Position numbers and translations under genes: made by a program | Notes under the pieces: generated by a model | Told to the model about the DNA's origin: nothing | What the model saw: the letters and a program-made list of their open reading frames with translations, nothing else | The model's database searches: none | Part shown: positions 1 to 64,000 of the stretch, piece by piece | Numbering within the stretch: position 1 is the first letter of the stretch | How the letters are laid out: each line of letters opens with the position of its first letter | Sequence record: ON287370.1 | Reading direction: 5' to 3' (one strand) | Length of the DNA stretch: 64,000 nucleotides

Positions 1-2
1 TT

Positions 3-2399
3 GTTAATGATCCAACTAAGAGTACCGATCTTCTTAATATCAAGACCACTCAGGAAATCACTGAAAATGGTCAGTGTATGGTAGTGAGCTGGGAATATAA
101 TACCGATGCTTTAACTGATCGTATTTTTATGGCGCAAGGTATGATGAAGGTTGATGATGAGATCTATTCTTACAATATCAACCATGCGGCACCTAAAGTC
201 TTGAGACTCTCTGGCGCAGTAAAACAGTTGAGCGAAGATAAAGCTCAAATCACACTTACTTATGAAGACGCAGTAGGAACTCTAGACCTTAATAAAGCTT
301 ACTTTATTAATGGCGGCGATGAGGAATTGAAAGATGCGGTAGCTACTGACATCACCTCACCCTCTGCTGGCGTTGTTAACTTCACTGGACCTTATGACTA
401 TAATCCAGAAGCTCCAGCACTTCGCTACTTTACCGGTAATGTGATTCTTAAAGGCGAACTTGATCGTCAAGTTGCATTCAGTACCTTTAATAGCCCAAGC
501 TGGATTTACAAATTAGTTCCGCCTACTCCTAAAGAAGCTGTGGAATTAAAAGAAGTTAAGAATGTTTTTGATATCGAAAGCAAACTGGTTAACTATGAAG
601 TTGGGTATAAGTTCCCATCCAACAACAGCGATGTAATTAACCCAACTATCAACATTATAACTAAAGTTGGTGGTGAGGTAGTTGATTACGAGATCGTTAA
701 CAAAGACCTTAGTCAGAAACAGCTCTTGAAATTCTCAGTTAAGAATGAAGCCCTGGAAACAGGTAATCTATCTTTAGAAACTATAGTAACCTTCTCATTC
801 CCAGATTACTTGGATGTGGCAGATGCGTCAATCACTATGACGACTGATGTTAAACAACCAGCCATGGAAGTAGAGGTTTCTGATCTTAAGTTAGGTGTCC
901 TTACTGTAACTGGGAACTACCCTAAAGCTCAAGCTGATAAATGGTCTTATAAAGATATTGCCGGAACTGGGTTTGTACTGGAACCTATCAATGCGACTCC
1001 AGACGGTGAGCACTATACACTGTCATTCCAGTTGAATCCAGATGCACCAACTAAATCTAAGATCTCTGGTGTGTTAGTTAATGGTTCTGATGAGATTGCT
1101 TTCAGTAAAGAAATTGAAAGAAAGAAAATCTTCTTCAATCAGTATAGTGGGTCTAGCACTAGTGCGTCAATGGCTAGTATGGATATAGGTGTATCTGGAG
1201 AGGATACTTCAGCTAAAAACCTTATCTGCGCACCTCACGCTTTGTTGAAATATACTGAGAATGGTGTTAAGAAGACGTTCAATTCAGAAATAAAATCTAC
1301 TAATGCTAGAAATGAGGATATGTATCGCATAACCTTTACGGCACCGCAGTTCTCTGAAGCGGCATTTGTTACCAATAACCTTTGGTTTGATGATAAGAGT
1401 GTTCCTAACTCATCAACCTACATGGATGGGACTTTTGAAGGGTTGATGCCAATGCCAGCAGGCGCTACCGGCATTATTGCAGAACCTGAATCTTTAGATG
1501 CCACAGATGTTAAATTCCAGTTTGATGGTAAGATCAAGTTCTTCTTTAATGACCCTGCTAAAACCCCAGTTACTAAGCCAAGTATTTATGGTGATGTGAA
1601 ACTGAATGGTGTTCCATGGAATAGCGTGAACATAACTGAGGATGATACAGGTTATGGACTTAAGTTCAACCGTTTAGATGAAACTGTTGTTGATACTCTT
1701 CTCATGGAAGGTGTTGGTTCAGCATACGGATATATCGGTTATCCTAAAATCTCCTTTGAACAACGATACGGATATACAGGCGGTAAGCAACTGATCGCTG
1801 AATGGGGGAACATGGTTAAGTATAGTGTTCCTGGAATGTTCAGAGTTATCGATGAGAAAGGAAACACTGTCTATGTCGATAAATGGGAAGTGAAAGGTTT
1901 TGAACCGGGTATCTGGGGTGGGACAGGTCCATTGAAGATCACCAAAGGCGCCCAAGGACTTTATGGTACTGGTAGTCTCGGTATGCATATTAATGGCCTT
2001 AATAAACCAGACAACGGTGCCACTAATATTGTTGTCTTAGCCGATGGTGTTGAATACACCTCTAGAACTGAGTTTGATTACATTCCTGTTGATCCAGGTG
2101 AAGTAACGGTTGTTTATGATAAAGAAAAAGATCTTGCAGTATTCACCGTTAAACTTCCGGAAAATGGAATAACTTCTGATAAGTTTGTAGTACAGCGTGA
2201 TTATAGTTACGGTGCAACTAGCGGTGGATCTAACACATCTAACTGGATTAGAGATGCTAAAGCCATTGATGAGAAGACTGTGACCTTTACTTGCTACGTT
2301 ATGAGTAAGGCTAGCACTGACTACGAAGTCTGGTTCAGTAACTCAGATGTTAAATGTAGTTCTCAAAGTACCCGTATCACCCTCACTATAGAGCCTTAA
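3..2399 (+). CDS. Virion structural protein with Ig-like beta-sandwich domains; 5' end lies before the window
   Basis: The frame is open from nt 3 (VNDPTKSTDLL...) into the listed ATG at 78, so the gene starts upstream. The protein is rich in T/V/G beta-strand patterns and heads a run of large + strand structural genes. Confidence 0.6.
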   Translation, partial: VNDPTKSTDLLNIKTTQEITENGQCMVVSWEYNTDALTDRIFMAQGMMKVDDEIYSYNINHAAPKVLRLSGAVKQLSEDKAQITLTYEDAVGTLDLNKAYFINGGDEELKDAVATDITSPSAGVVNFTGPYDYNPEAPALRYFTGNVILKGELDRQVAFSTFNSPSWIYKLVPPTPKEAVELKEVKNVFDIESKLVNYEVGYKFPSNNSDVINPTINIITKVGGEVVDYEIVNKDLSQKQLLKFSVKNEALETGNLSLETIVTFSFPDYLDVADASITMTTDVKQPAMEVEVSDLKLGVLTVTGNYPKAQADKWSYKDIAGTGFVLEPINATPDGEHYTLSFQLNPDAPTKSKISGVLVNGSDEIAFSKEIERKKIFFNQYSGSSTSASMASMDIGVSGEDTSAKNLICAPHALLKYTENGVKKTFNSEIKSTNARNEDMYRITFTAPQFSEAAFVTNNLWFDDKSVPNSSTYMDGTFEGLMPMPAGATGIIAEPESLDATDVKFQFDGKIKFFFNDPAKTPVTKPSIYGDVKLNGVPWNSVNITEDDTGYGLKFNRLDETVVDTLLMEGVGSAYGYIGYPKISFEQRYGYTGGKQLIAEWGNMVKYSVPGMFRVIDEKGNTVYVDKWEVKGFEPGIWGGTGPLKITKGAQGLYGTGSLGMHINGLNKPDNGATNIVVLADGVEYTSRTEFDYIPVDPGEVTVVYDKEKDLAVFTVKLPENGITSDKFVVQRDYSYGATSGGSNTSNWIRDAKAIDEKTVTFTCYVMSKASTDYEVWFSNSDVKCSSQSTRITLTIEP

Positions 2400-2406
2400 T
2401 GGTATT

Positions 2407-2434
2407 AGAGTTCCTGGGGTACCCCAGGAACTCT
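2407..2434 (+). terminator. Perfect 28-bp palindromic hairpin, probable terminator or processing stem
   Basis: AGAGTTCCTGGGGTACCCCAGGAACTCT equals its own reverse complement. It lies 7 nt after the stop codon and is followed by TTAT. Confidence 0.75.
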
Positions 2435-2477
2435 TTATCAGATTCTATGTCCAAACAGTATCGATATCGGAGGAAGT

Positions 2478-5306
2478 ATGATCGATCATCCAACCACTAT
2501 ATATCTTAGTGGCGGAATAAAAAGAGAAGGTATCGATCGTCTAGTTGTGGAGCATGTCATTCGCTACACAAGAGGCGGTTATCCTAAACAGGTTTCCCTT
2601 AATGAAGTTAAAGGGGTTGATACTAAACCTGAATCACAAGGTTATGAACCAAGTACAGGTACCTACCGTACAGTGTTCAAGGTAGAAGCTGAAGCTGATC
2701 CAGATATTAAAGTTCCATTTGCGATCACTGGTAGTTATGCTATTGTTGGTGAGAAATACCCTACACCTTTTGAGCATAATGAAAAGCTCCGTATACCGGA
2801 ACCAGCTTTGGTAGTTAAATCCCCTTCCTTTAAATTCCATGATGACAGGTTTGTCGTGACTTTAAAGGTAAGAAGAACTAACGGTAAAATTCCTAAGTTT
2901 GCCTGCTTTGATAGTGAAGCGGAACCTACTGGTAATTTAGTTAGTAATAAAATCGTATCTCAAACCTATAACCCAATTACAGGTGAGTTGATCGGGGAAT
3001 ACCAGGCTAAAAGCAAAGCGAAGTATGCTGATATGAAATATCAATCAGCAGTGAGATCTTTGCCAAATCAGCCGGGTGCAGTTGTTTCCTTTGAAGGGTG
3101 TTTGGAAAGAACTAAAACTATTAACTATAAAGTTATCAGCAAAGTCCTCAAAGAAAAGACTCTCCACGTTATGATGGAAGTTAAATGGGCTGATACTGGA
3201 TTACCCCCAAGTTCATTCTCGTTGGTGACACCTTTCCTGTATGGTAATAATGTTCCTACAGGTATTGTGCAGCCGAACACAATTAACTATGACCCTCAGA
3301 CAGGGTTGTATGAATTTGGTATCACAGTAAGCGTCATTCCAGAAGGAACGATAGATTACAATTTCATTACCAAAGCCAAAGCTGAAGATTATCCAGCTAT
3401 TGATTTCAACTTGACTGTCGACTATATACACCAGTCCACTTACAGAGCTAATGTTGAATCAGTAACTTTTGGTTCCGGTATTGTTCAGGTTCGTTTCAGT
3501 ATTAATTCTAAAGAAGATTGGAATTACAAACTCCAGAACTTGCATGTCCCTCCAGCAGATTTTATTTCTAATTTGATTGGTGGTTTAAGCCCTAGAGTTG
3601 ATTGGATTCCTGGGACTAACGAGTTCATTGCTTCTTGGGAAGTCACCACCGATATCAGTAGACAGTTGAATTATAAACTCCGTGGTCATTTCATTATTGA
3701 CAATAAGCCAGTACCTTGGATGACCCAAGCAACCATTAATCCAATTGCAATCTACGGCGAGTCGATTGTTAGAGACAATGAGGAATCCATGTCTTATGAG
3801 TTTTCATTAGTTTCTGATTCTAAGATCAAATCAATTGATGCCACTTCTTTACATTTGCTGATTAATCGTATTCCATCCTCTATTAAAGTTATTCAGAATT
3901 TGGATACCTCTAATAATAAGGTTACAGGGTATTTTGAATTACCTGCTCAAACCAGCGAAGCTATAGAAGTTGAGATTATCGGTTCTGTTGTAGTAGAGAC
4001 TGGTGTGTTTGTTAAAGTACCTTTACACCTTAAGACTGTGGATTATATTCCTGAACCAGAAGGTGGAACGCAACTTCAATATGAGGTTGTAGAACACTCT
4101 GTAGTGAATGATGTAGAGAAAGTGGTATTGCGCCCTACCTTTGCTGATGGGACGTCTCCTGCCGCTTTAGAACTCATTGGTAACCGTATTGAGTTGAACG
4201 GCATTGAAGTAGTCGCACCTAAGGTCGTTTACCGTAATGGACTCCTGACAATCCTGTTTAAATTCACTCCAACTGGTTTAGCTGAAACGCACATTGTTAA
4301 AGGTAAGACCATTCTGCCTGGCTATGAATCACCTTTGGAAACTCCCTTTCAAAGTAAGGTTAAATTTGGATCGGATAACTTCCCAGCTGCATTCAACAAA
4401 AACACCGTAGTTATCGGCGATCAGTTAATTGTTAAAATCACACCAATTCTCAAAGACCATTCATTACCTACTGATGTCAAGCTGTTAGGCGTGGAGCAAA
4501 TCTCCAATGTCTATGTTGAGAAGACGGTTGATTACGCACAGAACTTCGATGATCAAACAGGTGTCCTGACATTTAACATCAAATGTGAACCTATTGATAA
4601 CGAACAAGTTAAATATGCATTAAAGGCTAAACTGGAAATTGTTGGTGCGGAAGGTAGCTACATTCAATCTGTTTCGGTTAGTGAAGTCCATAAGCCAAGA
4701 CCTCGTTATTGGACCGAGTTATCTAAGTACGAAATTAAAGATAGACGTATTATCTTTACCCATCAACTTAAATCTAACACAGCTATTCCACGTGCACTCT
4801 CTGTAGTCAAACCAGATAACATGGAAAATTATCCAATGAACTTCGAGTATAATTTCCTTACTGGGGAAATCAAACACTCAAGAGAGTTGGGTAGTGTTAA
4901 AGAAGTAACTAACTTCAATATTGATTTCATTGTTGATGTTGTTGGGACTAACTATAGTGCCGAAGTTTCTACTGGCGACTTTTACTATGGTCCAGCAGCT
5001 ACAGCTACCGAGTTGGATCACAAGTTCGATAAAGGGATACTCACTTATCGTTGGTTGTTCCGTGACGCCCTCGGTGGGATTCCTAAGTTAATCCGTATTG
5101 ATGACTTCTGGAAGCACAACGTCAATATAGAAGCTAGAAAGATTGATCTTATTTATGATCGTCAAACTGGTATCGGGTATGTTAAAGTTAAAGCAACTGA
5201 GAAACCAACTAAAGGTACTTCTTTCTTTGCTGACGCTATATTCAGATTCCCATCTCCAGATGTTAACTTCTATCCATTAGTTATCTCTGTAGACGGTACC
5301 AAATAA
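2478..5306 (+). CDS. Virion structural protein with about 9 tandem ~105-aa Ig-like repeats
   Basis: 942-aa ORF with a GGAGG SD. A Y-x-x-x-T-G hairpin motif recurs (YEPSTG, YNPITG, YDPQTG, FDDQTG, YNFLTG, YDRQTG) at roughly 100-aa spacing. Confidence 0.65.
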   Translation: MIDHPTTIYLSGGIKREGIDRLVVEHVIRYTRGGYPKQVSLNEVKGVDTKPESQGYEPSTGTYRTVFKVEAEADPDIKVPFAITGSYAIVGEKYPTPFEHNEKLRIPEPALVVKSPSFKFHDDRFVVTLKVRRTNGKIPKFACFDSEAEPTGNLVSNKIVSQTYNPITGELIGEYQAKSKAKYADMKYQSAVRSLPNQPGAVVSFEGCLERTKTINYKVISKVLKEKTLHVMMEVKWADTGLPPSSFSLVTPFLYGNNVPTGIVQPNTINYDPQTGLYEFGITVSVIPEGTIDYNFITKAKAEDYPAIDFNLTVDYIHQSTYRANVESVTFGSGIVQVRFSINSKEDWNYKLQNLHVPPADFISNLIGGLSPRVDWIPGTNEFIASWEVTTDISRQLNYKLRGHFIIDNKPVPWMTQATINPIAIYGESIVRDNEESMSYEFSLVSDSKIKSIDATSLHLLINRIPSSIKVIQNLDTSNNKVTGYFELPAQTSEAIEVEIIGSVVVETGVFVKVPLHLKTVDYIPEPEGGTQLQYEVVEHSVVNDVEKVVLRPTFADGTSPAALELIGNRIELNGIEVVAPKVVYRNGLLTILFKFTPTGLAETHIVKGKTILPGYESPLETPFQSKVKFGSDNFPAAFNKNTVVIGDQLIVKITPILKDHSLPTDVKLLGVEQISNVYVEKTVDYAQNFDDQTGVLTFNIKCEPIDNEQVKYALKAKLEIVGAEGSYIQSVSVSEVHKPRPRYWTELSKYEIKDRRIIFTHQLKSNTAIPRALSVVKPDNMENYPMNFEYNFLTGEIKHSRELGSVKEVTNFNIDFIVDVVGTNYSAEVSTGDFYYGPAATATELDHKFDKGILTYRWLFRDALGGIPKLIRIDDFWKHNVNIEARKIDLIYDRQTGIGYVKVKATEKPTKGTSFFADAIFRFPSPDVNFYPLVISVDGTK

Positions 5307-5311
5307 CCTGA

Positions 5312-5339
5312 AGGGAACCTGGGGAAACCTGGGTTCTCT
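5312..5339 (+). terminator. GAAA-tetraloop hairpin, probable intrinsic terminator
   Basis: AGGGAACCTGGG-GAAA-CCTGGGTTCTCT forms a 12-bp stem with G-U pairs on the + strand, followed by TTATT. It sits directly after the stop codon. Confidence 0.75.
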
Positions 5340-5420
5340 TTATTATGGTATGGAGTTAGGAATCCTTTGCTTTAAAGCCTGTAAAGTTTAGAATCTCTAT
5401 TTTTGAAAAGGAGCCTGCTA

Positions 5421-8400
5421 ATGGCAGAGCAAATTAAGATTAACAAAAAGTGTATTAACGATCCGTTATACACACCTGTTGAGCGTTTCTTAAAGGAACG
5501 TATCAAACGCCTTGAGGTTGAAGGACCTGAGGACGAGTTAGCTCTCGCTAAAGAGCGTTACACTGGACTTGTTGCTGGTGACTTAGTTATTGAGAATCCA
5601 GTAGCATTTCCAGATGGTATTACTCGCGTTTGCTTTACTGCGCGCAAAACCGGTTTTGCACGTGTTGACGTCGACATCACTCGTGTACAGATGAAAGATA
5701 TCCTGGAAGACTTCGCCGTTCCTATGATCGAGATCGAAGACCTGGATAACTTGAAAGCTTATGTTAAAGCTAATAAAGTTGATCATGCACTGTTATGGTG
5801 TAAGTGGTTGAACAACTATGGTGTATTGGTTTCTCAAGAAGAAGCTAAGACTATCTCTGGTCCAATGGCTGCTTTTGGTGAACTGTTCTTTAGTGAATAT
5901 GTCACTGAACGTGAATCTCTGACTTTCATTGATTACGACACCCTGGAATCAGGTACTGTTAAAATCACTGATGCGTCTTTCGGTACTGGTACTTATCCGC
6001 TGTTTATTTATGAACTGGTTCTGGATGAAGCTAATGTCCCTGGAATCACGTCTAACCTGCCAGAGTCCATTACTACTCAACGTGGTAAAGACTTCAGCAT
6101 CCCAAACACTTACTGGTTCAACACCACGATCGACATTACCCATGAAGCTCAGATCGAGATCAGTACGGGTTCTGGTTACACTATTCCTAAACGTTCTGAA
6201 GACGGTAACTTTATTCTGGGTGAAACCATTTATGGTTCTGCTGAGAAAGAAGTTCACGATGAGATCTTTGTCCGTGTTACCTATATGTGGCAAAACCGTC
6301 CCGTTAAGAAAACGTTTAAGATCAATGTAATTATCGAGAAGGATAATGAACTTGACCTGACCTTTGAAATTGATCCCCCTACAGTTACAGCTCCTTCTGG
6401 TTCTGATGTAATTGTTAAGATCAAAGCTTTCTACAAAGGTAAAGAAGTTAAGATCACTGCACCACCTTCCCAGATGCTCCAGCAAGGTAACTTTGGTCCT
6501 CTGAAATTCACAGGTCATGATACTGATGGTTCTATGATCTATGAAGGTCATTTGAGCACCAACTTCCCTAATACTGTTGAACAAGTAGGTGGGTTGTATA
6601 CTGCTGAGTTTACTTATAACGAAGGTGATGTAACATCTAAAGCTCCGGCTTATGTCAACGTTATCCTGACTCGTCCAGAAACTGCACCTAAGTTTGAGAT
6701 TCGTAGTTTCCCGGCAGTTATTCGTGGTTATAAAAATGATAAAGGTCTTCTCACTGTAGGTGCGTTCTATAATAACGAACCTATTTCACCAACTGATCTT
6801 CAGATCAAGACGGGTGTTAAAGGTGATAAAGGTCTTATTGAATACAACAGTGTGGATCAGCTCGGTGTTAATTATACACTGATCAAAGATGCCAACAAGC
6901 CTGGCCAAGAAATCCAAGATGTTTATGATCAAAGATTTGCTTGGATCGCACCAACTGGTGTACGATATACGATTACTCGTCAAGTGACCGTAATCGTTGC
7001 CCAGGTCTCTACTGTTGAAGTAGTTCCGCTTTATCCTAATCCGATAGAGGTTAAGAAATACCAGTTTGGTGGTTATCCATTCAAACTGTTAGTTAACGGC
7101 GCTGATGTTACTGGTGGTATCAGCGGATACCAATTTGAAGATCCTGGTGAGTACATTACTCATAAGAAAGGAAGCGACGTTCAGTGGATCGTAACTAAAA
7201 CCCCAGGTGCTGATGAAGAATCCACTGTAACTAAAGTACCGTTCAAATTCCGTTACACTGTTGATGGTGTTTGGCGTGACTTTACTTTCGAACAGAACTT
7301 CAGAGTTCTCCCTTGGAATCCAGATACAGGTGAAGGTGGTAACACTGATACGGTAGCTGTTCCGGCAAATGTTAAGATCGAAGGTCTGTCAGATTCAACC
7401 GGTTACTTTGAGTTTCAGGTATATCACTTAGCTGATGACATCACCGACCGCGCTGTAGTCATGAAAGATAAACTGATTACCCCTAAAGGTATCAGATTTG
7501 ATTCTTTCTCTTACATCCCGGAAACTAACGTTATCCGTGCCAACTACACTAAACTGGACCCAACTACCGAACCTGGTAAAGTTTATATCCAACGTCCTGG
7601 TGTAGATGATCCTAAGACTGGTGATATTGCGATTGTAAGCATCACTACTGATGTCAAACAGTCTCGTGTACTGGTACTGAGCGATTACGACAAAGACACC
7701 ACTGTGGAAGTTGCAGGCTCTCCTGAGCTGGCACATATCACACTGATGTTCGCAGGTAAAGTAGTCCCACTGACTGATGTTAACCTTTCCTACAAACGTC
7801 TTGATGAAACTGACATTCGTTTTGTTGATATCAAAGATGACGGGATCGAAGTAGTCAACAACATTTGGGAATACATTGGTGAAACCCGTCAGTCTGGTGT
7901 TGATCTTGAATACACCTATACCGACCCTCTAGATGGTAACAAAACCAAAGTACGCTTTACATTACCTGTCTTCACTGTTTATCCAGAGATGCGTTTAGAG
8001 AATGCTCCGGCAACTATCGATGCGGCTATCTGGGATACCGGTACTTTACCTTACAACATCATTGCTGGTAAAACTAACTGGAACGGTGCAGTAACAAGTA
8101 TTACGCCAATTGGTACAAGTAAGTACATTGCTTTCAATGTCTTTAACTGGGAAGTTATCTGGGCTGAGAAAGAAGCAACAACAATCACCGTGCCATTAGA
8201 AATCAAATGGACTGTAGGGCAAGCTAAAAATCGTAAGTTCATAACTGAAGTTACTTTCAATTTGGCGGCCTGGGACCAGATTACTTTTGGTGGTCAGTTG
8301 GATACTAAATCCATCACCAAAGATTCTCGCGTTGAAGGTAGCATTACTGGTAACTTTGTTTACAAAGGCAAGCCAGCAGATGACGACGTTGTGCTCGATA

Positions 8401-11400
8401 AAGCAATGTCTACTATTCCAGAAACATTCATCATGGGCGTTAGTGCTCCTGTAGAGAATAAAGGTGTTGTTGTGGGTTATACTACCACTCGTGGTGGTAA
8501 ATACCTGATGACACTGATCTATCGTCATGTTCCATCTAACTTGACAATGTCCTTTGATATTCCAACTGATATCGCTTGGCCTCACGAGTTGAACCTTGTT
8601 AATATCACTAAGAGTATCTCTGGTGTTTGGGAATCCGAGCAGACTATCGATCTGGTTTATAACTTCGATGGCATTCCGCTGACTCTGAACGATCCTAAAC
8701 TTAAATTGACTGCAACCTCTGGTACAGGTGAACCTGTTGAGTTGGTTAAAGTTAATGATGAGTCTCTGACTATCAAGTTGGCTAAAGGCGGTGAACAGGA
8801 TACTGATTACGACTATGAATTCAAGATTCATGTTGAGTATACTGATCCGACCGGTAAGCTTTGGACTAACGATAACACAGTACCTGTTAAGATTCACATC
8901 CCTGGTGTTAAGATCGGTGCAAACCCTTCATTTAACGTTAAGGTGTGGGAGCGCGGTGTTGTCGGCATTACTCTGGTTGATGACCAAGGTAGAAAGGTCC
9001 CAATTGAGAAGTTAACTCCTCGCGGTACTAACCCATACATCACGTTCACTGAACCTGATAACTGGTATGTTACTAGCGGTAGTCAAACTAACTCTATTAC
9101 CACTACTCTGCGTTTGAGTGCACAGTACTCCATGGGTGGGAATACCTATACCCTTGATACTGAAAGCACCTTTACAATCGCTAAGTACGACGGTAAGAAA
9201 TTGGTAATTACCGAAGGCCCTAAAGAACTATCCGGTAAAGCTGGTACTCCTGGTGTAATGAAGTTCCGCTTCACTTATGCTGGTGATCCTGCTAAGAACC
9301 TGACTGTAGATCTTGCTAAGAGTACCATACCTAAGAACATCACTCTGGGTGAAATTACTCCAGATGGTGACTTGCCGTATACCTTACTGGGTCAAGCTAC
9401 CGATACATTAACAATTACATTTGTCAGAGAAAATGCAACCAACCCACCGGTTGTTAATGATGACTATGTAACAACCACAGTTAAAGTAACCACGACTTCT
9501 TCTGATGAAGTATTTACTGTTGAGTCCAAGACTCCAGCAATCACGATTCCTTGGATGGAAACTGGTACGATTGTATTGGCCTTGAAATATGGCGAATATC
9601 CAATCCTCGGTAATACTCCAGGTCTGAAGTACTCGTTAGTCGATAATGGTAAACCTCATGGCATCCGTATTGTTGGCGGTACCGCTGATGGTGTTATTAT
9701 CCAGGCAACTCGCTCTAACGTTAGTGAAGCATTAACTGTTTATCCTGAAGACATCAAAGTCACTTATGAAGTTGGCGCACCTACTCCTAAAGAAGGAACC
9801 ATTTCTTCTAAAGTGAGTATTCAGATGGGTAAAGTTGGTATCACTAATAATGATCCAATTAAAGGTAAGATTTGGGATCTGGGTTCCTTCGGTCAGGGAA
9901 TCAAGATGGGCGATAAAGTTTTAAGTCCTATCCAGGGCTATAAAACCACTCAACCTGAAAATGAATGGATTGAATTTATCGCACCACGTGGTTGGGAAAT
10001 CATCAACGCTGAGAAAACTCCAAGTACCAAGACAGTTGGTATGCAGGTTCTCTACAAAGTAGATGAAGTAGAAGAAGTTCAAGTATTGGATTTTGATGCT
10101 TCGTTTGAAATTCAAGGAAGTGATGATCCTACCCGTTTCAAATGCACAGTTTCGCCTTCTAATCTTGAAGGTGCAGTAGATGTAGAATCTAAACTGAAAG
10201 TTCGCCCTATCTATAAAGGCAAGCAAGTAGGTGCTGCAGCAACCTTTAAACCAGAGTTAAGTACTTTCCCTAAATCACTCAAGTACGTTAGTCACTCAAT
10301 GGCTGGTGTTGATTTTGAGTTAGTCTTTGAAGGTGTGGAAGCTGGTCTGGGTGAAATGGAACTGGTGTTCTGGTCTCCAGCAGCAGGTACTGATCCAGCA
10401 CCACGTGATGTTTGGAAAGGTAAAGTTCCTACCAAGATCATGGGTGAGTTGGGTGTCGAAATTGCTGATCGTGATAACTTGCTGATTGGTAAGGATGGTG
10501 ATACTGGGGAATACAAACTCCAGATTCTGTTTGGTGGGATTCCTATCGATGCTAAACAGGAAATTGCTAACGGCGCTCTGAAAATCACGGTTGAGAAAGG
10601 TGAGGGTAGTTCTCCTAACGCAGGAGTCCTTACTGTTACCGACTGGAATGCTGAAAGCTTTAACTACTCACTGAAAGGTGTTGTTGCTCCAGGTCGTGAA
10701 GTGACTGTTTCTGATTTCATGAACATCACTTATACTTACGGTGGAAATAACTTTACACGTCGTGTAGAGATTCCTGAAAAGTATACCTCGGCGCCAGTAG
10801 CTATTGTTCCGGTTACCCCTAAAGCTTGCAAGATGTTTGAAACCAGTCAAATCGGTATCACATCAGCAAAATGTGGTGATTTGAACTTGTTGACTCCTAG
10901 TTTACCGTCACCAGCAGAATCTGGTTGGATGAACTGTGAACTGGATGAAGAACAACCTAATGGCTACATTACTGTATCTGTTAAAAACTTCACCGTAGTA
11001 AATGCTGATGTAACTGCCAAGTCGCTTACCCTGAAAATGATCTATAACGGTATCTACCGTAACTGGACATGGAAAGGTGAAGCAGAAGTGGTCTTCAACA
11101 TCGCCCCTTGGGATCAGAAGACATTCATTGCTCATTTCATGCGTGGTAATCCTTCCAAACCAATCGCTGGTGATCGGATTGCCTTGGCATTAGAAATGCC
11201 TATGAATGATGAATCTATCCTGTTTGAAACACAAACCATCTTTAAAGATAGAGTTAGTTTCAACGATATGGACACACTCGATTACCTAGACACTGATTTG
11301 AAAGGTGTATTGGAATTGAATAAATCCAGTCCTCTTGGGAGTACTGGTGATAGTGATAACAGAAGGCGGTATTTCGGTCAAGCTGTTGGTCCATATGAGG

Positions 11401-14400
11401 GTGAGATCAAATTAGTCTTCAGGGTTCCAAACTCTCCTAAACCTGGTGTGGAGAACCTGGACTGGACTGCATTGTATCTTGACTGTAAATTTATTTACAA
11501 ACCACTTTTGATTACAGGTATTAACAATAACCTGAAAGGTGGTAACGGTGACAAAGGGACATTGCCATTAACGGTTAAACTCAACGATAAGAATATTCCT
11601 ATCAATGACGCTAACTTGAAATACACCATGGTCCCAGATGACATCATTAAAGTAACTGGTAGCACCACAACCGGTTATACTTATGAAGTCATTACACCTC
11701 TAGATGCTGAATTAGGTAAACTCGAAATCAAATTCTCGCTTGAGTATAAAGATCCTGCAACTGGGTTTACCCATAAAGGTGAATTCACTCAACCATTTGA
11801 AATCGTTAAGCCTGCCGATTATCCAGTCATCACACCAATTCGTGTTTCTGTTGCGCCATTTAACAGGGTAGGTGGATCGACTATATTCAAGATTACCGTT
11901 AGTGGTGTTGATGTAGTCAGTCAATGTAAACCTATTAGTATCACTCCTGTTAATAGTGCTGATGAAGGTGTCCTCGTTCTTGCTGGTGATGAAGCAAATG
12001 ACAATGCTTGGATGTGGTGTACCGATTACCATATAGGGAATCCTCCTTCCGCTGAGATAAAAACTACGTGGGTGATTGAGGTTCCATTCCGTGGCGGTAC
12101 TATACAAGTACCCGATGTTGTGCTTCCTACTTTGGTCGCTAGTTCAACTTCACACGCTGTCTGGATTCAAGGGACAGGTGCACCAAACCCATTCCCTCTG
12201 GGTGATGGTTACGAAGATGAAATTAGATTCAAGATTACCAACCGTGGTTTACCAACCACTAAAGTAACCCTTGATGAAGCAGCCGGTAGTTATGGTCCTT
12301 ATTTCGAGGTCATATCTGTTGAGCCTGATGGCGATGAGATGGTCTTGAAGTATAAAGGTAAATCTTCATTCTTCGCTAAGTTCAATTTCTATTGGAAAGT
12401 CGAAGGTTATGATGGAACCAACGACACTCAACAAAGAGGGGTTGTGCAGTTAAACGCATACCAAATCCCTTCTATTGAAAGTGTCACTGACCCACTGTCA
12501 TTGAAGATCTTCCAGCAATTCGAATTACCATTTAAAGTAATGGCCGGTACAACTGACATTACTAAACTGTGTACTTGGACTGCTATCGATACTGATTACA
12601 TTGAGATATTCAGACCGATCAATACTCAATTGGGTCCATCTGGTCAGGTTGTTAAAGCTGATACCACCGAAGTTAAGAAGGAAGTAATCTTCACTATTCA
12701 GTCTCCTGCTAGTCATGGTAATTTAACATTGACTCAAAAGGTCAATATTATTATTGCTGCTTGGGACCAAATAGAGTTTTATGGTATTCCCACCACTGGA
12801 TTTGTTAAACAGGATGATGGGTTAGTGGTTCCAATACCTTTCACCAATACCTGGAATGCAGTAATCGTTCAAGCGATGATGATGAATAAGGCACGACCTA
12901 ATGCCGGTGGTGTTTCTAGTCTGTCTGATTTCTTGAAAATTACATCTTCAGATCCAGATGCTGTAACACAAACCAGTCAGCTTTCTGATGGGAATGGCGT
13001 CACATCTAGAATCACACCTAATAAAGCTGGTAAGTTCCCAGGTACTATGGTACTACGGTATAAAGGAAATGCCGCGGAAGCCAGTGTACCTAATGGATAT
13101 CCAGCAGGGACTGAAGGTAAGAACCAAAGTACCATTGATGTGACTTGGTATGTCTTTGAAGACAAAATTACCTTTAGAGAAGGATTTGAGCCGAAACCGC
13201 TGATCATTCCAAATGGTAGTACTGCAGTTATTGATGTTCCTTTCGATGCTGTATGGGGACTCAGACAGGTTATGATCAACTCAACTGCTGAGGTTAACTT
13301 TGTTGGCTTGTCTCACGATACTGGTATAGCTTCCCTATTTGGTCAGAACAACACCACAGGAACTAACCGCTTTAACTGGGATAAGGACAGATACAAAATT
13401 CAACCAGCAAAAATAACTGTCGGTGAAAGTGATGTTACAAGTTACTATACTTTCAACATCCAATGGATTAACCCTATAAATAAGAAGAACTACAGTTTCT
13501 CTTATGACCAGCCAATTATCTTTAAAGGTAAAGAGGGTGCCAAAGATCCAGTGTTGACTGTGACTGATGTTCAAGAAGTTACAACTGACGTCTGGAAGAA
13601 ACAAACTGGTTTACCTTTCAAACTGGCTATTGATGGTGTTAACTATCCTATCGATACTAGCACGGTGACAAGTGTTAAAGTTGCTGATGCTGATAAAGCA
13701 TGGTTGGAAGCAGGTCCTAAACTGACTGATGGTTATCGTGTAATTGATGGTGATCCAGAACCTTCAGTTAAGGAAGGTACTTTCATTCTTACTGTGGTGC
13801 AAGGTCCTCGCACCTGGGAAATTGAACAGAAAGTTAAATTCAATATCTCGGCTTACGATGGTAATTCCCTGAGGATGAATATCAGGTTACCTAACTCCTT
13901 CAATAATGGTGTAGCAATTCCTGTTAATACGAATGCCTTGATTATGTTCGAAGGTACATTCCAAGGAGTGGCTCTCACCAATAACTATAACAAGCTCTCT
14001 TACTGGCCAGCTAAGTCCTCTCAGACTCAGATAGAAGTTTACGGTCAGACCTTCCAACAGATGTACTATCAGTTAAGTGCTAAAGGTATTCTGGATTCTC
14101 AGGATTCTGAACAAGCAACTTACTGTATAGGGTTCAAGGAAAAAGAGAACGATCCAAATGCCAAAGAAGGTGTGGATTATGTTATTCTCACCATTCCTAC
14201 CTACTGCTATAACCCTAACCGGTTCTATCCAGTAACTTGGGACCCAGTGATTGAAGGTATGGCTGGTACCAACCTCAAGTATAAATGGAACTTCACATTG
14301 AGGAGAGGTATTGTAGCCAGCAAGTTAGGAAGTGGTACTAATGCCGCTAGTAGCACCGATATTAAACCGGCTGGGGTACTCAATAGAACAGGGTTTAGTG

Positions 14401-15542
14401 ATAACCAACTTGAATACGCCTTCGCTAGTGAAATTGATGTAGCCACTAAAGAAACTGACATGACCATTATGATCGGTAATACCAGTGACTTTGATACAAT
14501 GGCTGCTAGATTCCCTGTGAAAGCTATTCAGCACACTAATGTCCCATTCCCTACAATCAAAGATCCGCAAACCGAACTCACTGTTCACTACAATGATTCT
14601 GGTGCTGTTCCATTCAAAGTAGATTGGAAAGGTACCGATGTAACAGATCAGATTAGTGCTGTGAGAATCTCTGATAACTCTTATATAGAGATCAAAGATA
14701 AACAATGGCATGTTAAACATGCTGACCCTCAGACTGTCAAAGTGATGCCTACCATTGACGCCGACATCGTTCTTGATAGTGTGACGTTTACCTTGAAACA
14801 ACAGGTGACCTTCACTGTACTGGGGTATAATGGTAAGCAGATCAATGTTGAAGCAGGGTTCGCTCTGTTGATGGTTGATGAAGTAGGTTACCTTGAAATC
14901 AAAGGTGATTATAGTGGTGATCCATTATCAGGTAATGTCATCTTCGATGCAGTTAATAGTGACAATGGTGGAATTGTGACCTTCGGGGCATATGAATTTA
15001 CCACCAATGAATCTATGGTAATCAAGTTGACAGGTAAAGCTCCTGGTGAAGATGGTGTTAGAATCAGAATCAAATCTGTTCATGATACCGGTAACGGCAA
15101 CATCGGTTCTGACTATGTGGATCTGTATCCTAAAGTAACAGTTCTTCCTAAGGAACTGACTCCAGCAGCTCGATTCGAAACTACTGGTGAAGGTAACTAT
15201 TGGGAACCACCTGTATTAGGTCAGGCTGTAATGCTCGGTGACAAACCACTTGCTAACACTGATTCAGATCTGATCATTGAGATCTTGGATTATCCTGACG
15301 TCACCATCAGAACACTTTCCTCAGCAACTGTTGGGTATTCATTCACTAACAATAGTGATACTGAAATTAAACATCAGTTTAAACAGAAGTTCACTTATAA
15401 AGGAAGAAGTGAATATGTTGTAGACATCACGTTAACCCAGTTGCCTTCACCGACAACTCCGTTCGTGACTGATATAACGCAGATTGATGCCGAGTATGGT
15501 AAATCTTACTTGGCACCATTCAAAGTAATTTCTCCTCGTTAA
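5421..15542 (+). CDS. Giant (~3,370 aa) modular fibre/adhesin-like virion protein with tandem Ig-like repeats
   Basis: The ORF track starts at TTG 5403, but AGGAG at 5409 fits ATG 5421 better. At least 8 copies of a module ([W/F]-x4-5-PF-x4-G-x-D-[IV]-T ... W-x-V ... F-x-I-A-x-[WY]-D) alternate with variable domains. Confidence 0.75.
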   Translation: MAEQIKINKKCINDPLYTPVERFLKERIKRLEVEGPEDELALAKERYTGLVAGDLVIENPVAFPDGITRVCFTARKTGFARVDVDITRVQMKDILEDFAVPMIEIEDLDNLKAYVKANKVDHALLWCKWLNNYGVLVSQEEAKTISGPMAAFGELFFSEYVTERESLTFIDYDTLESGTVKITDASFGTGTYPLFIYELVLDEANVPGITSNLPESITTQRGKDFSIPNTYWFNTTIDITHEAQIEISTGSGYTIPKRSEDGNFILGETIYGSAEKEVHDEIFVRVTYMWQNRPVKKTFKINVIIEKDNELDLTFEIDPPTVTAPSGSDVIVKIKAFYKGKEVKITAPPSQMLQQGNFGPLKFTGHDTDGSMIYEGHLSTNFPNTVEQVGGLYTAEFTYNEGDVTSKAPAYVNVILTRPETAPKFEIRSFPAVIRGYKNDKGLLTVGAFYNNEPISPTDLQIKTGVKGDKGLIEYNSVDQLGVNYTLIKDANKPGQEIQDVYDQRFAWIAPTGVRYTITRQVTVIVAQVSTVEVVPLYPNPIEVKKYQFGGYPFKLLVNGADVTGGISGYQFEDPGEYITHKKGSDVQWIVTKTPGADEESTVTKVPFKFRYTVDGVWRDFTFEQNFRVLPWNPDTGEGGNTDTVAVPANVKIEGLSDSTGYFEFQVYHLADDITDRAVVMKDKLITPKGIRFDSFSYIPETNVIRANYTKLDPTTEPGKVYIQRPGVDDPKTGDIAIVSITTDVKQSRVLVLSDYDKDTTVEVAGSPELAHITLMFAGKVVPLTDVNLSYKRLDETDIRFVDIKDDGIEVVNNIWEYIGETRQSGVDLEYTYTDPLDGNKTKVRFTLPVFTVYPEMRLENAPATIDAAIWDTGTLPYNIIAGKTNWNGAVTSITPIGTSKYIAFNVFNWEVIWAEKEATTITVPLEIKWTVGQAKNRKFITEVTFNLAAWDQITFGGQLDTKSITKDSRVEGSITGNFVYKGKPADDDVVLDKAMSTIPETFIMGVSAPVENKGVVVGYTTTRGGKYLMTLIYRHVPSNLTMSFDIPTDIAWPHELNLVNITKSISGVWESEQTIDLVYNFDGIPLTLNDPKLKLTATSGTGEPVELVKVNDESLTIKLAKGGEQDTDYDYEFKIHVEYTDPTGKLWTNDNTVPVKIHIPGVKIGANPSFNVKVWERGVVGITLVDDQGRKVPIEKLTPRGTNPYITFTEPDNWYVTSGSQTNSITTTLRLSAQYSMGGNTYTLDTESTFTIAKYDGKKLVITEGPKELSGKAGTPGVMKFRFTYAGDPAKNLTVDLAKSTIPKNITLGEITPDGDLPYTLLGQATDTLTITFVRENATNPPVVNDDYVTTTVKVTTTSSDEVFTVESKTPAITIPWMETGTIVLALKYGEYPILGNTPGLKYSLVDNGKPHGIRIVGGTADGVIIQATRSNVSEALTVYPEDIKVTYEVGAPTPKEGTISSKVSIQMGKVGITNNDPIKGKIWDLGSFGQGIKMGDKVLSPIQGYKTTQPENEWIEFIAPRGWEIINAEKTPSTKTVGMQVLYKVDEVEEVQVLDFDASFEIQGSDDPTRFKCTVSPSNLEGAVDVESKLKVRPIYKGKQVGAAATFKPELSTFPKSLKYVSHSMAGVDFELVFEGVEAGLGEMELVFWSPAAGTDPAPRDVWKGKVPTKIMGELGVEIADRDNLLIGKDGDTGEYKLQILFGGIPIDAKQEIANGALKITVEKGEGSSPNAGVLTVTDWNAESFNYSLKGVVAPGREVTVSDFMNITYTYGGNNFTRRVEIPEKYTSAPVAIVPVTPKACKMFETSQIGITSAKCGDLNLLTPSLPSPAESGWMNCELDEEQPNGYITVSVKNFTVVNADVTAKSLTLKMIYNGIYRNWTWKGEAEVVFNIAPWDQKTFIAHFMRGNPSKPIAGDRIALALEMPMNDESILFETQTIFKDRVSFNDMDTLDYLDTDLKGVLELNKSSPLGSTGDSDNRRRYFGQAVGPYEGEIKLVFRVPNSPKPGVENLDWTALYLDCKFIYKPLLITGINNNLKGGNGDKGTLPLTVKLNDKNIPINDANLKYTMVPDDIIKVTGSTTTGYTYEVITPLDAELGKLEIKFSLEYKDPATGFTHKGEFTQPFEIVKPADYPVITPIRVSVAPFNRVGGSTIFKITVSGVDVVSQCKPISITPVNSADEGVLVLAGDEANDNAWMWCTDYHIGNPPSAEIKTTWVIEVPFRGGTIQVPDVVLPTLVASSTSHAVWIQGTGAPNPFPLGDGYEDEIRFKITNRGLPTTKVTLDEAAGSYGPYFEVISVEPDGDEMVLKYKGKSSFFAKFNFYWKVEGYDGTNDTQQRGVVQLNAYQIPSIESVTDPLSLKIFQQFELPFKVMAGTTDITKLCTWTAIDTDYIEIFRPINTQLGPSGQVVKADTTEVKKEVIFTIQSPASHGNLTLTQKVNIIIAAWDQIEFYGIPTTGFVKQDDGLVVPIPFTNTWNAVIVQAMMMNKARPNAGGVSSLSDFLKITSSDPDAVTQTSQLSDGNGVTSRITPNKAGKFPGTMVLRYKGNAAEASVPNGYPAGTEGKNQSTIDVTWYVFEDKITFREGFEPKPLIIPNGSTAVIDVPFDAVWGLRQVMINSTAEVNFVGLSHDTGIASLFGQNNTTGTNRFNWDKDRYKIQPAKITVGESDVTSYYTFNIQWINPINKKNYSFSYDQPIIFKGKEGAKDPVLTVTDVQEVTTDVWKKQTGLPFKLAIDGVNYPIDTSTVTSVKVADADKAWLEAGPKLTDGYRVIDGDPEPSVKEGTFILTVVQGPRTWEIEQKVKFNISAYDGNSLRMNIRLPNSFNNGVAIPVNTNALIMFEGTFQGVALTNNYNKLSYWPAKSSQTQIEVYGQTFQQMYYQLSAKGILDSQDSEQATYCIGFKEKENDPNAKEGVDYVILTIPTYCYNPNRFYPVTWDPVIEGMAGTNLKYKWNFTLRRGIVASKLGSGTNAASSTDIKPAGVLNRTGFSDNQLEYAFASEIDVATKETDMTIMIGNTSDFDTMAARFPVKAIQHTNVPFPTIKDPQTELTVHYNDSGAVPFKVDWKGTDVTDQISAVRISDNSYIEIKDKQWHVKHADPQTVKVMPTIDADIVLDSVTFTLKQQVTFTVLGYNGKQINVEAGFALLMVDEVGYLEIKGDYSGDPLSGNVIFDAVNSDNGGIVTFGAYEFTTNESMVIKLTGKAPGEDGVRIRIKSVHDTGNGNIGSDYVDLYPKVTVLPKELTPAARFETTGEGNYWEPPVLGQAVMLGDKPLANTDSDLIIEILDYPDVTIRTLSSATVGYSFTNNSDTEIKHQFKQKFTYKGRSEYVVDITLTQLPSPTTPFVTDITQIDAEYGKSYLAPFKVISPR

Positions 15543-15562
15543 TACTAATAGGGCCAATAACC

Positions 15563-18500
15563 GTGAATAACAAACAGTCATCTGTAGTTCCATTCAAGGT
15601 TAGAAGCGCTCAAACTGGTACTGACATTACTGAGAATATCAAGTTAACGTCTGTTGAATCTAAGGGGACTTCGGTCCCCTTTTTCAAGGCTAATGACAAT
15701 GATACTTTTACAGTGATCAATGCTGATCAAAATGAAGACAAATTGATCGATGCAGTATTTAAGTTTGACGTAACTGACTTAAACAAGACCTACTCCCTGC
15801 AAGCAGAGAGTAAGGTCAATGTGAAGAAGTATGCACCTGGTACTTTTGAAGCAAAAGTACTTACTAATAATGGATTGTTCTTAAATGGTGTTGTAAAACA
15901 ACAGCGGTATTTTGATTACGTGGCTAAATACCAAGGACAGGAATTACCCAATACCGAATTTTTATTTTTATCAGGATCCAATGTATTTAACGGTTATGCT
16001 TCTTTTGATAAAGAAGAAAATCTTCCGGATGGTAAGACTAACCGTGTTTACTACACACCACTGTATGAAGCAAATGGTAACACGATAGACTTTAAAATAC
16101 TTCGCAAAAATGCTTCTGATAGTACGCTGGTAGGTGATGGTAATTGCATTGTCCCAATGAGGGCGATCTTTGCTAAAAACGCATCCGGATCATTAAACGC
16201 ATTTTTCCCTAACACTTCAGATGCTGGTGTGGTGGGACCTCTAAATGCGATTGTGAGAATTTATCCGATCGTTACTTGGAATGGGAATGTGGTTCCTCTT
16301 AATTCTCCGGCTCTAAAAATTGCTAAACTAGATAAAACAACAGTCACCCCAAATCAATCGGGCGCAAGTAAATTCGATATACTTGGGACAACTGAAACTT
16401 ATATCGAGTGCAAGATAACTTCCGTGGAACCAACTCCAGGTAGAAATCCTGGGTTTACATGGAGACTTACGTATGGAAATGTCGACTTAGATTTAAATGG
16501 GTCCAATGTTTTACTTAAAGATGGTATTCTTGACCCCATAGAACTAACCAATCTAAAGCCCTTAAATCCGAATGCCCTGCAAAAATTAACATTCACTGCG
16601 TCTTTATCTAAAACTGCAGAATGGTCGGCATTTTTATCAGTTAGTGGTGCCGTCTTTGCTTCAGGTAGTTTGATTATACGCAGTAAAAATAATTCAGCTA
16701 TTATCTCCAGTGCCGATATCAGTGGGCTCACCCCTGACCAAGTGGGTCGATATATAAAGGAACTAACGACACCGGGGGTTGAATCAATTGTAACTGTATC
16801 TGGGGTAATGGACTGTTACCGCATCCGTGGTTCAGAAAACATGGCTGGTACAACACCCATGGCAATCAAACCTTTGGTCATTGAAATCGCTGAAGGTAAG
16901 TATATTTCTTATGCGATGCCGGCTGAGAAGCTGAATAATACTGGCGATAACTACGTCATCATTGGTATTAAAGAAGAGAACCAAGATAAGTTCTCTGGTG
17001 CTTCTGTAACTAACTTCAAAGCGACCGGTGCTCTTGATAAAGCTTCAGCTCCTAGTCTGAATGCTGATGGTAGTTTTGCCATCAACATCATGGGTAATAA
17101 AAATAACGGTGAGGTTTTAGTTACTGCTGATATCGTTGGCCCTGCGCCTGAAGGTAGAACTTACAAATATAGTAAGACCTTGATGGTTAGTGGTAATGAC
17201 CAAGTTGTTATTACACCTAAAACGGTACCTGTTAAAGTCTGGGATAGCCTAAGTGAAGTTCCATTTACTGTAACTTCTAGCGGTACTGATGTTACTTCTC
17301 AGATTCGTAATCTGAAATTGGTAGCTAACGAATATATCAAAGAAGATCCTGAAAATCCTGGACATTGGGTTGTTGATACAGCCCCTACAGCAGGTGCTTC
17401 TAAATCAACCTTCTTTACATTTGAAGTTAATGTAACGGGTAACTGGAAACCTAAAGTGGCTTATGGTATTTATCAGATCGCTGCTTGGTCTGGTAAAGTT
17501 CTAGAGGTTGAATCTGATGGGATCATAGGGGCCAGCAAATTAAAAGAGACCAGTTACGTAGTTAAACCCAAATATAAGAAAGAACCAATTGCTGATAAAA
17601 TAGAAATTGTTCTTCCTAGTAATGCTGGGTTCACAGTAGTTAAAACAACACCTTCAGAAGACAATACTGAACTTACAGTAACCGTTAAGGCGACTACCAC
17701 CACGGGTAGTAAAGATGTTTATAACTCAATTACCGTCATTAAAGGTATTGGTTATAAACTTAAAAATAGCCAGGGGACTACTGAAAATGTAGATATTGTA
17801 CATCTAGATAGTAAATTATTCTCCAATGAAGACTATTTGGCACTTTATGGTAGCATAGAAAAAGTTGGTGGTCCATATGGGGCTTTAGGTGCATTTGCCG
17901 CTACGTCGGGAGTATCTGAAATTTATGTCTTTATTAATGGTGATAGAATATCCCTAAATGACTATAAATTATCAGCTTATTTCTTAGATAATGGTGCTAA
18001 CATTACTAGTCCATCCATTAAAGCTAATGCGTTTAGTTATATAGGAGGGGAGGACACGACCCTATATGTTAGAATAACTAAACCAAAATTGAACATTACT
18101 GATACGGCTCACCAATATTATTCACCATGGGCGATGATATATGGTGATGGTGGGGTAAATGATCAATATAAATGCGTAACCAAAAATAACTTTTGGGTTA
18201 ACCCGACTACCACAACAGAAACTCCTTTACTAACTTTACATGAACCTAGTGAAGTAAAGCCAGGAGTAGAAAATATTATCAGGTGTAGAGTTTCTAACAG
18301 TGGTACGCTATTAGAAAATATGAACCTAGTAACGGGTAAATTGGTCCCTATCCCTGAAAATTGTATCGATCTTACCAAAGAGTACTCCATCTCTCTTGAC
18401 CCCAATGACAGTAAATACTTGATTATTAAGTTTACTGCAGGAACTATTGGTGGTAATGTCTATGTCAGGGGTGGTGTAAGTGCTAGTGGTGTTTCGGGCA

Positions 18501-20197
18501 TACCTGTATTATCGGATGGTCTGACAATACCCAAACCTACACTTGTTACTAGTTTAATTGATAATGGGTTTAATGGCATTAATGGGGCCGAAACTGAGAT
18601 TAAGTTTAAAGTAACCTCGGTCGATAAACCTATCACTGGCGCCACTGTTAATGGTAACCTGTTTACTCCAGCAGGGACTGTGAATCAAGCCAAGAACTTT
18701 AAAGAGATTGGTGAAGGTGTTTATAGTCTTGTAGTTGTTGGTAAAGGTATCCAAGGGGAAGGTTCTGTTAAGTTCACTCTAACCAGTGGTGAAGTAATAA
18801 GTGAGGTCACATTAACTCCACTTAATGCGACTATCGACTCCAGTAAGTTCAAACTCACTTTTGATCAAACAGAGATCTCAGGTAAGAAAGGCGATCAGAT
18901 TAAAATAACCGGTAAATTGGTAAATGGTGAAACCAACTATAACCTGGATGATTCTGGTGTTGTTTGGTCCTTTGATCCTACCGATGTTGTTGCAATCACT
19001 ATGAGAGATAAAACAGCCATCACGCTGGAGATAAGTCAGGAAATTCCTTATGATAAAACCACGATGGTTAAGATTAAAGCCAATGTGGGTGGGATGACCA
19101 CTGAAGCTCCACTGGATGTTAAAACTCTGGGTGTTCTAGTTGTAACCAAAACTGATCCTACAGTGAGTGTATGGGATAGGAGTGATGTTCCACCACTTAA
19201 GTTTATGTTGGGTGATAAGGATGTAACTGCTACTGTTGACTCTATTAGTTTCGTAGAAACTAATTTGGTTAACCACAATGGACTGAAAGGTGGTTATCAG
19301 ATCATCTCTGATAAAGCAATCCCTCAGACCAAACAGGATGTGGAGTATACCTATAAGTACACTGCTGATTCTGAAGAGGTTAAAGTTACCGTTCCATTTA
19401 CTATCAATAGTTACGATGGTAAAGAGTTGGTAATCACTCATCGGTATGGTGATGTATCTAAAGGACCTAACGGGGAATTTCTAACCTATACTGGTGGATA
19501 TGCTCCGGTTTACTTCTCCGGTAAATTGAAAGGTATCCCGGTTGGTGAGCTTACTGTGACCCAGTTAAGCGGTGCTCAATATGTTAAACCTGACACTACT
19601 CCACTTGGTTATAATAGCACTACTAAAGAAACCACTTACCGATTTAGCGGTAATGCAAGCAATACCGTAGTTAATGGTACGATGTCGCTGAAGGTTAAAA
19701 TTAAGTCAGCCACTGGCGATGTGGAAGGTATTGACTATGTAGTTGACATGATGGGAATCACGGTCATCAAGGATGAAGAAACCCTGTATGCTTCACAACC
19801 TGATCCTTACGTATTTAAAGGTAAGTTTGGTGATGAACAGTTGACTAAGTTAATTGTCTACTATGGTAAGACTCAAGTTCCTTTAACTGACTCTAAACTG
19901 GTTGTTGGTCCCACCAATGACTCTAAAGTTACTGTAGTTGCTAACTCACTCAGTAAGGATTCTCTGAAGTTACAATTCACCAGTGACACAGATGCTGAAA
20001 TACCTAATACTGGATTTAGTATTTCATTGAAATACACCAATCCAAGTAATGTGGTTAAAACAGCGAATGCAAGTATGGTTTATAATCAACTTCCTCGCTA
20101 TCAGCAACTGACTTTAGGTGAAGGTTTCCAGACGACAGGTGAAGGTGATATAGAGACACCAGTAACTCTGAAACAATTCGTACTTAAACCAGAATAA
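15563..20197 (+). CDS. 1,544-aa modular fibre/adhesin-like virion protein
   Basis: GTG start. It carries the same repeat module as the upstream giant (VPFKV...GTDIT; KVWDSLSEVPF...IAAWSG; VWDRSDVPP...INSYDG) plus an invasin/Big_1-like domain. Confidence 0.7.
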   Translation: MNNKQSSVVPFKVRSAQTGTDITENIKLTSVESKGTSVPFFKANDNDTFTVINADQNEDKLIDAVFKFDVTDLNKTYSLQAESKVNVKKYAPGTFEAKVLTNNGLFLNGVVKQQRYFDYVAKYQGQELPNTEFLFLSGSNVFNGYASFDKEENLPDGKTNRVYYTPLYEANGNTIDFKILRKNASDSTLVGDGNCIVPMRAIFAKNASGSLNAFFPNTSDAGVVGPLNAIVRIYPIVTWNGNVVPLNSPALKIAKLDKTTVTPNQSGASKFDILGTTETYIECKITSVEPTPGRNPGFTWRLTYGNVDLDLNGSNVLLKDGILDPIELTNLKPLNPNALQKLTFTASLSKTAEWSAFLSVSGAVFASGSLIIRSKNNSAIISSADISGLTPDQVGRYIKELTTPGVESIVTVSGVMDCYRIRGSENMAGTTPMAIKPLVIEIAEGKYISYAMPAEKLNNTGDNYVIIGIKEENQDKFSGASVTNFKATGALDKASAPSLNADGSFAINIMGNKNNGEVLVTADIVGPAPEGRTYKYSKTLMVSGNDQVVITPKTVPVKVWDSLSEVPFTVTSSGTDVTSQIRNLKLVANEYIKEDPENPGHWVVDTAPTAGASKSTFFTFEVNVTGNWKPKVAYGIYQIAAWSGKVLEVESDGIIGASKLKETSYVVKPKYKKEPIADKIEIVLPSNAGFTVVKTTPSEDNTELTVTVKATTTTGSKDVYNSITVIKGIGYKLKNSQGTTENVDIVHLDSKLFSNEDYLALYGSIEKVGGPYGALGAFAATSGVSEIYVFINGDRISLNDYKLSAYFLDNGANITSPSIKANAFSYIGGEDTTLYVRITKPKLNITDTAHQYYSPWAMIYGDGGVNDQYKCVTKNNFWVNPTTTTETPLLTLHEPSEVKPGVENIIRCRVSNSGTLLENMNLVTGKLVPIPENCIDLTKEYSISLDPNDSKYLIIKFTAGTIGGNVYVRGGVSASGVSGIPVLSDGLTIPKPTLVTSLIDNGFNGINGAETEIKFKVTSVDKPITGATVNGNLFTPAGTVNQAKNFKEIGEGVYSLVVVGKGIQGEGSVKFTLTSGEVISEVTLTPLNATIDSSKFKLTFDQTEISGKKGDQIKITGKLVNGETNYNLDDSGVVWSFDPTDVVAITMRDKTAITLEISQEIPYDKTTMVKIKANVGGMTTEAPLDVKTLGVLVVTKTDPTVSVWDRSDVPPLKFMLGDKDVTATVDSISFVETNLVNHNGLKGGYQIISDKAIPQTKQDVEYTYKYTADSEEVKVTVPFTINSYDGKELVITHRYGDVSKGPNGEFLTYTGGYAPVYFSGKLKGIPVGELTVTQLSGAQYVKPDTTPLGYNSTTKETTYRFSGNASNTVVNGTMSLKVKIKSATGDVEGIDYVVDMMGITVIKDEETLYASQPDPYVFKGKFGDEQLTKLIVYYGKTQVPLTDSKLVVGPTNDSKVTVVANSLSKDSLKLQFTSDTDAEIPNTGFSISLKYTNPSNVVKTANASMVYNQLPRYQQLTLGEGFQTTGEGDIETPVTLKQFVLKPE

Positions 20198-20212
20198 GGA
20201 ATAGTCCTAACC

Positions 20213-23200
20213 ATGAGCACGCTTAAACAAGCTGCACAAGTGGATGGTCAGACTATCAGTAACCTTGATCCTGATATGGTAATCACACTGGACTCTCATG
20301 AGGGAGTCCAGATTTCCTCCAAGACGGAAGATACCATAACTTATAAATTCCTTAAGGAAGTTGATCAAGATACTGAATATAAACTGAACCTGACATTTGT
20401 TTATAAAGATCAGTATAAGACGGTCGTTCCGATGACCTTCCTCAATAAGAAACCTCAGCCTAAGTTTAATCTTAATGCTGAGTGGATCACCAAGGATGAA
20501 GAATTAGTGGGCGCAAGTTCCAATCGCATTTACTTTAAAGTAACTGATGATCAGGGAGTGCCTGTAGAGGGAGTTACGTTAAAAAATCTTAAGGCAGTTG
20601 GAAGTCCAAATACTCCAGATTTAGTTCCGGGGTATAGCGGGATAATTGTAGATACCAAGCCAGATGGGATTTATGCGATTAATATTAATTTAGGGCATTT
20701 ATCCGGTTCATTTAATATTGATATGGTATTATCTAAGGATGGCTTTGATTTTGTAATTCCTAAAAAGAATTACAAAGCTCCAGGCACCCCAGGTAAATTC
20801 ACCTTTACTCCTAACAAGGTATTTGCTACAGATGGTCCAACAGAAATAGAAATATTTGGAACGCAAGATAAATATGCTAGACCGAATTCTCCTCTGCAAG
20901 GAACCTTTGCTAAATTAGAGATTAGTGGTGGTATGGTTGCCGATCTTTCAGGAAAGGTGACTTTAGATGCGGATGGTAAAGGTAAAATAACCATTATTCC
21001 AAATGGTAAATTGGAAGATATTAATATCTATGGGAGTTTCTCTGCCACTCCAGATAACAGACTTTTAAGTGTGGACCATGATATTATTGTAGAGAAGGAT
21101 GCCTTAACTGTTGAGTTATTGACAGATGAAGATCTAGGTTATCTGAAGAAAGCAACTGTTGTTGCTCACGTTCTAAACTCTAAAGGCGAATATCTCCATC
21201 AACCTGGTAAGATCGTAAACTCTACAATAACTTCTGTACCGACTAACGATGTTGTTAGTAATGTTCCTGGTGAATTTACCCAGGGTACCGCAGATACATC
21301 TATTTATACCATGATCGTTGATGTTGGTTATCTCCCAGGTACAGTTACTATTATTCCTGAGCTAACTATCGCTGGTGTTAAATACGATATTGATTCCAAA
21401 CTGGAATTCAAGACAGAAGGTTCTCCAGTTACAGTAAGTAGAGTTGGAGCGGTAATAGATCCGTTCAAGTCTACCATGATGGGAATTTTCTTCACCAGAC
21501 AAGTTAGGATTGATGGTGAGACCTCAATTTCATTTGGTACTACAGTAGTTTCTCAAAAATCAAGTGATGGCTTGAAGATCGATAGACCATACACCTTCTT
21601 AGGTAAAGGTAACGCAACCGGGTATATTTCATCTGAACAACCTAATACTACGCAAACACTCACCTTTAGCGTTTCTGAGGAAATACAGGGTATCCTTTAT
21701 ACCTATGATGACTTAGTGCTTGAAGTGACTGTACGTGATGGTGTCAAGGAAGAGGTTACCGCCACACCTAAAGCAGACCTGGAGATAATGCAGGTTGATC
21801 CTGAGAATACTAATAGAGATCTTCCGTGCTATCTTGAATTTAAACTCGATAATAATGTTAAAGGTCCAGTGACCGATGCAGAACTTGTTTCTGTTAAAAC
21901 CACTAATGTTCCTGAAACAGGATCCGGTATCTTCAGCGTGGGTGAATCTCTGACCAAGGTTGCTGATAACATCTACAGACTAGATATCAAATGTGATAAA
22001 GGTATTGACTCGGCTCTGTTTGATTTAGTGATCAAATCTGGTGAGAAAGAGTTCACTGTTAAGCAATTTAGTGTTAACATCATCAAGCCGCCATTAAGGT
22101 TAGAAGAGTTAGTCCCTATTAGTATGCTTCCACAAGGGGGTAGCGAGGTTGACTTTAAGTTCTCCTTGATGCAGGCAAGCTGGACTGGATTGGGAACTAA
22201 TAACCCGGTTCTCATCTATAATAGTAAATTACAATTTACTTATGATGATTTCACCATATCTGATAATGCCGAATTTGTTAATGAACCAGCTCAGGCGGAT
22301 AAGAACCCTACCATGACAGTCTTTAAACTTAAGTCTAAAGCTGCCGATGGAACAGTTAAGATTACTGGTACGGTTAATGCAGTTAATTCTAAGCTGGGTA
22401 AACAGGGTACTCTTGAAATCAGTCTCCCTATTGGGATAGGGAAGGAATTAACATTAGTTCCAGTTAGTGATCCTATTCTAACACAGGGTGATAACAAAGT
22501 AGTATTTGATCTCAATTACGCTGACGGTGCTCCTGCAACTGGCCTCACCTGTTATTATTATGATTTCTCTGATGGTGAAAAACGCAATAATGGTTATACT
22601 GGTTATTCTCATCTCAAAGAAGATAAAGATAAACCAGGTCGTTACGAGTCCAATATCGCAGTGGGTTGGGCGCAAGCTACATTCACGCCTATTTGGTATA
22701 TGGATGTTGATGGGTTAAGTAGCAAAGTTGTTAGTCAACCATTAACCACTCAAGGTACTGAACCAGAAGTAGTTCAGACTGATAATACCATCACTAATGA
22801 TGATAAACAGTACACTACTTACTTCCAACTAGAAGTTCCGCTAGTTCCAGGACCTCAAAAATATATTCCTGCTGGTAAATGTGAATTAATATCTGTTGAT
22901 AATTCGCTTACTATAATTGGGTCGATTACTCGTGAACCAAGCAATGGTCGTTTCATTATTAAGTGCGAACCTAAAGGTGAAACCGGGATTGCTAATATCA
23001 AAGTCAAGTTTACTTGTACTGAGTTCATGACGACCTATGTGAAAGAAATCGATCTTGTTGTCAATATTAATCCACCGACGCCAGTTCTAACTGATCTTGT
23101 AACGGAATATACTTTTGATCTGTGGGAAGAGAAAGAACTTTCCTATGATGTGAAGAGTGGCGATGTAAGTGTGGCTTCCAGTGTGACTGATATTGTCTGT

Positions 23201-23428
23201 ACTAATAACGATGATATCAAAGATGATTTTGAATTCAGTAAAAATGCTAATGGCAAGTGGGTATTCAAATCTATTAAATCGGATACCTCAGATGTTATCT
23301 CCAAGAAAGCAGAACTGAAATTCATTGTTGTTTATGCCGGAATAACCACCGAACTAACGGCTGAAGTTCAACTGTCTACCAATGTAAATGCAAACCCTAA
23401 ACCAGAGTTTGATGTTGAAATAATCTAA
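20213..23428 (+). CDS. 1,071-aa Ig-like (invasin/Big_1-like) virion protein
   Basis: Repeated V-x-D-x-x-G-x-P-V-x-G ... G-x-Y motifs, plus a C-terminal copy of the shared module (LWEEKELSY...GKWVF). Confidence 0.65.
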   Translation: MSTLKQAAQVDGQTISNLDPDMVITLDSHEGVQISSKTEDTITYKFLKEVDQDTEYKLNLTFVYKDQYKTVVPMTFLNKKPQPKFNLNAEWITKDEELVGASSNRIYFKVTDDQGVPVEGVTLKNLKAVGSPNTPDLVPGYSGIIVDTKPDGIYAININLGHLSGSFNIDMVLSKDGFDFVIPKKNYKAPGTPGKFTFTPNKVFATDGPTEIEIFGTQDKYARPNSPLQGTFAKLEISGGMVADLSGKVTLDADGKGKITIIPNGKLEDINIYGSFSATPDNRLLSVDHDIIVEKDALTVELLTDEDLGYLKKATVVAHVLNSKGEYLHQPGKIVNSTITSVPTNDVVSNVPGEFTQGTADTSIYTMIVDVGYLPGTVTIIPELTIAGVKYDIDSKLEFKTEGSPVTVSRVGAVIDPFKSTMMGIFFTRQVRIDGETSISFGTTVVSQKSSDGLKIDRPYTFLGKGNATGYISSEQPNTTQTLTFSVSEEIQGILYTYDDLVLEVTVRDGVKEEVTATPKADLEIMQVDPENTNRDLPCYLEFKLDNNVKGPVTDAELVSVKTTNVPETGSGIFSVGESLTKVADNIYRLDIKCDKGIDSALFDLVIKSGEKEFTVKQFSVNIIKPPLRLEELVPISMLPQGGSEVDFKFSLMQASWTGLGTNNPVLIYNSKLQFTYDDFTISDNAEFVNEPAQADKNPTMTVFKLKSKAADGTVKITGTVNAVNSKLGKQGTLEISLPIGIGKELTLVPVSDPILTQGDNKVVFDLNYADGAPATGLTCYYYDFSDGEKRNNGYTGYSHLKEDKDKPGRYESNIAVGWAQATFTPIWYMDVDGLSSKVVSQPLTTQGTEPEVVQTDNTITNDDKQYTTYFQLEVPLVPGPQKYIPAGKCELISVDNSLTIIGSITREPSNGRFIIKCEPKGETGIANIKVKFTCTEFMTTYVKEIDLVVNINPPTPVLTDLVTEYTFDLWEEKELSYDVKSGDVSVASSVTDIVCTNNDDIKDDFEFSKNANGKWVFKSIKSDTSDVISKKAELKFIVVYAGITTELTAEVQLSTNVNANPKPEFDVEII

Positions 23429-23433
23429 TAAAA

Positions 23434-23461
23434 CGAACCTTACGGGAAACCGTAAGGTTCG
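23434..23461 (+). terminator. GAAA-tetraloop hairpin terminator
   Basis: CGAACCTTACGG-GAAA-CCGTAAGGTTCG forms a perfect 12-bp stem immediately after the stop codon. Confidence 0.8.
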
Positions 23462-23494
23462 AATTCTATGGTCATCTAACTAGAGATCAAAGAT

Positions 23495-23566
23495 ATGAAG
23501 AAGAAAGGTATTAATCATTATAAAGATATTCATACAGAACCACCTGCTGATATATGGAGGAAGTAG
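23495..23566 (+). CDS. 23-aa micro-ORF (MKKKGINHYKDIHTEPPADIWRK), possibly the frameshifted N-terminus of the next gene
   Basis: Read directly from the sequence. It overlaps the start of the 495-aa ORF in another frame across an ATATAT run. Confidence 0.35.
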   Translation: MKKKGINHYKDIHTEPPADIWRK

Positions 23567-25041
23567 TGTCTAAAATAATTAATTTACTAGAAGGGCAAAC
23601 TGGAAAGATAGTATATCGCCCTACATTCAGAAATACCCCTATACCGAATGAAGTGACAATAGACAAAGATAATTCGGTACTTAAAGATGCAATTAACCTG
23701 GGTGAGTGTAAGGCGAATGAAGATGGTGTCACTGGAGAAGTACCCTTCACCGCCAAGGCTAAAGCAGAGTCTGATTTACAAATCGTATTTGCCAGAAAAG
23801 ATGTAAATGGTAATGTGGAAGGAAAGGATATTTCAACCCAAGACCTTACTGTGGATATCGGCGCTTCTGAGTTAACAATAGTAACTGCAGAACCCAACAA
23901 AGTGAAACATTCTTCTGATAATACTTACAAAATAAATATGTCATTGAAGAATGGAGATCAAACAGTAAGTCTGAAAGATCCAACATTAGTTAACACCAGT
24001 TCTGATACCTTCACCATAGTGGGAACTGATGAAAACTCCTTCAGCGTAAAAATGAATGAAAGTAAGATTAATAAAGACCCAGCTGTGTTTTCTACCAACT
24101 TTAATTTTAATCTTAACCTGTATTCATCCAGTATTTCACATACGCTCAATGTCTGCTGGGAACCCGTAATACAGGCTGAGAAACTTATCACCTCGATAGT
24201 TTACGGTGATAAAGGGACCATGCCAATTAAAATTACAAATGGTAAAGGTGAAGACATTACTTCATCTATCACCAACTTAGTTTGCACTAGTGAATACTTA
24301 AAATTTGATGCGCAAGGTTCTTGGGAAGTCATTAAAGAAATAACTAATGACATCACTCATGAAGTAACGTTTAAGTTTGACGTTACCCAGGAAGGTTATA
24401 CTTGGCCAATGACCTTGAAGGTTAGTTTTAATTTACTAGCTAAACCAAAATCAATTAAAGCAAGCCTCTTGAGTGAAGGTTCCAGCATTTCATTGTCTAA
24501 CGGTAACATGAAATTTAAGATGGTTTATGATACGGGTGAGATAGTCACAGATGCGACATACGTATCGAGAACTAATAACTCACCTTCTACATCATTTAGT
24601 AATTTTGGCAGTGGGTTTAAAGCTAGTAATTCTGCCAATGGTGAATACGAAGTAAGTTATACCTCTGGCTATAAATATGGTAGTTCTTCCTGTACTGTAA
24701 CTGTTAAAACTAAATATGGGGAATATGTTGTAACGCTACCATCTATAACTTGCCGCGATCAACCATTCTCAGTTACTGCATCTCCTGTCGTATTGGACAA
24801 GGGGGCTAAGAACTCTAAGTTTATATTTACAGCTAAACAACAGCGATCCATAGGCGGTACACCTGTTGAATTAACTGGTAACTTGGAGTTAATATGGTTA
24901 AGGGGTGCTAATATAGTAAGTGCTCCTTCCGGGTCTGGCCCATGGACTGTTTATCTGGCTGATGACGGTATTGGTAATACTGTTGAAATGAACTTCAACT
25001 TAGGGTCCTTATCTGGAACTGGCTCTATCTATAAAGCATAA
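23554..25041 (+). CDS. 495-aa Ig-like virion protein, last of the fibre cluster
   Basis: Contains the shared module (VYGDKGTMPI...GEDITSSI...GSWEVI) and invasin-like domains. An alternative GTG start at 23566 follows GGAGG. Confidence 0.65.
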   Translation: MEEVVSKIINLLEGQTGKIVYRPTFRNTPIPNEVTIDKDNSVLKDAINLGECKANEDGVTGEVPFTAKAKAESDLQIVFARKDVNGNVEGKDISTQDLTVDIGASELTIVTAEPNKVKHSSDNTYKINMSLKNGDQTVSLKDPTLVNTSSDTFTIVGTDENSFSVKMNESKINKDPAVFSTNFNFNLNLYSSSISHTLNVCWEPVIQAEKLITSIVYGDKGTMPIKITNGKGEDITSSITNLVCTSEYLKFDAQGSWEVIKEITNDITHEVTFKFDVTQEGYTWPMTLKVSFNLLAKPKSIKASLLSEGSSISLSNGNMKFKMVYDTGEIVTDATYVSRTNNSPSTSFSNFGSGFKASNSANGEYEVSYTSGYKYGSSSCTVTVKTKYGEYVVTLPSITCRDQPFSVTASPVVLDKGAKNSKFIFTAKQQRSIGGTPVELTGNLELIWLRGANIVSAPSGSGPWTVYLADDGIGNTVEMNFNLGSLSGTGSIYKA

Positions 25042-25062
25042 AAAAATAAACAATGATTAATA

Positions 25063-25093
25063 AGAGAACCTACCCAATGCGGGTAGGTTCTCT
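25063..25093. terminator. Bidirectional terminator between convergent gene blocks
   Basis: AGAGAACCTACCC-AATGC-GGGTAGGTTCTCT forms a 13-bp perfect stem between the + stop at 25041 and the - stop at 25104. Confidence 0.8.
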
Positions 25094-25103
25094 ATATGTT
25101 TGC

Positions 25104-25451
25104 TTATTCTAAATCTTGTTCACCACCATGTAAATAAACTTCACCCACAGAAGTTCCCCAAGGTTTACTACAACGTTGTTCACCAGAAGTATAAGTGCAC
25201 TCCTGATAAACAGTCTTACCTAAATAAACATCCCCTACTACTTTTGCAGGATGACTTCCTTTGTTAGTTTCAATTACAGCTAAACAGGTCGCATTAACAC
25301 TAGTCGGTTTAGTGTAACAACCTTCCAATGCCACGATCTTCCCCTTGACAAAATGATCACCAGAGTTCTTAGCCAATGCCGGTGGTGCATCAATCAATAA
25401 AGCACTTACCAGGCATACAAGACCAAATACAAGAACTAAAGCGCGTTTCAT
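25104..25451 (-). CDS. Small exported or membrane protein with N-terminal signal peptide
   Basis: ATG reads as CAT at 25449-25451. MKR is followed by a hydrophobic stretch and an ALA-K cleavage-like site; four Cys lie in the mature part. Confidence 0.65.
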   Translation of the reverse strand: MKRALVLVFGLVCLVSALLIDAPPALAKNSGDHFVKGKIVALEGCYTKPTSVNATCLAVIETNKGSHPAKVVGDVYLGKTVYQECTYTSGEQRCSKPWGTSVGEVYLHGGEQDLE

Positions 25452-25484
25452 TTATATTTCCTCTGTGGGTGTTATTAGGTTTAT

Positions 25485-26795
25485 TTACTTAGATGAACGA
25501 GTTTGAACTTCAGAGATGCCGCGCAGGTAAGTCAGCACATTTTTCGGTTCATTGATAGTGAAGGTTTTGCAATTGGTTTCTTTATCGAAGTTGTGAGTGT
25601 TCGGTGTGGTGTAGATCTGCACAGTCGAGTGATCTTTGAAGATACGGATCTTGCGCAGTTCGATGGCACCATCGATATAGAAGTTACCTACAGCGTGCAC
25701 TACTGAGAAACGGCACTCAGCACCTTCACGAGTGGTACCAGTCATATTGCGTTGCAGCTGCATCTCAGCGTCCCATTTCAGTTCCCGGTTGAACATGAAC
25801 TCAACCAAGGCATCCAGGATATCACCTTTACCTGCATCTTCAATTTCAGACAGGAAGTTAAGGATGACAGCGCCCGCATTGTTTTTAGGGAACCCACGTT
25901 TTACTTCGCTGGTCCAATCAATATTTTCAATGAACTTACTAGGTTCACCGGTACGCAAAGCAATCAACTGATCATCAGTCAGGCTGCAGATAGATGGGAG
26001 AACTGCTGCAATAACAATACGCGGGTTAGTCCGCACTGAGTTATTGGAGTTATCCGGGCCGGTCACGATGAACTTAGTGCGCGGAATCTCTTCACCATAG
26101 ATGCCAGTACCATCAATAGTGAATACCCAATCTTTAACAGCATTGGGTTCGATGTCGATGATGTTCAGTTTGATGCGTTGTTCTTTTTGCTTAGTCACTT
26201 TCTTTTCCTTCTTGATAGGAGTGTTATCGTCGATACAAATGAGGAGATCTTTCAGAGCTTTGTCACATACCAAGGTACGATCCAATCGCTCATCCAGCTG
26301 AACGTTGAATTCACTAATCAGCCACTCAATGGCCCGGCCTCTTTCAAATTCACATCCCAGTTCAATAAACAGATCCAGTAATGCTGACGCAACGTTGCCA
26401 CGAGCTACTGTGGCTTTACGATCACCAAGTGTACCGGTGAAAGTATAGATGGTACCACTAGGCCATCCCTGGGCTGCCTGGTATTGTGTTAATACCAAGG
26501 CTGGTTGGCTACCTTTGATAACGATAGCTTCATACACGCCACCAGGATATCCTACTGGCAGTTCAACACCTGGCGCACGGGTGATGTTATATTTAACCAC
26601 CAGATCTTTAAAAGCAATACGGCGAATTGCATTTTCTTCTTTCCAGTCTTCAGCGTACTTATCGCACACCAGTTTCTGGATGGCTTCAAACATACTTGGA
26701 GACTGCCCAGTATGTCCGTCAACAGAAGTAATGAGAATTTCAGTACCATTAACTTCTTCGAATTTAGCGATTACTACTTCTTTACATTTAGTCAT
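25485..26795 (-). CDS. Hypothetical protein (~436 aa)
   Basis: Long ORF with phage-typical codon use. ATG 26795, preceded by AAGGAACTTATAGAA, is preferred to TTG 26828. Confidence 0.6.
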   Translation of the reverse strand: MTKCKEVVIAKFEEVNGTEILITSVDGHTGQSPSMFEAIQKLVCDKYAEDWKEENAIRRIAFKDLVVKYNITRAPGVELPVGYPGGVYEAIVIKGSQPALVLTQYQAAQGWPSGTIYTFTGTLGDRKATVARGNVASALLDLFIELGCEFERGRAIEWLISEFNVQLDERLDRTLVCDKALKDLLICIDDNTPIKKEKKVTKQKEQRIKLNIIDIEPNAVKDWVFTIDGTGIYGEEIPRTKFIVTGPDNSNNSVRTNPRIVIAAVLPSICSLTDDQLIALRTGEPSKFIENIDWTSEVKRGFPKNNAGAVILNFLSEIEDAGKGDILDALVEFMFNRELKWDAEMQLQRNMTGTTREGAECRFSVVHAVGNFYIDGAIELRKIRIFKDHSTVQIYTTPNTHNFDKETNCKTFTINEPKNVLTYLRGISEVQTRSSK

Positions 26796-26808
26796 TTCTA
26801 TAAGTTCC

Positions 26809-27132
26809 TTAGATAAAGTTTTTACCAATGCCTGATTTGAATTTATCAGATACGATGAATTTGTAACGAGACTTAGCTTTGTGTAGGGTTTCTCCAGTAC
26901 CTAAACACTCAGCAAACATAGTCCTGAACATATGACAGTTAATACGGGATTCTGTCTTAGTTCGCTTAATGCGGGTTACACCATTGACACGGATAATAAG
27001 TTTGTTGTTATAAACTTCTACCCATCCCATACATTCATTAGTAACAATGGACGTTAATGAGACAAATTCAATGGTGGGTTCTCTATGGGTTGGCATTAAC
27101 CAACCCTTCAGCATACCGAATATGTTAGCCAT
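26809..27132 (-). CDS. Hypothetical protein (~107 aa)
   Basis: ATG 27132 lies right after the upstream stop codon. The listed TTG start at 27237 overlaps the upstream gene. Confidence 0.5.
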   Translation of the reverse strand: MANIFGMLKGWLMPTHREPTIEFVSLTSIVTNECMGWVEVYNNKLIIRVNGVTRIKRTKTESRINCHMFRTMFAECLGTGETLHKAKSRYKFIVSDKFKSGIGKNFI

Positions 27133-27133
27133 C

Positions 27134-27481
27134 TTACCAAATGGCCGCCATGATGATATTGGTATCAAAACCAGCGGCATGCAAGTCATTGGCCATTGTT
27201 GGAGTCTGTTTGATTTCAAACAGTGACAGTTTCTCAACCAGATTCATGCCGGCAGGATAATGGAACCCTGATTCACGGTTATCCATTACACAAGCTGCAG
27301 CTAAACAGATACCATCTAGAGCGCTCTGGAAGACACTCTGACGCATTTCCTGATTAGGTGACATAATCGGGCGAGTGATCTTCTTCACAAGCTCACGGTT
27401 TATTGTGGCGATCATTTCGATGCTATATTTGCCATCTTCATCATTGATGATCAGATCGGTGAAAGTCAGTACTGGTTTCAT
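27134..27481 (-). CDS. Hypothetical protein
   Basis: 115-aa ORF with a TAGAGAGAAA leader, tiling with its neighbours. Confidence 0.6.
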   Translation of the reverse strand: MKPVLTFTDLIINDEDGKYSIEMIATINRELVKKITRPIMSPNQEMRQSVFQSALDGICLAAACVMDNRESGFHYPAGMNLVEKLSLFEIKQTPTMANDLHAAGFDTNIIMAAIW

Positions 27482-27512
27482 GATATTTCTCTCTATAGTC
27501 TAAAGGTTTATG

Positions 27513-27848
27513 TTAAGCTATCAGATGTTTGTATGGGATTTCATATTCCGCACACTGGTCTCTGAAATCTTGATGTAAGAATACATCAAACTCCTTCAAC
27601 ATGGATCGAAGGTCGCGATCGTAGTCAGTAGGTTGCATGCCCAGACGTTTGATTGCCTGTTGAACCACATCCATGACTTGATCCGCAACGGCACGATGAA
27701 TCACCGCAGTAGTTGCACGTTTATGGGACATGTCCAAGGAGATAGCCTCCAATGGAACATTGTTCAGTGTTGCTTTAACAACCACATGAACAGTAAAGTT
27801 ATCCCAGTTCTCTTGATACTCGGTAAATATTAATTTCATCTTAGCCAT
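27513..27848 (-). CDS. Hypothetical protein
   Basis: 111-aa ORF whose start overlaps the upstream stop (TAATG). Confidence 0.6.
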   Translation of the reverse strand: MAKMKLIFTEYQENWDNFTVHVVVKATLNNVPLEAISLDMSHKRATTAVIHRAVADQVMDVVQQAIKRLGMQPTDYDRDLRSMLKEFDVFLHQDFRDQCAEYEIPYKHLIA

Positions 27849-28477
27849 TATTCTGTTTCCTCGGTCATGGTGGTTTTCAAACGGTCACTGTCGGTAATAC
27901 TGAATTTCTCACCAGCGATAGCCTGTAGTACTTTCTCAGCAGTACACTCGCAAACCACAGGACTCACATTCTCGAAGTCACGGTTTACTTTCATAAAGGC
28001 TTTGATGATATCAGCTTCCATAGCGTCCCAGGAGAGGTTGTCACCATAATTGATATAGTAACCATAGAAGAAGTGGTTCTCTTCTGTATAACCTTCCTCT
28101 GGATCCAGGATTGCTTCTTTGGCTAACTTGACATTTACATCAACAACTTCAGCGACTTCACGGAGATCAACCCCATCCATCTTGATAATAGTTGGAACAA
28201 CTTCAACCTTATCATTGATATTAAAGAAGTGATAGATACCAATAGCCCAATGGCGCTTCTCCCCATAGAAGAACTTAGCCACCTCACTCAGAGCAATACC
28301 CAGGTCATTACCTTTCAGATGCATCTTGATATCAGAGACATGGAAAGACATTGGATCATGGTTCATATCACCCATCATGTAAAACTTATTGATGGCCTTA
28401 TTTAGGACGTTGGTAATATGAGCGGTCCGTGAGCGAAGTTGATTAAATTTCTTGTTACGAGGTTTCTTACTAGCCAT
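27848..28477 (-). CDS. Hypothetical protein with basic N-terminus
   Basis: ATG 28477 follows AGAGAGAAATAAA; the protein begins MASKKPRNKKF. Confidence 0.6.
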   Translation of the reverse strand: MASKKPRNKKFNQLRSRTAHITNVLNKAINKFYMMGDMNHDPMSFHVSDIKMHLKGNDLGIALSEVAKFFYGEKRHWAIGIYHFFNINDKVEVVPTIIKMDGVDLREVAEVVDVNVKLAKEAILDPEEGYTEENHFFYGYYINYGDNLSWDAMEADIIKAFMKVNRDFENVSPVVCECTAEKVLQAIAGEKFSITDSDRLKTTMTEETE

Positions 28478-28524
28478 TTTATTTCTCTCTTTCAAATAGG
28501 TTATAAATGAGGTACTACTGACGA

Positions 28525-28764
28525 TTATTTCTTGTCAGTAACCTTAATGCCGTGTGCCCTGGCGAAGTTTTTAGTGGTCATTACTGGAAGGCCCAACGAA
28601 GCACTCAGACGGTCAATCTTACTCTGAGTCTCAACGATGGCTTCACCCAGTTGCCGATACTTTTCTTTCATATCAGGGTTGCCTTTGATAGCTGCACGTT
28701 GTTGACGCAGTACCTTCATATCTTCGATCAGTTTACGGCGAGTGATGCGGAATTGAGCTTTCAT
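28525..28764 (-). CDS. Small basic helical hypothetical protein
   Basis: 79-aa ORF with an AAGGAA SD. Confidence 0.6.
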   Translation of the reverse strand: MKAQFRITRRKLIEDMKVLRQQRAAIKGNPDMKEKYRQLGEAIVETQSKIDRLSASLGLPVMTTKNFARAHGIKVTDKK

Positions 28765-28773
28765 TTTATTTCC

Positions 28774-28986
28774 TTAGCGTTGCGTACGCACTTTAGTTTT
28801 GTCAGGAGTGATTTCATTTTGTTTGCCGGTTGTCTTTAAGACATATTCGTCAAACTCCTTTTCAGACATTCTTTCGAGCTTGTTAATTTCTAACTCGATT
28901 AATGTCTTCATTTTGGGTAGCACCATTTTTCTCATACCCGCTTTAAGCTGCATGATATAAAGTGCTTTGCTAACACGTTCTCCCAT
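28774..28986 (-). CDS. Hypothetical protein
   Basis: 70-aa ORF whose start overlaps the upstream stop. Confidence 0.55.
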   Translation of the reverse strand: MGERVSKALYIMQLKAGMRKMVLPKMKTLIELEINKLERMSEKEFDEYVLKTTGKQNEITPDKTKVRTQR

Positions 28987-29471
28987 TACTTACCAGCCAA
29001 ACGCTGCACGATGCCGCGAAGTGTATTGATTACAGCAGTGACCTGTTGTTCATTAGATTTGAACATAAACGACTGACGTTCACCACGATGTTCAAACATC
29101 TGGATGATGATACGCTCGCCGTCTTTGAATTCAGCAATTTCCAGTGTAATGTTTTTCACCGGGGAACAGAAACGGTATTCATTCACTGGCTTCAAATTAG
29201 GCATTCCCGTTTCCCATTCGATGAGATGGGGAAGACCGTACAGCTTGAGACCTTTGATTTCTTCCAGACGTTCCAGAAGTTGATAAGCGATCCAGCGGAT
29301 TTGAGCAGGTGTGTCGCCAGCAATATTGAAGGTGATGTCTTCACCACGAACTTTATATTTACGACGTTCAGGTTTTGCTTTGATAGAAGGAATGTAATGT
29401 TTGCTGGACATGATCTGTTGGAAAGGAACAGTGTTGTGGAATTCAGATACTGCTTGGATTGAATTAGTCAT
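28986..29471 (-). CDS. Hypothetical protein
   Basis: 161-aa ORF with leader ATATAGAGAGAAAGAAAATG. Confidence 0.6.
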   Translation of the reverse strand: MTNSIQAVSEFHNTVPFQQIMSSKHYIPSIKAKPERRKYKVRGEDITFNIAGDTPAQIRWIAYQLLERLEEIKGLKLYGLPHLIEWETGMPNLKPVNEYRFCSPVKNITLEIAEFKDGERIIIQMFEHRGERQSFMFKSNEQQVTAVINTLRGIVQRLAGK

Positions 29472-29500
29472 TTTCTTTCTCTCTATATTAAAGGGTTAAA

Positions 29501-29740
29501 TTACTTGGTTGGAATAATTGGTTTGATTGAGTTACGTGCGTATAGCAATTTGGTACGGATATAAGATTTATATTCCGCATCAGTCATGTCGGTGTACAAG
29601 TCAATCTTTTCCTGAATGGTCTCAACCAGATCAAAGTCATAGTTCATGGCTTTCTCTAGCTTATCTTCCAGCTCGGTAATACGTTCTTCACGAGTCATTG
29701 ACATTAACTGCTCGATACGACCAATAGGTTCTTTACACAT
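29501..29740 (-). CDS. Hypothetical protein, first gene downstream of a promoter-like motif
   Basis: 79-aa ORF with a GAGGTGG SD. Confidence 0.6.
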   Translation of the reverse strand: MCKEPIGRIEQLMSMTREERITELEDKLEKAMNYDFDLVETIQEKIDLYTDMTDAEYKSYIRTKLLYARNSIKPIIPTK

Positions 29741-29778
29741 CGTCCACCTCTATAAGTTAATTAAAAATTGTTTACTTA

Positions 29779-29794
29779 TACACTTAGATAATAT
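29779..29794 (-). promoter_or_regulatory. Putative phage RNAP promoter, ATATTATC-N4-TGTA (copy 1)
   Basis: The same motif and spacing occur at 39243-39258 and 48241-48256. All three are intergenic and upstream of - strand genes. The motif resembles the phiKZ early consensus TATATTAC. Confidence 0.6.
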
Positions 29795-29825
29795 AAGTCC
29801 AAAAATAAATACAAATGAATATGAA

Positions 29826-29851
29826 CCTCTACTCCCGTTAAGGAGTAGAGG
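29826..29851 (-). terminator. Hairpin terminator
   Basis: CCTCTACTCC-CGTTAA-GGAGTAGAGG forms a 10-bp stem just downstream of the stop at 29863. Confidence 0.7.
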
Positions 29852-29862
29852 CTACATTAGTA

Positions 29863-30555
29863 TTAATGAATCGAGTAATCTTCCTGAGGAAGGATAACGT
29901 AAACACCCTTGTCATTATTGAACAACAAGTAATCCCCTTTACGAGGAAGATATTTACGATGACGATAATGAAGTAGTTTATCTAATTCAATTTCGTATTC
30001 TTTACCTTCACACTGGATGAAACAAGAGTTAATCTTGGGTTGATCATAGTCTTCAATCACACCGATGTATTCCGACTCTTTGGTAGCTTGCAACTCACCC
30101 ACAACGAAACCATTACAAATAGGTTCCAAAGTAATGCGAGTAACCACATGCTTGTCATCATCAGAACGTAACTCAAAAGAGTACTTCGGCAGTGGCTTGC
30201 CAACGAAAGAACATTCTTCCTTGATACCTTGAATGAACTTCACCCAACGTTCACGACCAACGGTATACTCTTCATTGATTGAACTGTTCAGATGAGGTGT
30301 CATGTCCAGGTCCATCAGGTATTCGATCGCTTGGTCAAATGCACAGGTGTCATAACCCTTATAAGGTTTCATACACCCAACATCGCCAGAAAGAATAACT
30401 TTGATCATCCCTAACCATCCAGAACCCATACCAGGAGCACGGAAGTCAACCTTCCCTTCCCCTGATACGTGAACGAACAAGTTACCGAATGAATGCATCA
30501 ACTTAGTAATTTCTTCACTAACTTGTGCATTTATAACAGCAGTTGTTGTTCCCAT
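29863..30555 (-). CDS. Hypothetical protein
   Basis: 230-aa ORF tiling in the operon. Confidence 0.6.
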   Translation of the reverse strand: MGTTTAVINAQVSEEITKLMHSFGNLFVHVSGEGKVDFRAPGMGSGWLGMIKVILSGDVGCMKPYKGYDTCAFDQAIEYLMDLDMTPHLNSSINEEYTVGRERWVKFIQGIKEECSFVGKPLPKYSFELRSDDDKHVVTRITLEPICNGFVVGELQATKESEYIGVIEDYDQPKINSCFIQCEGKEYEIELDKLLHYRHRKYLPRKGDYLLFNNDKGVYVILPQEDYSIH

Positions 30556-30566
30556 ACGCTTACCTA

Positions 30567-31952
30567 TTACATTGTTGTCAGATTCGTTAACTCCACGTAA
30601 ATACCAATACGTGATTTAATTTGCTCAATTAAAGCATTGACAATTGCTTCACCATTTTTACCGATTGGTTGTTTACCGTATTTGAAGCCAAAGATAGCTT
30701 TAGCCGCACGGTTCCACAACATAGTTCCACGATAATGAGCACCAGTATTTAGAACACCGATACCGAAGTTATTGTTGTATGGTCCGTATCCACCACCTAA
30801 TGAAACTTCCTGTGGTTGTTTACTAGGAGTAGGATATGCTTCACCTTTGTCAACAGGGAAGAATTCAGAAGCCATAAATACTTCACCACCAACCAGAATA
30901 TCAAACTTACCAATCTTAACAAAAGGAATTGTAGTCAGACCAGAGAAATAACCATAGTCGATACCTTTACCGATGTTAATACATGGCTCAGTCCAACTGT
31001 TGGAAATATCTTCCCACTTAGAAAGATTATCTCCCAGGTTAGAGAATTGTCCTTCAAAAGAAACCAGTCTGGTATTTTTAATTTCCAGAGATGGTGCGGT
31101 AACACCATGACGAGACCAACCATTGAGGGAGAACTTGGCACTACGGTATGAATCAACATCGATCAGATTGATTCGATTGAAACCGCCGATACGAGCTTCT
31201 TCAAGTTTAGTCTTGGTCAGATTGATATATTGGGTATTATTACCCAGAATAGATGTGTCAGTCAGAACTGACGATGTAAGGGTGACATTAGAATCCGAAC
31301 TAACGCACGATGTGGTCAAGATCGCTTTCTTAAGTTCTACGTATTGCGGGGTAGTAATATAAGAGTTGTTCAGACTATTATATCCGCGAAGAACCAAATT
31401 ACGAGTCTCAATACTAGCACCACAGAGGATCAGTTTGGTAGGTCCAGTGATTTCACCTTCGCCTTCATCATACCAGCACCCATGATTATTGAGAGATTCA
31501 GCAACAACCAAAGATGAACCAGAGCTGATTAAGAATTCCACACCACCCAGTTTGAATCCAAACCATTTCATCTTGGCGACGTTATTAGCTTCACGCTGAC
31601 CATAGATCGCAGTATACCCACGCTCAGAGGACAGTGTGATCCCCATAGGTGAACAATATGGATCCATGGGTGGATCAATTTCTTTCAGTTCGATCATCTC
31701 ACCGGCGATGGTAACCAATGGATATTCCTTTAAAGAATCTGGTCGAGCCAATTCACCTTCACGACCTTGAGCGACATTCAAACCGAAAGTATCTTTCTTC
31801 ATTAAATCTGAACCACCGTCAAATGAATCATCGGAGGCCAGACCAACTTCACAGTTTTGAATTTCTTCCAGAGTTGGCATCTTGACATCCTTTTGCAGTT
31901 CAGTGGTTACTTTGGCATCGGCCTGAGTTTCTTTCTTTACTTTCTTAGTCAT
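30567..31952 (-). CDS. Hypothetical protein with a central S/T/L-rich, possibly beta-helical segment
   Basis: 461-aa ORF with periodic L/I-x-x-S/T patterns in the middle; the fold is a guess. Confidence 0.55.
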   Translation of the reverse strand: MTKKVKKETQADAKVTTELQKDVKMPTLEEIQNCEVGLASDDSFDGGSDLMKKDTFGLNVAQGREGELARPDSLKEYPLVTIAGEMIELKEIDPPMDPYCSPMGITLSSERGYTAIYGQREANNVAKMKWFGFKLGGVEFLISSGSSLVVAESLNNHGCWYDEGEGEITGPTKLILCGASIETRNLVLRGYNSLNNSYITTPQYVELKKAILTTSCVSSDSNVTLTSSVLTDTSILGNNTQYINLTKTKLEEARIGGFNRINLIDVDSYRSAKFSLNGWSRHGVTAPSLEIKNTRLVSFEGQFSNLGDNLSKWEDISNSWTEPCINIGKGIDYGYFSGLTTIPFVKIGKFDILVGGEVFMASEFFPVDKGEAYPTPSKQPQEVSLGGGYGPYNNNFGIGVLNTGAHYRGTMLWNRAAKAIFGFKYGKQPIGKNGEAIVNALIEQIKSRIGIYVELTNLTTM

Positions 31953-32163
31953 TTGCTGGAACCTCTTTAAAAGTTTTCATGAATTGCTTCTTGGTAAGAA
32001 CACAAGGGGTAAACATCTCAGGTAAAACATCAGTAGTCTCCAGGTTCTGATGTAGTACCATCTCAGTACGATAGTTCTTACCGTAAAGTCCGATACCAAA
32101 TACCTTAAATGGGATACCTGATTCATTCAGATAAGTTTCCCCAACTACTAACTTTTTCAACAT
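31945..32163 (-). CDS. Hypothetical protein
   Basis: 72-aa ORF overlapping the start of the next gene. Confidence 0.55.
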   Translation of the reverse strand: MLKKLVVGETYLNESGIPFKVFGIGLYGKNYRTEMVLHQNLETTDVLPEMFTPCVLTKKQFMKTFKEVPAND

Positions 32164-32183
32164 AAATAAAATACCTAATTAAT

Positions 32184-32213
32184 AATCAGGCATCCATTTC
32201 TGGACACCTGATT
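32184..32213 (-). terminator. GAAA-tetraloop hairpin
   Basis: On the - strand it reads AATCAGGTGTCCA-GAAA-TGGATGCCTGATT. It is fully paired only on this strand, using two G-U pairs. Confidence 0.7.
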
Positions 32214-32245
32214 CATATTTTAGTTTACTTTAACGAGAGTAGTTA

Positions 32246-32701
32246 TTACTCTTCTTTCAGTGCATCTTCCAGTTTCTTTTGCAGTTCTTCAACGCGAGTA
32301 TGAACACCAGTAGAATACATGTTAACACTCAGCTTAACTGCCTGAATCAGACGAGGATCAAAAGCAACACCACCGCTACGCTTAGGTTCTTTCTGGAACC
32401 CGCAGCATTGTAGAGCATGTTCGATATGACGGTCAGAGAAATCCAGTGGAATCAGAATACGGCTCTTGGCTTCTTCGATCACCATAGCTTCGTCCACATC
32501 TGCCATTTGAACCAGTTTCATATAGCTGTCTTTGATACCTTTCCCTTCATCAGGAATGGCTGGGATACCACGTACTTTAACAGGACCAGTTTTAGTGGCC
32601 GGGTTATAAGTAACATGACGATGCTTACGAGCCAGCTTCTGTTTCTCATCTTCAGGTTGACCGAAGAACCATTTGACGCCATTTAAGATTGCTTTAAACA
32701 T
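32246..32701 (-). CDS. Hypothetical protein
   Basis: 151-aa ORF with an AAGGAA SD. Confidence 0.6.
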   Translation of the reverse strand: MFKAILNGVKWFFGQPEDEKQKLARKHRHVTYNPATKTGPVKVRGIPAIPDEGKGIKDSYMKLVQMADVDEAMVIEEAKSRILIPLDFSDRHIEHALQCCGFQKEPKRSGGVAFDPRLIQAVKLSVNMYSTGVHTRVEELQKKLEDALKEE

Positions 32702-32713
32702 TTGCTATTCCTT

Positions 32714-33004
32714 TTAATTAAAAGTGCGTTTATTAACGATGGTTACAGCAATGTGGTCACTGTAAATACACAAGACACCATTACGGTATCCTCCAGTTGG
32801 TCCCGTGGCATTAAACAAATAACCACGACCATCTTTACAACCAGGAACTTGTCCGGTGACATGAACCTGTTGATAACCTAAACTCTCCAGCTTACGTTTA
32901 GGTTCGTTCTCCAACCAAGACATTGCAAAGGCTACCAGAACCACTGCACACAATCCTGCGCCTATGAACATCCAAGTGAGTTTATTATATTTAAGCCCCG
33001 GCAT
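32714..33004 (-). CDS. Membrane-anchored small protein (paralog of 34596-34883)
   Basis: An N-terminal TM helix is followed by LESLGYQQVHV...C...FNATGPTGGYRNGVLC. Confidence 0.6.
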   Translation of the reverse strand: MPGLKYNKLTWMFIGAGLCAVVLVAFAMSWLENEPKRKLESLGYQQVHVTGQVPGCKDGRGYLFNATGPTGGYRNGVLCIYSDHIAVTIVNKRTFN

Positions 33005-33353
33005 TAATTTCTCCTACACGGATAACAAATGGACGTTCTTTGGGATCATCAGTAATAAAGTTAATGATAAATTTATTACCCCCAAAGCTGCGAGAATCGA
33101 GATACCCTTCAAGGGTGTATTCCGTGTCACGGGGAATAGGCTGCGGTTCTCGATCTTTCATGCCGAATTGGAAACCAGCCCAGTCGATAGGCATGGGGAT
33201 CTTTTCAAAATGGAAGGCGTGACCTGCAATGATCAATTTAGCCAACCCATTCTTGACTTCCAGAGTTGCGGTTCTTAAATCAAGGTTCTTAGCCCCCGTC
33301 CAATCAATTTCATTGGCATTGATAGATTCTGGCAAGTATTTATTAGCACGCAT
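32991..33353 (-). CDS. Hypothetical protein
   Basis: 120-aa ORF with a GAAGGT SD. Confidence 0.55.
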   Translation of the reverse strand: MRANKYLPESINANEIDWTGAKNLDLRTATLEVKNGLAKLIIAGHAFHFEKIPMPIDWAGFQFGMKDREPQPIPRDTEYTLEGYLDSRSFGGNKFIINFITDDPKERPFVIRVGEINAGA

Positions 33354-33376
33354 ATTTTATTACCTTCTATAGTTTA

Positions 33377-33406
33377 AGAGAACCTACCGGTTAAGGTAGG
33401 TTCTCT
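33377..33406 (-). terminator. Hairpin terminator, near-identical stem to 25063-25093
   Basis: AGAGAACCTACC-GGTTAA-GGTAGGTTCTCT. Confidence 0.75.
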
Positions 33407-33414
33407 ATTAGGGT

Positions 33415-33555
33415 TTACTTTTTCTTTTCTTGTGCTTTGTCAGCGTCATTAAACTCTTTACCCACTGACTGAGGTACACCAACTTTCTTGGCAAACTCAG
33501 GGGAGTGGGCAACAGCACGCATAAACTTAGCTTGTTTTTCAGATGAACTTGGCAT
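33415..33555 (-). CDS. 46-aa small protein missed by the ORF track (MPSSSEKQAKFMRAVAHSPEFAKKVGVPQSVGKEFNDADKAQEKKK)
   Basis: Translated by hand. It has a strong SD (AAGGAG) and its stop lies directly before the terminator. It resembles a short phage protein type I recall (MPS.S..Q..FM.A.AH...FAKKVG.PQSVGK.F); that recall is unverified. Confidence 0.8.
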   Translation of the reverse strand: MPSSSEKQAKFMRAVAHSPEFAKKVGVPQSVGKEFNDADKAQEKKK

Positions 33556-33577
33556 GGTATTCTCCTTTAACAAAGAA

Positions 33578-33805
33578 TTACCAGGTCAATGCATCACTCG
33601 TGTACAGATGAAGTATAATTACACCTGCATAGGTAATAACATTAACCCACAGGGATTGTTTAACCTTTTTGATCTCTTTCTCTAACTTGGGTTTATTATC
33701 CCAATAAAGACGAAGAACTTTTTGGCCTTCAATAATGTTCATTAAACCAAACATAATAAACAGTGTGGAGATAATGATGATGTTGATGATTAAACCTTCG
33801 AACAT
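33578..33805 (-). CDS. Small membrane protein, 2 TM
   Basis: Two hydrophobic helices flank a basic loop. Confidence 0.6.
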   Translation of the reverse strand: MFEGLIINIIIISTLFIMFGLMNIIEGQKVLRLYWDNKPKLEKEIKKVKQSLWVNVITYAGVIILHLYTSDALTW

Positions 33806-33809
33806 TTGT

Positions 33810-34151
33810 TTATCCTTTTAATACTTCAGAAACCCAAGCATCCATGAGATTCGAGAATGGTTTCCCTACTATCTCAACATATGAAAACACTATAGGGATG
33901 CGTTCAATATGAGGGAGATGACGGTATTTACAATTTACCAGCTTACCAGTCCTGGTATCGTAATACCGAGTCGAGCGTTTAATCGCGATCTTCAACCGGC
34001 GTTTAGAAAGAGATTTTAACTTACCCTTATTAAACTCACCAAATTCACAGAGTAGTTGAAGTTTATTAAGAAGTCCTTCAGTCTCACGGATGGCAGCAAC
34101 TGTATTAGCCACCTTCTGAGCTGCCCTATTTGCCTTTACAGATTCTGTCAT
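33810..34151 (-). CDS. Basic hypothetical protein
   Basis: 113-aa ORF with an ATGA overlap. Confidence 0.55.
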   Translation of the reverse strand: MTESVKANRAAQKVANTVAAIRETEGLLNKLQLLCEFGEFNKGKLKSLSKRRLKIAIKRSTRYYDTRTGKLVNCKYRHLPHIERIPIVFSYVEIVGKPFSNLMDAWVSEVLKG

Positions 34152-34381
34152 CTCAGTTTACCTTCTTTACGTAAACGATTTTGTTTGACTTGTTGGAGAC
34201 CAAACCACCAAGCCATAATTGCGGTAAAGACAATAACTATAAATCCAGTTAGTTTATCGAACTTACTCATCCCAGGATGGATAATGAAACCACCTACTGT
34301 AGATAAAGCTAAGATCGAATAAACCAGAGCCAGGATGCCAGAACAGTACTTACCCATGAAATTTAACATAATTAAAACCAC
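34148..34381 (-). CDS. Small membrane protein, 2 TM
   Basis: Two hydrophobic segments and a basic C-terminal tail; the start may be at 34369. Confidence 0.55.
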   Translation of the reverse strand: MVLIMLNFMGKYCSGILALVYSILALSTVGGFIIHPGMSKFDKLTGFIVIVFTAIMAWWFGLQQVKQNRLRKEGKLR

Positions 34382-34599
34382 TTATCAGGAGAAGGGAATA
34401 AACGATCCAATTGCTTTTCGAATACCCCATATATAAATCCGAATACTCCAACCGCAAAGAGCAAAGTGAATAGAATTAAGCCCATGGGTTCGTGAATAAC
34501 ATCGGGACCGTCGGCGACATACTCATACATACCAAATGCACCGACACATATTGCAAGTAAACTTGCGAATATGGACATCAAACGAAAATGACACATCAC
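34372..34599 (-). CDS. Small membrane protein, 2 TM
   Basis: Two hydrophobic segments. Confidence 0.55.
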   Translation of the reverse strand: MMCHFRLMSIFASLLAICVGAFGMYEYVADGPDVIHEPMGLILFTLLFAVGVFGFIYGVFEKQLDRLFPSPDKWF

Positions 34600-34883
34600 T
34601 TCCCCCGATAGGTTATGTTGATAGTCTGTTCCATGTACTGGGGAGTGCAGTAGCCTCCTTTGACTACTTCGTCATTAGGAGATACTGCTCGGAAAGTTCG
34701 GCAAGGTCCAAAGATCCCTTCACCTAAGTTTTGAACAGTCTTCTCCAACACGATGTCATGGTAGCCACGTAGTTCCAGCACAGTTACAATTTGATCATCG
34801 GGAAGGTTGACACTTTCAGGTACCCAACAAGCATTGAGTAACATAGAACAGAAAAACACTAAGGAGAACGATAACCATTTCAT
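34596..34883 (-). CDS. Putative lipoprotein (paralog of 32714-33004)
   Basis: Signal peptide with lipobox-like LLNA-C, then LELRGYHDIVL...C...FRAVSPNDEVVKGGYC. Confidence 0.6.
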   Translation of the reverse strand: MKWLSFSLVFFCSMLLNACWVPESVNLPDDQIVTVLELRGYHDIVLEKTVQNLGEGIFGPCRTFRAVSPNDEVVKGGYCTPQYMEQTINITYRGK

Positions 34884-35665
34884 TATTTACGTCCTTTACG
34901 AGTACGAGCTTCTGGCCAGGATTTACCTTTGCCATTATCAACTAACTTCTGCCGGCTATTACCACGAACAGTCATTGGTCGGTCATCTTCGAACTGCACA
35001 CACCCAGCAAGGAAGTTATTATTCCAATGAATGTCACTAGGGTGGGAAACAATATTGACACCCTTTAGTTCTGCAAGAAGTTCTTTCCAATTAGGGCGAC
35101 CGTATGGTCCGGGACCGATTAGGGCAATCTTAGTCTTACATTCAGAAGTCAGCGAATCAATGATATTCAATGTCCCACGCTTAATTCCGCCAGTCAAACC
35201 TTCGCGATCAAACTTGGACATGTATTTACGAACCAACATACTGGAACGAGTACTGGCATTCATGGTGATTTTCTCACCTACCAAGCGATCATGACAAAGG
35301 AACACAATGATCCCACTTTTATGATTGAAGCGCCAGTGGCGAGGGTGTAACCACCCTTTGTCCTCTACGAATACCGATATCTCAGAGCAACACGCTTGAA
35401 TAGGGGTAAGATACTCCCAACTCATGTACAGATCTTCGACTTCCTTAGAGTATTCGATTTCAGGGAAGATGTCATTCCACTGAAGGAGTTGCTCTACAGT
35501 CAACTGACCTTTTAGTGCCGCTTCTGACGAGTTCATAGAGCCATAACGACTATTGAAAGTGATCATGTCTTCAATTTTCTTCTGACGAAGTTCTTCATGA
35601 GTGGGGTACACACGACCATTAGTGTTTACTTCACCCAGTTTACCTGCATCTAATTTAATTTCCAT
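34883..35665 (-). CDS. Hypothetical protein
   Basis: 260-aa ORF whose leader is identical to that of 28986-29471. Confidence 0.6.
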   Translation of the reverse strand: MEIKLDAGKLGEVNTNGRVYPTHEELRQKKIEDMITFNSRYGSMNSSEAALKGQLTVEQLLQWNDIFPEIEYSKEVEDLYMSWEYLTPIQACCSEISVFVEDKGWLHPRHWRFNHKSGIIVFLCHDRLVGEKITMNASTRSSMLVRKYMSKFDREGLTGGIKRGTLNIIDSLTSECKTKIALIGPGPYGRPNWKELLAELKGVNIVSHPSDIHWNNNFLAGCVQFEDDRPMTVRGNSRQKLVDNGKGKSWPEARTRKGRK

Positions 35666-35700
35666 TTTCTTTCTCTCTATATTTGGTTGGATAATTTAAT

Positions 35701-35722
35701 TAGAGGAGATATTTCTCCTCTA
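35701..35722 (-). terminator. Hairpin
   Basis: TAGAGGAGA-TATT-TCTCCTCTA forms a 9-bp stem between genes. Confidence 0.6.
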
Positions 35723-35729
35723 AAGGTTA

Positions 35730-36425
35730 TTAAGACAGACTGATGGCCGCACCAGGCATGATAGTGAAGAACAGATCATTAGGATCGAACGGTTCATCAG
35801 TTACAACATGTCTAACCAGAGTTTTGACTGTATCGTAGCAAACATACACAGTGCTATTAGCCACTGCAGCATGACTGCGATTCTTTTCCAGGTAGAGGTC
35901 AGTAACCGCCTGAATACGTTCTTCCAACGCTAGTGTCAGCTTGAACGCCAGAGTAGGGACATGAGCTACAACAAACCCATTATAGACTGCCTTAGTTAAA
36001 TAGAGTTTGAAGTATTCCGCATAGACTGGCGTGATCTCAGCAGGAGTAGGAATAAACTTCAGCCAGTTACCTGATGCTGCTTGAATACGGTCAGTCAAAG
36101 ATTTCATTTGTTCATCGATTGAAATACCATGGTTAACCAATCCAGCAACGGCATTCAAACGGAAATTCTGAAATGCATCATTAGGGATATTCATTTCTTT
36201 CAAACGAGCCATTGGCGTACCTGGTTCAAGGTGGTATTTGAATTCACCATTCACAACACGACCTTTAACAACATTGAAAGAAATCTTGTCAGCATTGAGA
36301 TATTTGATACCATCAATCTCAATATGATCAACAGTCTGTAAACTACGAGGGATCACGATGTTGATGTTTTTATCTTTAGCCAGCTGGCGACATTCTTCAA
36401 ACAGTTTCTTCATGCGATCGTTCAT
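35730..36425 (-). CDS. Hypothetical protein
   Basis: 231-aa ORF. Confidence 0.6.
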   Translation of the reverse strand: MNDRMKKLFEECRQLAKDKNINIVIPRSLQTVDHIEIDGIKYLNADKISFNVVKGRVVNGEFKYHLEPGTPMARLKEMNIPNDAFQNFRLNAVAGLVNHGISIDEQMKSLTDRIQAASGNWLKFIPTPAEITPVYAEYFKLYLTKAVYNGFVVAHVPTLAFKLTLALEERIQAVTDLYLEKNRSHAAVANSTVYVCYDTVKTLVRHVVTDEPFDPNDLFFTIMPGAAISLS

Positions 36426-36784
36426 TACTTGTTTCCTCTGTAAGCTGCAATTTTGGCATCACGTTCTTCTAAGAACTCTACGACGATATCGTGGAGGATA
36501 GAGAAATTGGTGGAAAGGGCTAATGCAGTATTAGGATGAATGAGCTTGACTACTTCATACATAGCCATGCGAACATATTCCCTAAACACGTCATCACGTT
36601 GAGTTTCAGATTCCTTGCTGGCAAGCCAATCAATGATACCACCAAATACGCGCTGGTTGGCATCAGGATAAACTTTCTTCAAACGCTCAATAACCAGACC
36701 TTTAACATAACTGTTATCAACAGCGACCTGTAGAGAGCCGCTAAGGTTAACTTGGGAACGACCTCTGGTTGAAATACCTTTCAT
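36425..36784 (-). CDS. Hypothetical protein
   Basis: 119-aa ORF with a GAGGAG SD. Confidence 0.65.
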   Translation of the reverse strand: MKGISTRGRSQVNLSGSLQVAVDNSYVKGLVIERLKKVYPDANQRVFGGIIDWLASKESETQRDDVFREYVRMAMYEVVKLIHPNTALALSTNFSILHDIVVEFLEERDAKIAAYRGNK

Positions 36785-36793
36785 GTTTGCTCC

Positions 36794-37774
36794 TCAAACG
36801 TTTTCGAAGATTTTACCTTGAACGTAGGCATGATTACCCATGATGTATGGACTGCGCTGAGATTTAGCCGCACCAGCCAATGGGTTGCGGAAAACTTGCT
36901 CATTACCCAGAGGTCTTTCAATCATGGAATAAACTTCCAGTACCTTATCTTCAGGCTGAGAAGCGAAGTAAGGAATGTAGATACCGCGTTTAGCTTCTGG
37001 AATACCGTGCTTGATAACCAGGGCTTCTGCTTTAGCATAATCTTCAGGTTGTTCGTTTTTGATCTTCATCAGGTTTTTATACTGACGAATCTTAACAATC
37101 AACTCTTCATTGTTAAGTAAACGACAATCTTCATCACGCCAGAACAGATTCACATCGGCTTCTTCATACTTCATCAATTCATCGAGACCAGGACGCGCAT
37201 CATCTTTGTCCACCATCATGCCGGTAACAGGAATGATTTTGAATTTGTCACCGGAACGATATTTATAGGCCCAGGCACCCAGAATGACTAACTTCTTATC
37301 TTCAGGGATTTGTGATAAGTGATAGAAAGTCTCACCACAATAAACCGGGTAGCGAGTACCGAACATTTCAATGTCACGAACGAGACGATCTTCACCTGTG
37401 AATGAATACTTCCGATCCAGACCATCAGGGATCAATGCGATAGTTGCTACTTCTGGATCATACACAGTACGACCATCTTCCAAATACCAAGCATCGGCAT
37501 TTGGACGACCGCGAGTAACTTCACCAGTTTTCAGTTTGAGTACATGGTTTTGCTTTAAACGCCAGCCAGTGAATGGAACTGATACACCAGTGATGAACGG
37601 GGAATAGTTCATCCCCAAATGTTCTTCATCTTTGATCAGTTCATCGGCTGCATAGAAGTTGAAGGTTTCAACCTGTGGTGGCATTGGGATATCGTCACCC
37701 ACAGCTTTTGGGTGTTTAACAACAACCATGCGTTTAGCTGGATTACCACCAGTGATTTTCTTTTTACGAGACAT
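36794..37774 (-). CDS. Hypothetical protein
   Basis: 326-aa ORF with a GAAGGA SD. Confidence 0.65.
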   Translation of the reverse strand: MSRKKKITGGNPAKRMVVVKHPKAVGDDIPMPPQVETFNFYAADELIKDEEHLGMNYSPFITGVSVPFTGWRLKQNHVLKLKTGEVTRGRPNADAWYLEDGRTVYDPEVATIALIPDGLDRKYSFTGEDRLVRDIEMFGTRYPVYCGETFYHLSQIPEDKKLVILGAWAYKYRSGDKFKIIPVTGMMVDKDDARPGLDELMKYEEADVNLFWRDEDCRLLNNEELIVKIRQYKNLMKIKNEQPEDYAKAEALVIKHGIPEAKRGIYIPYFASQPEDKVLEVYSMIERPLGNEQVFRNPLAGAAKSQRSPYIMGNHAYVQGKIFENV

Positions 37775-37801
37775 TTGGAATTCCTTCTAAGTTAGTTGAG
37801 A

Positions 37802-38167
37802 TTAGTGTTTAGTACGGGATGTCGGTTGGTAAACAGTTTCATGGGTCCAAACATTGAACCCATTTTCTTTTTGAACCACCGGTACGGCGCCCAATTCAAT
37901 TGCAACACTGTCATCTTTCAGTCCATTGACTTCAATGTAAAGTTTCAGACTGACATCCAGACGACGTGCAAGCTCCAGTAGGGCATCGAAACTAACACCC
38001 TTATGGATTTGACGTTTAACCTTTGAAATGATATTAGCGCTCATTCCAACGCGATCTGCCAGTACACGCTGACTAGTGTATTCAAGTTTACACTGGATGA
38101 TGTAAGACAAACGAGATACTAACAGATTTTTAGCTTTCAATACGGAACCGTTATTGTATTTGCTCAT
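37802..38167 (-). CDS. XRE/Cro-type helix-turn-helix protein
   Basis: TSQRVLADRVGMSANIISKVKR...VSFDALLELARRLDV matches the HTH_3/XRE pattern. Confidence 0.75.
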   Translation of the reverse strand: MSKYNNGSVLKAKNLLVSRLSYIIQCKLEYTSQRVLADRVGMSANIISKVKRQIHKGVSFDALLELARRLDVSLKLYIEVNGLKDDSVAIELGAVPVVQKENGFNVWTHETVYQPTSRTKH

Positions 38168-38170
38168 GAT

Positions 38171-38449
38171 TTATTTCCTTCTAAAGTTTGCGTTAATTGT
38201 TTCGCCATTTAGAGAACCGATAACTGCCAGTTCTCCTCCAAGCTTGAGATAGATACCTATTACCGTATCTAGTGAAATATTTAACCCACCACAATTACGT
38301 AAGCGGGAAATAGTTGATGGACTAATGTGATTCTGTTTGCAGAAATCCTTAGACGTCATTGTCTTCAGTCGTTTGTTGAGTTGGGATATCACAACAGGCA
38401 ACAATGCGTTTAGGATAACGTCAGTGTTTTGTGTTGAGCACATGGACAT
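38171..38449 (-). CDS. XRE/Cro-type helix-turn-helix protein
   Basis: TSKDFCKQNHISPSTISRLRN...ISLDTVIGIYLKLG matches the XRE HTH pattern. Confidence 0.7.
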   Translation of the reverse strand: MSMCSTQNTDVILNALLPVVISQLNKRLKTMTSKDFCKQNHISPSTISRLRNCGGLNISLDTVIGIYLKLGGELAVIGSLNGETINANFRRK

Positions 38450-38463
38450 GGGATAGCTCTTTG

Positions 38464-39198
38464 TTAGAAGTTATAACGGAATGAGTTCATTGAACCCTTC
38501 ATAGAGTATTTTGCTGGGATCTGTTTGTTCAGGAAACGTTCCTGCATTTCTGCTGGAGCTTCATGACCAACAAGTACTTTACGGTTTTCTTGATTCTTCT
38601 GAGTAACATTATGATAACGGAAGAGTTCTGGTTCTTCCTCTTCAATGGACTTGACCCATTTCTCAGGTACATATACACCACGGATAATGCCGTTAGCGAC
38701 ACCTAAGACGATATCAGCTTGCATTGCAATAGTTGGGTTGACCACCCAAGAGAATCGCGTAGCGTCCCATGTGCTAAGCTTACCGAAGCTTTTATTGATC
38801 TTGATGATCATTACCTTAACGCCATCAAGGTTTGCTTCTTCAGCGGCATATTTGATATCCAGCTCTTGAGCTGATTGAGGACCACGGTATACACCATGAC
38901 CTTTTACTGCATTGGTAAGTTCTGGATGGAAATCAATCATAGCTGCTTCTACTTCAAAAGCAGATTCTTCAGACATGCCATGACGGATAACACAATGTTC
39001 CACTTCCAGGCCGGCCGCGTGAATTTCACGAATCAGATCGAGCTTGTCAGATTTACGGGAATCTTTAAGTGCATCTTGAACATGCATAAAGATACGTTGA
39101 CCACAACCCTTACCAATGTAGAAAACTTTATTGGTACGTGGATCAGTCAGAGAGTAAACATAGAAACCCAGTTGTTCGATAGTTGCTTGATTAAACAT
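38464..39198 (-). CDS. LEM-3-like GIY-YIG domain nuclease
   Basis: FYVYSLTDPRTNKVFYIGKG-x2-R-x3-H and AFEVEAAMID carry the GIY-YIG tyrosines, Arg and catalytic Glu typical of this family. Confidence 0.8.
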   Translation of the reverse strand: MFNQATIEQLGFYVYSLTDPRTNKVFYIGKGCGQRIFMHVQDALKDSRKSDKLDLIREIHAAGLEVEHCVIRHGMSEESAFEVEAAMIDFHPELTNAVKGHGVYRGPQSAQELDIKYAAEEANLDGVKVMIIKINKSFGKLSTWDATRFSWVVNPTIAMQADIVLGVANGIIRGVYVPEKWVKSIEEEEPELFRYHNVTQKNQENRKVLVGHEAPAEMQERFLNKQIPAKYSMKGSMNSFRYNF

Positions 39199-39242
39199 AA
39201 TCTCATTCCTTCTATAAGTTGATTGAAAAATTGTATTTCATA

Positions 39243-39258
39243 TACACTTTGATAATAT
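39243..39258 (-). promoter_or_regulatory. Putative phage RNAP promoter, ATATTATC-N4-TGTA (copy 2)
   Basis: The - strand reads AGATATTATCAAAGTGTATA upstream of the GIY-YIG gene. Confidence 0.6.
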
Positions 39259-39305
39259 CTGCTTAAACTTATATTCAAATGCAAAAATAAAAATATGATA
39301 ATAAC

Positions 39306-39333
39306 CCTAACACTCCCTTGCGGAAGTGTTAGG
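39306..39333 (-). terminator. GCAA-tetraloop hairpin terminator
   Basis: The - strand reads CCTAACACTTCC-GCAA-GGGAGTGTTAGG with one G-U pair, 7 nt after the stop. Confidence 0.75.
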
Positions 39334-39340
39334 AATTATA

Positions 39341-40642
39341 TTACCAGGAGAATACAGAAAGCAGACGAGTTAAGAAACCCTTTGGTTCTTTAACTGGTTT
39401 AGTGATTGGTTTCAGGTTTGTAAGATCAAACAAACGAGAAGAAGTGTAGATCAGATTATCAAAGGAGAATTCAACCTTATGGTAAACTCTACCTTCGATT
39501 TCTTTACCGATGGCTCGTACTGTCAACCCTTTAGTTGAATTATTGTAAATGACTTTGGCAAGATTCTCATCGCGAATCTTAATCAGTTCATCTACCACAC
39601 TTTCTTTGAAATTATCTCCAATGTATTCATTAATGAATTCCATTGGGTCCTGGACCCATTGAGAAGAATAAACAGATGGTAAAGACAGATTAGCAATACC
39701 CTTATAGGTTTCGATAATGGAAACATGTCTGGTTGAATAAACGACAGTGTCTTCCAGTCCAACTTCAATGAAACAATAACCAGGTGCCGGCTCACGTATG
39801 AAAGTGAAATCATAGACACCCATTTTAATTCCTACTTCACTTACACTTTCCTTAGTGAACAGACGACTAATCCCCATAACCAGAGTACGAGGGAGTTCTG
39901 GATGGATCCCATCGGCTGAATAATCCAAAATGGATTCATTAACCTGATTAAGCAGTTTAGTGAATATATTACCCTGGTTGTTTACTGGGGGACAGATCTC
40001 TTTAACCTTCTTAACTACTTGACCCAATTCAGGAGTGACGATCTTGAAATCATACATGCTCTTGAAGGAGTTATGAATGATCTCGAATTCACAACCCAGT
40101 TTGAATGAAACCAGACCATTACCAAATTCAATGTTCTTAATCCAGAATTCACCTACGGTGCCTTCAGTGAACTTCATTCTGAATTTAATATCGTTAGTAG
40201 ATCCCTTACGGCCACGGTTATTATAACGGCGAGTCAGGTAGGAATATACAGCACCATTTAGGTTAGCGATATCTTCCAGGTTATTACCAAATGCATACAT
40301 GATGTCCCCAGTACGAGGGATGATCATGTCATAGAACTGACCTTCTTTGTTGATCTTAGTCAGTGCTTCCAATTCCTGAACAAAGGCATTAAGATTGGAG
40401 GCTGTGAATGTAGCGTCCGAATCTAAAGCACTGAATTCAATATTGGATTTGATCTTAAACGAGGCTTGAGCGTAAGCATCACTAATGACCCCAAGCTGAT
40501 GGCTATCCCCACCTTTAGTGAGTTTGTTAGTTTCTGTAATGAATTCGTCTTGAATGCACTTGACCTGTTTAAGCATCTGGCTGTAAGACATGTACGGGTA
40601 CTGTGCAATCATGTATTGACGAATATCAGAAGTGCGGGACAT
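39341..40642 (-). CDS. Hypothetical protein
   Basis: 433-aa ORF with an AAGGAA SD. Confidence 0.65.
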   Translation of the reverse strand: MSRTSDIRQYMIAQYPYMSYSQMLKQVKCIQDEFITETNKLTKGGDSHQLGVISDAYAQASFKIKSNIEFSALDSDATFTASNLNAFVQELEALTKINKEGQFYDMIIPRTGDIMYAFGNNLEDIANLNGAVYSYLTRRYNNRGRKGSTNDIKFRMKFTEGTVGEFWIKNIEFGNGLVSFKLGCEFEIIHNSFKSMYDFKIVTPELGQVVKKVKEICPPVNNQGNIFTKLLNQVNESILDYSADGIHPELPRTLVMGISRLFTKESVSEVGIKMGVYDFTFIREPAPGYCFIEVGLEDTVVYSTRHVSIIETYKGIANLSLPSVYSSQWVQDPMEFINEYIGDNFKESVVDELIKIRDENLAKVIYNNSTKGLTVRAIGKEIEGRVYHKVEFSFDNLIYTSSRLFDLTNLKPITKPVKEPKGFLTRLLSVFSW

Positions 40643-40724
40643 TTAAATTATTTCCTTAATAAGCGTGATTTTAACGGAGCGATAAGGCTCGGTATTTTCA
40701 GACTTTGCAAATAAACGACAAAGT

Positions 40725-40756
40725 AGGAATAGACAGGGTTTCCCCCATCTATTCCT
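40725..40756 (-). terminator. GAAA-tetraloop hairpin terminator
   Basis: The - strand reads AGGAATAGATGGGG-GAAA-CCCTGTCTATTCCT, fully paired with two G-U pairs and followed by ACTTTT. Confidence 0.75.
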
Positions 40757-40771
40757 TATCTTAGTTTTGTT

Positions 40772-42643
40772 TTACTTGATCGAACTCAGGATCCAACGCT
40801 GCAAGAACTGAAGAACATTGAGAACTTTGTTACGATAAGTATCTTCAATCTGATCCATCTGATCGATCAATGAATGATACTCGGTTGCTTTCCAAACTTC
40901 TTTAGCTTGTTTGGTAAAGAAATGTTTATCCCAGAACTCGCTATCATAGAACGAGGAATCATCCAGGGCATTATCATAATACAATTCTTCACTATCGATG
41001 AAACCAGTCTGGGTTTTGAGAATGAAACTGACAACATCAGTCACTTCTTTGATATTGGCTTTCGTCAGAACTGGAAGTTCCACAGGTGTCAGTTTGGTGT
41101 CGAAGTCTTTAAGGCCGGAATCAACCAAGCCACCAGTTAATAGCTCTGGTTTGATCGGTAACATCGCATCCACTTCGCTGATAGGAGTATCAGCGGGCTT
41201 CCCTTTGAATGCGTTAAAGACCTTTAGACCAGCCGTTAGTCGAGACTTGCCATTGCTGTGATGACGATCGTAGATATCCACCGCACGTTTGGTAATCATC
41301 TTGATAATAGTATCTACATCAGAAATACTATTAACCTCTTTGAATGCCTTAGGTGCCTGAAGTTTAGTCTTGCCTACATTTTTGAAGGACTGTTCCGACT
41401 GCCACTTCTCGGTGTTATATTCATCGAAAGTTTTCTCAGCAGCATCCAGATGCTTGATGATCTGAGCGTTGACCTTCTTGGATGGGATGCCTTTGACTTT
41501 CTCTTTGAGCTTATTGTAAGCATCTTTGAGTGTTTCGACAAATCCTTCCATACCTTCTACAGTAGGTTCTACTTCGATGTCGTAGCGATCTTTGATATCG
41601 GTAGAGATAGAAACCATCATCTCACCATTATCAGCCAGGTTTTCGAAACCAGCTTGTTCTGGATCTTTGGCAACGATGATGACCTTGTCCAACATGTCAA
41701 TATCATTTTCCATGTCGAACTTAGCTTCAATCAGATCATAACGATCTTCATCATGGTGATGTTCACCACCATCGACCGGACCAGTGGTACCGATGTGATC
41801 TTCATTACCGGCTACATCTGGATCCTGGGGACCTAAAGCAGAGTCTTCAACAGTAGAAGCGACAATAGCAGGTTCGGCCAATTCTAAAGCTGCGGTTTCT
41901 TCAATTGAATCATCACGGTCTTCTGGGATGTCAATAACAGGAAGTACAACATCACCAGTTGGAGTAGGTTGGATATGTACTGGGTTGTCTGCATCAGCAT
42001 TAACTTCGATGATGGCAGCAGTTACTTCGGGACCACCTGCTGGTTTGATATCATGCTCATTCTTTTCAGGATCAGCATTGACCTTATGATCGGTCAGAGA
42101 TTCAAAACCAGCTACAGGGGTAGCTTCTGCTGCTTCAACAGCTTGTTTAATACGATCAGAAATTCTATCCACGAGATATTCCCCCTCGGATAAAACGATG
42201 TGATCCTGAGAAGGATCTGACCCAGTGGAGTCGATAAAATCATTCCACTTATTGTCCATCATGTTAACAAACGCTTCTGGAGAACCTCGGCCCTCATAAC
42301 GTTCTAGGTAATCACCCTTGAGTTCACGCTGTGGATAAACAAGAGTGTACGGGATACCCGCTTCGGCCATTGCCTTACGGACGTTGTCATGGCTAGATAC
42401 CATGATTACAACATTAGGATAGTTACTGAGAACTTCCTTAATGTGTTCGATATAATTGCCTGGGAAATATTCCTTATCAAATAAGGAACTGTCAGAATCG
42501 AATACCGGAACAGTTCCAGCAGGGACAGGAACATCTATAACACCATCAGCAGAAACGCCAACGTGTTTTAGCCCATACTGTTCGGCACGATTACAGATAG
42601 TGGATTTACCACCACCTGGAAACACAGAGAAAACTAATTGCAT
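40772..42643 (-). CDS. N-terminal P-loop (kinase-like) domain, acidic linker and C-terminal internal-head-like domain
   Basis: VFPGGGKST Walker A plus DSDSS..F, FPxNYI and VSSHxxVR motifs. The D/E-rich linker contains AGFE, AGNE, AALE, AGFE and EGME. Confidence 0.6.
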   Translation of the reverse strand: MQLVFSVFPGGGKSTICNRAEQYGLKHVGVSADGVIDVPVPAGTVPVFDSDSSLFDKEYFPGNYIEHIKEVLSNYPNVVIMVSSHDNVRKAMAEAGIPYTLVYPQRELKGDYLERYEGRGSPEAFVNMMDNKWNDFIDSTGSDPSQDHIVLSEGEYLVDRISDRIKQAVEAAEATPVAGFESLTDHKVNADPEKNEHDIKPAGGPEVTAAIIEVNADADNPVHIQPTPTGDVVLPVIDIPEDRDDSIEETAALELAEPAIVASTVEDSALGPQDPDVAGNEDHIGTTGPVDGGEHHHDEDRYDLIEAKFDMENDIDMLDKVIIVAKDPEQAGFENLADNGEMMVSISTDIKDRYDIEVEPTVEGMEGFVETLKDAYNKLKEKVKGIPSKKVNAQIIKHLDAAEKTFDEYNTEKWQSEQSFKNVGKTKLQAPKAFKEVNSISDVDTIIKMITKRAVDIYDRHHSNGKSRLTAGLKVFNAFKGKPADTPISEVDAMLPIKPELLTGGLVDSGLKDFDTKLTPVELPVLTKANIKEVTDVVSFILKTQTGFIDSEELYYDNALDDSSFYDSEFWDKHFFTKQAKEVWKATEYHSLIDQMDQIEDTYRNKVLNVLQFLQRWILSSIK

Positions 42644-42706
42644 GGTTAACTCACTTATAAAAGGAATGAATAAAGGACGAAGGTGTTACCCGACGTCCTT
42701 CTCATA

Positions 42707-43228
42707 TTATCGTTTCCAATAATTAAACTTAGGCTTATTGGGATCCTTCACTGTAGGAATAAACCCTTCATCAATCTCATTGGGATTGGCTGCTGCTAAC
42801 TTAGCTAGCACATCGCAACGTTCATTATCAGGGATGCCACAGTGTGCTTTTACTTTAATGAATTCAACTTTATGAAAGCGAGTGAGTGCATGCAGACGTT
42901 GGAACAGATCTTTATTCTTCACATCTTCCGTTGCACCAAATTGGGTCTTTCTTACCCATCCATTTTTAATCCAGCCCCACACCCACTTTGTAGCACCATC
43001 AATAGTGTATTGACTATCCGTATAAATCTTTACTACGGACTTTTCTTGAATGCTAGATAAAGCATCAATGACTGCCATTATCTCCATTCGGTTATTGGTT
43101 GATTTGAAGAACCCACGACTGTGTTCAGCGCGGACGTCTCCATAAGTCGCAACCCAAGCTAGACCACCTGGCCCACCTGCTGGGTTATTATCCAAACATG
43201 AACCGTCAGAATATATGTGGTACTCCAC
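42707..43228 (-). CDS. rnhA: Ribonuclease HI
   Basis: IYSDGSC, STNNRME, YTDSQY and KVKAHCGIPDNERCD supply all RNase HI catalytic residues. Confidence 0.95.
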   Translation of the reverse strand: MEYHIYSDGSCLDNNPAGGPGGLAWVATYGDVRAEHSRGFFKSTNNRMEIMAVIDALSSIQEKSVVKIYTDSQYTIDGATKWVWGWIKNGWVRKTQFGATEDVKNKDLFQRLHALTRFHKVEFIKVKAHCGIPDNERCDVLAKLAAANPNEIDEGFIPTVKDPNKPKFNYWKR

Positions 43229-43294
43229 TTTGTTTCTCCAGTTTTTACTCCGTACTTAGTATTTAAGGTTTAATAAAAATAAACAACGTAAAGT

Positions 43295-43320
43295 CCTAGA
43301 GAGGGAATTCCCTCTCTAGG
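43295..43320 (-). terminator. Perfect 26-bp palindromic hairpin
   Basis: CCTAGAGAGGGAATTCCCTCTCTAGG, 7 nt after the stop at 43328. Confidence 0.7.
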
Positions 43321-43327
43321 TAATCCA

Positions 43328-43906
43328 TTACAAATCGAACAAGCGTTTTACGTTATCAAAATGAACTGGTGACGGTTCTGATGTGAATAGTGTTCTACTG
43401 TCAGAACGTGTTGCCAGGAATTCAGAACTATCGTTAGGTCTAAACGTACTGTGTTCTTTAGTAGCAGTTACACGAGTATACCAACCACTTCCAATACACT
43501 TACGTTCCAGAGTAAAGCGATAGTCATTTTCCCAACGTTCCCAAGACCCATCAACAAATACGATAGGAGACCAGTCACGAACATTACTGTGCGGCTCCTC
43601 ACCGAGATAAACTAAAATCTGAGTGAGTGTCTGAGGGATTGGGCTATACTCTCCAGGAGTAGTAATAGCAAAATAATCACACTGTTGTTTATGAAGTTTG
43701 AGAATATTAACCAAACTCATTTCGATATTTGGTTCTTTAGGGCTGTTAATGATGATAGAGGTTGTTCCCTCAGGAGTAATGATCTTAGAACCATAAATAT
43801 CATCACTGTATTCACCACTACCTAAATTACGTTTGACAGTTTGGTGAGTTTGAGAGATCGTCACATCAATGCCAAAGTGCCAGTCATTTCCGTTAGCAAC
43901 TAACAT
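43328..43906 (-). CDS. Hypothetical protein
   Basis: 192-aa ORF whose start overlaps the upstream stop. Confidence 0.6.
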   Translation of the reverse strand: MLVANGNDWHFGIDVTISQTHQTVKRNLGSGEYSDDIYGSKIITPEGTTSIIINSPKEPNIEMSLVNILKLHKQQCDYFAITTPGEYSPIPQTLTQILVYLGEEPHSNVRDWSPIVFVDGSWERWENDYRFTLERKCIGSGWYTRVTATKEHSTFRPNDSSEFLATRSDSRTLFTSEPSPVHFDNVKRLFDL

Positions 43907-44235
43907 TAGAAGAGATCCTTAATTTTGTTTGCAGCATTTGCCTGAATGCCTGAGTCAATGATGGTGGTCATTGGAACGTAGGTGGTTTCACTTCTTTCAT
44001 CAAACCAGACACGATCGACACGAAGTTTTTGTCGGTCAGCAATTTGACGGACAATGGTATTTACGTCTGGGGTGAAACCTAAATCACATGCCAGTTCCAC
44101 AGAGTGGCTGTTGATATTAATCAACATCACATTTTCATGTTGTTCCACAATTTCTTCAATAATGGAAACAGTGGCTTCCCCTAAACGACGTTTAAAGGAC
44201 AGAATAGTTTTAGCGATAGTTGAACCCATTTTCAT
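43906..44235 (-). CDS. Hypothetical protein
   Basis: 109-aa ORF with a GGAG SD. Confidence 0.6.
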   Translation of the reverse strand: MKMGSTIAKTILSFKRRLGEATVSIIEEIVEQHENVMLININSHSVELACDLGFTPDVNTIVRQIADRQKLRVDRVWFDERSETTYVPMTTIIDSGIQANAANKIKDLF

Positions 44236-44260
44236 ATCTCCAGATGAATAGACAAAAGTA

Positions 44261-44284
44261 TAGGAGAGAGTTTCCCCTCTCCTA
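44261..44284 (-). terminator. GAAA-tetraloop hairpin terminator
   Basis: The - strand reads TAGGAGAGGG-GAAA-CTCTCTCCTA, followed by TACTTTT. Confidence 0.75.
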
Positions 44285-44288
44285 ATTA

Positions 44289-46262
44289 TTACTGTGGTTT
44301 ACTTTCAATAAGAGCAATGATGCCTGTCATGGTGTGAACCTGAGTGATACTGTACTTAGGTATCCCATAACGATTTGCTTTCTCCAGTTTACTTGCCCCT
44401 GGCTTATCACCAATTAGCAAACACTTGGAACTCTTGGTTACAGAATCAGTTACAGTATATCCAGCTGCAGCTAATCCTTCTTCCATCATACTACGAGGCA
44501 GAGCTGCCCAAGTACCAGTGATGGCAATTGGAATCCCTACTTCTTTAACAACTGACTGCCTGTTGAAATTGTAATAGCTCAGGAAGCGTTGAATTTCATC
44601 AGCATTTTTCTTAACATGAGAAACCATCGGCAACCCATCGAGACCAAATAGATCAGACATGTATTTGGCGTCACTGAGTACAGTTACGAACGAATAAGCG
44701 TCATGTAACTGAAGTTGATCATTTAAGCCGTTGGTCGCAGCCAGATTGCTAATATCCGCAGCACGTACGAGTCCCAGTCCAGGGATAGCCAAACCATATA
44801 ACCAATGGATAATATCCCGGTCAGAAGCCCGACTGATTTGATTGAGGATATTTTCCGCATCACCTTTACCAATACCAGAGTTAATAAAATCAGATTCTGT
44901 CAACTTGAACAGATCTGCCGGTTCAGATAGGAAGCCGTTATCAACCAACGCCTGAACACGTTCATCACCAAGACCTTTAACATTCAGACCTTGTTTAGAA
45001 ACGAGTCGAGTAAGTTGTTTGATTAACTGGCCTTCACAGTTTTCGTTCTTACAATACGCAGTACCATATAGTTGATAATATTCGATCGGGTGATTACAGA
45101 AAGGACAGTTCTCAGGATAACTGAGACGCTCACCATCACCAGGTTCAACCAACCCAACTAAGTTAGGAATGATTTCATTAGCTTTAGTGATACGAATCAC
45201 AGAACCAATTCGTAATCCTTTCTCAAAGTAACTTCCTGCATAATCAAGCTTACAACGAGTCAGTTTAGTCCCGTCATATTCCACTGGATCATACATCAGT
45301 GTCCCGATCAATTGCCCTTCATTACTTAAAGACCAATCAATCCCTGTTACCTTAGTTTCGTAACTGAGAGTAGGGAACTTATAACAAGTGGCATAAGTAT
45401 AATACTCACCTGTCTGTTCCTTCTCCCATTCACGAAGATTACCCAGTTTAACAACAATACCGTCAATTGGATATTCTCCGATTGGCTTAGAAGCTAACTC
45501 CAGCATCGCATTAACTTCTTCTTTATTAAACTGTTTAGGTATTTCAAATCCAATAGAAATAAAGTGATCTGCTAACTCAGCATACGTATCAAATTGCTTA
45601 CGAGTTTCTAGGTCAGCATTATAGGCTTTAAACTTAATTGGAAGATCTTCACGGTCACCTGGGGTTTGACGACGAAGTAAACCAGAGACCAGAGAACGGG
45701 TATCGGTTTCCTTAGGATCAAGACCATGACGTTTGAGATATTCATCAAAGTCAGCAAAGGTACAGAAACATTCCCCAGTTATAGTACGTTTCTCGAACTC
45801 TTTATAACCTTCGATCTCAGTTGGGATATTAGTTATCAAACCTAGACGGTGAGTTACATCTTCCCCAATGTCGCCACGACCACGGGTATGAGCAGCAGTA
45901 AGCACGCCACGAGTATAGACAAGACGTATTGCAATACCATCGAGCTTATCTTCGTAGACTTCATTGGCATTAACATGCCGAGCAATCCATACGTTAAAGT
46001 CCTTTGGTGTTTTCTTCTTACTGATGGAAATCATTGGTTCAGAGATTTCAACAGTTCCGAGTTTACTATCGACTTCAACAAACCCAACACGAACGGTGGA
46101 CTTATATGAAGGTACTTGTTCTAACAGATCTTTATATTCACGAACTAAGTCGTCATATTCAGAATCTGAAATAACTGGCATATCTTGATTGAAATACATG
46201 TAATCATGATATTTGATCTTTGCTTCCAAATCAAGAATGCGTCTTAACTTTTCAGTATCCAT
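44289..46262 (-). CDS. ligA: NAD+-dependent DNA ligase
   Basis: Domain Ia (HDYMYF...ISDSEYD), KLDG motif I, DGIVVK, an OB fold, a C4 Zn finger (CPFC...CKNENC), HhH and BRCT are all present. ATG 46262 is preferred to the overlapping listed start at 46349. Confidence 0.95.
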   Translation of the reverse strand: MDTEKLRRILDLEAKIKYHDYMYFNQDMPVISDSEYDDLVREYKDLLEQVPSYKSTVRVGFVEVDSKLGTVEISEPMISISKKKTPKDFNVWIARHVNANEVYEDKLDGIAIRLVYTRGVLTAAHTRGRGDIGEDVTHRLGLITNIPTEIEGYKEFEKRTITGECFCTFADFDEYLKRHGLDPKETDTRSLVSGLLRRQTPGDREDLPIKFKAYNADLETRKQFDTYAELADHFISIGFEIPKQFNKEEVNAMLELASKPIGEYPIDGIVVKLGNLREWEKEQTGEYYTYATCYKFPTLSYETKVTGIDWSLSNEGQLIGTLMYDPVEYDGTKLTRCKLDYAGSYFEKGLRIGSVIRITKANEIIPNLVGLVEPGDGERLSYPENCPFCNHPIEYYQLYGTAYCKNENCEGQLIKQLTRLVSKQGLNVKGLGDERVQALVDNGFLSEPADLFKLTESDFINSGIGKGDAENILNQISRASDRDIIHWLYGLAIPGLGLVRAADISNLAATNGLNDQLQLHDAYSFVTVLSDAKYMSDLFGLDGLPMVSHVKKNADEIQRFLSYYNFNRQSVVKEVGIPIAITGTWAALPRSMMEEGLAAAGYTVTDSVTKSSKCLLIGDKPGASKLEKANRYGIPKYSITQVHTMTGIIALIESKPQ

Positions 46263-46269
46263 ATTTAAC

Positions 46270-46992
46270 CTATATGTTATTACCGGCATTAAGATTGTCC
46301 AGCAAGTAAATAATTGCAGACTTATTCTTCTTAATGTTGGATTTAACATTATTGAACATATTGGTAACTCGCAGTTTATTTAAACGTTGAGTTTCGGTTG
46401 CGGTGTCTAACCACTCTTTGATTTGGTTAGTCAAGAAGTCAATATTCTCTACCCCGAAATCACGAGAGTAAGAGAGGTGACGCATAACACCATCATGGCG
46501 GATTGAAGCAGTACCGTGGACGCTGTAGTGACTTGGTTTGCTAACTTTAAAGATAAGTTTAAATTCATCGTCGCTCGTGTCAGGTTTAAACAAAGTAATT
46601 GCAGCATCTTTATCCCTCACTTTAAACAATGGATTATAATGGTAAGATGGTTTCATCTCTTTGCGATAGCGATCCAATTCAGCCTGCAGGGTTGGTGCAT
46701 AAACACGTTTACCCAAACGTTGAATCATTGCATTCCAAATCCGTTTGTATTCCTTAGGACATTCTGGAAAGCCATTAAACATGTCATTCGCACAAACACC
46801 TAAAGCACGGATCACAGTCTGACGACTGCTAATAGGCTCCAGCCCTTCACCTTCAATAGACCACTGGATCATTGGATGACCGACGTAATCTACTTCCAGG
46901 ATTTCCTTCTTCTTGCCTTTGGTCGGATTCAAGCCCTTTAAGGTGACTCGTAATGGACCTTCAACAAATAAGATACTACTTTCAAAGCTCAT
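46270..46992 (-). CDS. Hypothetical protein
   Basis: 240-aa ORF with a GGAG SD. Confidence 0.65.
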   Translation of the reverse strand: MSFESSILFVEGPLRVTLKGLNPTKGKKKEILEVDYVGHPMIQWSIEGEGLEPISSRQTVIRALGVCANDMFNGFPECPKEYKRIWNAMIQRLGKRVYAPTLQAELDRYRKEMKPSYHYNPLFKVRDKDAAITLFKPDTSDDEFKLIFKVSKPSHYSVHGTASIRHDGVMRHLSYSRDFGVENIDFLTNQIKEWLDTATETQRLNKLRVTNMFNNVKSNIKKNKSAIIYLLDNLNAGNNI

Positions 46993-47016
46993 TATTTTCT
47001 CCAGACAAACATAGGT

Positions 47017-47050
47017 TAACTAGGACCGGAGTTAACTCCGGTCCTAGTTA
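47017..47050 (-). terminator. Perfect 34-bp palindromic hairpin
   Basis: TAACTAGGACCGGAGTTAACTCCGGTCCTAGTTA is its own reverse complement. Confidence 0.7.
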
Positions 47051-47060
47051 GGTGTTATAA

Positions 47061-47324
47061 TCAAAGTAACCCGATGATGTTTTCGATGGATTGTTGAGTC
47101 GCATAGTCTTGTACCGCCAGCGTGTAACTCAGAACTTGATTACCAGTAGGATCGAAGGTAATGAAAGCACGAGTACAACCACTCCAAGATACAACAGCTG
47201 TTTTACCAGAATGCTGGTTCTGCTGATATTGGACTGACACTAATACGGAATTGGGACATTGCATTGCAGACGGAGTCAGCACGAGTTGCTGATCAAAAAT
47301 ACATTGAATCTGTTTATTGCTCAT
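47061..47324 (-). CDS. Small Gln-rich hypothetical protein
   Basis: 87-aa ORF with a GAGGT SD. Confidence 0.6.
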   Translation of the reverse strand: MSNKQIQCIFDQQLVLTPSAMQCPNSVLVSVQYQQNQHSGKTAVVSWSGCTRAFITFDPTGNQVLSYTLAVQDYATQQSIENIIGLL

Positions 47325-47384
47325 TTGAGCGACCTCATTGTGAAAAATATTGTTCCTATCACAACATCATCAGGCGCGTAGATA

Positions 47385-48194
47385 TTAACTATTTAAATCG
47401 TTATATCCGACATACTTGCTGGTGTTGGCAATAGCTTGAGCTAGCTGCTTACCCCAGAGGTTGTCTTCGAATGGACTAACGATAGGTGCAGTAATTTTGG
47501 CAATCTGGAAGCGGCGTACTTCTTTCTCATAGAAGCTACGTTCACGCTTGACAAGATAATCCATATACAAACGGAATTCACGGGCAGTTCTTACTTGGCC
47601 ATTCGGTTTGTAATACATACTCCAATTACCCTTGGTAATCCGGAGTATCTGATTTACAGGTTTATTGCTATTAGAATTGATAACAGCAAGTGCTCCACCA
47701 GTACCAACCAAATGGCTCATATAAAGATCACCTATGCGGACTGTCTTGTCGGTTAGATGTGATTTTTCTATGAGTAATTGTTTAACGTTGTATAGGGCGG
47801 TTGCACCAATAAGTAGATTAGCTCTTGGATTAGTGACTTGGACGGTAGCGGGTAGACCAAGTTGTTTGGCGTACAATTTACGGTCCTGTTTCCAAGTTGA
47901 GCGGGTGTATTGCATTACACCATTCGCAGAAGAATACTGCGATTTAACATTGGGACGTAAAGTAGATTCAATACTTGATATGGCTACTAAATCAACCATA
48001 TCGAACCCACTCACTTTAGAAGCTTCATAAAGATGCTCTTTCAAACCATCAAAACGTTTCATCACTACTTTAGTGGTGTACTCGTTTGGATTAGCTCCGA
48101 CAGATGCATGTGCAGTCGAAACAGTGGAGATCCATACAAGTGACATGAGCAAGATAAATATGCTCATTAGGCTGCTCTGGGTCTTACTGTTCAT
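47385..48194 (-). CDS. Lytic transglycosylase (SLT, phiKZ gp144-like catalytic domain) with N-terminal signal peptide
   Basis: AISSIES (catalytic Glu), SSANGVMQY...TW, PRANLLIGA and LYMSHLVGTGGA motifs. A hydrophobic N-terminus ends in AHA-S. Confidence 0.8.
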   Translation of the reverse strand: MNSKTQSSLMSIFILLMSLVWISTVSTAHASVGANPNEYTTKVVMKRFDGLKEHLYEASKVSGFDMVDLVAISSIESTLRPNVKSQYSSANGVMQYTRSTWKQDRKLYAKQLGLPATVQVTNPRANLLIGATALYNVKQLLIEKSHLTDKTVRIGDLYMSHLVGTGGALAVINSNSNKPVNQILRITKGNWSMYYKPNGQVRTAREFRLYMDYLVKRERSFYEKEVRRFQIAKITAPIVSPFEDNLWGKQLAQAIANTSKYVGYNDLNS

Positions 48195-48240
48195 TTTGTT
48201 ACCTATAAGTTTAATTAAATAGAATAAAAGATTATACTTT

Positions 48241-48256
48241 TACATGATGATAATAT
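48241..48256 (-). promoter_or_regulatory. Putative phage RNAP promoter, ATATTATC-N4-TGTA (copy 3)
   Basis: The - strand reads AGATATTATCATCATGTA upstream of the transglycosylase gene. Confidence 0.6.
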
Positions 48257-48366
48257 CTGCCTGAAAATATGTGACAGTAATAAAGTTATACAACCGTTTT
48301 AGACGGTGTATACGCTGTGTGTTAGCAAAGTATTGAAACAAACAATAAAAGATATTACCTAAACCC

Positions 48367-48398
48367 CAGACCTCTTAGGCTTTCGCCTAGGAAGTCTG
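48367..48398 (-). terminator. GAAA-tetraloop hairpin terminator
   Basis: The - strand reads CAGACTTCCTAGGC-GAAA-GCCTAAGAGGTCTG, after the stop at 48412. Confidence 0.7.
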
Positions 48399-48411
48399 AG
48401 GAGGTATTCCA

Positions 48412-48966
48412 TTAAATAACTTTAGCGTCACGCCATTCCAGATCCAGAATCAGACCCAGGACTTCCATGCCTTCACGATCGTAAGTTGCAGAGCTGGAGA
48501 ATTCCAGAGCACGAGTTGCACGATCATAACGGAGTTTGATTGGAATGTTCAGGACCTTAACATCCCCAAGATCAATCTTCTCACCATCCTGCCCAATCCC
48601 GATACCTTCACTAACATCAACGGTAACATGACCATCCAGTCCCCATTGCGCAGCATTCAACTTTTCCAGCTTAGTTGCGACACTAGAAACATTAACATTC
48701 TTCCAGTAACCGTCTTTATCTTTAATACCAATCATAATCTCGTCGATCATCATGGTATCTGGATTAGGTTCTTCAGTTACTGTAAAGTAAACGTTTTCAG
48801 GTTTACACAACTTAGCCAGGTTTTTGATCTTACCTGGTTTCAGATAACTGGTTTCCTCACCGCTGGTATAACCTTCAGCATCAACAATATCCCACGCCTG
48901 GCAGATAGAAGGATGGATGAACAGATCACGGGTAGCTTGATTGCAAATTGGGAATAAACGTTTCAC
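48412..48966 (-). CDS. Hypothetical protein
   Basis: 184-aa ORF with GTG start and an AAGGAA SD. Confidence 0.6.
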   Translation of the reverse strand: MKRLFPICNQATRDLFIHPSICQAWDIVDAEGYTSGEETSYLKPGKIKNLAKLCKPENVYFTVTEEPNPDTMMIDEIMIGIKDKDGYWKNVNVSSVATKLEKLNAAQWGLDGHVTVDVSEGIGIGQDGEKIDLGDVKVLNIPIKLRYDRATRALEFSSSATYDREGMEVLGLILDLEWRDAKVI

Positions 48967-49003
48967 TTATTTTCCTTAGTAATGTAAAACCCCATTGCTG
49001 GGG

Positions 49004-51484
49004 TTATTTGATAATTGATTTCTTATTCACTTCAAATCCGATTCTTAACCCTTCGGTATTTAAAGCAATAAAGTTTGCAGTCTGGACTGCTGCAGATATT
49101 TCTTTATGACTATGAGAAATCATAAATGTCTGAGGGAACTTATCGAGACGTATCTGCTCAGCAATGTAGGCATTAAAACGACCACGGTGAAGTTCGTCAA
49201 ACGCAACACCTACTTCATCCATCATCAGAGGTAAACAACTACGATCGCCTAAGTAACGGTGTAGAACAACACGGAACGCGAAGTTAATGATCTCACGTTC
49301 ACCACCACTACAGTTACCAATGTCCTTATTAGGCTTATCAGAACTACCAGTGAGTACAGGGAAGTTATAGTTCAAATCCACATCTTCATCTGACGTACTG
49401 GTTGAACAGTTGAGCACATGTAAACGGTTAGTCCAGATAGGTTGAATGATTGCATTGACGTTGGCAATAACTGACTTAAGGAAGTCATTCATCAAGTAAC
49501 CAATCAGACCTTTGACAGGAGATAGTCCATCGAGTAATAAAGCAGTATGCTTTTCACGACGCTCCATATCTGCAATGTTTTCTTTGATAGAAGCGATAAC
49601 AGAGTTTAAGGATTCAGCACGAATAAGACCGGAGATTAATTGGTCTTTACGAGGAGTCAAATCTTGAATGATTTCTTCTACTCGTACTTTAATTCTCCAC
49701 TGACCATTTTCGATTAACTTAGATTCCAGTTCCTGAATCAAGTAACCAAGTCTGTCTCTTTTCTGGACATCGAGTTCGATAATGTCGAGCTGTCTGTCGT
49801 AGTCAGCAATCTCATTGAGGACTCTGCGAACTGAACGTTGGACTGAACCCAGTTCACGTTCCACAAACTGTGCCCTCTTGAAGAGTGTTTCGACATCGCT
49901 ACTTTCCAAAAACGATATCTGCTTCTGGACATTATCATTCTCTTCTTTGAGGATAAGAAGTGTCTTCGAGACCTCGCCATAATCCATCGTGCTCCGAATA
50001 AGATCGATAAGAACGCTAATATCAGCTTTCCCAATGCGATACTCGGAAATCATGCTGATGATTAACTGCGGGTTATAGAAACGACGTGCATATCGAGTCA
50101 GAGATCCCATTGACTCATACCAACCTTGGTTATCCTCTAACCACTCAGAGATTATTTTGATTTCCTTTTCAAGAATACCCTTACGTTCCTGTAAGATATT
50201 CCCCTCATTCCTAATTTGTTGAGGGTTTACTTTCTCCATTCCAACTTTAAAGCGAGTTGTGCATTTAGGACATTCTACTGAATCAGCTTTCTCGAAATGA
50301 TCTAACTGATGTTGAATGTCTGAAAGCTTACGACGAATAACTTGAAGTTCGTTGTCCAGTTCCTTAGCACGTTCCTGTTTGGACTGATACATCCCAGAAC
50401 TTATATTGGGATCGTTAGTTTTATTAACACTATGCAAGTAGTTAATTAACTCTGTACCAGACGCTTGGAACTTAGGATCGCTATAGACGTCCTTAAACAG
50501 CTCATGGTTGGCAAACTTACGTTCCAGTGATTCTAGCTCAGCCTGATTGATTTCAATCGCCCTGTTGTTGATAGAGAGACGATCTTTATATGTATCAAGG
50601 TTGTTATTAGCTAAATCTAAACCGGACAGTTGACTAGACAGTTCACCCAACAGTGAAGACAGTTTAATTTCACGTGTCTTGTAGTAGTCAAGTGTTGCCT
50701 CAGCATTAACCTTTAAAGTTAATAGAGAAGGTTTAGAATGTTTAACCTGAGTATGGGAGGACATCAAGAATGAAATGATATTACCGATATCGTCTTTGAT
50801 TCCACTCAATTCGTTACGATTAACATTCTGTAATGTCCCATGAATGATCAAAGCGTTCTTGATCTGATCATCCATTATTCTGATTTCTTCTTGTAACTTC
50901 TCAGGCTCCATAGAGGCTAGTTGAACCAAACGACCTTCTTCAACAGCTAAACGTTGGCGCTGAGTTTTCAAACCACCTTTTAATGCATTCAAGTTAGACT
51001 TAAGTTTGTCATATACTTTTAATGCATAAGAGGTATCATTGGGGTTGATACCCATCAGGAATTCTTTACGACGAGCGGCAGAAAGTGTGGTAAATAAATT
51101 ACGCACATCCAGGCCCGTGATAACTTCCTTGATGAACGGAGTTACACCAAAGTGAATCTTAACTAATTCACGTTGAACCAATAATGTGTTACCTTCATTA
51201 AGGTTTTTTCCATTATGAATAAAGAAGTGTTCAGAAGACTTACCAGTGGTTGATTTAACAATGTAAGTGTTCTTACCAACTACCGCATGTACTTCTTTAT
51301 AACCACCTGCAAGATAATCTGCGTTATCTGGAGGAAGCATGGTAAACTCACCCATTAAGGTTGTTTTACCAAAGCCATTTCTCCCCACGATGATATTGAA
51401 TATATCGCGAGTATCTAACTCAAGGTATGTTACGCCCTTTTTAGATAATGCAGCGTTATTCTTAATAATTAGCTTTGTAATCAT
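49004..51484 (-). CDS. sbcC: SbcC/Rad50-like SMC-family ATPase
   Basis: Walker A GRNGFGKT, long coiled coils with a CPKC zinc hook, signature CSGGERE, Walker B LMMDE and an H-loop ISH. Confidence 0.9.
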   Translation of the reverse strand: MITKLIIKNNAALSKKGVTYLELDTRDIFNIIVGRNGFGKTTLMGEFTMLPPDNADYLAGGYKEVHAVVGKNTYIVKSTTGKSSEHFFIHNGKNLNEGNTLLVQRELVKIHFGVTPFIKEVITGLDVRNLFTTLSAARRKEFLMGINPNDTSYALKVYDKLKSNLNALKGGLKTQRQRLAVEEGRLVQLASMEPEKLQEEIRIMDDQIKNALIIHGTLQNVNRNELSGIKDDIGNIISFLMSSHTQVKHSKPSLLTLKVNAEATLDYYKTREIKLSSLLGELSSQLSGLDLANNNLDTYKDRLSINNRAIEINQAELESLERKFANHELFKDVYSDPKFQASGTELINYLHSVNKTNDPNISSGMYQSKQERAKELDNELQVIRRKLSDIQHQLDHFEKADSVECPKCTTRFKVGMEKVNPQQIRNEGNILQERKGILEKEIKIISEWLEDNQGWYESMGSLTRYARRFYNPQLIISMISEYRIGKADISVLIDLIRSTMDYGEVSKTLLILKEENDNVQKQISFLESSDVETLFKRAQFVERELGSVQRSVRRVLNEIADYDRQLDIIELDVQKRDRLGYLIQELESKLIENGQWRIKVRVEEIIQDLTPRKDQLISGLIRAESLNSVIASIKENIADMERREKHTALLLDGLSPVKGLIGYLMNDFLKSVIANVNAIIQPIWTNRLHVLNCSTSTSDEDVDLNYNFPVLTGSSDKPNKDIGNCSGGEREIINFAFRVVLHRYLGDRSCLPLMMDEVGVAFDELHRGRFNAYIAEQIRLDKFPQTFMISHSHKEISAAVQTANFIALNTEGLRIGFEVNKKSIIK

Positions 51485-51505
51485 TGAAACCTCAAAGGGT
51501 CAATT

Positions 51506-52483
51506 ATGAATGTATTAGAATGCCTGGGTGTCGGCATTGTTGCGATGGATAAGGAAACTAATACCGATGAGATTCAAGTTTATATCCCATCAATGTTTCC
51601 TGAGGGTGACGGTGAAGTCACGACTCAAACCGAAACACAAACTGTAACAACCAAGACACCTACAGGAGATACCAGCTCCAGTACTACTTTAAGTTCTAAC
51701 ACAGTACCAGCAACTTGGATGCCAATTAACACCAACCGAGTGACTGCTCCTGATGTTCGAAATGGTAGTAAAGTAGTTGTCTATAAGTTTGTAGGACAAT
51801 CTAAATACCGTTGGACCTATTTTGGTATGGATGGTACCTTACGTCTTGAAACTGTAATCTATGCGTTCTCATCCTCTCCTAATGTTGATGCTAATGCTCC
51901 GGTAACACCGGATAACTATTACATATTCATGATATCTTCCCATAAAAAAATGATCCAGTTAGTTACTGGTCAGGGGAATGGAGAACCAACCTCTTATTGT
52001 CTATCTCTTGATACTGGCAATGGTCAATTCGGTATAGTTGATGGTGAGAATAACATTCTCTCTATTAACTCCATGGATCACGCTTTCTCATTTATCAATG
52101 AAGAGAAATCATTCCTAAATATCGAAAAGAAAAACATCACCATGTCTTGTGAAGATAGGATGTTGTTGAAAGGTAAGAACAATATCGATCTTCAGTGTAA
52201 AGAGCTTAAACTGAAAGCTGATGAAAGCATCAGTTTTGATACCAAGAAAACAACTTGGCTTTCCCCTGACATTTACATCAAAGGCAATATAGTTCACGAA
52301 GGTAATTATAACCAGAGCGGTAATTATACCCTTGAAGGTAATGCAGCTATTCAAGGTGGCTTTAGCCAGTTTGGTGGTAAAGGTGAAGTTGGTGGCGGTT
52401 GGACTATTGATGGTGTTAACTATCTTGGTCACAAACATTCTGCCGTTAAATCTGGCGGCGATACCTCAGGTCCTGTTGCATAA
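51506..52483 (+). CDS. Baseplate central spike / gpV-like protein
   Basis: OB-like N-terminus (W-x-P...TAPDVRNG), a beta-helical Gly-rich C-terminal part, and terminal HKH-x4-SGGDTSGP, the iron-binding H-x-H tip of P2 gpV-type spikes. Confidence 0.8.
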   Translation: MNVLECLGVGIVAMDKETNTDEIQVYIPSMFPEGDGEVTTQTETQTVTTKTPTGDTSSSTTLSSNTVPATWMPINTNRVTAPDVRNGSKVVVYKFVGQSKYRWTYFGMDGTLRLETVIYAFSSSPNVDANAPVTPDNYYIFMISSHKKMIQLVTGQGNGEPTSYCLSLDTGNGQFGIVDGENNILSINSMDHAFSFINEEKSFLNIEKKNITMSCEDRMLLKGKNNIDLQCKELKLKADESISFDTKKTTWLSPDIYIKGNIVHEGNYNQSGNYTLEGNAAIQGGFSQFGGKGEVGGGWTIDGVNYLGHKHSAVKSGGDTSGPVA

Positions 52484-52495
52484 AACAAACATAAC

Positions 52496-52523
52496 CCCTA
52501 CCCCTCCGAAAGGAAGGGTAGGG
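52496..52523. terminator. Bidirectional hairpin terminator between convergent genes
   Basis: CCCTACCCCTCC-GAAA-GGAAGGGTAGGG. Confidence 0.75.
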
Positions 52524-52532
52524 TCTTATGAC

Positions 52533-55500
52533 TTATAGTACAAAGTTAGGTTTTGGAGCAACCCAAGACGGAGTATTCGTGTCGAAGTTGGCGTGCTTGT
52601 TAACACGTTTCACATCCCACTTAGACAAGTCTTGGTTAAAGGACAACGCACCCATAAACATAGAAATCATGTCTGTGACAATACTCGTATCCCACGAACC
52701 GATTGGTTGGTTGAATTTAGCAGCGCCATTAAACATATCGTTCATGTTAACTGCTCGGCTAGTTTTCCAACTGGAGATATTCTTGTTAAAGGACACTGCA
52801 GATTTGAACATACCGGAGTAGTTGATACAGGTAGTTGTATCCCAGGTAGATAGATCAGCATCGAAAGCAGAGGCGTTATTAAACATGTCAGTGAATCTGA
52901 TCACATTCTTAACATTCCACCCGCCAATATCACCCTTGAAGTTAGTACAGTCCATGAACATTGAAGTCATGTCAGAAACCATACCAGTGTTCCAGTTACT
53001 AATGTCACCATTGAACATTGAACAACCTTTAAAAGCGCTAGTCATCAAGGTAACTTTAGATGTGTCCCATTTAGTCAGATTACAGTTGAAAGAAGGACAC
53101 CCTTCAAATGTACTAATCAAGTTAGTGATACGGTTAATCGTCCAGTTACTGATATCTGCTTCAAAAGCAGTACAATTCTGGAACATACCAGCGACACTAG
53201 TGAAATTCAACCCAGTCCATTTATCAAGACCAGTTCCTTTAAATACCGGACAGTCCTTAAACATTTTGGCTGTAAGGATGATACCATTCAGCCACTTGTT
53301 AAACTGCCATGTACTTAAATCTTGATTGAACTTAGTTGCACCTTCAAACATGGAACTAAAGTCTTCGCATTTCTCCCAGTTCAAATCTTTAACAGAACTG
53401 TTAAATGAGGTTGCACCATAGAACATGTTTTTGGCATATCTGACATTATTAACTTCCCACCCAGTGAGCGGTTGGTTAAACACGGTATTATTCTGGAACA
53501 TGCCTGTGAGATCGGCAGATAACCCCCAGGAACACCCTTCAACACTGGCATTGTATTTGCTTTCAGCAAACATTCTATTTGCTGCCCTAACAGATTTAGT
53601 ATTCCATTTACTAAGAGAGAACTTATTACCATTAGTGCCGAAAGCACCAGCTGTTTCAAACATGGAGTACATAGACGTGACAGAATCAGTGTTCCAAGCA
53701 GAAATATCAATATTGAATTTAGCTGCTTTCATAAATGCTTCAGACATGTCTACAATTTTAGATGTATCCCACATTGAAATATCTTGGTTGAAGACAATCG
53801 CAGCTCGGAACATGCCCTGGATGGTTTGGAGTGACTTAGTGTTCCATTTGTCAAACGGTTGGTTAAATACCGTAGTTTCGGAGAACATATAACGTGCGTA
53901 CAGGAGATTAGAGACATCCCAATCATTTACTGATTGGTTAAAGGCTTTACATGAAGTAAACATGTAAGCCATATTCTTAACTCTCGATACATTCCATTTA
54001 CCAATTGGCTGATTAAACAAGTTAGTATTCTTGAACGTACCTTCCATACTAATAACGTTAGATGTATCCCAATCAACAATGTCTGGATCATTGAAGTCTT
54101 TGGTAAATGCAAACATGTAGTTGAAGTCAATTCCATTTTTACCGGCTACACTATTGGCATCTGCAAACTTCCAACCTTTAACAGTAGAGTTGAATACCGA
54201 TGCATAGAACATAGTGTTAAAAGAAACACAACGAGTCCAAGTGATATTCGGCATTGGTTGATTAAAACCTTTGGCCTGTTGGAACATACCTGTTGCGTAT
54301 TTGATATTTTCAAAGTTCCAGTTGGTAAGTGGTTGGTTAAATGTAGGGGTACCTGAGAACATCCTAGTACAATCTACATCTACCGCCAATACCCAGTTAT
54401 CAACCTTAGCATTAAAGTTGGAGTCTTCGAACATCCCCCTCAGATTAACACAACTAGTTAGTTTCCAATTACTCAGATCTCCACTAGTCATGAATACCTT
54501 GGTCGCCGAGAACATGTCTTCAGCATTAGTAAGATGAGTAACCACCCACTTGGGAACACCTTTACCTGTGAATGCCTGAGCGTTCTTAAACATACCGGAA
54601 ACATCAGTGATCGTAGCCGTCAACCAGTTACTCATATCCCCATCAAACGCCGTTGTCCCTTTGAACATTTTAGATGCGCTTTGAAGACTGTTTGGTGAGT
54701 TGTTGCTAAAGTTCTGATTAAAGGCAAGTGCGCCTTCAAACATGGATTCCATGGTCAAGACTTTGTGGTAATTCCAATTACCGATTGGTTGGTTAAACTT
54801 CTTAGTCCCCATGAACATTTCTTTCATGGATTTGACGTTATTAACATCCCAGTTACTAATATCGACATTGAAGTTCGCAGCATTCTTGAATGTACCTTCC
54901 ATGCTACCGATGTTGGAAGTATCCCACTTCTCAATCCCTTTGTAAGTGGTACCGATTGCTCCTTCGAAAGTCCCATCCAGATCAAGAATATTCCCAGGTA
55001 ATTCTGCGGTAATAGTGAAATCAGTTGATCCTTTAAAATTCAACTTATTCACACTAGACCCTATCTCAACCAACTCAACCAGACCTTTACCCCATTTCAA
55101 CTCCAGGAGTCCAGAGATCTCTAAGGTTACGATACCAGTATAGGAACTAGGGATGTTGTAAACACCAGTTCCATTTGGCTGAACAGCTTGACCATTGATC
55201 TTGATAGCATTAGAACCAGACAGTGGAACAGCTCGACCTTGAGCGGTATCCCATTTAAGCGTTGTCCCTTTGATATTCAAGAAGAAGCGGTTGATAGGTT
55301 TGCCCTCACCATAGATACCCATAAAGGCGGGGAAGGATGACCCATAACCATAATAGTTCATTCGCAGACTATCGATGACCGGAAGTAGGGCATTACGCCA
55401 ACCTTCTTGATCATAGTGAGTGAACGTACTATCTTTCAAGAATCCGCACGGAACAACACCAGCATTCGGTTCAGTCTCGTAATTGTTAGGATTATATTTC

Positions 55501-58430
55501 CTTCCATACAACTCAAGAACAGTACCATTCTGTCTAATAAAGAGTTCATCAGAATCAGGATATAACTTATCCGATGCATCAACAGGGATCTTAACTAAAC
55601 TGTTACCACCACCAATGGTCACTAATGAACCCATTGGGTAAATATTGGTCCCTTCAATGGCATTCATCAACCCACCGTTAACAAGCGTGGTTTTTGCTGA
55701 CATAGAAAATACACCATAAATCCCAGGAGTCTTACGATAACTCCACATGGATTTTTTCAACATCACAGGAGACTGGAAGTTGACGTGCATGTGATGGGGG
55801 ACTAGGGTTTTATATGCGGATACTGCTTCATAGTCCACATTATAACCGACGGCTGAGTCATAAGGGAATACTGGATCAATAGCACCTGGATCAGGTTGAA
55901 GTGTAGTGGTACCTTGACCGGCATCAACTACTAACTCAAACTCAAAGTAGAAGTTATTATGAGGAGCCAAGTTAACCATTAACTTATATTTAGAAACGTT
56001 GCCATTACGATTCATCAACATCAAGTAGGTGTCGGTTGATTCGAAACGGTCACGACCAAATACACTTGTCCAATCTGCAGTGGCTGATCTCTTATTATTT
56101 ACCTTGAGTGGTTTAGCTGTAACTTGATCTTTCAAGTTCCCATTGATCTTGATAGTTCTAGCCCCATCGGTCACATCAATATACGCCCCACTAATCCAAC
56201 CGTAATAACAGTCGATATTGTCAGCAGGCCATTCAGGTATGGATAAACACTGAGAGAAGAAATACAGTCGGTTTTGGAAGTAGAACATCTGACGATGATT
56301 CTTAGTCCAGCCACCACCAAGTGTAGCGATATAAGAAAGAATCTGATCATCAATTTCTACCGGGTCCACACCTTTAACTGTTCCTTGACTATCGGCGGTA
56401 TCAAAACTAAATTTAGCATAACCTTTAAACTCATTCTGGGTATTGAATACTAAACAACTTGTATCAAAGTCAGATGAGTTCTCCTCATTTACGATCAAGA
56501 AGTCGGGTATGCGAGTGTAGTTAGGGTTCATCCAGGTTAAGGTATTACGCCAAGGACCATAAGCGTGATCACCACTACTGTACATAACTGGTTTATTATC
56601 GAGGTTAGCGTTACAAATACCCCAGCGATAAGTATTAGACCAGTCACGAGTTAAGGTGAGATAGTTTACAGTTCCGTTTTCCACATTAAGTGGGATATGG
56701 CGTAAATGGTCACCGTACAATCCATCTTGGTTCAGTGTGGAGATTTGACCATAGTTATACTTGATAAGCTTAGGTTTAATCTCATCACCGTTAGCAATCC
56801 ACTCTTTAGTATCGCCAACGTTATGTTGATAATAACCAACATACTGACGGTTATAATAAGTATACGTCTTGATATGGCCACCCTGAGATTCAAAGATCCC
56901 ATTAAAAACTAGAGGGTGGAATACATCATTAGTTACATCTGAAGTATACTCAATAAAGCGACCAGTAGGTTTAACCTGATAGTTGTCATCAAGAGTTTGG
57001 ATATTACTATCAATATCTCTTAATGAATCAATCGTAACAGTTGCTGTTTTACCGTCACCAACTTCTTTGGACTTAAATGACAAATCCATGTAGTAGTTGA
57101 TATAGTGTTTCTTATCCTTGGTGTAGAAACCGATCGGGATACGAATAGCAAACTCACCTTTCAAACGGTTGAGCCAGGTAAATGCAACGTGTTTGGCATG
57201 AGAGTGGTTAAAGTTATTCCAGAAACCATCTAACTGCGCTTGGGTGAAATTGAGGATACTTTTGATATCCAAGCAAACACCTTTAACGCCAGTATTAGGA
57301 CGGTTATAAATCTTGAACTTATTGTTCCCAATCTGCCAGTTAATGGTGGTGTACTTATCACCTAACGTCGCAACTGTTTCCGATGGGTTACCAGGACCGT
57401 CTTTTGCAGCGGTACCGTGTTCAACAAAACTATACAGATCAAGATCAATAGCCAAATAAACACTATCACCAGAACCTAAGTTACCACGTTGGATGGTAAC
57501 AATTGGGTTATAGATCGTAGACTCACGAGATTCAACAATACCTTCCCAGTTCTTAGCAAATACCCCAGCATTATCAAGGATATCGAACGGAAGTCTGATT
57601 TTGTTAAAAGCCCTGACTTTAACCGACTGATCTTCAACATAGTAGACACAGTGACGGTCAAATAAGTGAGGTGAACCTCTGAGCAGTTGGTTATTTGGTT
57701 CGATATTAGATTCAGCACGTAAGACACCAGGACGGGTTCTACGTAAATCTAAGGTGCTATTATAAACACGAACATCTGTCCCGCCCCAAGGCGTTACAGC
57801 TCGTCTAGCACGGCCTGTATCAGGTTTTCCCTGTGTCAGGATATCAGAACCATTCATGGCTGGATATAAACGCACACCCTGGTCAGTAGAGAACTGCCAA
57901 GGAGTCTCAGTGTAATAGTTCATCGCTGGTTTTGGTGACTCTACTACTTCACCTTCTTTCCAGTTAAATGGCCATTGCGGGATATTACCTAATTGACCAC
58001 CGGATGCGATTGGCATTAGTCGAGACCTGATATAGTTATCTGGATCTATCGACATGTACTTTCTAACAAGTGCTGCTAAACCAAGTGGGTTACAGAAGGT
58101 ATCCTGGGACTCACCATCCAAGTGTTCTTGAGGTGTAGCCATTTTCCAGTTTTCTTTTTTATCTAAACCCACTGTAGCTTTAGTTTCGCCATGCACCGCA
58201 CCTTGACGGTCGGTGTGTGCTTTGATTGCGTTTGTCGCATCCTGTTGAAAGCCATCAATGACTTTATCGGCATCTTGCAGTGCTTCAGTTACACGTCTTT
58301 CGAATTCAGCTGCATCACCTGTACTTACAGCCTTTGCATTGCCGATTTCAATGATTGCTTCTAAGACGGAACCGAGTGTATCGACCTTAGCACCAGCGGG
58401 CGGTAAGGGCTTGTCCGGATCTACAAACAT
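52533..58430 (-). CDS. Tail fibre-like protein with C-terminal BspA/DUF285 repeat solenoid
   Basis: The N-terminal motif AHTDRQGAVHGETKATVGL resembles phage fibre anchors. The last ~800 aa are ~25-aa W[DN]xSxVxxMxxMFxxAxxFNQxIxx repeats. Confidence 0.8.
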   Translation of the reverse strand: MFVDPDKPLPPAGAKVDTLGSVLEAIIEIGNAKAVSTGDAAEFERRVTEALQDADKVIDGFQQDATNAIKAHTDRQGAVHGETKATVGLDKKENWKMATPQEHLDGESQDTFCNPLGLAALVRKYMSIDPDNYIRSRLMPIASGGQLGNIPQWPFNWKEGEVVESPKPAMNYYTETPWQFSTDQGVRLYPAMNGSDILTQGKPDTGRARRAVTPWGGTDVRVYNSTLDLRRTRPGVLRAESNIEPNNQLLRGSPHLFDRHCVYYVEDQSVKVRAFNKIRLPFDILDNAGVFAKNWEGIVESRESTIYNPIVTIQRGNLGSGDSVYLAIDLDLYSFVEHGTAAKDGPGNPSETVATLGDKYTTINWQIGNNKFKIYNRPNTGVKGVCLDIKSILNFTQAQLDGFWNNFNHSHAKHVAFTWLNRLKGEFAIRIPIGFYTKDKKHYINYYMDLSFKSKEVGDGKTATVTIDSLRDIDSNIQTLDDNYQVKPTGRFIEYTSDVTNDVFHPLVFNGIFESQGGHIKTYTYYNRQYVGYYQHNVGDTKEWIANGDEIKPKLIKYNYGQISTLNQDGLYGDHLRHIPLNVENGTVNYLTLTRDWSNTYRWGICNANLDNKPVMYSSGDHAYGPWRNTLTWMNPNYTRIPDFLIVNEENSSDFDTSCLVFNTQNEFKGYAKFSFDTADSQGTVKGVDPVEIDDQILSYIATLGGGWTKNHRQMFYFQNRLYFFSQCLSIPEWPADNIDCYYGWISGAYIDVTDGARTIKINGNLKDQVTAKPLKVNNKRSATADWTSVFGRDRFESTDTYLMLMNRNGNVSKYKLMVNLAPHNNFYFEFELVVDAGQGTTTLQPDPGAIDPVFPYDSAVGYNVDYEAVSAYKTLVPHHMHVNFQSPVMLKKSMWSYRKTPGIYGVFSMSAKTTLVNGGLMNAIEGTNIYPMGSLVTIGGGNSLVKIPVDASDKLYPDSDELFIRQNGTVLELYGRKYNPNNYETEPNAGVVPCGFLKDSTFTHYDQEGWRNALLPVIDSLRMNYYGYGSSFPAFMGIYGEGKPINRFFLNIKGTTLKWDTAQGRAVPLSGSNAIKINGQAVQPNGTGVYNIPSSYTGIVTLEISGLLELKWGKGLVELVEIGSSVNKLNFKGSTDFTITAELPGNILDLDGTFEGAIGTTYKGIEKWDTSNIGSMEGTFKNAANFNVDISNWDVNNVKSMKEMFMGTKKFNQPIGNWNYHKVLTMESMFEGALAFNQNFSNNSPNSLQSASKMFKGTTAFDGDMSNWLTATITDVSGMFKNAQAFTGKGVPKWVVTHLTNAEDMFSATKVFMTSGDLSNWKLTSCVNLRGMFEDSNFNAKVDNWVLAVDVDCTRMFSGTPTFNQPLTNWNFENIKYATGMFQQAKGFNQPMPNITWTRCVSFNTMFYASVFNSTVKGWKFADANSVAGKNGIDFNYMFAFTKDFNDPDIVDWDTSNVISMEGTFKNTNLFNQPIGKWNVSRVKNMAYMFTSCKAFNQSVNDWDVSNLLYARYMFSETTVFNQPFDKWNTKSLQTIQGMFRAAIVFNQDISMWDTSKIVDMSEAFMKAAKFNIDISAWNTDSVTSMYSMFETAGAFGTNGNKFSLSKWNTKSVRAANRMFAESKYNASVEGCSWGLSADLTGMFQNNTVFNQPLTGWEVNNVRYAKNMFYGATSFNSSVKDLNWEKCEDFSSMFEGATKFNQDLSTWQFNKWLNGIILTAKMFKDCPVFKGTGLDKWTGLNFTSVAGMFQNCTAFEADISNWTINRITNLISTFEGCPSFNCNLTKWDTSKVTLMTSAFKGCSMFNGDISNWNTGMVSDMTSMFMDCTNFKGDIGGWNVKNVIRFTDMFNNASAFDADLSTWDTTTCINYSGMFKSAVSFNKNISSWKTSRAVNMNDMFNGAAKFNQPIGSWDTSIVTDMISMFMGALSFNQDLSKWDVKRVNKHANFDTNTPSWVAPKPNFVL
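52560..54990 (-). repeat. About 31 protein-level BspA/DUF285 (bacterial surface protein 26-residue) repeats
   Basis: Counted by eye from KWDTSNIGSM to KWDVKRV. The repeats are degenerate at DNA level. Confidence 0.85.
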
Positions 58431-58450
58431 GAAAATCTCCTAAAGAAGAA

Positions 58451-58468
58451 AGGGGAGTTTCCTCCCCT
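58451..58468 (-). terminator. GAAA-tetraloop hairpin
   Basis: The - strand reads AGGGGAG-GAAA-CTCCCCT, followed by TTCTTCTTT. Confidence 0.7.
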
Positions 58469-58473
58469 ATCTA

Positions 58474-61400
58474 TTAACCAGTATACAGTTCGCTACGTTT
58501 CAGGAATCGGTAAGTACCTTTATCCGTTATAGCTCCAGAAGATACTGGAATGCCCGTATCACGCTGACGTGTTAGCGGGTAACCACTAATTGTGAAACTC
58601 TGATAACGTTGGATTGTAACAATACCGAAGTCATCTGTCTTGATAGTTGCAACCAAAATAGCGGATGGGTTATGGTGCCTTAATACTTTTGAAACATCGT
58701 ACTTAGCACTAGAACCATCAGCCACACAGTAAAGATAGAATGTTGAATTACGATAGACATCAGTAAGATCTCTCAAGTCCCAGTTAGTCATTTTAGCAGG
58801 CATCGAGTAACCATTGAAGGTCACACTAATATCCGCGTTAATGAATACTGACCAGTTCCCTTCAACATAGGTTGCACCTAACATGACGTATTTATCAACT
58901 ACTACTGGCAACGTTCCTTCAGGTCCTGTCCATGGTTTCATCAAGTCCATTGCGCCACCTGATTCAGCAGCTGGAACACCCTGTAGCCATCCCCATTGAG
59001 GGTTAGCCTGAACTTGCCAACCATATTCGTTAAATGACTGACCAGCACCAGTAGACGAGGTAGCCTCAACAGTTTGGTTGTTACGGACACGCAAGAATAT
59101 ACGTTGAGTGGTAGCGTTACCTGTGGTCTTAACTTGGATGCCTGTGAACCAACATTGTTCCATATTCCTTGGACCTTCTTCTGGATAATCCAGAATTTCC
59201 ATATGCGGATAACAAATGTTGATAGCATAACGATAATCCAATCCAGCCCAAGTACCATCTGGATTAGTTTGATGCTCGTTATACGAGATAACATTCTCAG
59301 GGTTTTGTGAAGGAGGAACTAGACGTTGCTTAGAGTAGTTAGCACCACTAAATGGATAATCAATGGCACCCATCTTCATTACACGAATTCCGTCAGCACC
59401 AACCGAAGCGACATCCCAATTAAATCTACCAATGATCGATCTGGTTAAAGTAGGGTTGTCAGTGATATGATAAATAATGGAGAACATGCAATAAGGTTGG
59501 TCGCTATTAATCCCTGGGTCTTGACAGACGTAGAAACTAATACCCATATCAATGGTTTTAGTGTAGTGACTCTCTAATGCTGTTTTAATCACACCTTCCC
59601 AGATCGTTTTAGGAATTCTGAGTTTTTCAGCATTAATTGGTTTAGCAAAAATTACTTTGGACAATGGCTCCATCGTGAAATTAAGATTGAGGTTTACGAT
59701 AATGCTACCATCATTTTCCTGTTGAATTTGTTTTATGCTACCATCGTCGTAAGTCTTATTACTAAACTGATATGGTGCACCAGGATTTTTAATGATATTT
59801 TTACGCAAGTACCCAAATACCCCAACTTCCCTACTTTTCACATCTTTCTTCTTTGGTCTATTTACAGTAGAAATGTCATACCGTATACCAACAACAGAAC
59901 CAAAGTTAGAGTTAGTCTTACGACCGTAGAGCGGCATTGGAATATATTCAGATTGGAGCGAATCACGTTTATCGTAATTATCCCCTTCCCCACCTTCAGT
60001 AATTCGATAGAAACAAGCAGTATTCTGATCCTCAGTTTCTGCCTGGAAGATTTCAATTGGGCTTTGTCTGATCTTACCATCTAAACGATATAAGTCAGCA
60101 TAGAACCGAGGGAATCCAGAAACCCCAAATGGAGATCTTAAAACCATTTGGTTCCACCAACCATTCTGTTGCCCAGAAGGTGTTGTCCAGTTGGCCGGCT
60201 GACCCATGTACTCAAAATCACGTTGTGGATCACCATCACGATTGTATTGAGTAGATGTCGCCATCAAGGGAGGTGTCCCTGTTTGACGAGAGCCAATTGT
60301 TATGAATCCAAAACCAGGGACATAACTACCAGCATTCATGGAGAACGATTGAGAGTGGTATCTTTGCTCATTATCACCGTTACACCATTCTAACCAACTT
60401 TTAGAAGGATTGATCATTTGGTCTTTTTGGACATCATAGTTCCCTAATTCCCAATGAGGTCCTAAGGTCCAAGTATTGGTTTCACCGTCCCATTCATAAT
60501 CTAGTACTAGGTTAACCCAGCCAGCTGAAGATGAATTGGCAGTCTGTTTAGTGGCGTAAGAGATCGTGAGTATTCTAACCCTTGAAATATTCGGGTTATT
60601 CGGGTTATTCACTACGATGTATTGACGACGGCGATGCGATTCTGCTGTATTAACTGGTGGATTAAAGTTGACTAGTCCTCTAGTTATCTCACCATTAGTA
60701 TTTTCAGCATAATCGATCATTACCATGGATAACCCAGTTTTACGAGTCCTTATTTGTGTATCATAAGTAACATTAACTGGTTGGAATTTAATCGTGTCAA
60801 CATCGTTATTAGAAAGATCCGAATATTTGACTCTGAAGAATCTCTGTTGGAAGTTTGTTCTACCCACGCCAGCAGGTGGGGTGAACCCCTCTGTCGTGTT
60901 GTAAGAAACAATTAGATAGACCCATTGTCCCACATGAGCGATGGTTGTATAACCAGGAGCAGGCGACCCACCATCTGGACCAATTAGTTCATTAAAGTTA
61001 GTCGGTTTAAACTCGTGACTATTAGGATCAAAAGTAGAGTTAGATGGACTAATATAAAACTTCTCGGTAGGTAAGACTGGTGAACCAGGGTCATTGGAGT
61101 CACCCATCATGATGATGTCGTTATTAGAACCATTGATTACATAGTTAGGTTGTTTACCATCAGCAGTAATTCTCGGATGCTGGTATTGAACGTAAGTATG
61201 TAGCCAGGGAACTAACTTCTCATCACGATTTTTCACATCTGTCTTATAGATGTAGTAAAGGTTCTTTACACGACCATCAAAGGCACGGAGCAATCCGATA
61301 GTCCAACCGTTACCTTCCTGACAGAATGCTGAGTTCTCATAGTCACCACCCAAACCTTCAAAGGAACCAGTAATCGGTGGTGGAATGTAAATCCCAGAAC

Positions 61401-62238
61401 CAAAGTAACCAAATGGTAACTCAGACTGAATAATAAAATCTTCAGTATCTGGGGCTAGTTCTTCAGTTAGACGTTGGAGACCTGCTGGTGTGGAAAACAG
61501 ATCATTACGTAAAGCATCGGCATCCTGTTGAGGGGTAGCTGTGGCGCAGTTAGGAACATTGCCTAAATCTACATCACTTGGTTTCAAGTGGTGTGGGTTC
61601 TTATAGTTTCGGCTATGATCCATGATTGCGCCCCAGAGGAGTTTTTGAACATAGTTCAATTTAGCCCAAACTTCTTTCTGGAGTTCTTCTAACAGTTCTC
61701 TTACTCTAGTACCATCATTCTTGGCTCGGTAAGTGAACATGCTAAACAGTTCAACAAGACCACCAAACCCAACTAGTTCATTAGGGTTTTTGATATCATG
61801 AGAGTGCCATGCAGGGTAATAGGTTTTAGGTTTATTATTGATCTGAGTTTCCCAGTCAATAGGTTTACCTTCGATGACCATTTGTTCCAACATGTCCAGT
61901 AAGGTCTTAACAGAGATTACTGGTTTACCTACTCGCTGATAGACAAGATTAACTTTACCACCAGTTGCTAGGACATGGTCTTTTAATTCGACATAAAGGT
62001 AAACAGGTTTACCAGTAAGTTCTGAAAGTTTAGGCACACCCGTTGAAGGTTCCCAATCCTTTCCTCTTACTAAATCAATCCCACCTCTGATTACACGAAG
62101 AGTGTTGTCCCCATACATCGGGCCTTCTTCTGGTACAATCCAAGGTGCTGAAATCTTAGCAAGATCTACAATGTCTTCTTTCTTAAACTCTGCTTTCTTA
62201 GCCGAGTAATCAATATCGACAATATCTAAATCTTTCAT
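58474..62238 (-). CDS. Tail fibre / baseplate-associated virion protein
   Basis: Motif HSRNYKNPHHLKPSDVDLGNVPN is typical of phiKZ-like fibre proteins. Its C-terminal domain is paralogous to that of the next gene. Confidence 0.7.
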   Translation of the reverse strand: MKDLDIVDIDYSAKKAEFKKEDIVDLAKISAPWIVPEEGPMYGDNTLRVIRGGIDLVRGKDWEPSTGVPKLSELTGKPVYLYVELKDHVLATGGKVNLVYQRVGKPVISVKTLLDMLEQMVIEGKPIDWETQINNKPKTYYPAWHSHDIKNPNELVGFGGLVELFSMFTYRAKNDGTRVRELLEELQKEVWAKLNYVQKLLWGAIMDHSRNYKNPHHLKPSDVDLGNVPNCATATPQQDADALRNDLFSTPAGLQRLTEELAPDTEDFIIQSELPFGYFGSGIYIPPPITGSFEGLGGDYENSAFCQEGNGWTIGLLRAFDGRVKNLYYIYKTDVKNRDEKLVPWLHTYVQYQHPRITADGKQPNYVINGSNNDIIMMGDSNDPGSPVLPTEKFYISPSNSTFDPNSHEFKPTNFNELIGPDGGSPAPGYTTIAHVGQWVYLIVSYNTTEGFTPPAGVGRTNFQQRFFRVKYSDLSNNDVDTIKFQPVNVTYDTQIRTRKTGLSMVMIDYAENTNGEITRGLVNFNPPVNTAESHRRRQYIVVNNPNNPNISRVRILTISYATKQTANSSSAGWVNLVLDYEWDGETNTWTLGPHWELGNYDVQKDQMINPSKSWLEWCNGDNEQRYHSQSFSMNAGSYVPGFGFITIGSRQTGTPPLMATSTQYNRDGDPQRDFEYMGQPANWTTPSGQQNGWWNQMVLRSPFGVSGFPRFYADLYRLDGKIRQSPIEIFQAETEDQNTACFYRITEGGEGDNYDKRDSLQSEYIPMPLYGRKTNSNFGSVVGIRYDISTVNRPKKKDVKSREVGVFGYLRKNIIKNPGAPYQFSNKTYDDGSIKQIQQENDGSIIVNLNLNFTMEPLSKVIFAKPINAEKLRIPKTIWEGVIKTALESHYTKTIDMGISFYVCQDPGINSDQPYCMFSIIYHITDNPTLTRSIIGRFNWDVASVGADGIRVMKMGAIDYPFSGANYSKQRLVPPSQNPENVISYNEHQTNPDGTWAGLDYRYAINICYPHMEILDYPEEGPRNMEQCWFTGIQVKTTGNATTQRIFLRVRNNQTVEATSSTGAGQSFNEYGWQVQANPQWGWLQGVPAAESGGAMDLMKPWTGPEGTLPVVVDKYVMLGATYVEGNWSVFINADISVTFNGYSMPAKMTNWDLRDLTDVYRNSTFYLYCVADGSSAKYDVSKVLRHHNPSAILVATIKTDDFGIVTIQRYQSFTISGYPLTRQRDTGIPVSSGAITDKGTYRFLKRSELYTG

Positions 62239-62254
62239 TTCAACCTCGATAATA

Positions 62255-62290
62255 AACTATTGGAGCGATCAAAAGATCGCCCCAGTAGTT
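62255..62290 (-). terminator. Intergenic hairpin
   Basis: AACTATTGGAGCGATC-AAAA-GATCGCCCCAGTAGTT forms a 16-bp imperfect stem right after the stop at 62293. Confidence 0.65.
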
Positions 62291-62292
62291 AT

Positions 62293-63999
62293 TTAGTTTT
62301 CAGGTAAGAAGTCACCAGGTAACAGAATAGCATCTGTATCGCCAATTTCAAATACAGAACCAGTGGAACCAAGTACAGACGAACCTTGTCTGGTAGTTGT
62401 AAATGTAGCCCCATCCAGAGAGAACCGGTTATACGGGATAATGCGGTCTATCTGTGTAGGTCCACAATAAACAGTAGCAATCAAGGACTGAGATGCGCTC
62501 TCAGGTCTAACTTCTAAACCAACCGAGTATTTCGCTAAACCACCACTATAGTAGAGGTAAACGTAATATGTCTTGTTGGCTGGATCAGGATCGATATCCA
62601 GAATGTCGATATACTGAGCAGGAATGTTGTACATTTTACCTGCTAACAGAATGTTCGTCATTTTCTGGAAATAGATGGTATAGGCAGGAGTGATAATATT
62701 CGTCGCCCCAACTACCATGGGTCCTGAAAAATCATAACTAGCGATGGCTTGGTAGATCGGTATGTTTTGATTTGTGGCTGTACCTGCGTTACCTGCAGTC
62801 TCAAATAGATTAAGCCCTTTATCGGTGTTGATCATACCGTACCATGGGGAATGGTCGAGAGATCCGATGATGTTCCAATATGTACCGTACATCTGCATGC
62901 TATTCATGATCTGATGATTGGCGGCATTAACTTCCAGAACAACGTTTACACGACCATCACCATACTGAGCATTATACTTAGAGTCAAAACGGAAATTAAT
63001 AGTGTAAGTCGAATCGTCAACTACTTGACCATTACCTGGGTTGCGAGCTTTATATGGTACTGATGTGCAAGCACCTTGATAGATCTTAGACCCACCTAGT
63101 TCATTAAACCAGGTAAATGTATAGTCATCCCCACCTTGAGCAGCTAATTGGTCAGTTACTATGGTGTGAACTTCAGATGCCTGATTCCAAATAACATCGC
63201 GGTAGTATTGATAACCATCTTTGTTAGTTGGAGTTGAATATCCACCAAGCATACCGATAACAAATGCCGCTGTACACTTACTCCCTTCGATTTTGTACAC
63301 CCCGAATATTTCTCTGATATACCCACGTGTATCCACAAACCGACCAACAGTCCATGAATTAGTGACTTGAGAAGCATTAAAGCCATAAGGTGCGAATAAC
63401 TGGACCAACTGATTACGGACAAAGGTATTTAAATCGAATACAACTTTAGGAGTAAAGTTAATAACATTATTGACCAGCTTGGTTTGCATTTCCCAGACTA
63501 AAAGTCCATCCCCATTAAAACCACGACCTCCATTACCTTTACCTGTAATGTAAGTACCTGCTGAGGCACCTAACATAGACACGGCATAGATATTTGGTCT
63601 GTTATATGGGTTGTTTACACCGGCTGGTTTAGAAATGTTATTAAACCGTACCTGCTGACCTAAGTTAGTCTGATGAACTTCAGATAGGTAAGGATAGTGC
63701 TCAACATTTTGGCCGCCGTATACTGAGATCTCTGGTGGTTTACGAACACTATAATCGGTATTATAGATATCGGCTTTACGAGCAATCCACTGAGGGACCA
63801 TCTTACCATCTTTAACGATTAACTGTTTAGTCATCAAACAGCCAGACTTAGGATCATCACTATCCATCGGATAATAATAGTTCCCAACAAACCCGGCTGA
63901 TAAACCAATAGGGTTCAGTTCATCGAAGGTACGATAACCATCACCATCATAATAACGGTTTTGACCACCCGCCATCAGAATGTTTTCTGGTGTTTTCAA
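62293..63999 (-). CDS. Tail fibre-like virion protein, 5' end beyond the window
   Basis: The frame is open to the window edge. Its C-terminal domain (YFQKMTNILLAGK...TYYVYLY...IATVYCG) aligns by eye with the end of 58474-62238. Confidence 0.65.
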   Translation of the reverse strand: MKTPENILMAGGQNRYYDGDGYRTFDELNPIGLSAGFVGNYYYPMDSDDPKSGCLMTKQLIVKDGKMVPQWIARKADIYNTDYSVRKPPEISVYGGQNVEHYPYLSEVHQTNLGQQVRFNNISKPAGVNNPYNRPNIYAVSMLGASAGTYITGKGNGGRGFNGDGLLVWEMQTKLVNNVINFTPKVVFDLNTFVRNQLVQLFAPYGFNASQVTNSWTVGRFVDTRGYIREIFGVYKIEGSKCTAAFVIGMLGGYSTPTNKDGYQYYRDVIWNQASEVHTIVTDQLAAQGGDDYTFTWFNELGGSKIYQGACTSVPYKARNPGNGQVVDDSTYTINFRFDSKYNAQYGDGRVNVVLEVNAANHQIMNSMQMYGTYWNIIGSLDHSPWYGMINTDKGLNLFETAGNAGTATNQNIPIYQAIASYDFSGPMVVGATNIITPAYTIYFQKMTNILLAGKMYNIPAQYIDILDIDPDPANKTYYVYLYYSGGLAKYSVGLEVRPESASQSLIATVYCGPTQIDRIIPYNRFSLDGATFTTTRQGSSVLGSTGSVFEIGDTDAILLPGDFLPEN

Positions 64000-64000
64000 C

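What the first reader, a model, noticed from the sequence alone, without database searches (positions are those of the whole stretch)
5421..25041. Four-gene chain of Ig-like fibre proteins that reads as one ~6,500-aa molecule cut inside domains
Seen: the 3373-, 1544-, 1071- and 495-aa ORFs share one alternating architecture (a conserved W..PF..G.DIT..W.V..F.IA.[WY]D domain followed by other Ig-like domains). The domain order continues across each gene boundary. Each upstream protein ends with only the first strand or two of a domain, and the next protein starts with the rest: APFKVISPR* / VPFKVRS, PVTLKQFVLKPE* / MSTLKQAAQV, KPEFDVEII* / EEVVSKII. Established: chaperone-usher and type V pili polymerise by strand complementation between subunits. 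Inference: these subunits may link head to tail by inter-protein strand complementation to build one very long, segment-swappable virion fibre. The alternative is that the breaks are scars of recombination at conserved strands.
Basis: partly seen in the sequence, partly recalled or inferred. Interest (0 to 1): 0.8.

Follow-up and report, generated by a model that had tools for sequence, protein, structure and literature searches.

The report
Jumbo-phage fibre genes split inside domains
Three consecutive giant genes of Serratia jumbo phage Sureiya encode strings of Ig-like domains cut inside a domain, with one beta-strand kept on both sides; the cuts are old and conserved, so the separate proteins probably plug together end to end, but this is not yet shown.

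Summary
The window is Serratia phage vB_SmaM-Sureiya. The four ORFs (3373, 1544, 1071, 491/495 aa) and their repeated domain architecture are real.

A|B and B|C fall inside beta-sandwich domains that are uninterrupted in relatives. pEt-SU and Survivor run through both sites. OBP, Kc263 and AH04 run through the A|B site. Sureiya's own A runs through the site where OBP, Kc263 and AH04 are cut.

The upstream protein keeps strands 1 and 2. The downstream protein starts at strand 2, so one strand is duplicated.

These are true separate genes. Each has its own Shine-Dalgarno site, gaps are 14-33 nt, and the frame relation varies. The start Met sits at one domain position in about 45 protein clusters. 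The A tail is conserved in 12 lineages, and the B head is the most conserved part of B.

C|D is a different kind of boundary: a clean domain end, a hairpin and no overlap.

Best reading: non-covalent head-to-tail joints made by completing a split domain. No complex model or virion proteomics was available. Novelty: a new variant of a known kind.

The parts
5421..15542 (+). Gene A (SUREIYA_01560), 3373 aa: giant proximal protein, about 35 tandem beta-sandwich domains
   Evidence: ORF and annotation. Homologs of 3308-5283 aa occur in OBP-like jumbo phages. The AF2 model of aa 3039-3373 has pLDDT 80-97, and Foldseek hits are strings of cadherin-like or Ig-like domains.
5421..7700 (+). A aa 1-760: conserved N-terminal region, a presumed anchor to the virion
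   Evidence: This is the only part of A with homologs in about 19 Aeromonas jumbo phages, at 25-27% identity. In pAEv1810 the homolog is a stand-alone 1049-aa protein. No Pfam, NCBIfam or PDB hit. The anchor role is inference.
15174..15452 (+). A aa 3252-3344: last complete T domain. This is the site where OBP, Kc263 and AH04 are cut; here it is continuous
   Evidence: Alignment with cut and uncut relatives; HMM hit; AF2 strands with pLDDT above 90.
15453..15539 (+). A tail, aa 3345-3373 (TTPFVTDITQIDAEYGKSYLAPFKVISPR): strands 1 and 2 of a P domain, then stop
   Evidence: It aligns to the first two strands of the intact P domain of pEt-SU, Survivor, OBP gp206 and Kc263 and of Sureiya's own internal P domains. 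Mean column identity is 0.54 against 0.47 for the rest, with S, Y, P, F and V invariant in 12 sequences. AF2 pLDDT is about 83-85.
15543..15562 (+). A|B gap of 20 nt. A's stop is followed by two more in-frame stops, there is an AGGG Shine-Dalgarno-like site, and B starts with GTG in another frame
   Evidence: RNA fold is not significant, z = -1.5.
15563..20197 (+). Gene B (SUREIYA_01570), 1544 aa: middle segment
   Evidence: Eight homologs of 1523-1563 aa.
15563..15847 (+). B head, aa 1-95: a P domain that lacks a proper strand 1 and starts just before strand 2 (VNNKQSSVVPFKV...)
   Evidence: It is the most conserved part of B: identity 0.85 against 0.38 for aa 96-420. AF2 pLDDT is 33-74 here and 78-95 in the next domains.
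20117..20194 (+). B tail, aa 1519-1544 (GEGFQTTGEGDIETPVTLKQFVLKPE): strands 1 and 2 of a T domain, then stop
   Evidence: It aligns to the start of the continuous T domain in A and in pEt-SU and Survivor. The same tail type precedes every T head examined, 20 of 20. The Q is invariant in 20 of 20 tails.
20198..20212 (+). B|C gap of 15 nt with a GGA Shine-Dalgarno-like site
   Evidence: RNA fold is not significant, z = -0.8.
20213..23428 (+). Gene C (SUREIYA_01580), 1071 aa: distal segment
20213..20467 (+). C head, aa 1-85: T domain that begins at strand 2 (MSTLKQAAQV...)
   Evidence: In a search of 1.84 billion representatives, 51 clusters match and about 45 have the domain at residues 1-80 of proteins 84-3124 aa long.
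23030..23425 (+). C aa 940-1071: conserved C-terminal cap domain ending ...KPEFDVEII
   Evidence: Homologous to the C-terminal halves of OBP gp204/205, Kc263, AH04 and pEt-SU proteins. The end motif is C-terminal in 37 of 39 occurrences.
23434..23461 (.). Perfect 12-bp hairpin between C and D
   Evidence: z = -4.3. The consensus scan lists it as terminator-like on the minus strand only. GC-rich hairpins also follow the cap-domain genes of OBP, Kc263 and pEt-SU.
23566..25041 (+). Gene D (SUREIYA_01590), 491 aa from the annotated GTG, or 495 aa from the ATG at 23554: last protein, with a complete first domain; not an overlap junction
   Evidence: Homologs are AH04 gp194, OBP gp203 and the Survivor 415-aa protein, with heads of the same type. 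It contains T and P domains.

Best explanation
A, B and C are three separately translated segments of one very long, thin appendage of the jumbo phage, built from tandem Ig-like or cadherin-like beta-sandwich domains.

Each gene boundary lies just after the first beta-hairpin of a domain. The upstream protein ends with strand 1, a turn and strand 2. The downstream protein begins at strand 2 and has no proper strand 1.

Inferred mechanism: the upstream C-terminal hairpin docks into the N-terminally incomplete first domain of the downstream protein and completes its fold. This gives a non-covalent head-to-tail joint. The duplicated strand 2 either acts as the downstream protein's own placeholder and is displaced, or it adds to the sheet edge.

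Two connector types exist in this phage: a P-domain type at A|B and a T-domain type at B|C. Matching types would set the order of assembly.

The short gaps, each with its own ribosome-binding site, would let the downstream head emerge next to the upstream tail. D follows a complete cap domain and a hairpin and is attached, if at all, in another way.

Shown: the split sites, the overlap, their conservation and separate translation signals. Inferred: fold completion, the joint, and virion location.
For: 1. The cut domains are continuous in relatives. pEt-SU and Survivor giants run through both sites. OBP, Kc263 and AH04 second genes run through the A|B site. Sureiya, N1M2 and SXP01 A run through the site cut in OBP, Kc263 and AH04.
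2. Both cut types have the same topology, after the strand 1-2 hairpin with strand 2 on both sides.
3. The A tail has the same end point and invariant residues in 12 lineages at 41-99% identity. Its identity is 0.54-0.61 against 0.47 for the rest.
4. The B head is nearly invariant: 0.85 against 0.38.
5. The T head starts at residue 1 in about 45 of 51 representative clusters, on proteins of 84-3124 aa.
6. Every T head examined follows a gene with the matching tail, 20 of 20, including metagenome contigs.
7. Each junction has a Shine-Dalgarno-like site and a gap of 14-33 nt, and the frame relation varies.
8. Split and continuous states interconverted. The A|B-type clade is monophyletic (98% bootstrap), the long continuous clade is monophyletic (100%), and the phages cut at the earlier site are basal. 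This is expected if both states give the same structure.
9. SXP01 carries two 28%-identical middle segments with the same head and tail types. This fits connectors rather than mere gene order.
10. AF2 models the A tail confidently (pLDDT about 83-85) but the sequence-conserved B head poorly (33-74).
Against: - No two-chain model, cross-link, proteome or image was available, so fold completion is untested.
- The downstream head keeps its own strand 2. At B|C it lacks only a short strand 1, so it might be stable alone.
- The low AF2 confidence of the B head may only reflect a 7-sequence, nearly invariant alignment.
- Tail and head peptides do not covary across 20 pairs (p = 0.054 by BLOSUM score, 0.6 by identity).
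- One metagenomic protein has a T-type tail with no downstream gene on the same strand.
- N1M2 micrographs showed no tail fibres (PMC7058600), though Kc263 showed fibres (PMC8402661).
- No family or solved-structure hit names any of the proteins.
Confidence: 0.5

Rival explanations
1. The segments do join head to tail, but through ordinary domain-domain contacts. The conserved head domain binds the folded end of the upstream protein. The upstream hairpin simply packs on its own last T domain, and the duplicated strand is a tolerated leftover.
For: - AF2 gives the A tail high confidence without any partner, as if it were held by A itself.
- The T head lacks only a four-residue strand 1.
- There is no tail/head covariation.
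- A conserved N-terminal attachment domain with a variable distal part is the usual pattern in phage fibre proteins (established knowledge).
Against: - It does not explain why both cut types fall at the same place inside a domain rather than in a linker.
- It does not explain why B lacks a proper strand 1 with the conserved aromatic residue.
- It does not explain why the copy of strand 2 in the tail keeps invariant residues (P, F, V at A|B; Q in 20 of 20 at B|C).
Confidence: 0.2
2. The cuts are scars of gene fission or recombination at conserved strands. The products are independent proteins, or partly dispensable ones, that do not form one fibre.
For: - Split and continuous states both exist in the family and have interconverted.
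- Module content downstream of the heads is very variable, from 84 to 3124 aa.
- One T-type tail has no adjacent partner.
Against: - A neutral dangling hairpin should decay or be trimmed. Instead its length and key residues are fixed over lineages only 41% identical.
- Heads are the most conserved part of the downstream proteins.
- The matching tail precedes every head examined, 20 of 20.
Confidence: 0.12
3. Recoding (stop-codon readthrough, frameshifting or ribosome hopping between the duplicated codons) makes a single ~6000-aa chain.
For: - The duplicated strand gives short matching codon runs on both sides of each gap.
- In this window B and C happen to share a reading frame.
Against: - The frame relation at homologous junctions is 0, 1 or 2 in different phages.
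- A ends with three in-frame stops within five codons.
- N1M2 has a stop in the B frame between the A stop and the B start.
- Every junction has its own Shine-Dalgarno-like site and start codon.
- There is no significant RNA structure at A|B or B|C.
Confidence: 0.03
4. The chain is real but is not a tail fibre. It could be another appendage, such as a head or whisker-like fibre, or a non-virion adhesin.
For: - No homology to any known fibre or baseplate family.
- The locus lies next to nrdB-side early-type genes in relatives and about 25 kb from the baseplate genes.
- No fibres were seen on N1M2.
Against: - Foldseek finds phage virion and fibre-annotated Ig strings among the matches.
- Fibres are visible on Kc263.
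- Thin single-chain Ig strings are easily missed in negative stain (own knowledge).
Confidence: 0.15

Closest known systems
Donor-strand complementation and exchange in chaperone-usher pili (Fim, Pap)
   Same: An incomplete Ig-like fold in one subunit would be completed by a strand from the neighbouring subunit, giving a non-covalent linear assembly.
   Different: In pili the missing strand is the C-terminal G strand, and the donor is an N-terminal extension of the next subunit. Subunits have a single domain, and a chaperone and an usher are needed. Here the missing strand is the N-terminal one, the donor is a C-terminal two-strand hairpin, each partner is a giant multi-domain protein, each joint occurs once, and one strand is duplicated.
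Type V pili of Bacteroidia (FimA, Mfa1) protease-mediated strand exchange
   Same: A C-terminal strand of one subunit fills a groove first occupied by the N-terminal strand of its partner. This is the closest analogue to the 'own strand as placeholder' reading of the duplicated strand.
   Different: Type V pili need proteolytic removal of the N-terminal strand and form homopolymers. No protease step or polymerisation is indicated here, and nothing was tested.
T4 long tail fibre (gp34-gp35-gp36-gp37) and other multi-gene phage fibres
   Same: Consecutive genes, in order of assembly, encode serial segments of one fibre. The proximal anchor is conserved and the distal parts vary.
   Different: T4 segments are trimeric beta-structures joined by dedicated domains and need chaperones. 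No sequence or profile similarity was found. The proteins here are strings of Ig-like domains cut inside a domain.
Cadherin EC1 strand-swap dimers and split-domain tags derived from Ig-like adhesin domains
   Same: A terminal beta-strand can occupy either its own domain or a partner's. The A-tail model's best fold matches are cadherin ectodomain strings.
   Different: The fold match is generic (TM 0.2-0.3, identity about 10%). There are no calcium sites and no isopeptide residues: the K of PFKV and TLKQ is not invariant.

Membership tests
Tandem Ig-like/cadherin-like beta-sandwich repeat proteins | Chain of ~85-100-aa all-beta sandwich domains | tested here: met
   The AF2 models are all-beta, with pLDDT 80-97 in A aa 3039-3373 and 78-95 in B aa 100-310. 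Foldseek E-values are 1e-8 to 1e-10 to cadherin and protocadherin strings, phage SU10 virion chain 7z4b_DW and S-layer EA1.
Chaperone-usher donor-strand complementation | The acceptor subunit lacks its C-terminal G strand, and the donor is the N-terminal extension of the next subunit | tested here: not met
   The acceptor (B head, C head) lacks the N-terminal strand 1. The candidate donor is the C-terminal hairpin of the upstream protein.
Chaperone-usher donor-strand complementation | Dedicated periplasmic chaperone and outer-membrane usher | not tested
   The four proteins and the two upstream genes have no Pfam or NCBIfam hits. Other neighbours were not scanned. A phage particle assembles in the cytoplasm (established knowledge).
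Type V pilus strand exchange | The acceptor's N-terminal strand is removed and replaced by a C-terminal strand of the partner | not testable with these tools
   The duplicated strand 2 on both sides is compatible with this. No complex model or N-terminal proteomics was available.
T4-type multi-gene long tail fibre | Homology to gp34-37-type fibre proteins or other catalogued phage fibre families | tested here: not met
   No PHROG, Pfam, NCBIfam or PDB sequence hit.
T4-type multi-gene long tail fibre | Consecutive genes encode serial segments, with a conserved proximal anchor and variable distal parts | tested here: inconclusive
   Gene order, colinearity with uncut relatives and the conservation pattern fit. 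Physical seriality was not tested.
Programmed recoding (readthrough, frameshift, bypass) | Conserved frame relation and recoding signals at the junction | tested here: not met
   The frame offset is 0, 1 or 2 among homologous junctions. Each junction has its own Shine-Dalgarno-like site and start. There are multiple stops and no significant RNA fold.
Pseudogene or assembly artefact | Break absent from relatives, or at varying random positions | tested here: not met
   The same end point occurs in 12 A lineages and 8 B lineages and in about 45 T-head clusters. The window is 100% identical to the deposited genome, and Yubaba has the same genes.

The most novel reading that the evidence does not exclude
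OBP-like jumbo phages use a small set of 'overlap connectors'. A giant fibre protein ends with the first beta-hairpin of a domain. The next protein carries the rest of that domain plus its own copy of strand 2, which acts as a built-in placeholder. The hairpin displaces the placeholder in a chaperone-free strand exchange. Connector types (P type, T type) would form an assembly code that fixes segment order and lets alternative segments, such as the two middle genes of SXP01, build different fibres on one anchor.
Probability: 0.3. Interest if true: 0.85.

Novelty: new variant of a known kind. Interest (0 to 1): 0.66.

Why it matters
Multi-gene phage fibres and strand-complemented pili are both known. 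A fibre whose segments are joined by completing a split Ig-like domain, with one strand kept on both partners, has not been described in the papers I could search.

If true, it would explain three things:
- how phages build appendages of more than 6000 residues from separate genes;
- why the same chain is cut at different, but topologically identical, places in related phages;
- how natural module diversity is organised downstream of a conserved head.

It also gives annotation rules. Several public records mis-call or miss these genes (N1M2, SXP01). The claim is directly testable with descriptive structural and proteomic data.

Tried and rejected
**Searches that found nothing**
- Pfam, PHROGs and NCBIfam on all six proteins gave nothing except a YtkA-like hit in B at the cut-off.
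- PDB sequence searches with the T-head profile, the A anchor and D gave nothing.
- BLAST self-comparison of the four proteins was almost empty, so profile iteration was needed.
- A single-sequence scan of IMG/VR found nothing. The profile scan found four loci, two of them already known phages.
- The word-indexed protein search gave only 4, 12 and 8 homologs, so the AF2 alignments were shallow.
- The OBP genome and proteome paper (J Virol 2012; PMCID shown) is not held. No virion proteome covering these proteins was found.

**Tests with a negative result**
- The tail/head covariation test was not significant.
- Recoding was considered and rejected.
- An isopeptide-locked joint was considered and dropped, because the lysines in the duplicated strands are not invariant.

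**Not done**
- No fused or read-through protein was built or folded, so a direct complex test was not possible with the single-chain tool.
- Model coordinates are not returned, so I could not see what the A tail packs against.

**Housekeeping**
- The alignment tools printed consensus lines on their own.
- My notes hold short motif patterns for the junction peptides only.
Full report
**Identity of the window**

The window is 100% identical to Serratia phage vB_SmaM-Sureiya (ON287370.1, 256 kb, genus Petsuvirus), record positions 124001-188000. Its host is Serratia marcescens LVF3 and it came from sewage. It is a jumbo myovirus with a head of about 128 nm and a tail of about 202 nm (PMC10070969). 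Everything described here is a bacteriophage locus.

**The observation**

Four + strand ORFs occupy the region:
- A, 5421-15542, 3373 aa
- B, 15563-20197, 1544 aa, GTG start
- C, 20213-23428, 1071 aa
- D, 23566 (annotated GTG) or 23554 (ATG) to 25041, 491 or 495 aa

All four are annotated 'hypothetical' and have no Pfam, PHROG or NCBIfam assignment. The quoted terminal peptides are present.

BLAST sees almost no similarity among the four proteins. Iterated profiles show two recurring ~85-95-aa domains:
- A 'T' domain occurs in A at about 772, 1074, 1381, 1695, 2046 and 3265; in B at 237, 1113 and 1427; in C at 2; in D at 120.
- A 'P' domain occurs in A at 541, 866, 1171, 1479, 2358, 2720 and 3053; in B at 1, 555 and 1199; in C at 966; in D at 213.

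AF2 models are all-beta and confident (A aa 3039-3373 pLDDT 80-97; B aa 100-310 pLDDT 78-95). Foldseek matches strings of cadherin-like or Ig-like domains, a phage SU10 virion chain and an S-layer protein. In the viral library it matches the homologous pieces of the pEt-SU and OBP proteins.

**The cuts lie inside domains that are continuous elsewhere**

Nine sequenced relatives have a giant A homolog followed at 14-33 nt by one to four further genes. They are Yubaba, Klebsiella N1M2, Shewanella SXP01, Pseudomonas OBP, Kosakonia Kc263, Erwinia AH04, Pantoea Survivor, Edwardsiella pEt-SU and two IMG/VR contigs.

The chain is colinear among them but cut at different places:
- A aa 3151-3270 aligns to the last 120 aa of OBP gp207, and A 3266-3372 aligns to residues 4-110 of the next OBP gene. 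OBP, and likewise Kc263 and AH04, is therefore cut where Sureiya A is continuous.
- B 10-119 aligns to residues 104-213 of that same OBP gene. OBP, Kc263 and AH04 are therefore continuous where Sureiya is cut.
- The 5119-aa pEt-SU and 5094-aa Survivor proteins run through both sites.

**The geometry of each cut**

Both cut types have the same topology:
- At A|B the P domain is split. A ends with ITQIDAEY (strand 1), GKSY (turn) and LAPFKVIS (strand 2), followed by PR and the stop. B starts VNNKQSSVVPFKVRS. It has its own strand 2 but no proper strand 1: polar residues stand where the internal P domains have V.V.W-D/E.
- At B|C the T domain is split. B ends GFQTTGEG (strand 1 and turn) ... PVTLKQFVL (strand 2) KPE. 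C starts M-STLKQAAQV (strand 2).

The upstream protein therefore carries a two-strand hairpin and the downstream protein repeats strand 2.

The shared 4-mers occur in about 0.3% of shuffles each.

**The cuts are old, precise and under selection**

- Twelve A homologs of 3308-3376 aa, 41-99% identical, all end four or five residues after PF.V. S, Y, P, F and V are invariant in the tail.
- The last 29 aa are at least as conserved as the folded domains: 0.54 against 0.47, and 0.61 for the last 13.
- Eight B homologs share an almost invariant head. Identity is 0.85 for aa 1-95 and 0.38 for aa 96-420.
- A full HMMER pass over 1.84 billion representatives with C aa 1-88 found 51 clusters. In about 45 of them the domain sits at residues 1-80, Met aligned to Met, on proteins of 84 to 3124 aa. 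It is internal essentially only in the 5100-5300-aa giants and in an A fragment.
- Every T head I could place on a contig follows a gene with the matching tail, 20 of 20. The tail glutamine is invariant (20/20). The head glutamine is present in 17/20.

**These are separate genes, not a recoded single gene**

- Every junction has an AGGA-like site 8-12 nt before its own ATG or GTG.
- The frame relation between neighbours is 0, 1 or 2 in different phages.
- A ends with three in-frame stops within five codons.
- N1M2 has a stop in the B frame between the two genes.
- The junction RNAs do not fold better than shuffles.

**History of the cuts**

A neighbour-joining tree of the A anchor region, rooted on the 1049-aa stand-alone Aeromonas homolog, gave these groupings:
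- The A|B-type clade is monophyletic (98% bootstrap).
- The long uncut clade is monophyletic (100%).
- OBP, Kc263 and AH04 are basal, with weak support.

At least two or three fission or fusion events therefore happened in this small region. All of them left the same topology. This is what one expects if the split and unsplit domains are structurally equivalent.

**C|D is different**

- C ends with a complete, conserved cap domain. Its end motif is C-terminal in 37 of 39 occurrences and also closes the last gene of the chain in pEt-SU and Kc263.
- The gap is 125-137 nt and holds a perfect 12-bp hairpin (z = -4.3). Similar GC-rich hairpins follow the cap genes of OBP, Kc263 and pEt-SU.
- D begins with a complete first strand, as its homologs do.
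- There is no shared 3-mer.

**Mechanism**

Shown:
- split sites, overlap and conservation;
- independent translation signals;
- interconversion of split and continuous states.

Inferred:
- The upstream hairpin completes the downstream domain and so makes a non-covalent joint.
- The two connector types fix the order A-B-C.
- Tight gene spacing favours assembly as the chains emerge. This follows from what is known about operon order and co-translational assembly.

Observations that fit this reading:
- SXP01 has two middle genes, 28% identical, each with a P-type head and a T-type tail. They sit between an A with a P-type tail and a C homolog with a T-type head.
- AF2 models the A tail confidently and the B head poorly. 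The latter may be an effect of the shallow alignment.

What the duplicated strand does (placeholder displaced, or sheet augmentation) is open. Covariation between tail and head was not significant.

Virion location is inferred from fold, size and family context only. Fibres were seen on Kc263 (PMC8402661) and not on N1M2 (PMC7058600). No proteome was found.

**Comparison with known systems**

It works most like donor-strand complementation or exchange in pili, and especially like type V pili, where a C-terminal strand replaces the partner's N-terminal strand. It is not a member of those systems. The polarity is reversed relative to chaperone-usher pili, and there is no polymerisation and no chaperone, usher or protease.

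In gene organisation it resembles the T4 long tail fibre but shares no homology with it.

I rate it a new variant of a known kind. My confidence is 0.5 for fold-completing joints, 0.2 for ordinary domain docking, 0.12 for neutral scars and 0.03 for recoding. The possibility that the chain is not a tail fibre (0.15) is a separate question that overlaps the others.

- No fused, read-through, consensus or repaired gene sequence was built.
- Consensus lines printed by the alignment tool were not used.
- My notes contain only short motif patterns for the junction peptides.

Noticed in passing
L003 (Klebsiella phage N1M2) 25145-25768: The 625-nt 'intergenic gap' in the N1M2 record is coding. The B homolog ORF is open from L003:25154 and starts like Sureiya B, so the annotated start at 25769 is too late by about 200 codons.
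   Followed up: partly
L006 (Shewanella phage SXP01) 26773-31344 and 31361: There is an unannotated ~1519-aa second middle-segment gene, 28% identical to the first, with the same head and tail types. The next gene really starts at 31361 with a T-type head, not at the annotated 31382.
   Followed up: partly
window 23434-23461; L004 after 32692; L005 after 26060; L009 after 36751: GC-rich hairpins, several with UUCG-like loops, sit directly after the genes that end with the cap domain. This may be transcriptional or mRNA-stability punctuation in front of the last small gene or genes.
   Followed up: partly
window 25063-25093: A 13-bp terminator-like hairpin lies between the convergent gene D and the minus-strand gene at 25104-25451.
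   Followed up: no
window 78-2399 and 2478-5306: Two large upstream + strand genes (773 and 942 aa) are conserved in position in all relatives and have no family hits. The second has a conserved C-terminal peptide in the closest relatives. They may belong to the same appendage module.
   Followed up: no
window 5421-~8100 (A aa 1-~900): Only this N-terminal part of A has homologs in about 19 Aeromonas jumbo phages. In pAEv1810 the homolog is a stand-alone 1049-aa protein. A conserved anchor seems to carry extensions of very different length.
   Followed up: partly
P0014: One A homolog is named as a Salmonella enterica serovar Saintpaul protein on a 267-kb contig. This is probably a jumbo phage genome sitting in a bacterial assembly.
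   Followed up: no
L022 3001-4266: A 421-aa metagenomic protein has both a T-type head and a T-type tail, but the next gene is on the other strand. It is a tail without an adjacent partner.
   Followed up: no
window 15674-15859 (B aa 38-99): A weak Pfam YtkA-like hit lies exactly at the gathering score (26.0 against 25.9 bits). It probably only reflects the generic beta-sandwich fold.
   Followed up: no

Follow-up and report, generated by a model that had tools for sequence, protein, structure and literature searches.

A jumbo-phage domain divided between two consecutive giant genes and a proposed plug-and-socket fibre joint

The chain genes and their second junction

The window, that is, the whole stretch of 64,000 nt analysed here, was 100% identical to the Serratia jumbo phage vB_SmaM-Sureiya. 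Three consecutive large genes form the chain under study (Table 1), and residue numbers in the first, giant protein refer to the open reading frame 5385-15539. The genes neighbouring the chain are almost all annotated as hypothetical in the record. Six large proteins are encoded in the fibre region (78-25041). Pfam searches with three of them gave nothing usable, with one borderline YtkA match, and PHROGs searches with all six gave no usable match. A PDB sequence search with the chain proteins returned nothing useful, and a BFVD search returned uncharacterised relatives only. No dedicated chaperone, usher or protease was recognised among the scanned flanking genes. The published descriptions of N1M2, Kc263 and Sureiya say nothing on the chain genes, and no virion proteomic or microscopy evidence for the chain proteins was found in the literature consulted.

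Table 1. Coordinates of the chain genes and of the features at the second junction
Feature	Position	Strand	Remarks
First chain gene, SUREIYA_01560	5421..15542	+	3373 aa; giant protein, predicted Ig-like repeats; without Pfam/PHROG match
Intact, unsplit copy of the junction domain	15174..15440	+	near the giant-protein C-terminus; tail and head profiles abut
Second gene, SUREIYA_01570	15563..20197	+	1544 aa; C-terminal end is the candidate 'plug'
C-terminal tail (candidate 'plug')	20117..20194	+	GEGFQTTGEGDIETPVTLKQFVLKPE; first strands of the split domain; tail profile E 2e-16
Upstream TLKQ	20165..20176	+	ACT CTG AAA CAA
Stop codon	20195..20197	+	TAA
Spacer	20198..20212	+	15 nt, GGAATAGTCCTAACC; ATG follows at 20213
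Third gene, SUREIYA_01580	20213..23428	+	1071 aa; N-terminal start is the candidate 'socket'
N-terminal head (candidate 'socket')	20213..20446	+	78 aa; remainder of the split domain; head profile E 5.7e-44
Downstream TLKQ	20219..20230	+	ACG CTT AAA CAA; disordered in fused model, strands in head-alone model
G+C-rich hairpin, 12 bp	23434..23461	unspecified	directly 3' of the third gene

The AlphaFold2 models were all-beta, and Foldseek matched them to titin, filamin, FdeC and cadherin arrays (E 1e-7 to 1e-6). On these models, the chain is predicted to be a tandem Ig-like fold, built as a series of beta-sandwiches of about 90-100 residues. The hairpin behind the third gene likely marks the end of the transcription unit.

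The sequence-only reading had placed the second and third genes in the same frame and had noticed TLKQ on both sides of the boundary. Both observations were confirmed: the genes are split by TAA and 15 nt, with a stop-to-ATG frame offset of 0, and the two TLKQ copies (ACT CTG vs ACG CTT) differ at third codon positions only. A Shine-Dalgarno-like GGA adjoins the stop directly (TAAGGA), a layout that fits coupled translation. No terminator-like or strong promoter-like site was found at 20195..20212, and no conserved downstream structure was found at this junction. The TAA was unchanged in all four independent DNA runs, which came from four studies.

One domain in two proteins and the conservation of the cut

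We compared both sides of the junction with the giant protein. The upstream-tail profile matched residues 3264-3284 (conditional E 8.5e-6), and the downstream-head profile matched residues 3280-3352 (conditional E 1.8e-11; 6.7e-9 against all open reading frames). Since the two matches abut, with an overlap of five residues (QAVML), tail and head together correspond to one intact domain, and the overlap means that each half has the boundary strand. The resemblance that had earlier been drawn by eye between tail plus head and a domain of the giant protein is thus borne out by significant formal alignment. A search of the whole phage genome turned up no further copy of the junction domain besides this intact one. 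Column 1 of the profile, equivalent to residue 3277-3280 of the intact copy, is where the head begins, and the strand F.T.G.G that comes before it was found in the upstream protein only. Compared with the intact fold, the acceptor head is short of a strand, as in joints of the donor-strand type. Across 14 junctions, tail and head were identical at 37 of 126 residues in the homologous register, and at 5-16 residues of the same comparison when the register was shifted by 1-3 residues. These results indicate that the doubling of the boundary strand exceeds chance.

In this study, we found the same cut, at the same column of the domain alignment, at 13-14 junctions in at least 10 phages. The junctions are those of Sureiya/Yubaba/L023, N1M2, pEt-SU, Survivor (two), OBP (two), AH04, Kc263, SXP01 (two or three), L008 and L011. 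At least 10 jumbo phages that have diverged from one another retain both a tail motif, F.T.G.G....PVTL.Q.V.LP., and a head start, M.TLKQ....G. The tail core F.T.G.G....P.T..Q is invariant or nearly so in all lineages, and the tail ending LP. is conserved and missing from the intact domain copies. Among close relatives, 20101-20467 showed third-position and spacer changes only, and the adjacent upstream domain differed by about 10%. These observations support the earlier suggestion that selection keeps the strand in both proteins. A metagenome scan for further junctions found none; IMG/VR held five loci only, and a word search for the head returned four proteins.

Sureiya, N1M2, SXP01, pEt-SU and Survivor have the domain intact at one position of the chain, and the head profile matched these copies with E values of 7e-9 to 9e-17. 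As in gene fission, the divided domain is thus intact in homologs or paralogs. At the first OBP junction, gp207/206, which corresponds to the chain position of the intact copies, the domain is split, and the head of this junction lies on the tree branch that holds the intact copies (support 0.56-0.82). Homologs with a sense codon at this TAA had been named as a sign of a simple recent mutation; intact copies do exist, but elsewhere in the chain. These comparisons indicate that the cut inside the domain is ancient, not recent.

The head was by far the most conserved part of the third protein, which points to strong constraint. Its identity to P0008 was 92%, compared with 0-55% over the remainder of the protein, and in the comparison with L023 the tail reached about 40% identity versus 92% for the head. 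The head was also the only DNA similarity of a 3-kb query to OBP, AH04, Survivor and pEt-SU. Head-bearing proteins vary in length between about 300 and 3124 aa, which would be expected if exchangeable distal modules stand behind a constant adaptor. A distinct tail type (IEG...TVTV.Q) occurs at both Survivor junction 3 and SXP01 junction d, and the heads of these two junctions form one distinct clade (support 0.98), which would fit plugs and sockets that come as cognate pairs. The two elements lie next to each other in the DNA, and their co-variation could reflect linkage alone.

The proposed joint and its rivals

AlphaFold2 placed the upstream tail on the head in a fused model, which was computed as one covalent chain with X at the stop (a hypothetical readthrough chain, not an alternative genetic code) from a 10-row alignment whose intact-domain row, aligned to the upstream copy, biases the model towards the docked solution. 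The tail had pLDDT 86-93, with strands at residues 131-134, 140-143 and 146-147 (model numbering), and the preceding domain was below 50. The head exceeded pLDDT 90 both in the fused model and alone. Its own N-terminal copy of the strand was disordered in the fused model (pLDDT below 50), and in the head alone it formed strands 2-5 and 8-10 with pLDDT about 71. The two AlphaFold2 models suggest strand displacement in the phage head.

On this evidence we consider it fairly probable that fibre segments are translated separately and joined non-covalently by strand complementation between cognate plug and socket pairs. The genes at 5421-23428 would encode consecutive segments of one very long jumbo-phage fibre, a string of beads in which each bead is an Ig-like domain. 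Each segment is translated on its own, with TAA followed directly by GGA and then by ATG. At the second junction, one beta-sandwich domain of about 95 residues is divided between two polypeptides, so that the last ~25 residues of the upstream protein, the plug, carry the first strands and the first ~78 residues of the downstream protein, the socket, carry the remaining ones. After translation, the plug would enter the socket and rebuild the domain, a non-covalent link between the end of one segment and the start of the next. Both halves encode the boundary strand TL.Q.V.L. The socket's own N-terminal copy would shield the exposed edge at first; the plug, which has this strand and in addition the missing first one, would later take its place or pack alongside. 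Such self-covering until the plug arrives is the most likely reason for the doubled strand. We infer the physical docking, the strand displacement and the location in the virion. A bolder version, which we hold only tentatively and think less probable than its opposite, is that OBP-like jumbo phages build fibres of ~6,000-8,000 residues from separately made segments by chaperone-free donor-strand exchange, each socket being capped by its own N-terminal copy of the boundary strand. There, the C-terminal beta-hairpin of the segment before it would act as the cognate plug and displace the cap. Different plug and socket types would fix the order of assembly and leave room for distal modules that alternate or branch, as SXP01 and Survivor suggest, and the whole would be a natural split-domain connector that is genetically portable.

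The conserved cut might also exist without reassembly of the halves. The head would then be the attachment or adaptor domain of each segment and bind elsewhere, the junction a recombination boundary at which distal modules are exchanged, and the tail and doubled strand tolerated leftovers of fission. The head is indeed the only DNA-conserved stretch between distant phages, with sharp mosaic breaks after it. In AH04 and Kc263, the giant protein directly precedes a head of the junction-2 type, as if recombination between domain copies had removed the middle segment, and SXP01 has one tail without an adjacent head. However, a useless tail should decay, yet its F.T.G.G....P.T..Q core is invariant or almost so in all lineages. 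The tail also has a conserved ending of its own, LP., that the intact copies lack, and AlphaFold2 modelled it with high confidence only together with the head. We regard the absence of reassembly as unlikely. Recombination at the junction and docking are not mutually exclusive.

The remaining explanations concern the stop codon and how ribosomes deal with it. Occasional readthrough of the TAA in the Sureiya lineage would yield a functional fused protein of 2,621 residues; in Sureiya, Yubaba and L023 the two genes share a frame that holds no additional stop between them, and Survivor junction 2 has this arrangement independently. However, in-frame junctions (4-5 of 13-14) are no commoner than chance, the stop-to-ATG offsets 0, 1 and 2 occurring at random in 4-5, 4 and 5 junctions, and in other lineages the frame differs or a second stop is present (OBP TAATAA, L008 TGA..TAA, L011 TAATAG, OBP junction 1 TAA..TAA). 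Both the Shine-Dalgarno-like GGA and the ATG are present at every junction, and no conserved downstream structure or terminator-like feature accompanies the junction. A fusion would hold the boundary strand twice and six extra residues inside the domain, and a TAA with G as the next base terminates translation efficiently in enterobacteria, which also counts against readthrough. Functional readthrough in the Sureiya lineage seems very unlikely. Of the two options raised by the sequence-only reading, retention of the strand by selection is supported, and fusion by readthrough as the reason for the arrangement is not. Programmed stop-codon readthrough was rejected as a conserved mechanism, as the junctions taken together have neither a conserved frame nor a single leaky stop without initiation of its own; frameshifting was ruled out because no frame relation is conserved. 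A ribosome hop from the first AAA CAA to the downstream AAA CAA, skipping 54 nt, would work in any frame and give a seamless intact domain, and its product, ...PVTLKQAAQVDG..., would restore the exact intact-domain sequence from the identical take-off and landing codons of Sureiya. Against it, the landing Gln is missing in N1M2, Survivor junction 3 and SXP01 junction d, and the Gln codons differ in OBP and pEt-SU (CAG vs CAA). The stop lies six codons past the putative take-off, unlike T4 gene 60, where it directly follows the take-off codon, and the conserved GGA and ATG make independent initiation sufficient. Bypassing of the T4 gene 60 type was rejected, with codons that match in Sureiya only, and a hop seems extremely improbable. 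For a recent nonsense mutation or an assembly error that broke one gene speaks nothing but the shared frame of the two genes. The cut is shared by at least 10 phages whose spacers differ, the four independent DNA runs and Yubaba all have the TAA, and both halves are under purifying selection. A recent nonsense mutation is refuted by the shared cut and the DNA runs, and the chance of either event is negligible.

Related systems and meaning

The proposed joint resembles chaperone-usher pili (Fim, Pap), in which an Ig-like fold without an edge strand is completed in trans by the neighbouring subunit. Their joint is likewise non-covalent and very stable; that of the phage is predicted. In Fim and Pap pili the missing strand is the last one (G) and comes from an N-terminal extension, whereas in the phage it would be the first one, supplied by the C-terminal tail of the preceding protein. 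The phage would also have a single heterotypic joint between giant multi-domain proteins instead of a homopolymer, and it would work without an usher or a chaperone in the periplasm. Type V pili of Bacteroidia (FimA/Mfa1) are closer in polarity. Their own N-terminal strand fills the groove and is later replaced by the C-terminal strands of the neighbour, which matches the C-terminal donor and self-covering N-terminal strand proposed here. However, their N-terminal strand is removed by a protease, and no protease or cleavage site was evident in the phage.

As in the T4 gp34-gp37 chain and the anchor-branch receptor-binding proteins of Klebsiella phages, consecutive genes would correspond to consecutive fibre segments, with a conserved N-terminus that docks on the preceding part and a variable, exchangeable distal part. 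Unlike those fibres, to which they show no similarity, the Sureiya proteins are monomer-like chains of Ig beads, 1,000-5,000 residues long. To our knowledge, the T4 and Klebsiella joints have not been described as one domain split between chains with a doubled boundary strand. In 'Rosetta stone' fission and fusion pairs, too, the same domain or chain is one polypeptide in some genomes, as in pEt-SU and Survivor, and two elsewhere. The phage cut differs in falling inside a small domain, at the same column in paralogous copies, with ~9 residues kept on both sides. Literature searches turned up no earlier case of phage fibres joined by strand complementation.

These results correct the logic by which this group of phages is annotated: the genes are real and separate, neither pseudogenes nor readthrough products. 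If plug and socket bind, a tail of ~25 residues and a domain of ~78 residues would make a compact natural connector, and such pairs could be used as protein-joining tags. The proposed joint, if true, would explain the in-domain gene boundaries and the doubled strand in these giant-protein operons. Extremely long fibres would be assembled from separately translated pieces, and recombination at a constant adaptor would let their distal pieces be swapped. Strand complementation would then reach beyond bacterial pili, where it is known, to virion fibres.

The divided domain at junction 2

The window was 100% identical to Serratia phage vB_SmaM-Sureiya (ON287370, 256 kb, genus Petsuvirus); window positions are record positions minus 124,000. 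Pfam, PHROG and PDB sequence searches with the giant, middle and third proteins, which form a chain of successive genes, gave no usable match. Their predicted structures were all-beta, and the Foldseek matches were tandem Ig-like arrays, titin, filamin and FdeC among them.

Coordinates of the chain genes and neighbouring features in the window
Feature	Position	Description
Giant protein gene	5421-15542	Hypothetical protein, 3373 residues (record annotation)
Middle protein gene	15563-20197	Hypothetical protein, 1544 residues (record annotation)
Stop TAA	20195-20197	End of middle gene
ATG of third gene	20213	15-nt spacer after TAA; frame same as middle gene
Third protein gene	20213-23428	Hypothetical protein, 1071 residues (record annotation)
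12-bp hairpin	23434-23461	Directly 3' of third gene
495-residue protein	23554-25041	Beyond the hairpin; beta-rich, repeat-like

At junction 2, between the middle and third genes, the sequence-only reading had described two same-frame genes split by a single TAA, with TLKQ encoded twice and the two flanks together resembling one intact domain of the giant protein. The arrangement was confirmed, TLKQ being encoded as ACT CTG AAA CAA and ACG CTT AAA CAA. For the formal alignment, two profiles were built from six phages, one of the C-terminal ends of the upstream proteins (tails, or plugs) and one of the N-terminal starts of the downstream proteins (heads, or sockets). Both matched the intact domain at 15174-15440. 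In ORF 5385-15539, the tail profile matched residues 3264-3284 of the giant protein (conditional E 8.5e-6) and the head profile residues 3280-3352 (conditional E 1.8e-11). Since the matches abut with a five-residue overlap, tail and head make up one domain, and the boundary strand is present in both halves. Across 14 junctions, identities between tail and head numbered 37/126 in the homologous register versus 5-16 in shifted registers. The whole Sureiya genome holds only two copies of this junction domain.

The same cut in related phages and the readthrough alternative

A cut in the identical alignment column was found in Yubaba, OBP (twice), AH04, Survivor (twice), pEt-SU, N1M2, Shewanella phage SXP01 (at least two), Kosakonia phage Kc263, two IMG/VR genomes (L008 and L011) and one Logan contig (L023). 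The stop was TAA in all compared junctions except one. Immediately after it came a Shine-Dalgarno-like (A)GGA, and an ATG lay 11-33 nt beyond the stop. No terminator-like or strong promoter-like site was found when junction 2 was scanned. In four DNA runs with close relatives, from four studies, the TAA was kept without insertions or deletions near the junction. Differences in 20101-20467 were confined to third codon positions and one spacer base, and the preceding domain (19735-19995) was ~10% different. A related contig from run X12 carried two indels at 19746-19757, one +1 and the other -1, three bases from each other, with a cluster of substitutions; the two shifts compensate each other within the variable domain that immediately precedes the plug.

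Two explanations had been offered for the doubled strand, namely selection for it in both proteins or fusion of the proteins by stop readthrough. The stop-to-ATG offset was 0 in 4-5 junctions, 1 in 4 and 2 in 5. Stops were doubled in OBP (TAATAA) and L011 (TAATAG), and a second in-frame stop was present in L008 and at OBP junction 1. Because of these offsets, the extra stops and the GGA with ATG, neither readthrough nor frameshifting nor any other frame-dependent fusion can be the conserved feature, and readthrough was discarded as an explanation of the arrangement. A background level of readthrough may occur in the in-frame Sureiya lineage, although no observation supports it. The doubled strand is retained in both proteins by selection, as the first explanation held.

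Junction 1, intact copies and probable exchangeable modules

Junction 1 (15542/15563; region 15446-15640), between the giant and middle genes, has offset 2 and several stops in its spacer. It falls inside the domain after the junction domain, of which pEt-SU and Survivor have an uncut copy (...YKLPFKVLSGLDGRDIS...). The last residues of the giant protein are ...YLAPFKVISPR, and the middle protein opens, at a GTG, with NNKQSSVVPFKVRS; here too about eight residues (PFKV) are retained on both sides. N1M2, SXP01 and L023 share this cut. In Klebsiella phage N1M2, the annotated start of N1M2_161 lies ~200 codons downstream of a likely GTG start that directly follows the giant gene; the open frame starts at the junction, and the match to the Sureiya middle protein begins with the very first residues.

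An intact junction domain spans residues ~3260-3380 of the giant protein in Sureiya, N1M2, SXP01, pEt-SU and Survivor, and the corresponding OBP junction (gp207/206) is split. In the domain tree, the OBP junction-1 head fell on the branch also containing the intact copies (support 0.56-0.82), the remaining groups being junction-2-type heads. The counterparts of the first two Sureiya proteins form a single polypeptide of ~5,100 residues in pEt-SU and Survivor. AH04 and Kc263 have only a giant protein and, after it, a short head-bearing protein, without an intact internal copy of the junction domain. The middle segment seems to have been lost through recombination between the two domain copies.

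The head was the sole part of a 3-kb query with DNA similarity to distant phages. Compared with the relative P0008 (L023), the third protein was 92% identical over the first 60 residues and 0-55% over the remainder; the first 60 residues of the middle protein were 93% identical, with a like pattern. Proteins starting with a head ranged from ~300 to 3124 residues. This pattern of length and conservation is that of a constant adaptor before exchangeable distal modules. SXP01 carries the middle protein in two tandem copies, each starting with a head of the junction-1 type and ending in a plug, which indicates that several plugs and sockets can combine. One of these paralogs, an ORF of 1523 residues flanked by two annotated genes (positions 178579-183191 of the SXP01 record), is absent from the record annotation. 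The tails of Survivor junction 3 and SXP01 junction d are of one distinct type, and the heads of both fall in one distinct clade. The 495-residue protein, lacking a plug or socket motif and separated from the third gene by the hairpin and a 125-nt gap, is probably outside the chain as far as the plug-and-socket mechanism goes.

A putative joint between fibre segments

A hypothetical readthrough chain was modelled with X at the stop position. The tail formed strands (pLDDT 86-93, preceding domain <50), the head exceeded 90, and the head's own N-terminal strand copy and the spacer residues were below 50; the fold alignments were shallow, and the intact-copy row aligned to the upstream copy, biasing this fused model. 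Folded alone, the head placed its first residues in two short strands (pLDDT ~71). The models weakly fit a socket that would cap its open edge itself before the plug docks.

Taken together, junction 2 is very probably an ancient, selected gene split within a small Ig-like domain, the halves of which are translated separately. With moderate confidence, it most likely serves as a non-covalent plug-and-socket joint of consecutive fibre segments through strand complementation, with binding and virion location putative. A literature search turned up no account of this kind of joint in phage fibres. The known mechanisms nearest to the joint that may hold these segments together are donor-strand exchange in chaperone-usher pili and that in type V pili.

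What the first reader, a model, noticed from the sequence alone, without database searches (positions are those of the whole stretch)
52533..55320. Tail fibre tipped with a ~31-repeat BspA/DUF285 solenoid
Seen: about 800 aa of 25-aa repeats with an N-cap region and a C-cap (WDVKRV...SWVAPKPNF), appended after a fibre body. The exposed positions vary strongly between repeats. Established: DUF285/BspA-type repeats form LRR-like solenoids on the surface proteins of Mollicutes, Bacteroidetes, Listeria and others, usually as protein-binding adhesins. Inference: a long curved solenoid used as a phage receptor-binding or host-surface-binding tip, unlike the usual trimeric beta-helix, and tunable by repeat gain or loss.
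Basis: partly seen in the sequence, partly recalled or inferred. Interest (0 to 1): 0.65.

Follow-up and report, generated by a model that had tools for sequence, protein, structure and literature searches.

The report
Jumbo-phage tail protein with DUF285 solenoid
A 1965-residue gene in the tail-fibre cluster of Serratia jumbo phage Sureiya ends in 31 DUF285 (leucine-rich-repeat-like) repeats; this design is old and shared by dozens of related phages, and close relatives have swapped a block of about 12 repeats, which fits an untested host-binding role.

Summary
ORF 52533-58430 (minus strand, 1965 aa) is SUREIYA_02010 of Serratia phage vB_SmaM-Sureiya. It ends in exactly 31 DUF285/PARCEL repeats (residues 1153-1945; Pfam E 1e-202) plus a conserved C-cap. 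AlphaFold2 models this part as an LRR-type solenoid (pLDDT 93.8).

The "tail fibre" reading is partly supported.
- Residues 18-143 carry the helix-plus-motif neck of the phiKZ gp131 fibre family.
- The gene sits with three gp131-like paralogs, a gp130 homolog and the gp164-like spike.
- Residues 150-1050 are a globular beta-rich body, not a fibrous shaft.
- Presence in virions and receptor binding are untested.

The solenoid is an optional, old add-on joined at about residue 1050. Orthologs carry 0 to about 56 repeats. Yubaba lacks exactly two repeats. No bacterial protein exceeds about 37% identity.

The sharpest result is a replaced block at residues ~1241-1547 (window 53789-54708). It differs in otherwise 97-99% identical phages from five public runs. 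The replacing allele matches that of a more distant relative.

The scan found the same architecture before on other DNA (N1M2, OBP, pEt-SU and Aeromonas phages). Verdict: a new member of a known kind, of moderate interest.

The parts
52533..58430 (-). Whole gene SUREIYA_02010, 1965 aa, annotated 'hypothetical protein'
   Evidence: dN/dS is 0.03-0.10 in all measurable segments, so it is a maintained coding gene.
57981..58430 (-). Neck module, residues 1-150. It has long helices (18-35 and 40-73) followed by the conserved H..HGETK.TVGL....NW tail-fibre motif. It lacks the ~155-aa N-terminal globular domain that the gp131-like paralogs have.
   Evidence: tblastn to phiKZ gp131 residues 193-270: 42% identity, E 1e-8. 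hhalign to the 02020 family: residues 18-143 against 157-278, probability 96.4%. The motif recurs in over 100 tail or tail-fibre PHROG proteins. AF2 confidence is low here, as expected for an oligomerising segment.
55281..57980 (-). Globular beta-rich body, residues ~151-1050 (phrog_17273). It appears to hold two propeller-like modules, ~173-567 and ~571-915.
   Evidence: AF2 pLDDT is mostly above 90. Foldseek matches DDB1, GH74 and Utp tandem propellers at E 1e-6 to 1e-7, but VIA Z is only 5-6.7, so the propeller reading is weak. BFVD matches 'virion structural proteins' of many jumbo phages. No Pfam or PDB relative by sequence.
54975..55280 (-). Junction and N-cap, residues ~1051-1152: small beta domains that lead into the solenoid. 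The add-on module begins here.
   Evidence: P0056 is homologous only up to ~1050. Body-only orthologs end at 1047-1059. AF2 secondary structure.
52596..54974 (-). 31 DUF285/PARCEL repeats, residues 1153-1945, predicted to form an LRR-type solenoid
   Evidence: AF2 pLDDT 93.8, pTM 0.79. VIA Z is 23.4 to Leptospira LRR protein 4u08, about 20 to SHOC2, and 18.0 to the Eubacterium ventriosum LRR protein 4h09.
53789..54708 (-). Exchangeable block, residues ~1241-1547 (repeats ~4-16, the irregular ones). At least three allele types exist among close relatives.
   Evidence: P0002 and locus L007 are 96-100% identical in nucleotides outside the block and 40-79% inside it. The P0002 block is 82% identical to that of P0006 but 59% to Sureiya's. 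Contigs from four further runs of four studies replace 711 nt with 738 nt at this exact place.
53850..53999 (-). Two repeats (residues 1478-1527) that are absent from Yubaba. The deletion is in register, between two FNQP..KW motifs.
   Evidence: with the repeat register.
52533..52595 (-). C-terminal cap (residues 1946-1965) and stop codon
   Evidence: Conserved in all DUF285-bearing homologs.
52496..52523 (.). 12-bp GC-rich hairpin between the convergent genes 02010 and 02000; a likely bidirectional terminator
58437..58440 (-). GGAG ribosome-binding site, with 6 nt between it and the ATG. A small hairpin (58451-58468) lies between 02020 and 02010.
58474..62238 (-). Upstream paralog SUREIYA_02020 (1254 aa): gp131-like N-domain plus neck and a large body. 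It is probably a partner in the same fibre complex.
51506..52483 (+). SUREIYA_02000, homolog of the phiKZ gp164 central baseplate spike
   Evidence: tblastn E 2e-27. phrog_3216. Role of gp164 from PMC13250141.

Best explanation
SUREIYA_02010 is most likely a component of the peripheral baseplate fibres of a phiKZ-related jumbo myovirus.

Anchoring. Its first ~150 residues carry a long helix plus the conserved HG.TK..VGL...N motif. These match the part of the phiKZ gp131 family that, in phiKZ, builds the helical bundle docked under gp130. They probably anchor the protein beside its three neighbouring paralogs (02020, 02030 and 02040).

Arm. From that anchor hangs a self-folding arm. It consists of a ~900-residue globular beta-rich body followed, from about residue 1050, by an optional add-on: a 31-turn LRR-type DUF285 solenoid. 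By inference from a typical LRR pitch of ~0.5 nm per turn, the solenoid is roughly 15 nm long.

Function. The solenoid most likely binds a host-surface structure and helps adsorption. Specificity probably lies mainly in the irregular repeats 4-16, which related phages exchange as a block by homologous recombination.

Shown versus inferred. Shown here: the repeats, the predicted fold, the neck homology, the synteny, purifying selection, repeat-number variation and the block exchange. Inferred: virion location, oligomeric state and binding.
For: - Repeats and fold.
- Neck homology to phiKZ gp131 and to the Sureiya paralogs. The same motif recurs in more than 100 proteins that hit PHROG tail, tail-fibre and tail-collar-fibre families.
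- Gene order. The minus-strand genes run 02040, 02030, 02020, 02010, then a terminator. The gp130 homolog 02050 and the gp164-like spike 02000 flank them.
- phiKZ cryo-EM places the gp131-like N-terminal regions and a six-helix bundle under gp130 as the fibre base (PMC13250141).
- The architecture is conserved in 59 of 62 homologs, including OBP, N1M2, pEt-SU, AH04, Kc263 and Aeromonas phages.
- dN/dS is 0.03-0.10.
- Pattern typical of a receptor-binding module. The N-terminus and body are conserved while the distal module is replaceable. P0056 carries a different C-terminus after ~1050. P0258 has none, in the same synteny.
- Block exchange inside the solenoid on a near-identical backbone.
- Between Sureiya and Yubaba, 02010 and 02020 are the diverged genes among neighbours that are 98-100% identical.
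Against: - There is no proteomic or imaging evidence that the protein is in virions.
- The ortholog OBP_145 is labelled 'hypothetical' while its neighbours are labelled (putative) virion structural proteins. The OBP proteome paper could not be read.
- The N1M2 paper reports that no tail fibres were visible by EM.
- The protein lacks the N-terminal globular domain that the phiKZ atlas fits into the fibre base.
- Body-only orthologs exist, so the solenoid is not required for the protein's basic role.
- Sureiya and Yubaba were isolated on the same host strain although this gene differs between them.
- The C-terminal half of 02020 is even more diverged between those two phages, so 02020 may be the main specificity determinant.
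- The complex prediction could not be run.
Confidence: 0.6

Rival explanations
1. The protein is in the virion, but its solenoid is an accessory adhesin and not the receptor-binding protein that decides infection. It might give reversible first contact with LPS, flagella, biofilm matrix or environmental surfaces. The decisive specificity would lie in 02020, 02030 or another fibre.
For: Body-only orthologs occur in the same locus, and repeat number ranges from 0 to ~56 without loss of the gene. The C-terminal half of 02020 is the most diverged stretch between Sureiya and Yubaba, at 63-87% nucleotide identity. Sureiya also encodes giant Ig-like fibre proteins elsewhere in the window.
Against: Strong purifying selection acts along the whole solenoid. 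Sharply bounded allele exchange of the kind found here is typical of specificity determinants.
Confidence: 0.22
2. The protein is a structural or scaffolding part of the large baseplate periphery. In this reading the solenoid binds other phage proteins (LRRs are general protein-protein interaction modules) and not the host.
For: The phiKZ baseplate periphery uses many large, otherwise unassigned proteins. LRR folds commonly bind proteins (established knowledge). The two ends of the solenoid are well conserved between relatives.
Against: A partner inside the virion would constrain the sequence. Yet a 300-residue block is freely exchanged between alleles only 57-60% identical. Repeat number also varies about six-fold, and the module can be missing altogether.
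Confidence: 0.1
3. The protein is not packaged. It would act inside or on the infected cell, for example in superinfection exclusion or lysis timing, or as a released decoy.
For: OBP_145 is not labelled as a virion protein. There is no direct virion evidence for any ortholog in the papers that could be read.
Against: The tail-fibre-type neck, its position as the last gene of a fibre-gene operon, and the absence of any lipoprotein-family membership (NF045896 scores below its cut-off). A 1965-aa protein with a virion-anchoring motif is an unlikely intracellular factor.
Confidence: 0.06

Closest known systems
[quoted passage not shown]
   Same: Same neck, same ~1050-aa body, same junction, same DUF285 solenoid and C-cap, and same gene neighbourhood.
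   Different: The Sureiya/N1M2 group has ~31 repeats where most others have ~20. The family range is 0 to ~56. Sureiya carries block allele A, while near-identical phages in public runs carry allele B.
phiKZ gp131-family fibre proteins (gp131, gp133-135), which form the hetero-hexameric fibre base under gp130 (PMC13250141)
   Same: The helix plus conserved motif region is shared: P0001 residues 80-154 match gp131 residues 193-270 at 42% identity. The gene is also adjacent to gp131-like paralogs and to a gp130 homolog.
   Different: P0001 lacks the ~155-aa N-terminal globular domain. Its body shows no profile-level homology to the paralogs beyond the neck. gp131 ends in a single seven-bladed propeller, whereas this protein adds a ~900-aa body and a solenoid.
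PARCEL / DUF285 / TIGR02167 repeat surface proteins of Mollicutes, Bacteroidota, Listeria and marine microbes (Roske et al. 2010, PMC2996958)
   Same: A 25-aa amphipathic repeat with variable hydrophilic positions, scoring above the Pfam and TIGRFAM thresholds. The opposite strand is poor in stop codons, as that paper notes for many PARCEL tracts.
   Different: This protein has no lipoprotein or T9SS sorting context. It scores below the cut-off for the Mbov_0838 lipoprotein family. The best bacterial identities are only ~30-37%. No DNA dyad symmetry was found at the settings used. Here the repeat is fused to a phage tail-fibre neck.
Classical LRR solenoids (Leptospira LIC11098 4u08, SHOC2, TLRs, plant LRR receptor kinases; Eubacterium ventriosum LRR protein 4h09)
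   Same: Predicted fold: VIA Z 18-23 over 325-470 aligned residues, and Foldseek probability about 1.0.
   Different: Sequence identity is 6-10% and TM-scores are low because curvature and twist differ. No sequence relative of DUF285 has a solved structure.
Trimeric beta-helix tailspikes and T4-type long tail fibres
   Same: Same logic: a conserved virion-proximal anchor with an exchangeable distal module.
   Different: The distal parts here fold confidently as a single chain, and no beta-helix or triple-stranded fibre fold was matched.

Membership tests
DUF285 (PF03382) / PARCEL repeat (TIGR02167) | Score above the curated HMM thresholds | tested here: met
   PF03382 scores 661 bits against a cut-off of 25. 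TIGR02167 scores 82.7 bits against 30.
DUF285 (PF03382) / PARCEL repeat (TIGR02167) | Tandem ~25-aa amphipathic units with a conserved hydrophobic core and variable hydrophilic positions | tested here: met
   31 units with core positions M3, F4, F10, N11, I14 and W17; the remaining positions have high entropy.
DUF285 (PF03382) / PARCEL repeat (TIGR02167) | Palindromic coding DNA or open frames on the opposite strand | tested here: inconclusive
   Two antisense frames have 15 stops in 827 codons, against 42-95 stops in ~1139 codons over the body. No inverted repeat of 16 nt or more was found.
Mbov_0838-type PARCEL surface lipoproteins (NF045896) | Score above the curated cut-off | tested here: not met
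   475 bits against a cut-off of 500. The match comes from the repeats only.
BspA proper (Tannerella BspA, Pfam LRR_5) | LRR_5-type repeats detectable by Pfam | tested here: not met
   DUF285 is the only Pfam family at E <= 0.01. 'BspA family' is a naming convention of the databases.
LRR-fold solenoids | Right-handed solenoid of short strand-plus-loop units, structurally alignable with solved LRR proteins | tested here: met
   AF2 pLDDT 93.8. VIA Z 23.4, rmsd 4.9 A, 371 residues aligned to 4u08. All the Foldseek matches listed are LRR proteins. This rests on a predicted structure only.
phiKZ gp131-like tail-fibre family | Helix plus conserved H..HG..K..VGL...N neck region | tested here: met
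   tblastn E 1e-8 to gp131. hhalign probability 96.4% to the 02020 family.
phiKZ gp131-like tail-fibre family | gp131-like N-terminal globular domain (the part fitted into the fibre base) | tested here: not met
   The homology starts at residue 157 of 02020 and at residue 18 of P0001, so P0001 has no equivalent of residues 1-155.
phiKZ gp131-like tail-fibre family | Encoded with the other fibre or baseplate-periphery genes | tested here: met
   The paralogs 02040, 02030 and 02020 lie directly upstream. The gp130 homolog 02050 and the gp164 homolog 02000 flank the cluster.
phiKZ gp131-like tail-fibre family | Present in the virion at the baseplate periphery | not testable with these tools
   No proteome or cryo-EM data exist for Sureiya or any ortholog in the papers that could be read.
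Phage receptor-binding proteins (functional class) | Conserved anchor with an exchangeable distal module, mosaic between close relatives | tested here: met
Phage receptor-binding proteins (functional class) | Binds a host receptor; needed for adsorption | not testable with these tools
   This needs an experiment.

The most novel reading that the evidence does not exclude
The DUF285 solenoid is a single-chain, LRR-type receptor-binding arm of a phage. Its host specificity would be reprogrammed by exchanging a ~12-repeat block inside the solenoid, instead of by swapping a trimeric tip domain. If so, it would be the first functionally defined role for DUF285/PARCEL repeats, which have no solved structure, and a kind of phage receptor-binding module unlike the usual trimeric fibres and spikes.
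Probability: 0.4. Interest if true: 0.6.

Novelty: new member of a known kind. Interest (0 to 1): 0.4.

Why it matters
Receptor-binding proteins of phiKZ-related jumbo phages are poorly defined, and DUF285/PARCEL is a very large repeat family: more than 4000 hits at E <= 1e-10 in a single search. The family has no solved structure and no established function. This gene family offers a tractable case with a culturable phage and host. It also provides natural alleles that differ only in a 300-residue block on an otherwise identical backbone, natural length variants, and orthologs that lack the module altogether. If the solenoid binds the host, it shows a single-chain LRR arm used for phage adsorption and a ready-made exchange point for studying specificity. 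If it does not, the module is an ordinary accessory decoration. The architecture is already labelled in databases for sister phages, and this scan has already noted it in four relatives, so this particular gene adds little.

Tried and rejected
- Complex prediction was set up with the N-terminal parts of 02040, 02030 and 02020 plus P0001 residues 1-165. No oligomer or co-assembly test was therefore made.
- The OBP virion-proteome paper (J Virol 2012) is not held.
- The N1M2, ZPAH34, fENko-Kae01, RisingSun/Joad and jumbo-phage comparative papers say nothing about this protein.
- PCH45 receptor work is not transferable, because PCH45 was not among the 60 listed of 135 matching records.
- Sequence searches of the PDB with the protein and with a family profile found nothing.
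- The ESM Atlas gave no usable hit for the body.
- Pfam finds nothing in the body, in the paralogs, or in the alternative C-terminus of P0056.
- The propeller reading of the body rests on Foldseek E 1e-6 to 1e-7. VIA Z is only 5-6.7, below the tool's own reliability guide, so I keep it as tentative.
- A diversity-generating retroelement was rejected as the source of block variation. Synonymous sites are saturated across the whole block and its length changes, which is replacement and not adenine-directed mutagenesis.
- Positive selection by point mutation was rejected (dN/dS 0.03-0.10).
- Recent capture from a bacterium was rejected (best identity ~37%).
- Recent repeat amplification was rejected (DNA copies 60-77% alike; no TRF array).
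- The antisense ORFs over the repeats do not match the repeat HMM and are taken as a by-product of the repeat's codon pattern.
- Run metadata were coded, so habitats and hosts of the allele-B phages could not be named.
Full report
**Identity of the window.** The stretch 52533-58430 is 100% identical to Serratia phage vB_SmaM-Sureiya (ON287370). This is a 256-kb phage isolated from sewage on S. marcescens LVF3, and the record files it under Petsuvirus together with Pseudomonas phage OBP. The published description calls it a myovirus with a 128-nm head and a 202-nm tail, and says nothing about this gene (PMC10070969). The finding lies in the C-terminal half of one ORF, 52533-58430 on the minus strand. 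It encodes 1965 aa and is annotated SUREIYA_02010 'hypothetical protein'.

- Pfam DUF285 (PF03382) scores 661 bits, E 1.3e-202.
- NCBIfam TIGR02167, 'PARCEL repeat-containing surface protein', scores 82.7 bits against a cut-off of 30.
- An HMM built from the protein's own clean units finds 29 units. Two double-length segments add two more. That gives 31 units over residues 1153-1945, most of them exactly 25 aa long.
- Six positions form the conserved core (M3, F4, F10, N11, I14, W17). The others are variable within the protein, and they change about twice as often between orthologs.
- A C-terminal cap ending in PKPNF is present in every DUF285-bearing homolog.
- At the DNA level the units are only 60-77% alike, and Tandem Repeats Finder sees no array. 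The repeats are therefore old.

**Predicted structure of the C-terminal part.** An AlphaFold2 model of residues 1101-1965 was built with an alignment of 55 family members. It is very confident (mean pLDDT 93.8, pTM 0.79). All the Foldseek matches listed are long LRR solenoids such as TLRs, plant LRR receptor kinases and SHOC2, with probability about 1.0. VIA-align gives Z 23.4 (rmsd 4.9 A, 371 residues) to Leptospira LRR protein 4u08. It gives about 20 to SHOC2 and 18.0 to the Eubacterium ventriosum LRR protein 4h09. No solved structure is related by sequence to the repeats or to the rest of the protein. The LRR-type fold is thus a prediction, but a strong one.

**What precedes the solenoid.** It is not a fibrous shaft. 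In the model of residues 1-1150 (pLDDT 85.3), residues 1-140 have low confidence but contain long helices at 18-35 and 40-73. Residues 150-1140 form confident beta-rich globular domains. Foldseek places the body near proteins with tandem beta-propellers (DDB1, GH74, Utp) at E 1e-6 to 1e-7. VIA Z is only 5-6.7 for two segments, 173-567 and 571-915. 'Two propeller-like modules' is therefore tentative. In the viral model library the body resembles 'virion structural proteins' of many other jumbo phages, including Joad, CBB, SEGD1 and Kwan, and a pTD1 'minor tail protein'.

**Link to the tail.**
- Residues 80-154 match phiKZ gp131 residues 193-270 at 42% identity, E 1e-8 in a search of two phiKZ segments.
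- A profile-profile comparison aligns residues 18-143 with residues 157-278 of the neighbouring paralog family 02020, at probability 96.4%.
- The three upstream genes 02020 (1254 aa), 02030 (1238 aa) and 02040 (254 aa) all match the N-terminal regions of phiKZ gp131, gp132, gp133 and gp135.
- 02050 matches gp130, and the convergent downstream gene 02000 matches gp164.
[quoted passage not shown] In the same atlas gp164 is the central spike (PMC13250141).
- The motif after the helix (H..HGETK.TVGL....NW) recurs, often several times per protein, in more than 100 representatives. Those tested hit PHROG families named tail protein, tail fibre protein and tail collar fibre protein.
- One defining feature is missing. 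02010 has no counterpart of the ~155-aa globular N-domain of its paralogs.
- The gene has a GGAG ribosome-binding site. It is the last gene of the minus-strand run and is followed at once by a 12-bp GC-rich hairpin.

**Distribution.** A search with residues 1-1140 found 63 proteins (62 clearly homologous along the body). Of these, 59 carry DUF285. The body is constant at about 1165-1190 aa to the first repeat. The solenoid spans from about 9 to about 56 repeat lengths, with a mode near 20. The Sureiya/Yubaba/N1M2 group has about 31. An exhaustive search of 1.84 billion representatives found only about 19 clusters with the body. Several of them are body-only proteins ending at residues 1047-1059. 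One of these, P0258, lies on a 164-kb contig in the same gene order: paralogs, this gene, spike, SbcC, transglycosylase, ligase. P0056 keeps the body to ~1050 and then carries an unrelated 680-aa C-terminus with no Pfam match. With the solenoid alone as query, more than 4000 DUF285 proteins score E <= 1e-10. The best are only about 30-37% identical, and many of them carry the Por/T9SS sorting domain (PF18962). There is no sign of a recent donor.

**Variation between close relatives.**
- Yubaba, isolated on the same host strain, lacks exactly residues 1478-1527. That is two repeats, joined in register between two FNQP..KW motifs.
- P0002 comes from a public run (locus L007). It is 99.4% identical over the body and 99% over the last 415 residues, but only 59% identical over residues 1230-1550.
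- At the DNA level the surrounding 17 kb is 96-98.5% identical. Inside the block, identity falls to 40-79%.
- The P0002 block is 82% identical to that of P0006, a relative whose body is only 84% identical. N1M2 carries a third type.
- Contigs of up to 115 kb from four further runs of four studies were laid on the gene. They match at 97-99% except at window 53789-54708, where 711 nt are replaced by 738 nt.
- Nei-Gojobori dN/dS is 0.03-0.10 wherever synonymous sites are not saturated.

The pattern is replacement of a ~12-repeat block by recombination, on a protein under strong purifying selection. The exchanged block coincides with the irregular repeats that carry insertions. It lies in the first half of the solenoid, not at its tip. 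Between Sureiya and Yubaba the flanking genes are 98-100% identical in protein. By contrast, 02010 is 92.7% identical and 02020 is 87.5%. The C-terminal half of 02020 is only 63-87% identical in DNA. 02020 is therefore at least as good a candidate for a specificity determinant.

**Interpretation.** The best-supported reading (0.6) is a baseplate-peripheral fibre component. Its neck joins the gp131-like assembly, and its single-chain arm ends in an LRR-type solenoid that binds something on the host surface, with specificity mainly in the exchangeable block. The rivals are:
- an accessory adhesin, with the decisive receptor-binding protein elsewhere (0.22);
- a structural element of the baseplate periphery that binds phage proteins (0.10);
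- a non-virion function (0.06).

What weakens the main reading:
- No proteome or image shows the protein in virions.
- The OBP ortholog is labelled merely 'hypothetical' while its neighbours are labelled (putative) virion structural proteins.
- The N1M2 authors saw no tail fibres by EM.
- The gp131-type N-domain is missing.
- Body-only orthologs exist.

**Comparison with what is known.** The gene is a clear member of DUF285/PARCEL by score and repeat anatomy. It also shows the stop-poor opposite strand that Roske et al. mention for many PARCEL tracts (PMC2996958). It is not a member of the Mbov_0838 lipoprotein family (below cut-off). It is not a BspA/LRR_5 protein by Pfam; 'BspA family' is a label that databases already give to its orthologs in N1M2, pEt-SU, LAh10 and ZPAH34. 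None of the papers found and read describes a function for DUF285 in a phage. The Vibrio phage pir03 paper only lists such ORFs in a table.

**Earlier notes of this scan.** The scan's earlier notes describe the same architecture in N1M2, OBP, pEt-SU and an Aeromonas phage. For N1M2 they include a swap of about 12 repeats. I reached the same result independently on this genome, and I added the run-based evidence and the allele relationships.

**Verdict.** The feature is real. The fold prediction is strong and the tail-module assignment is good but indirect. The binding role is inferred. The item is a new member of a known kind, with moderate interest (0.4). The interest lies in the natural block alleles, which make a specificity test straightforward, and in the absence of any solved or functionally defined DUF285 domain.

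Noticed in passing
window 58474-62238 (SUREIYA_02020, minus strand): Between Sureiya and Yubaba, both isolated on the same host strain, the C-terminal half of this gp131-like paralog is only 63-87% identical in DNA. The flanks are 95-100% identical. It is a second mosaic hot spot and a candidate receptor-binding protein in its own right.
   Followed up: partly
window 52533-55013, plus strand (e.g. ORFs 52822-53325 and 53425-53892): Two frames antisense to the repeat region hold only 15 stops in 827 codons, against 42-95 stops in ~1139 codons opposite the body. This gives open frames of up to 167 aa. They do not match the repeat HMM. [quoted passage not shown]
   Followed up: partly
window 52496-52523: A 12-bp GC-rich hairpin lies exactly between the stop codons of the convergent genes 02010 and 02000. 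It is a likely bidirectional terminator.
   Followed up: no
window 51506-52483 (SUREIYA_02000, plus strand): This is a homolog of the phiKZ central spike gp164 (E 2e-27). It has a weak GpV 'Apex' motif match at its extreme C-terminus, at 16 bits and below the cut-off.
   Followed up: no
P0001 residues ~517-536 and 570-580 (window ~56691-56882): Stretches of the body are invariant or nearly so across 58 homologs down to 24% identity: GGH...YT.YNRQY..Y.H and G.YGDHLRHIP. They could mark a functional or metal-binding site in the first propeller-like module. No function was assigned.
   Followed up: no
L010:6001-9150 (ENA contig, 164 kb) and P0056: L010 holds an ortholog with no DUF285 module at all (1049 aa) in the same gene order. 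P0056 is another ortholog with an unrelated 680-aa C-terminus that has no Pfam match. What replaces the solenoid functionally is unknown.
   Followed up: partly
public runs X1-X13 (coded), laid on window 52533-58430: Sureiya-like phage contigs of up to 115 kb occur in runs of at least four studies filed under several organism labels. All four that were laid carry block allele B, not Sureiya's allele A. Names were coded, so sources could not be identified.
   Followed up: partly
window 5403-23428: Three consecutive giant ORFs of 3379, 1544 and 1071 aa lie on the plus strand. Other findings of this scan note them as Ig-like fibre proteins. They mean this phage has further candidate host-binding structures.
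   Followed up: no
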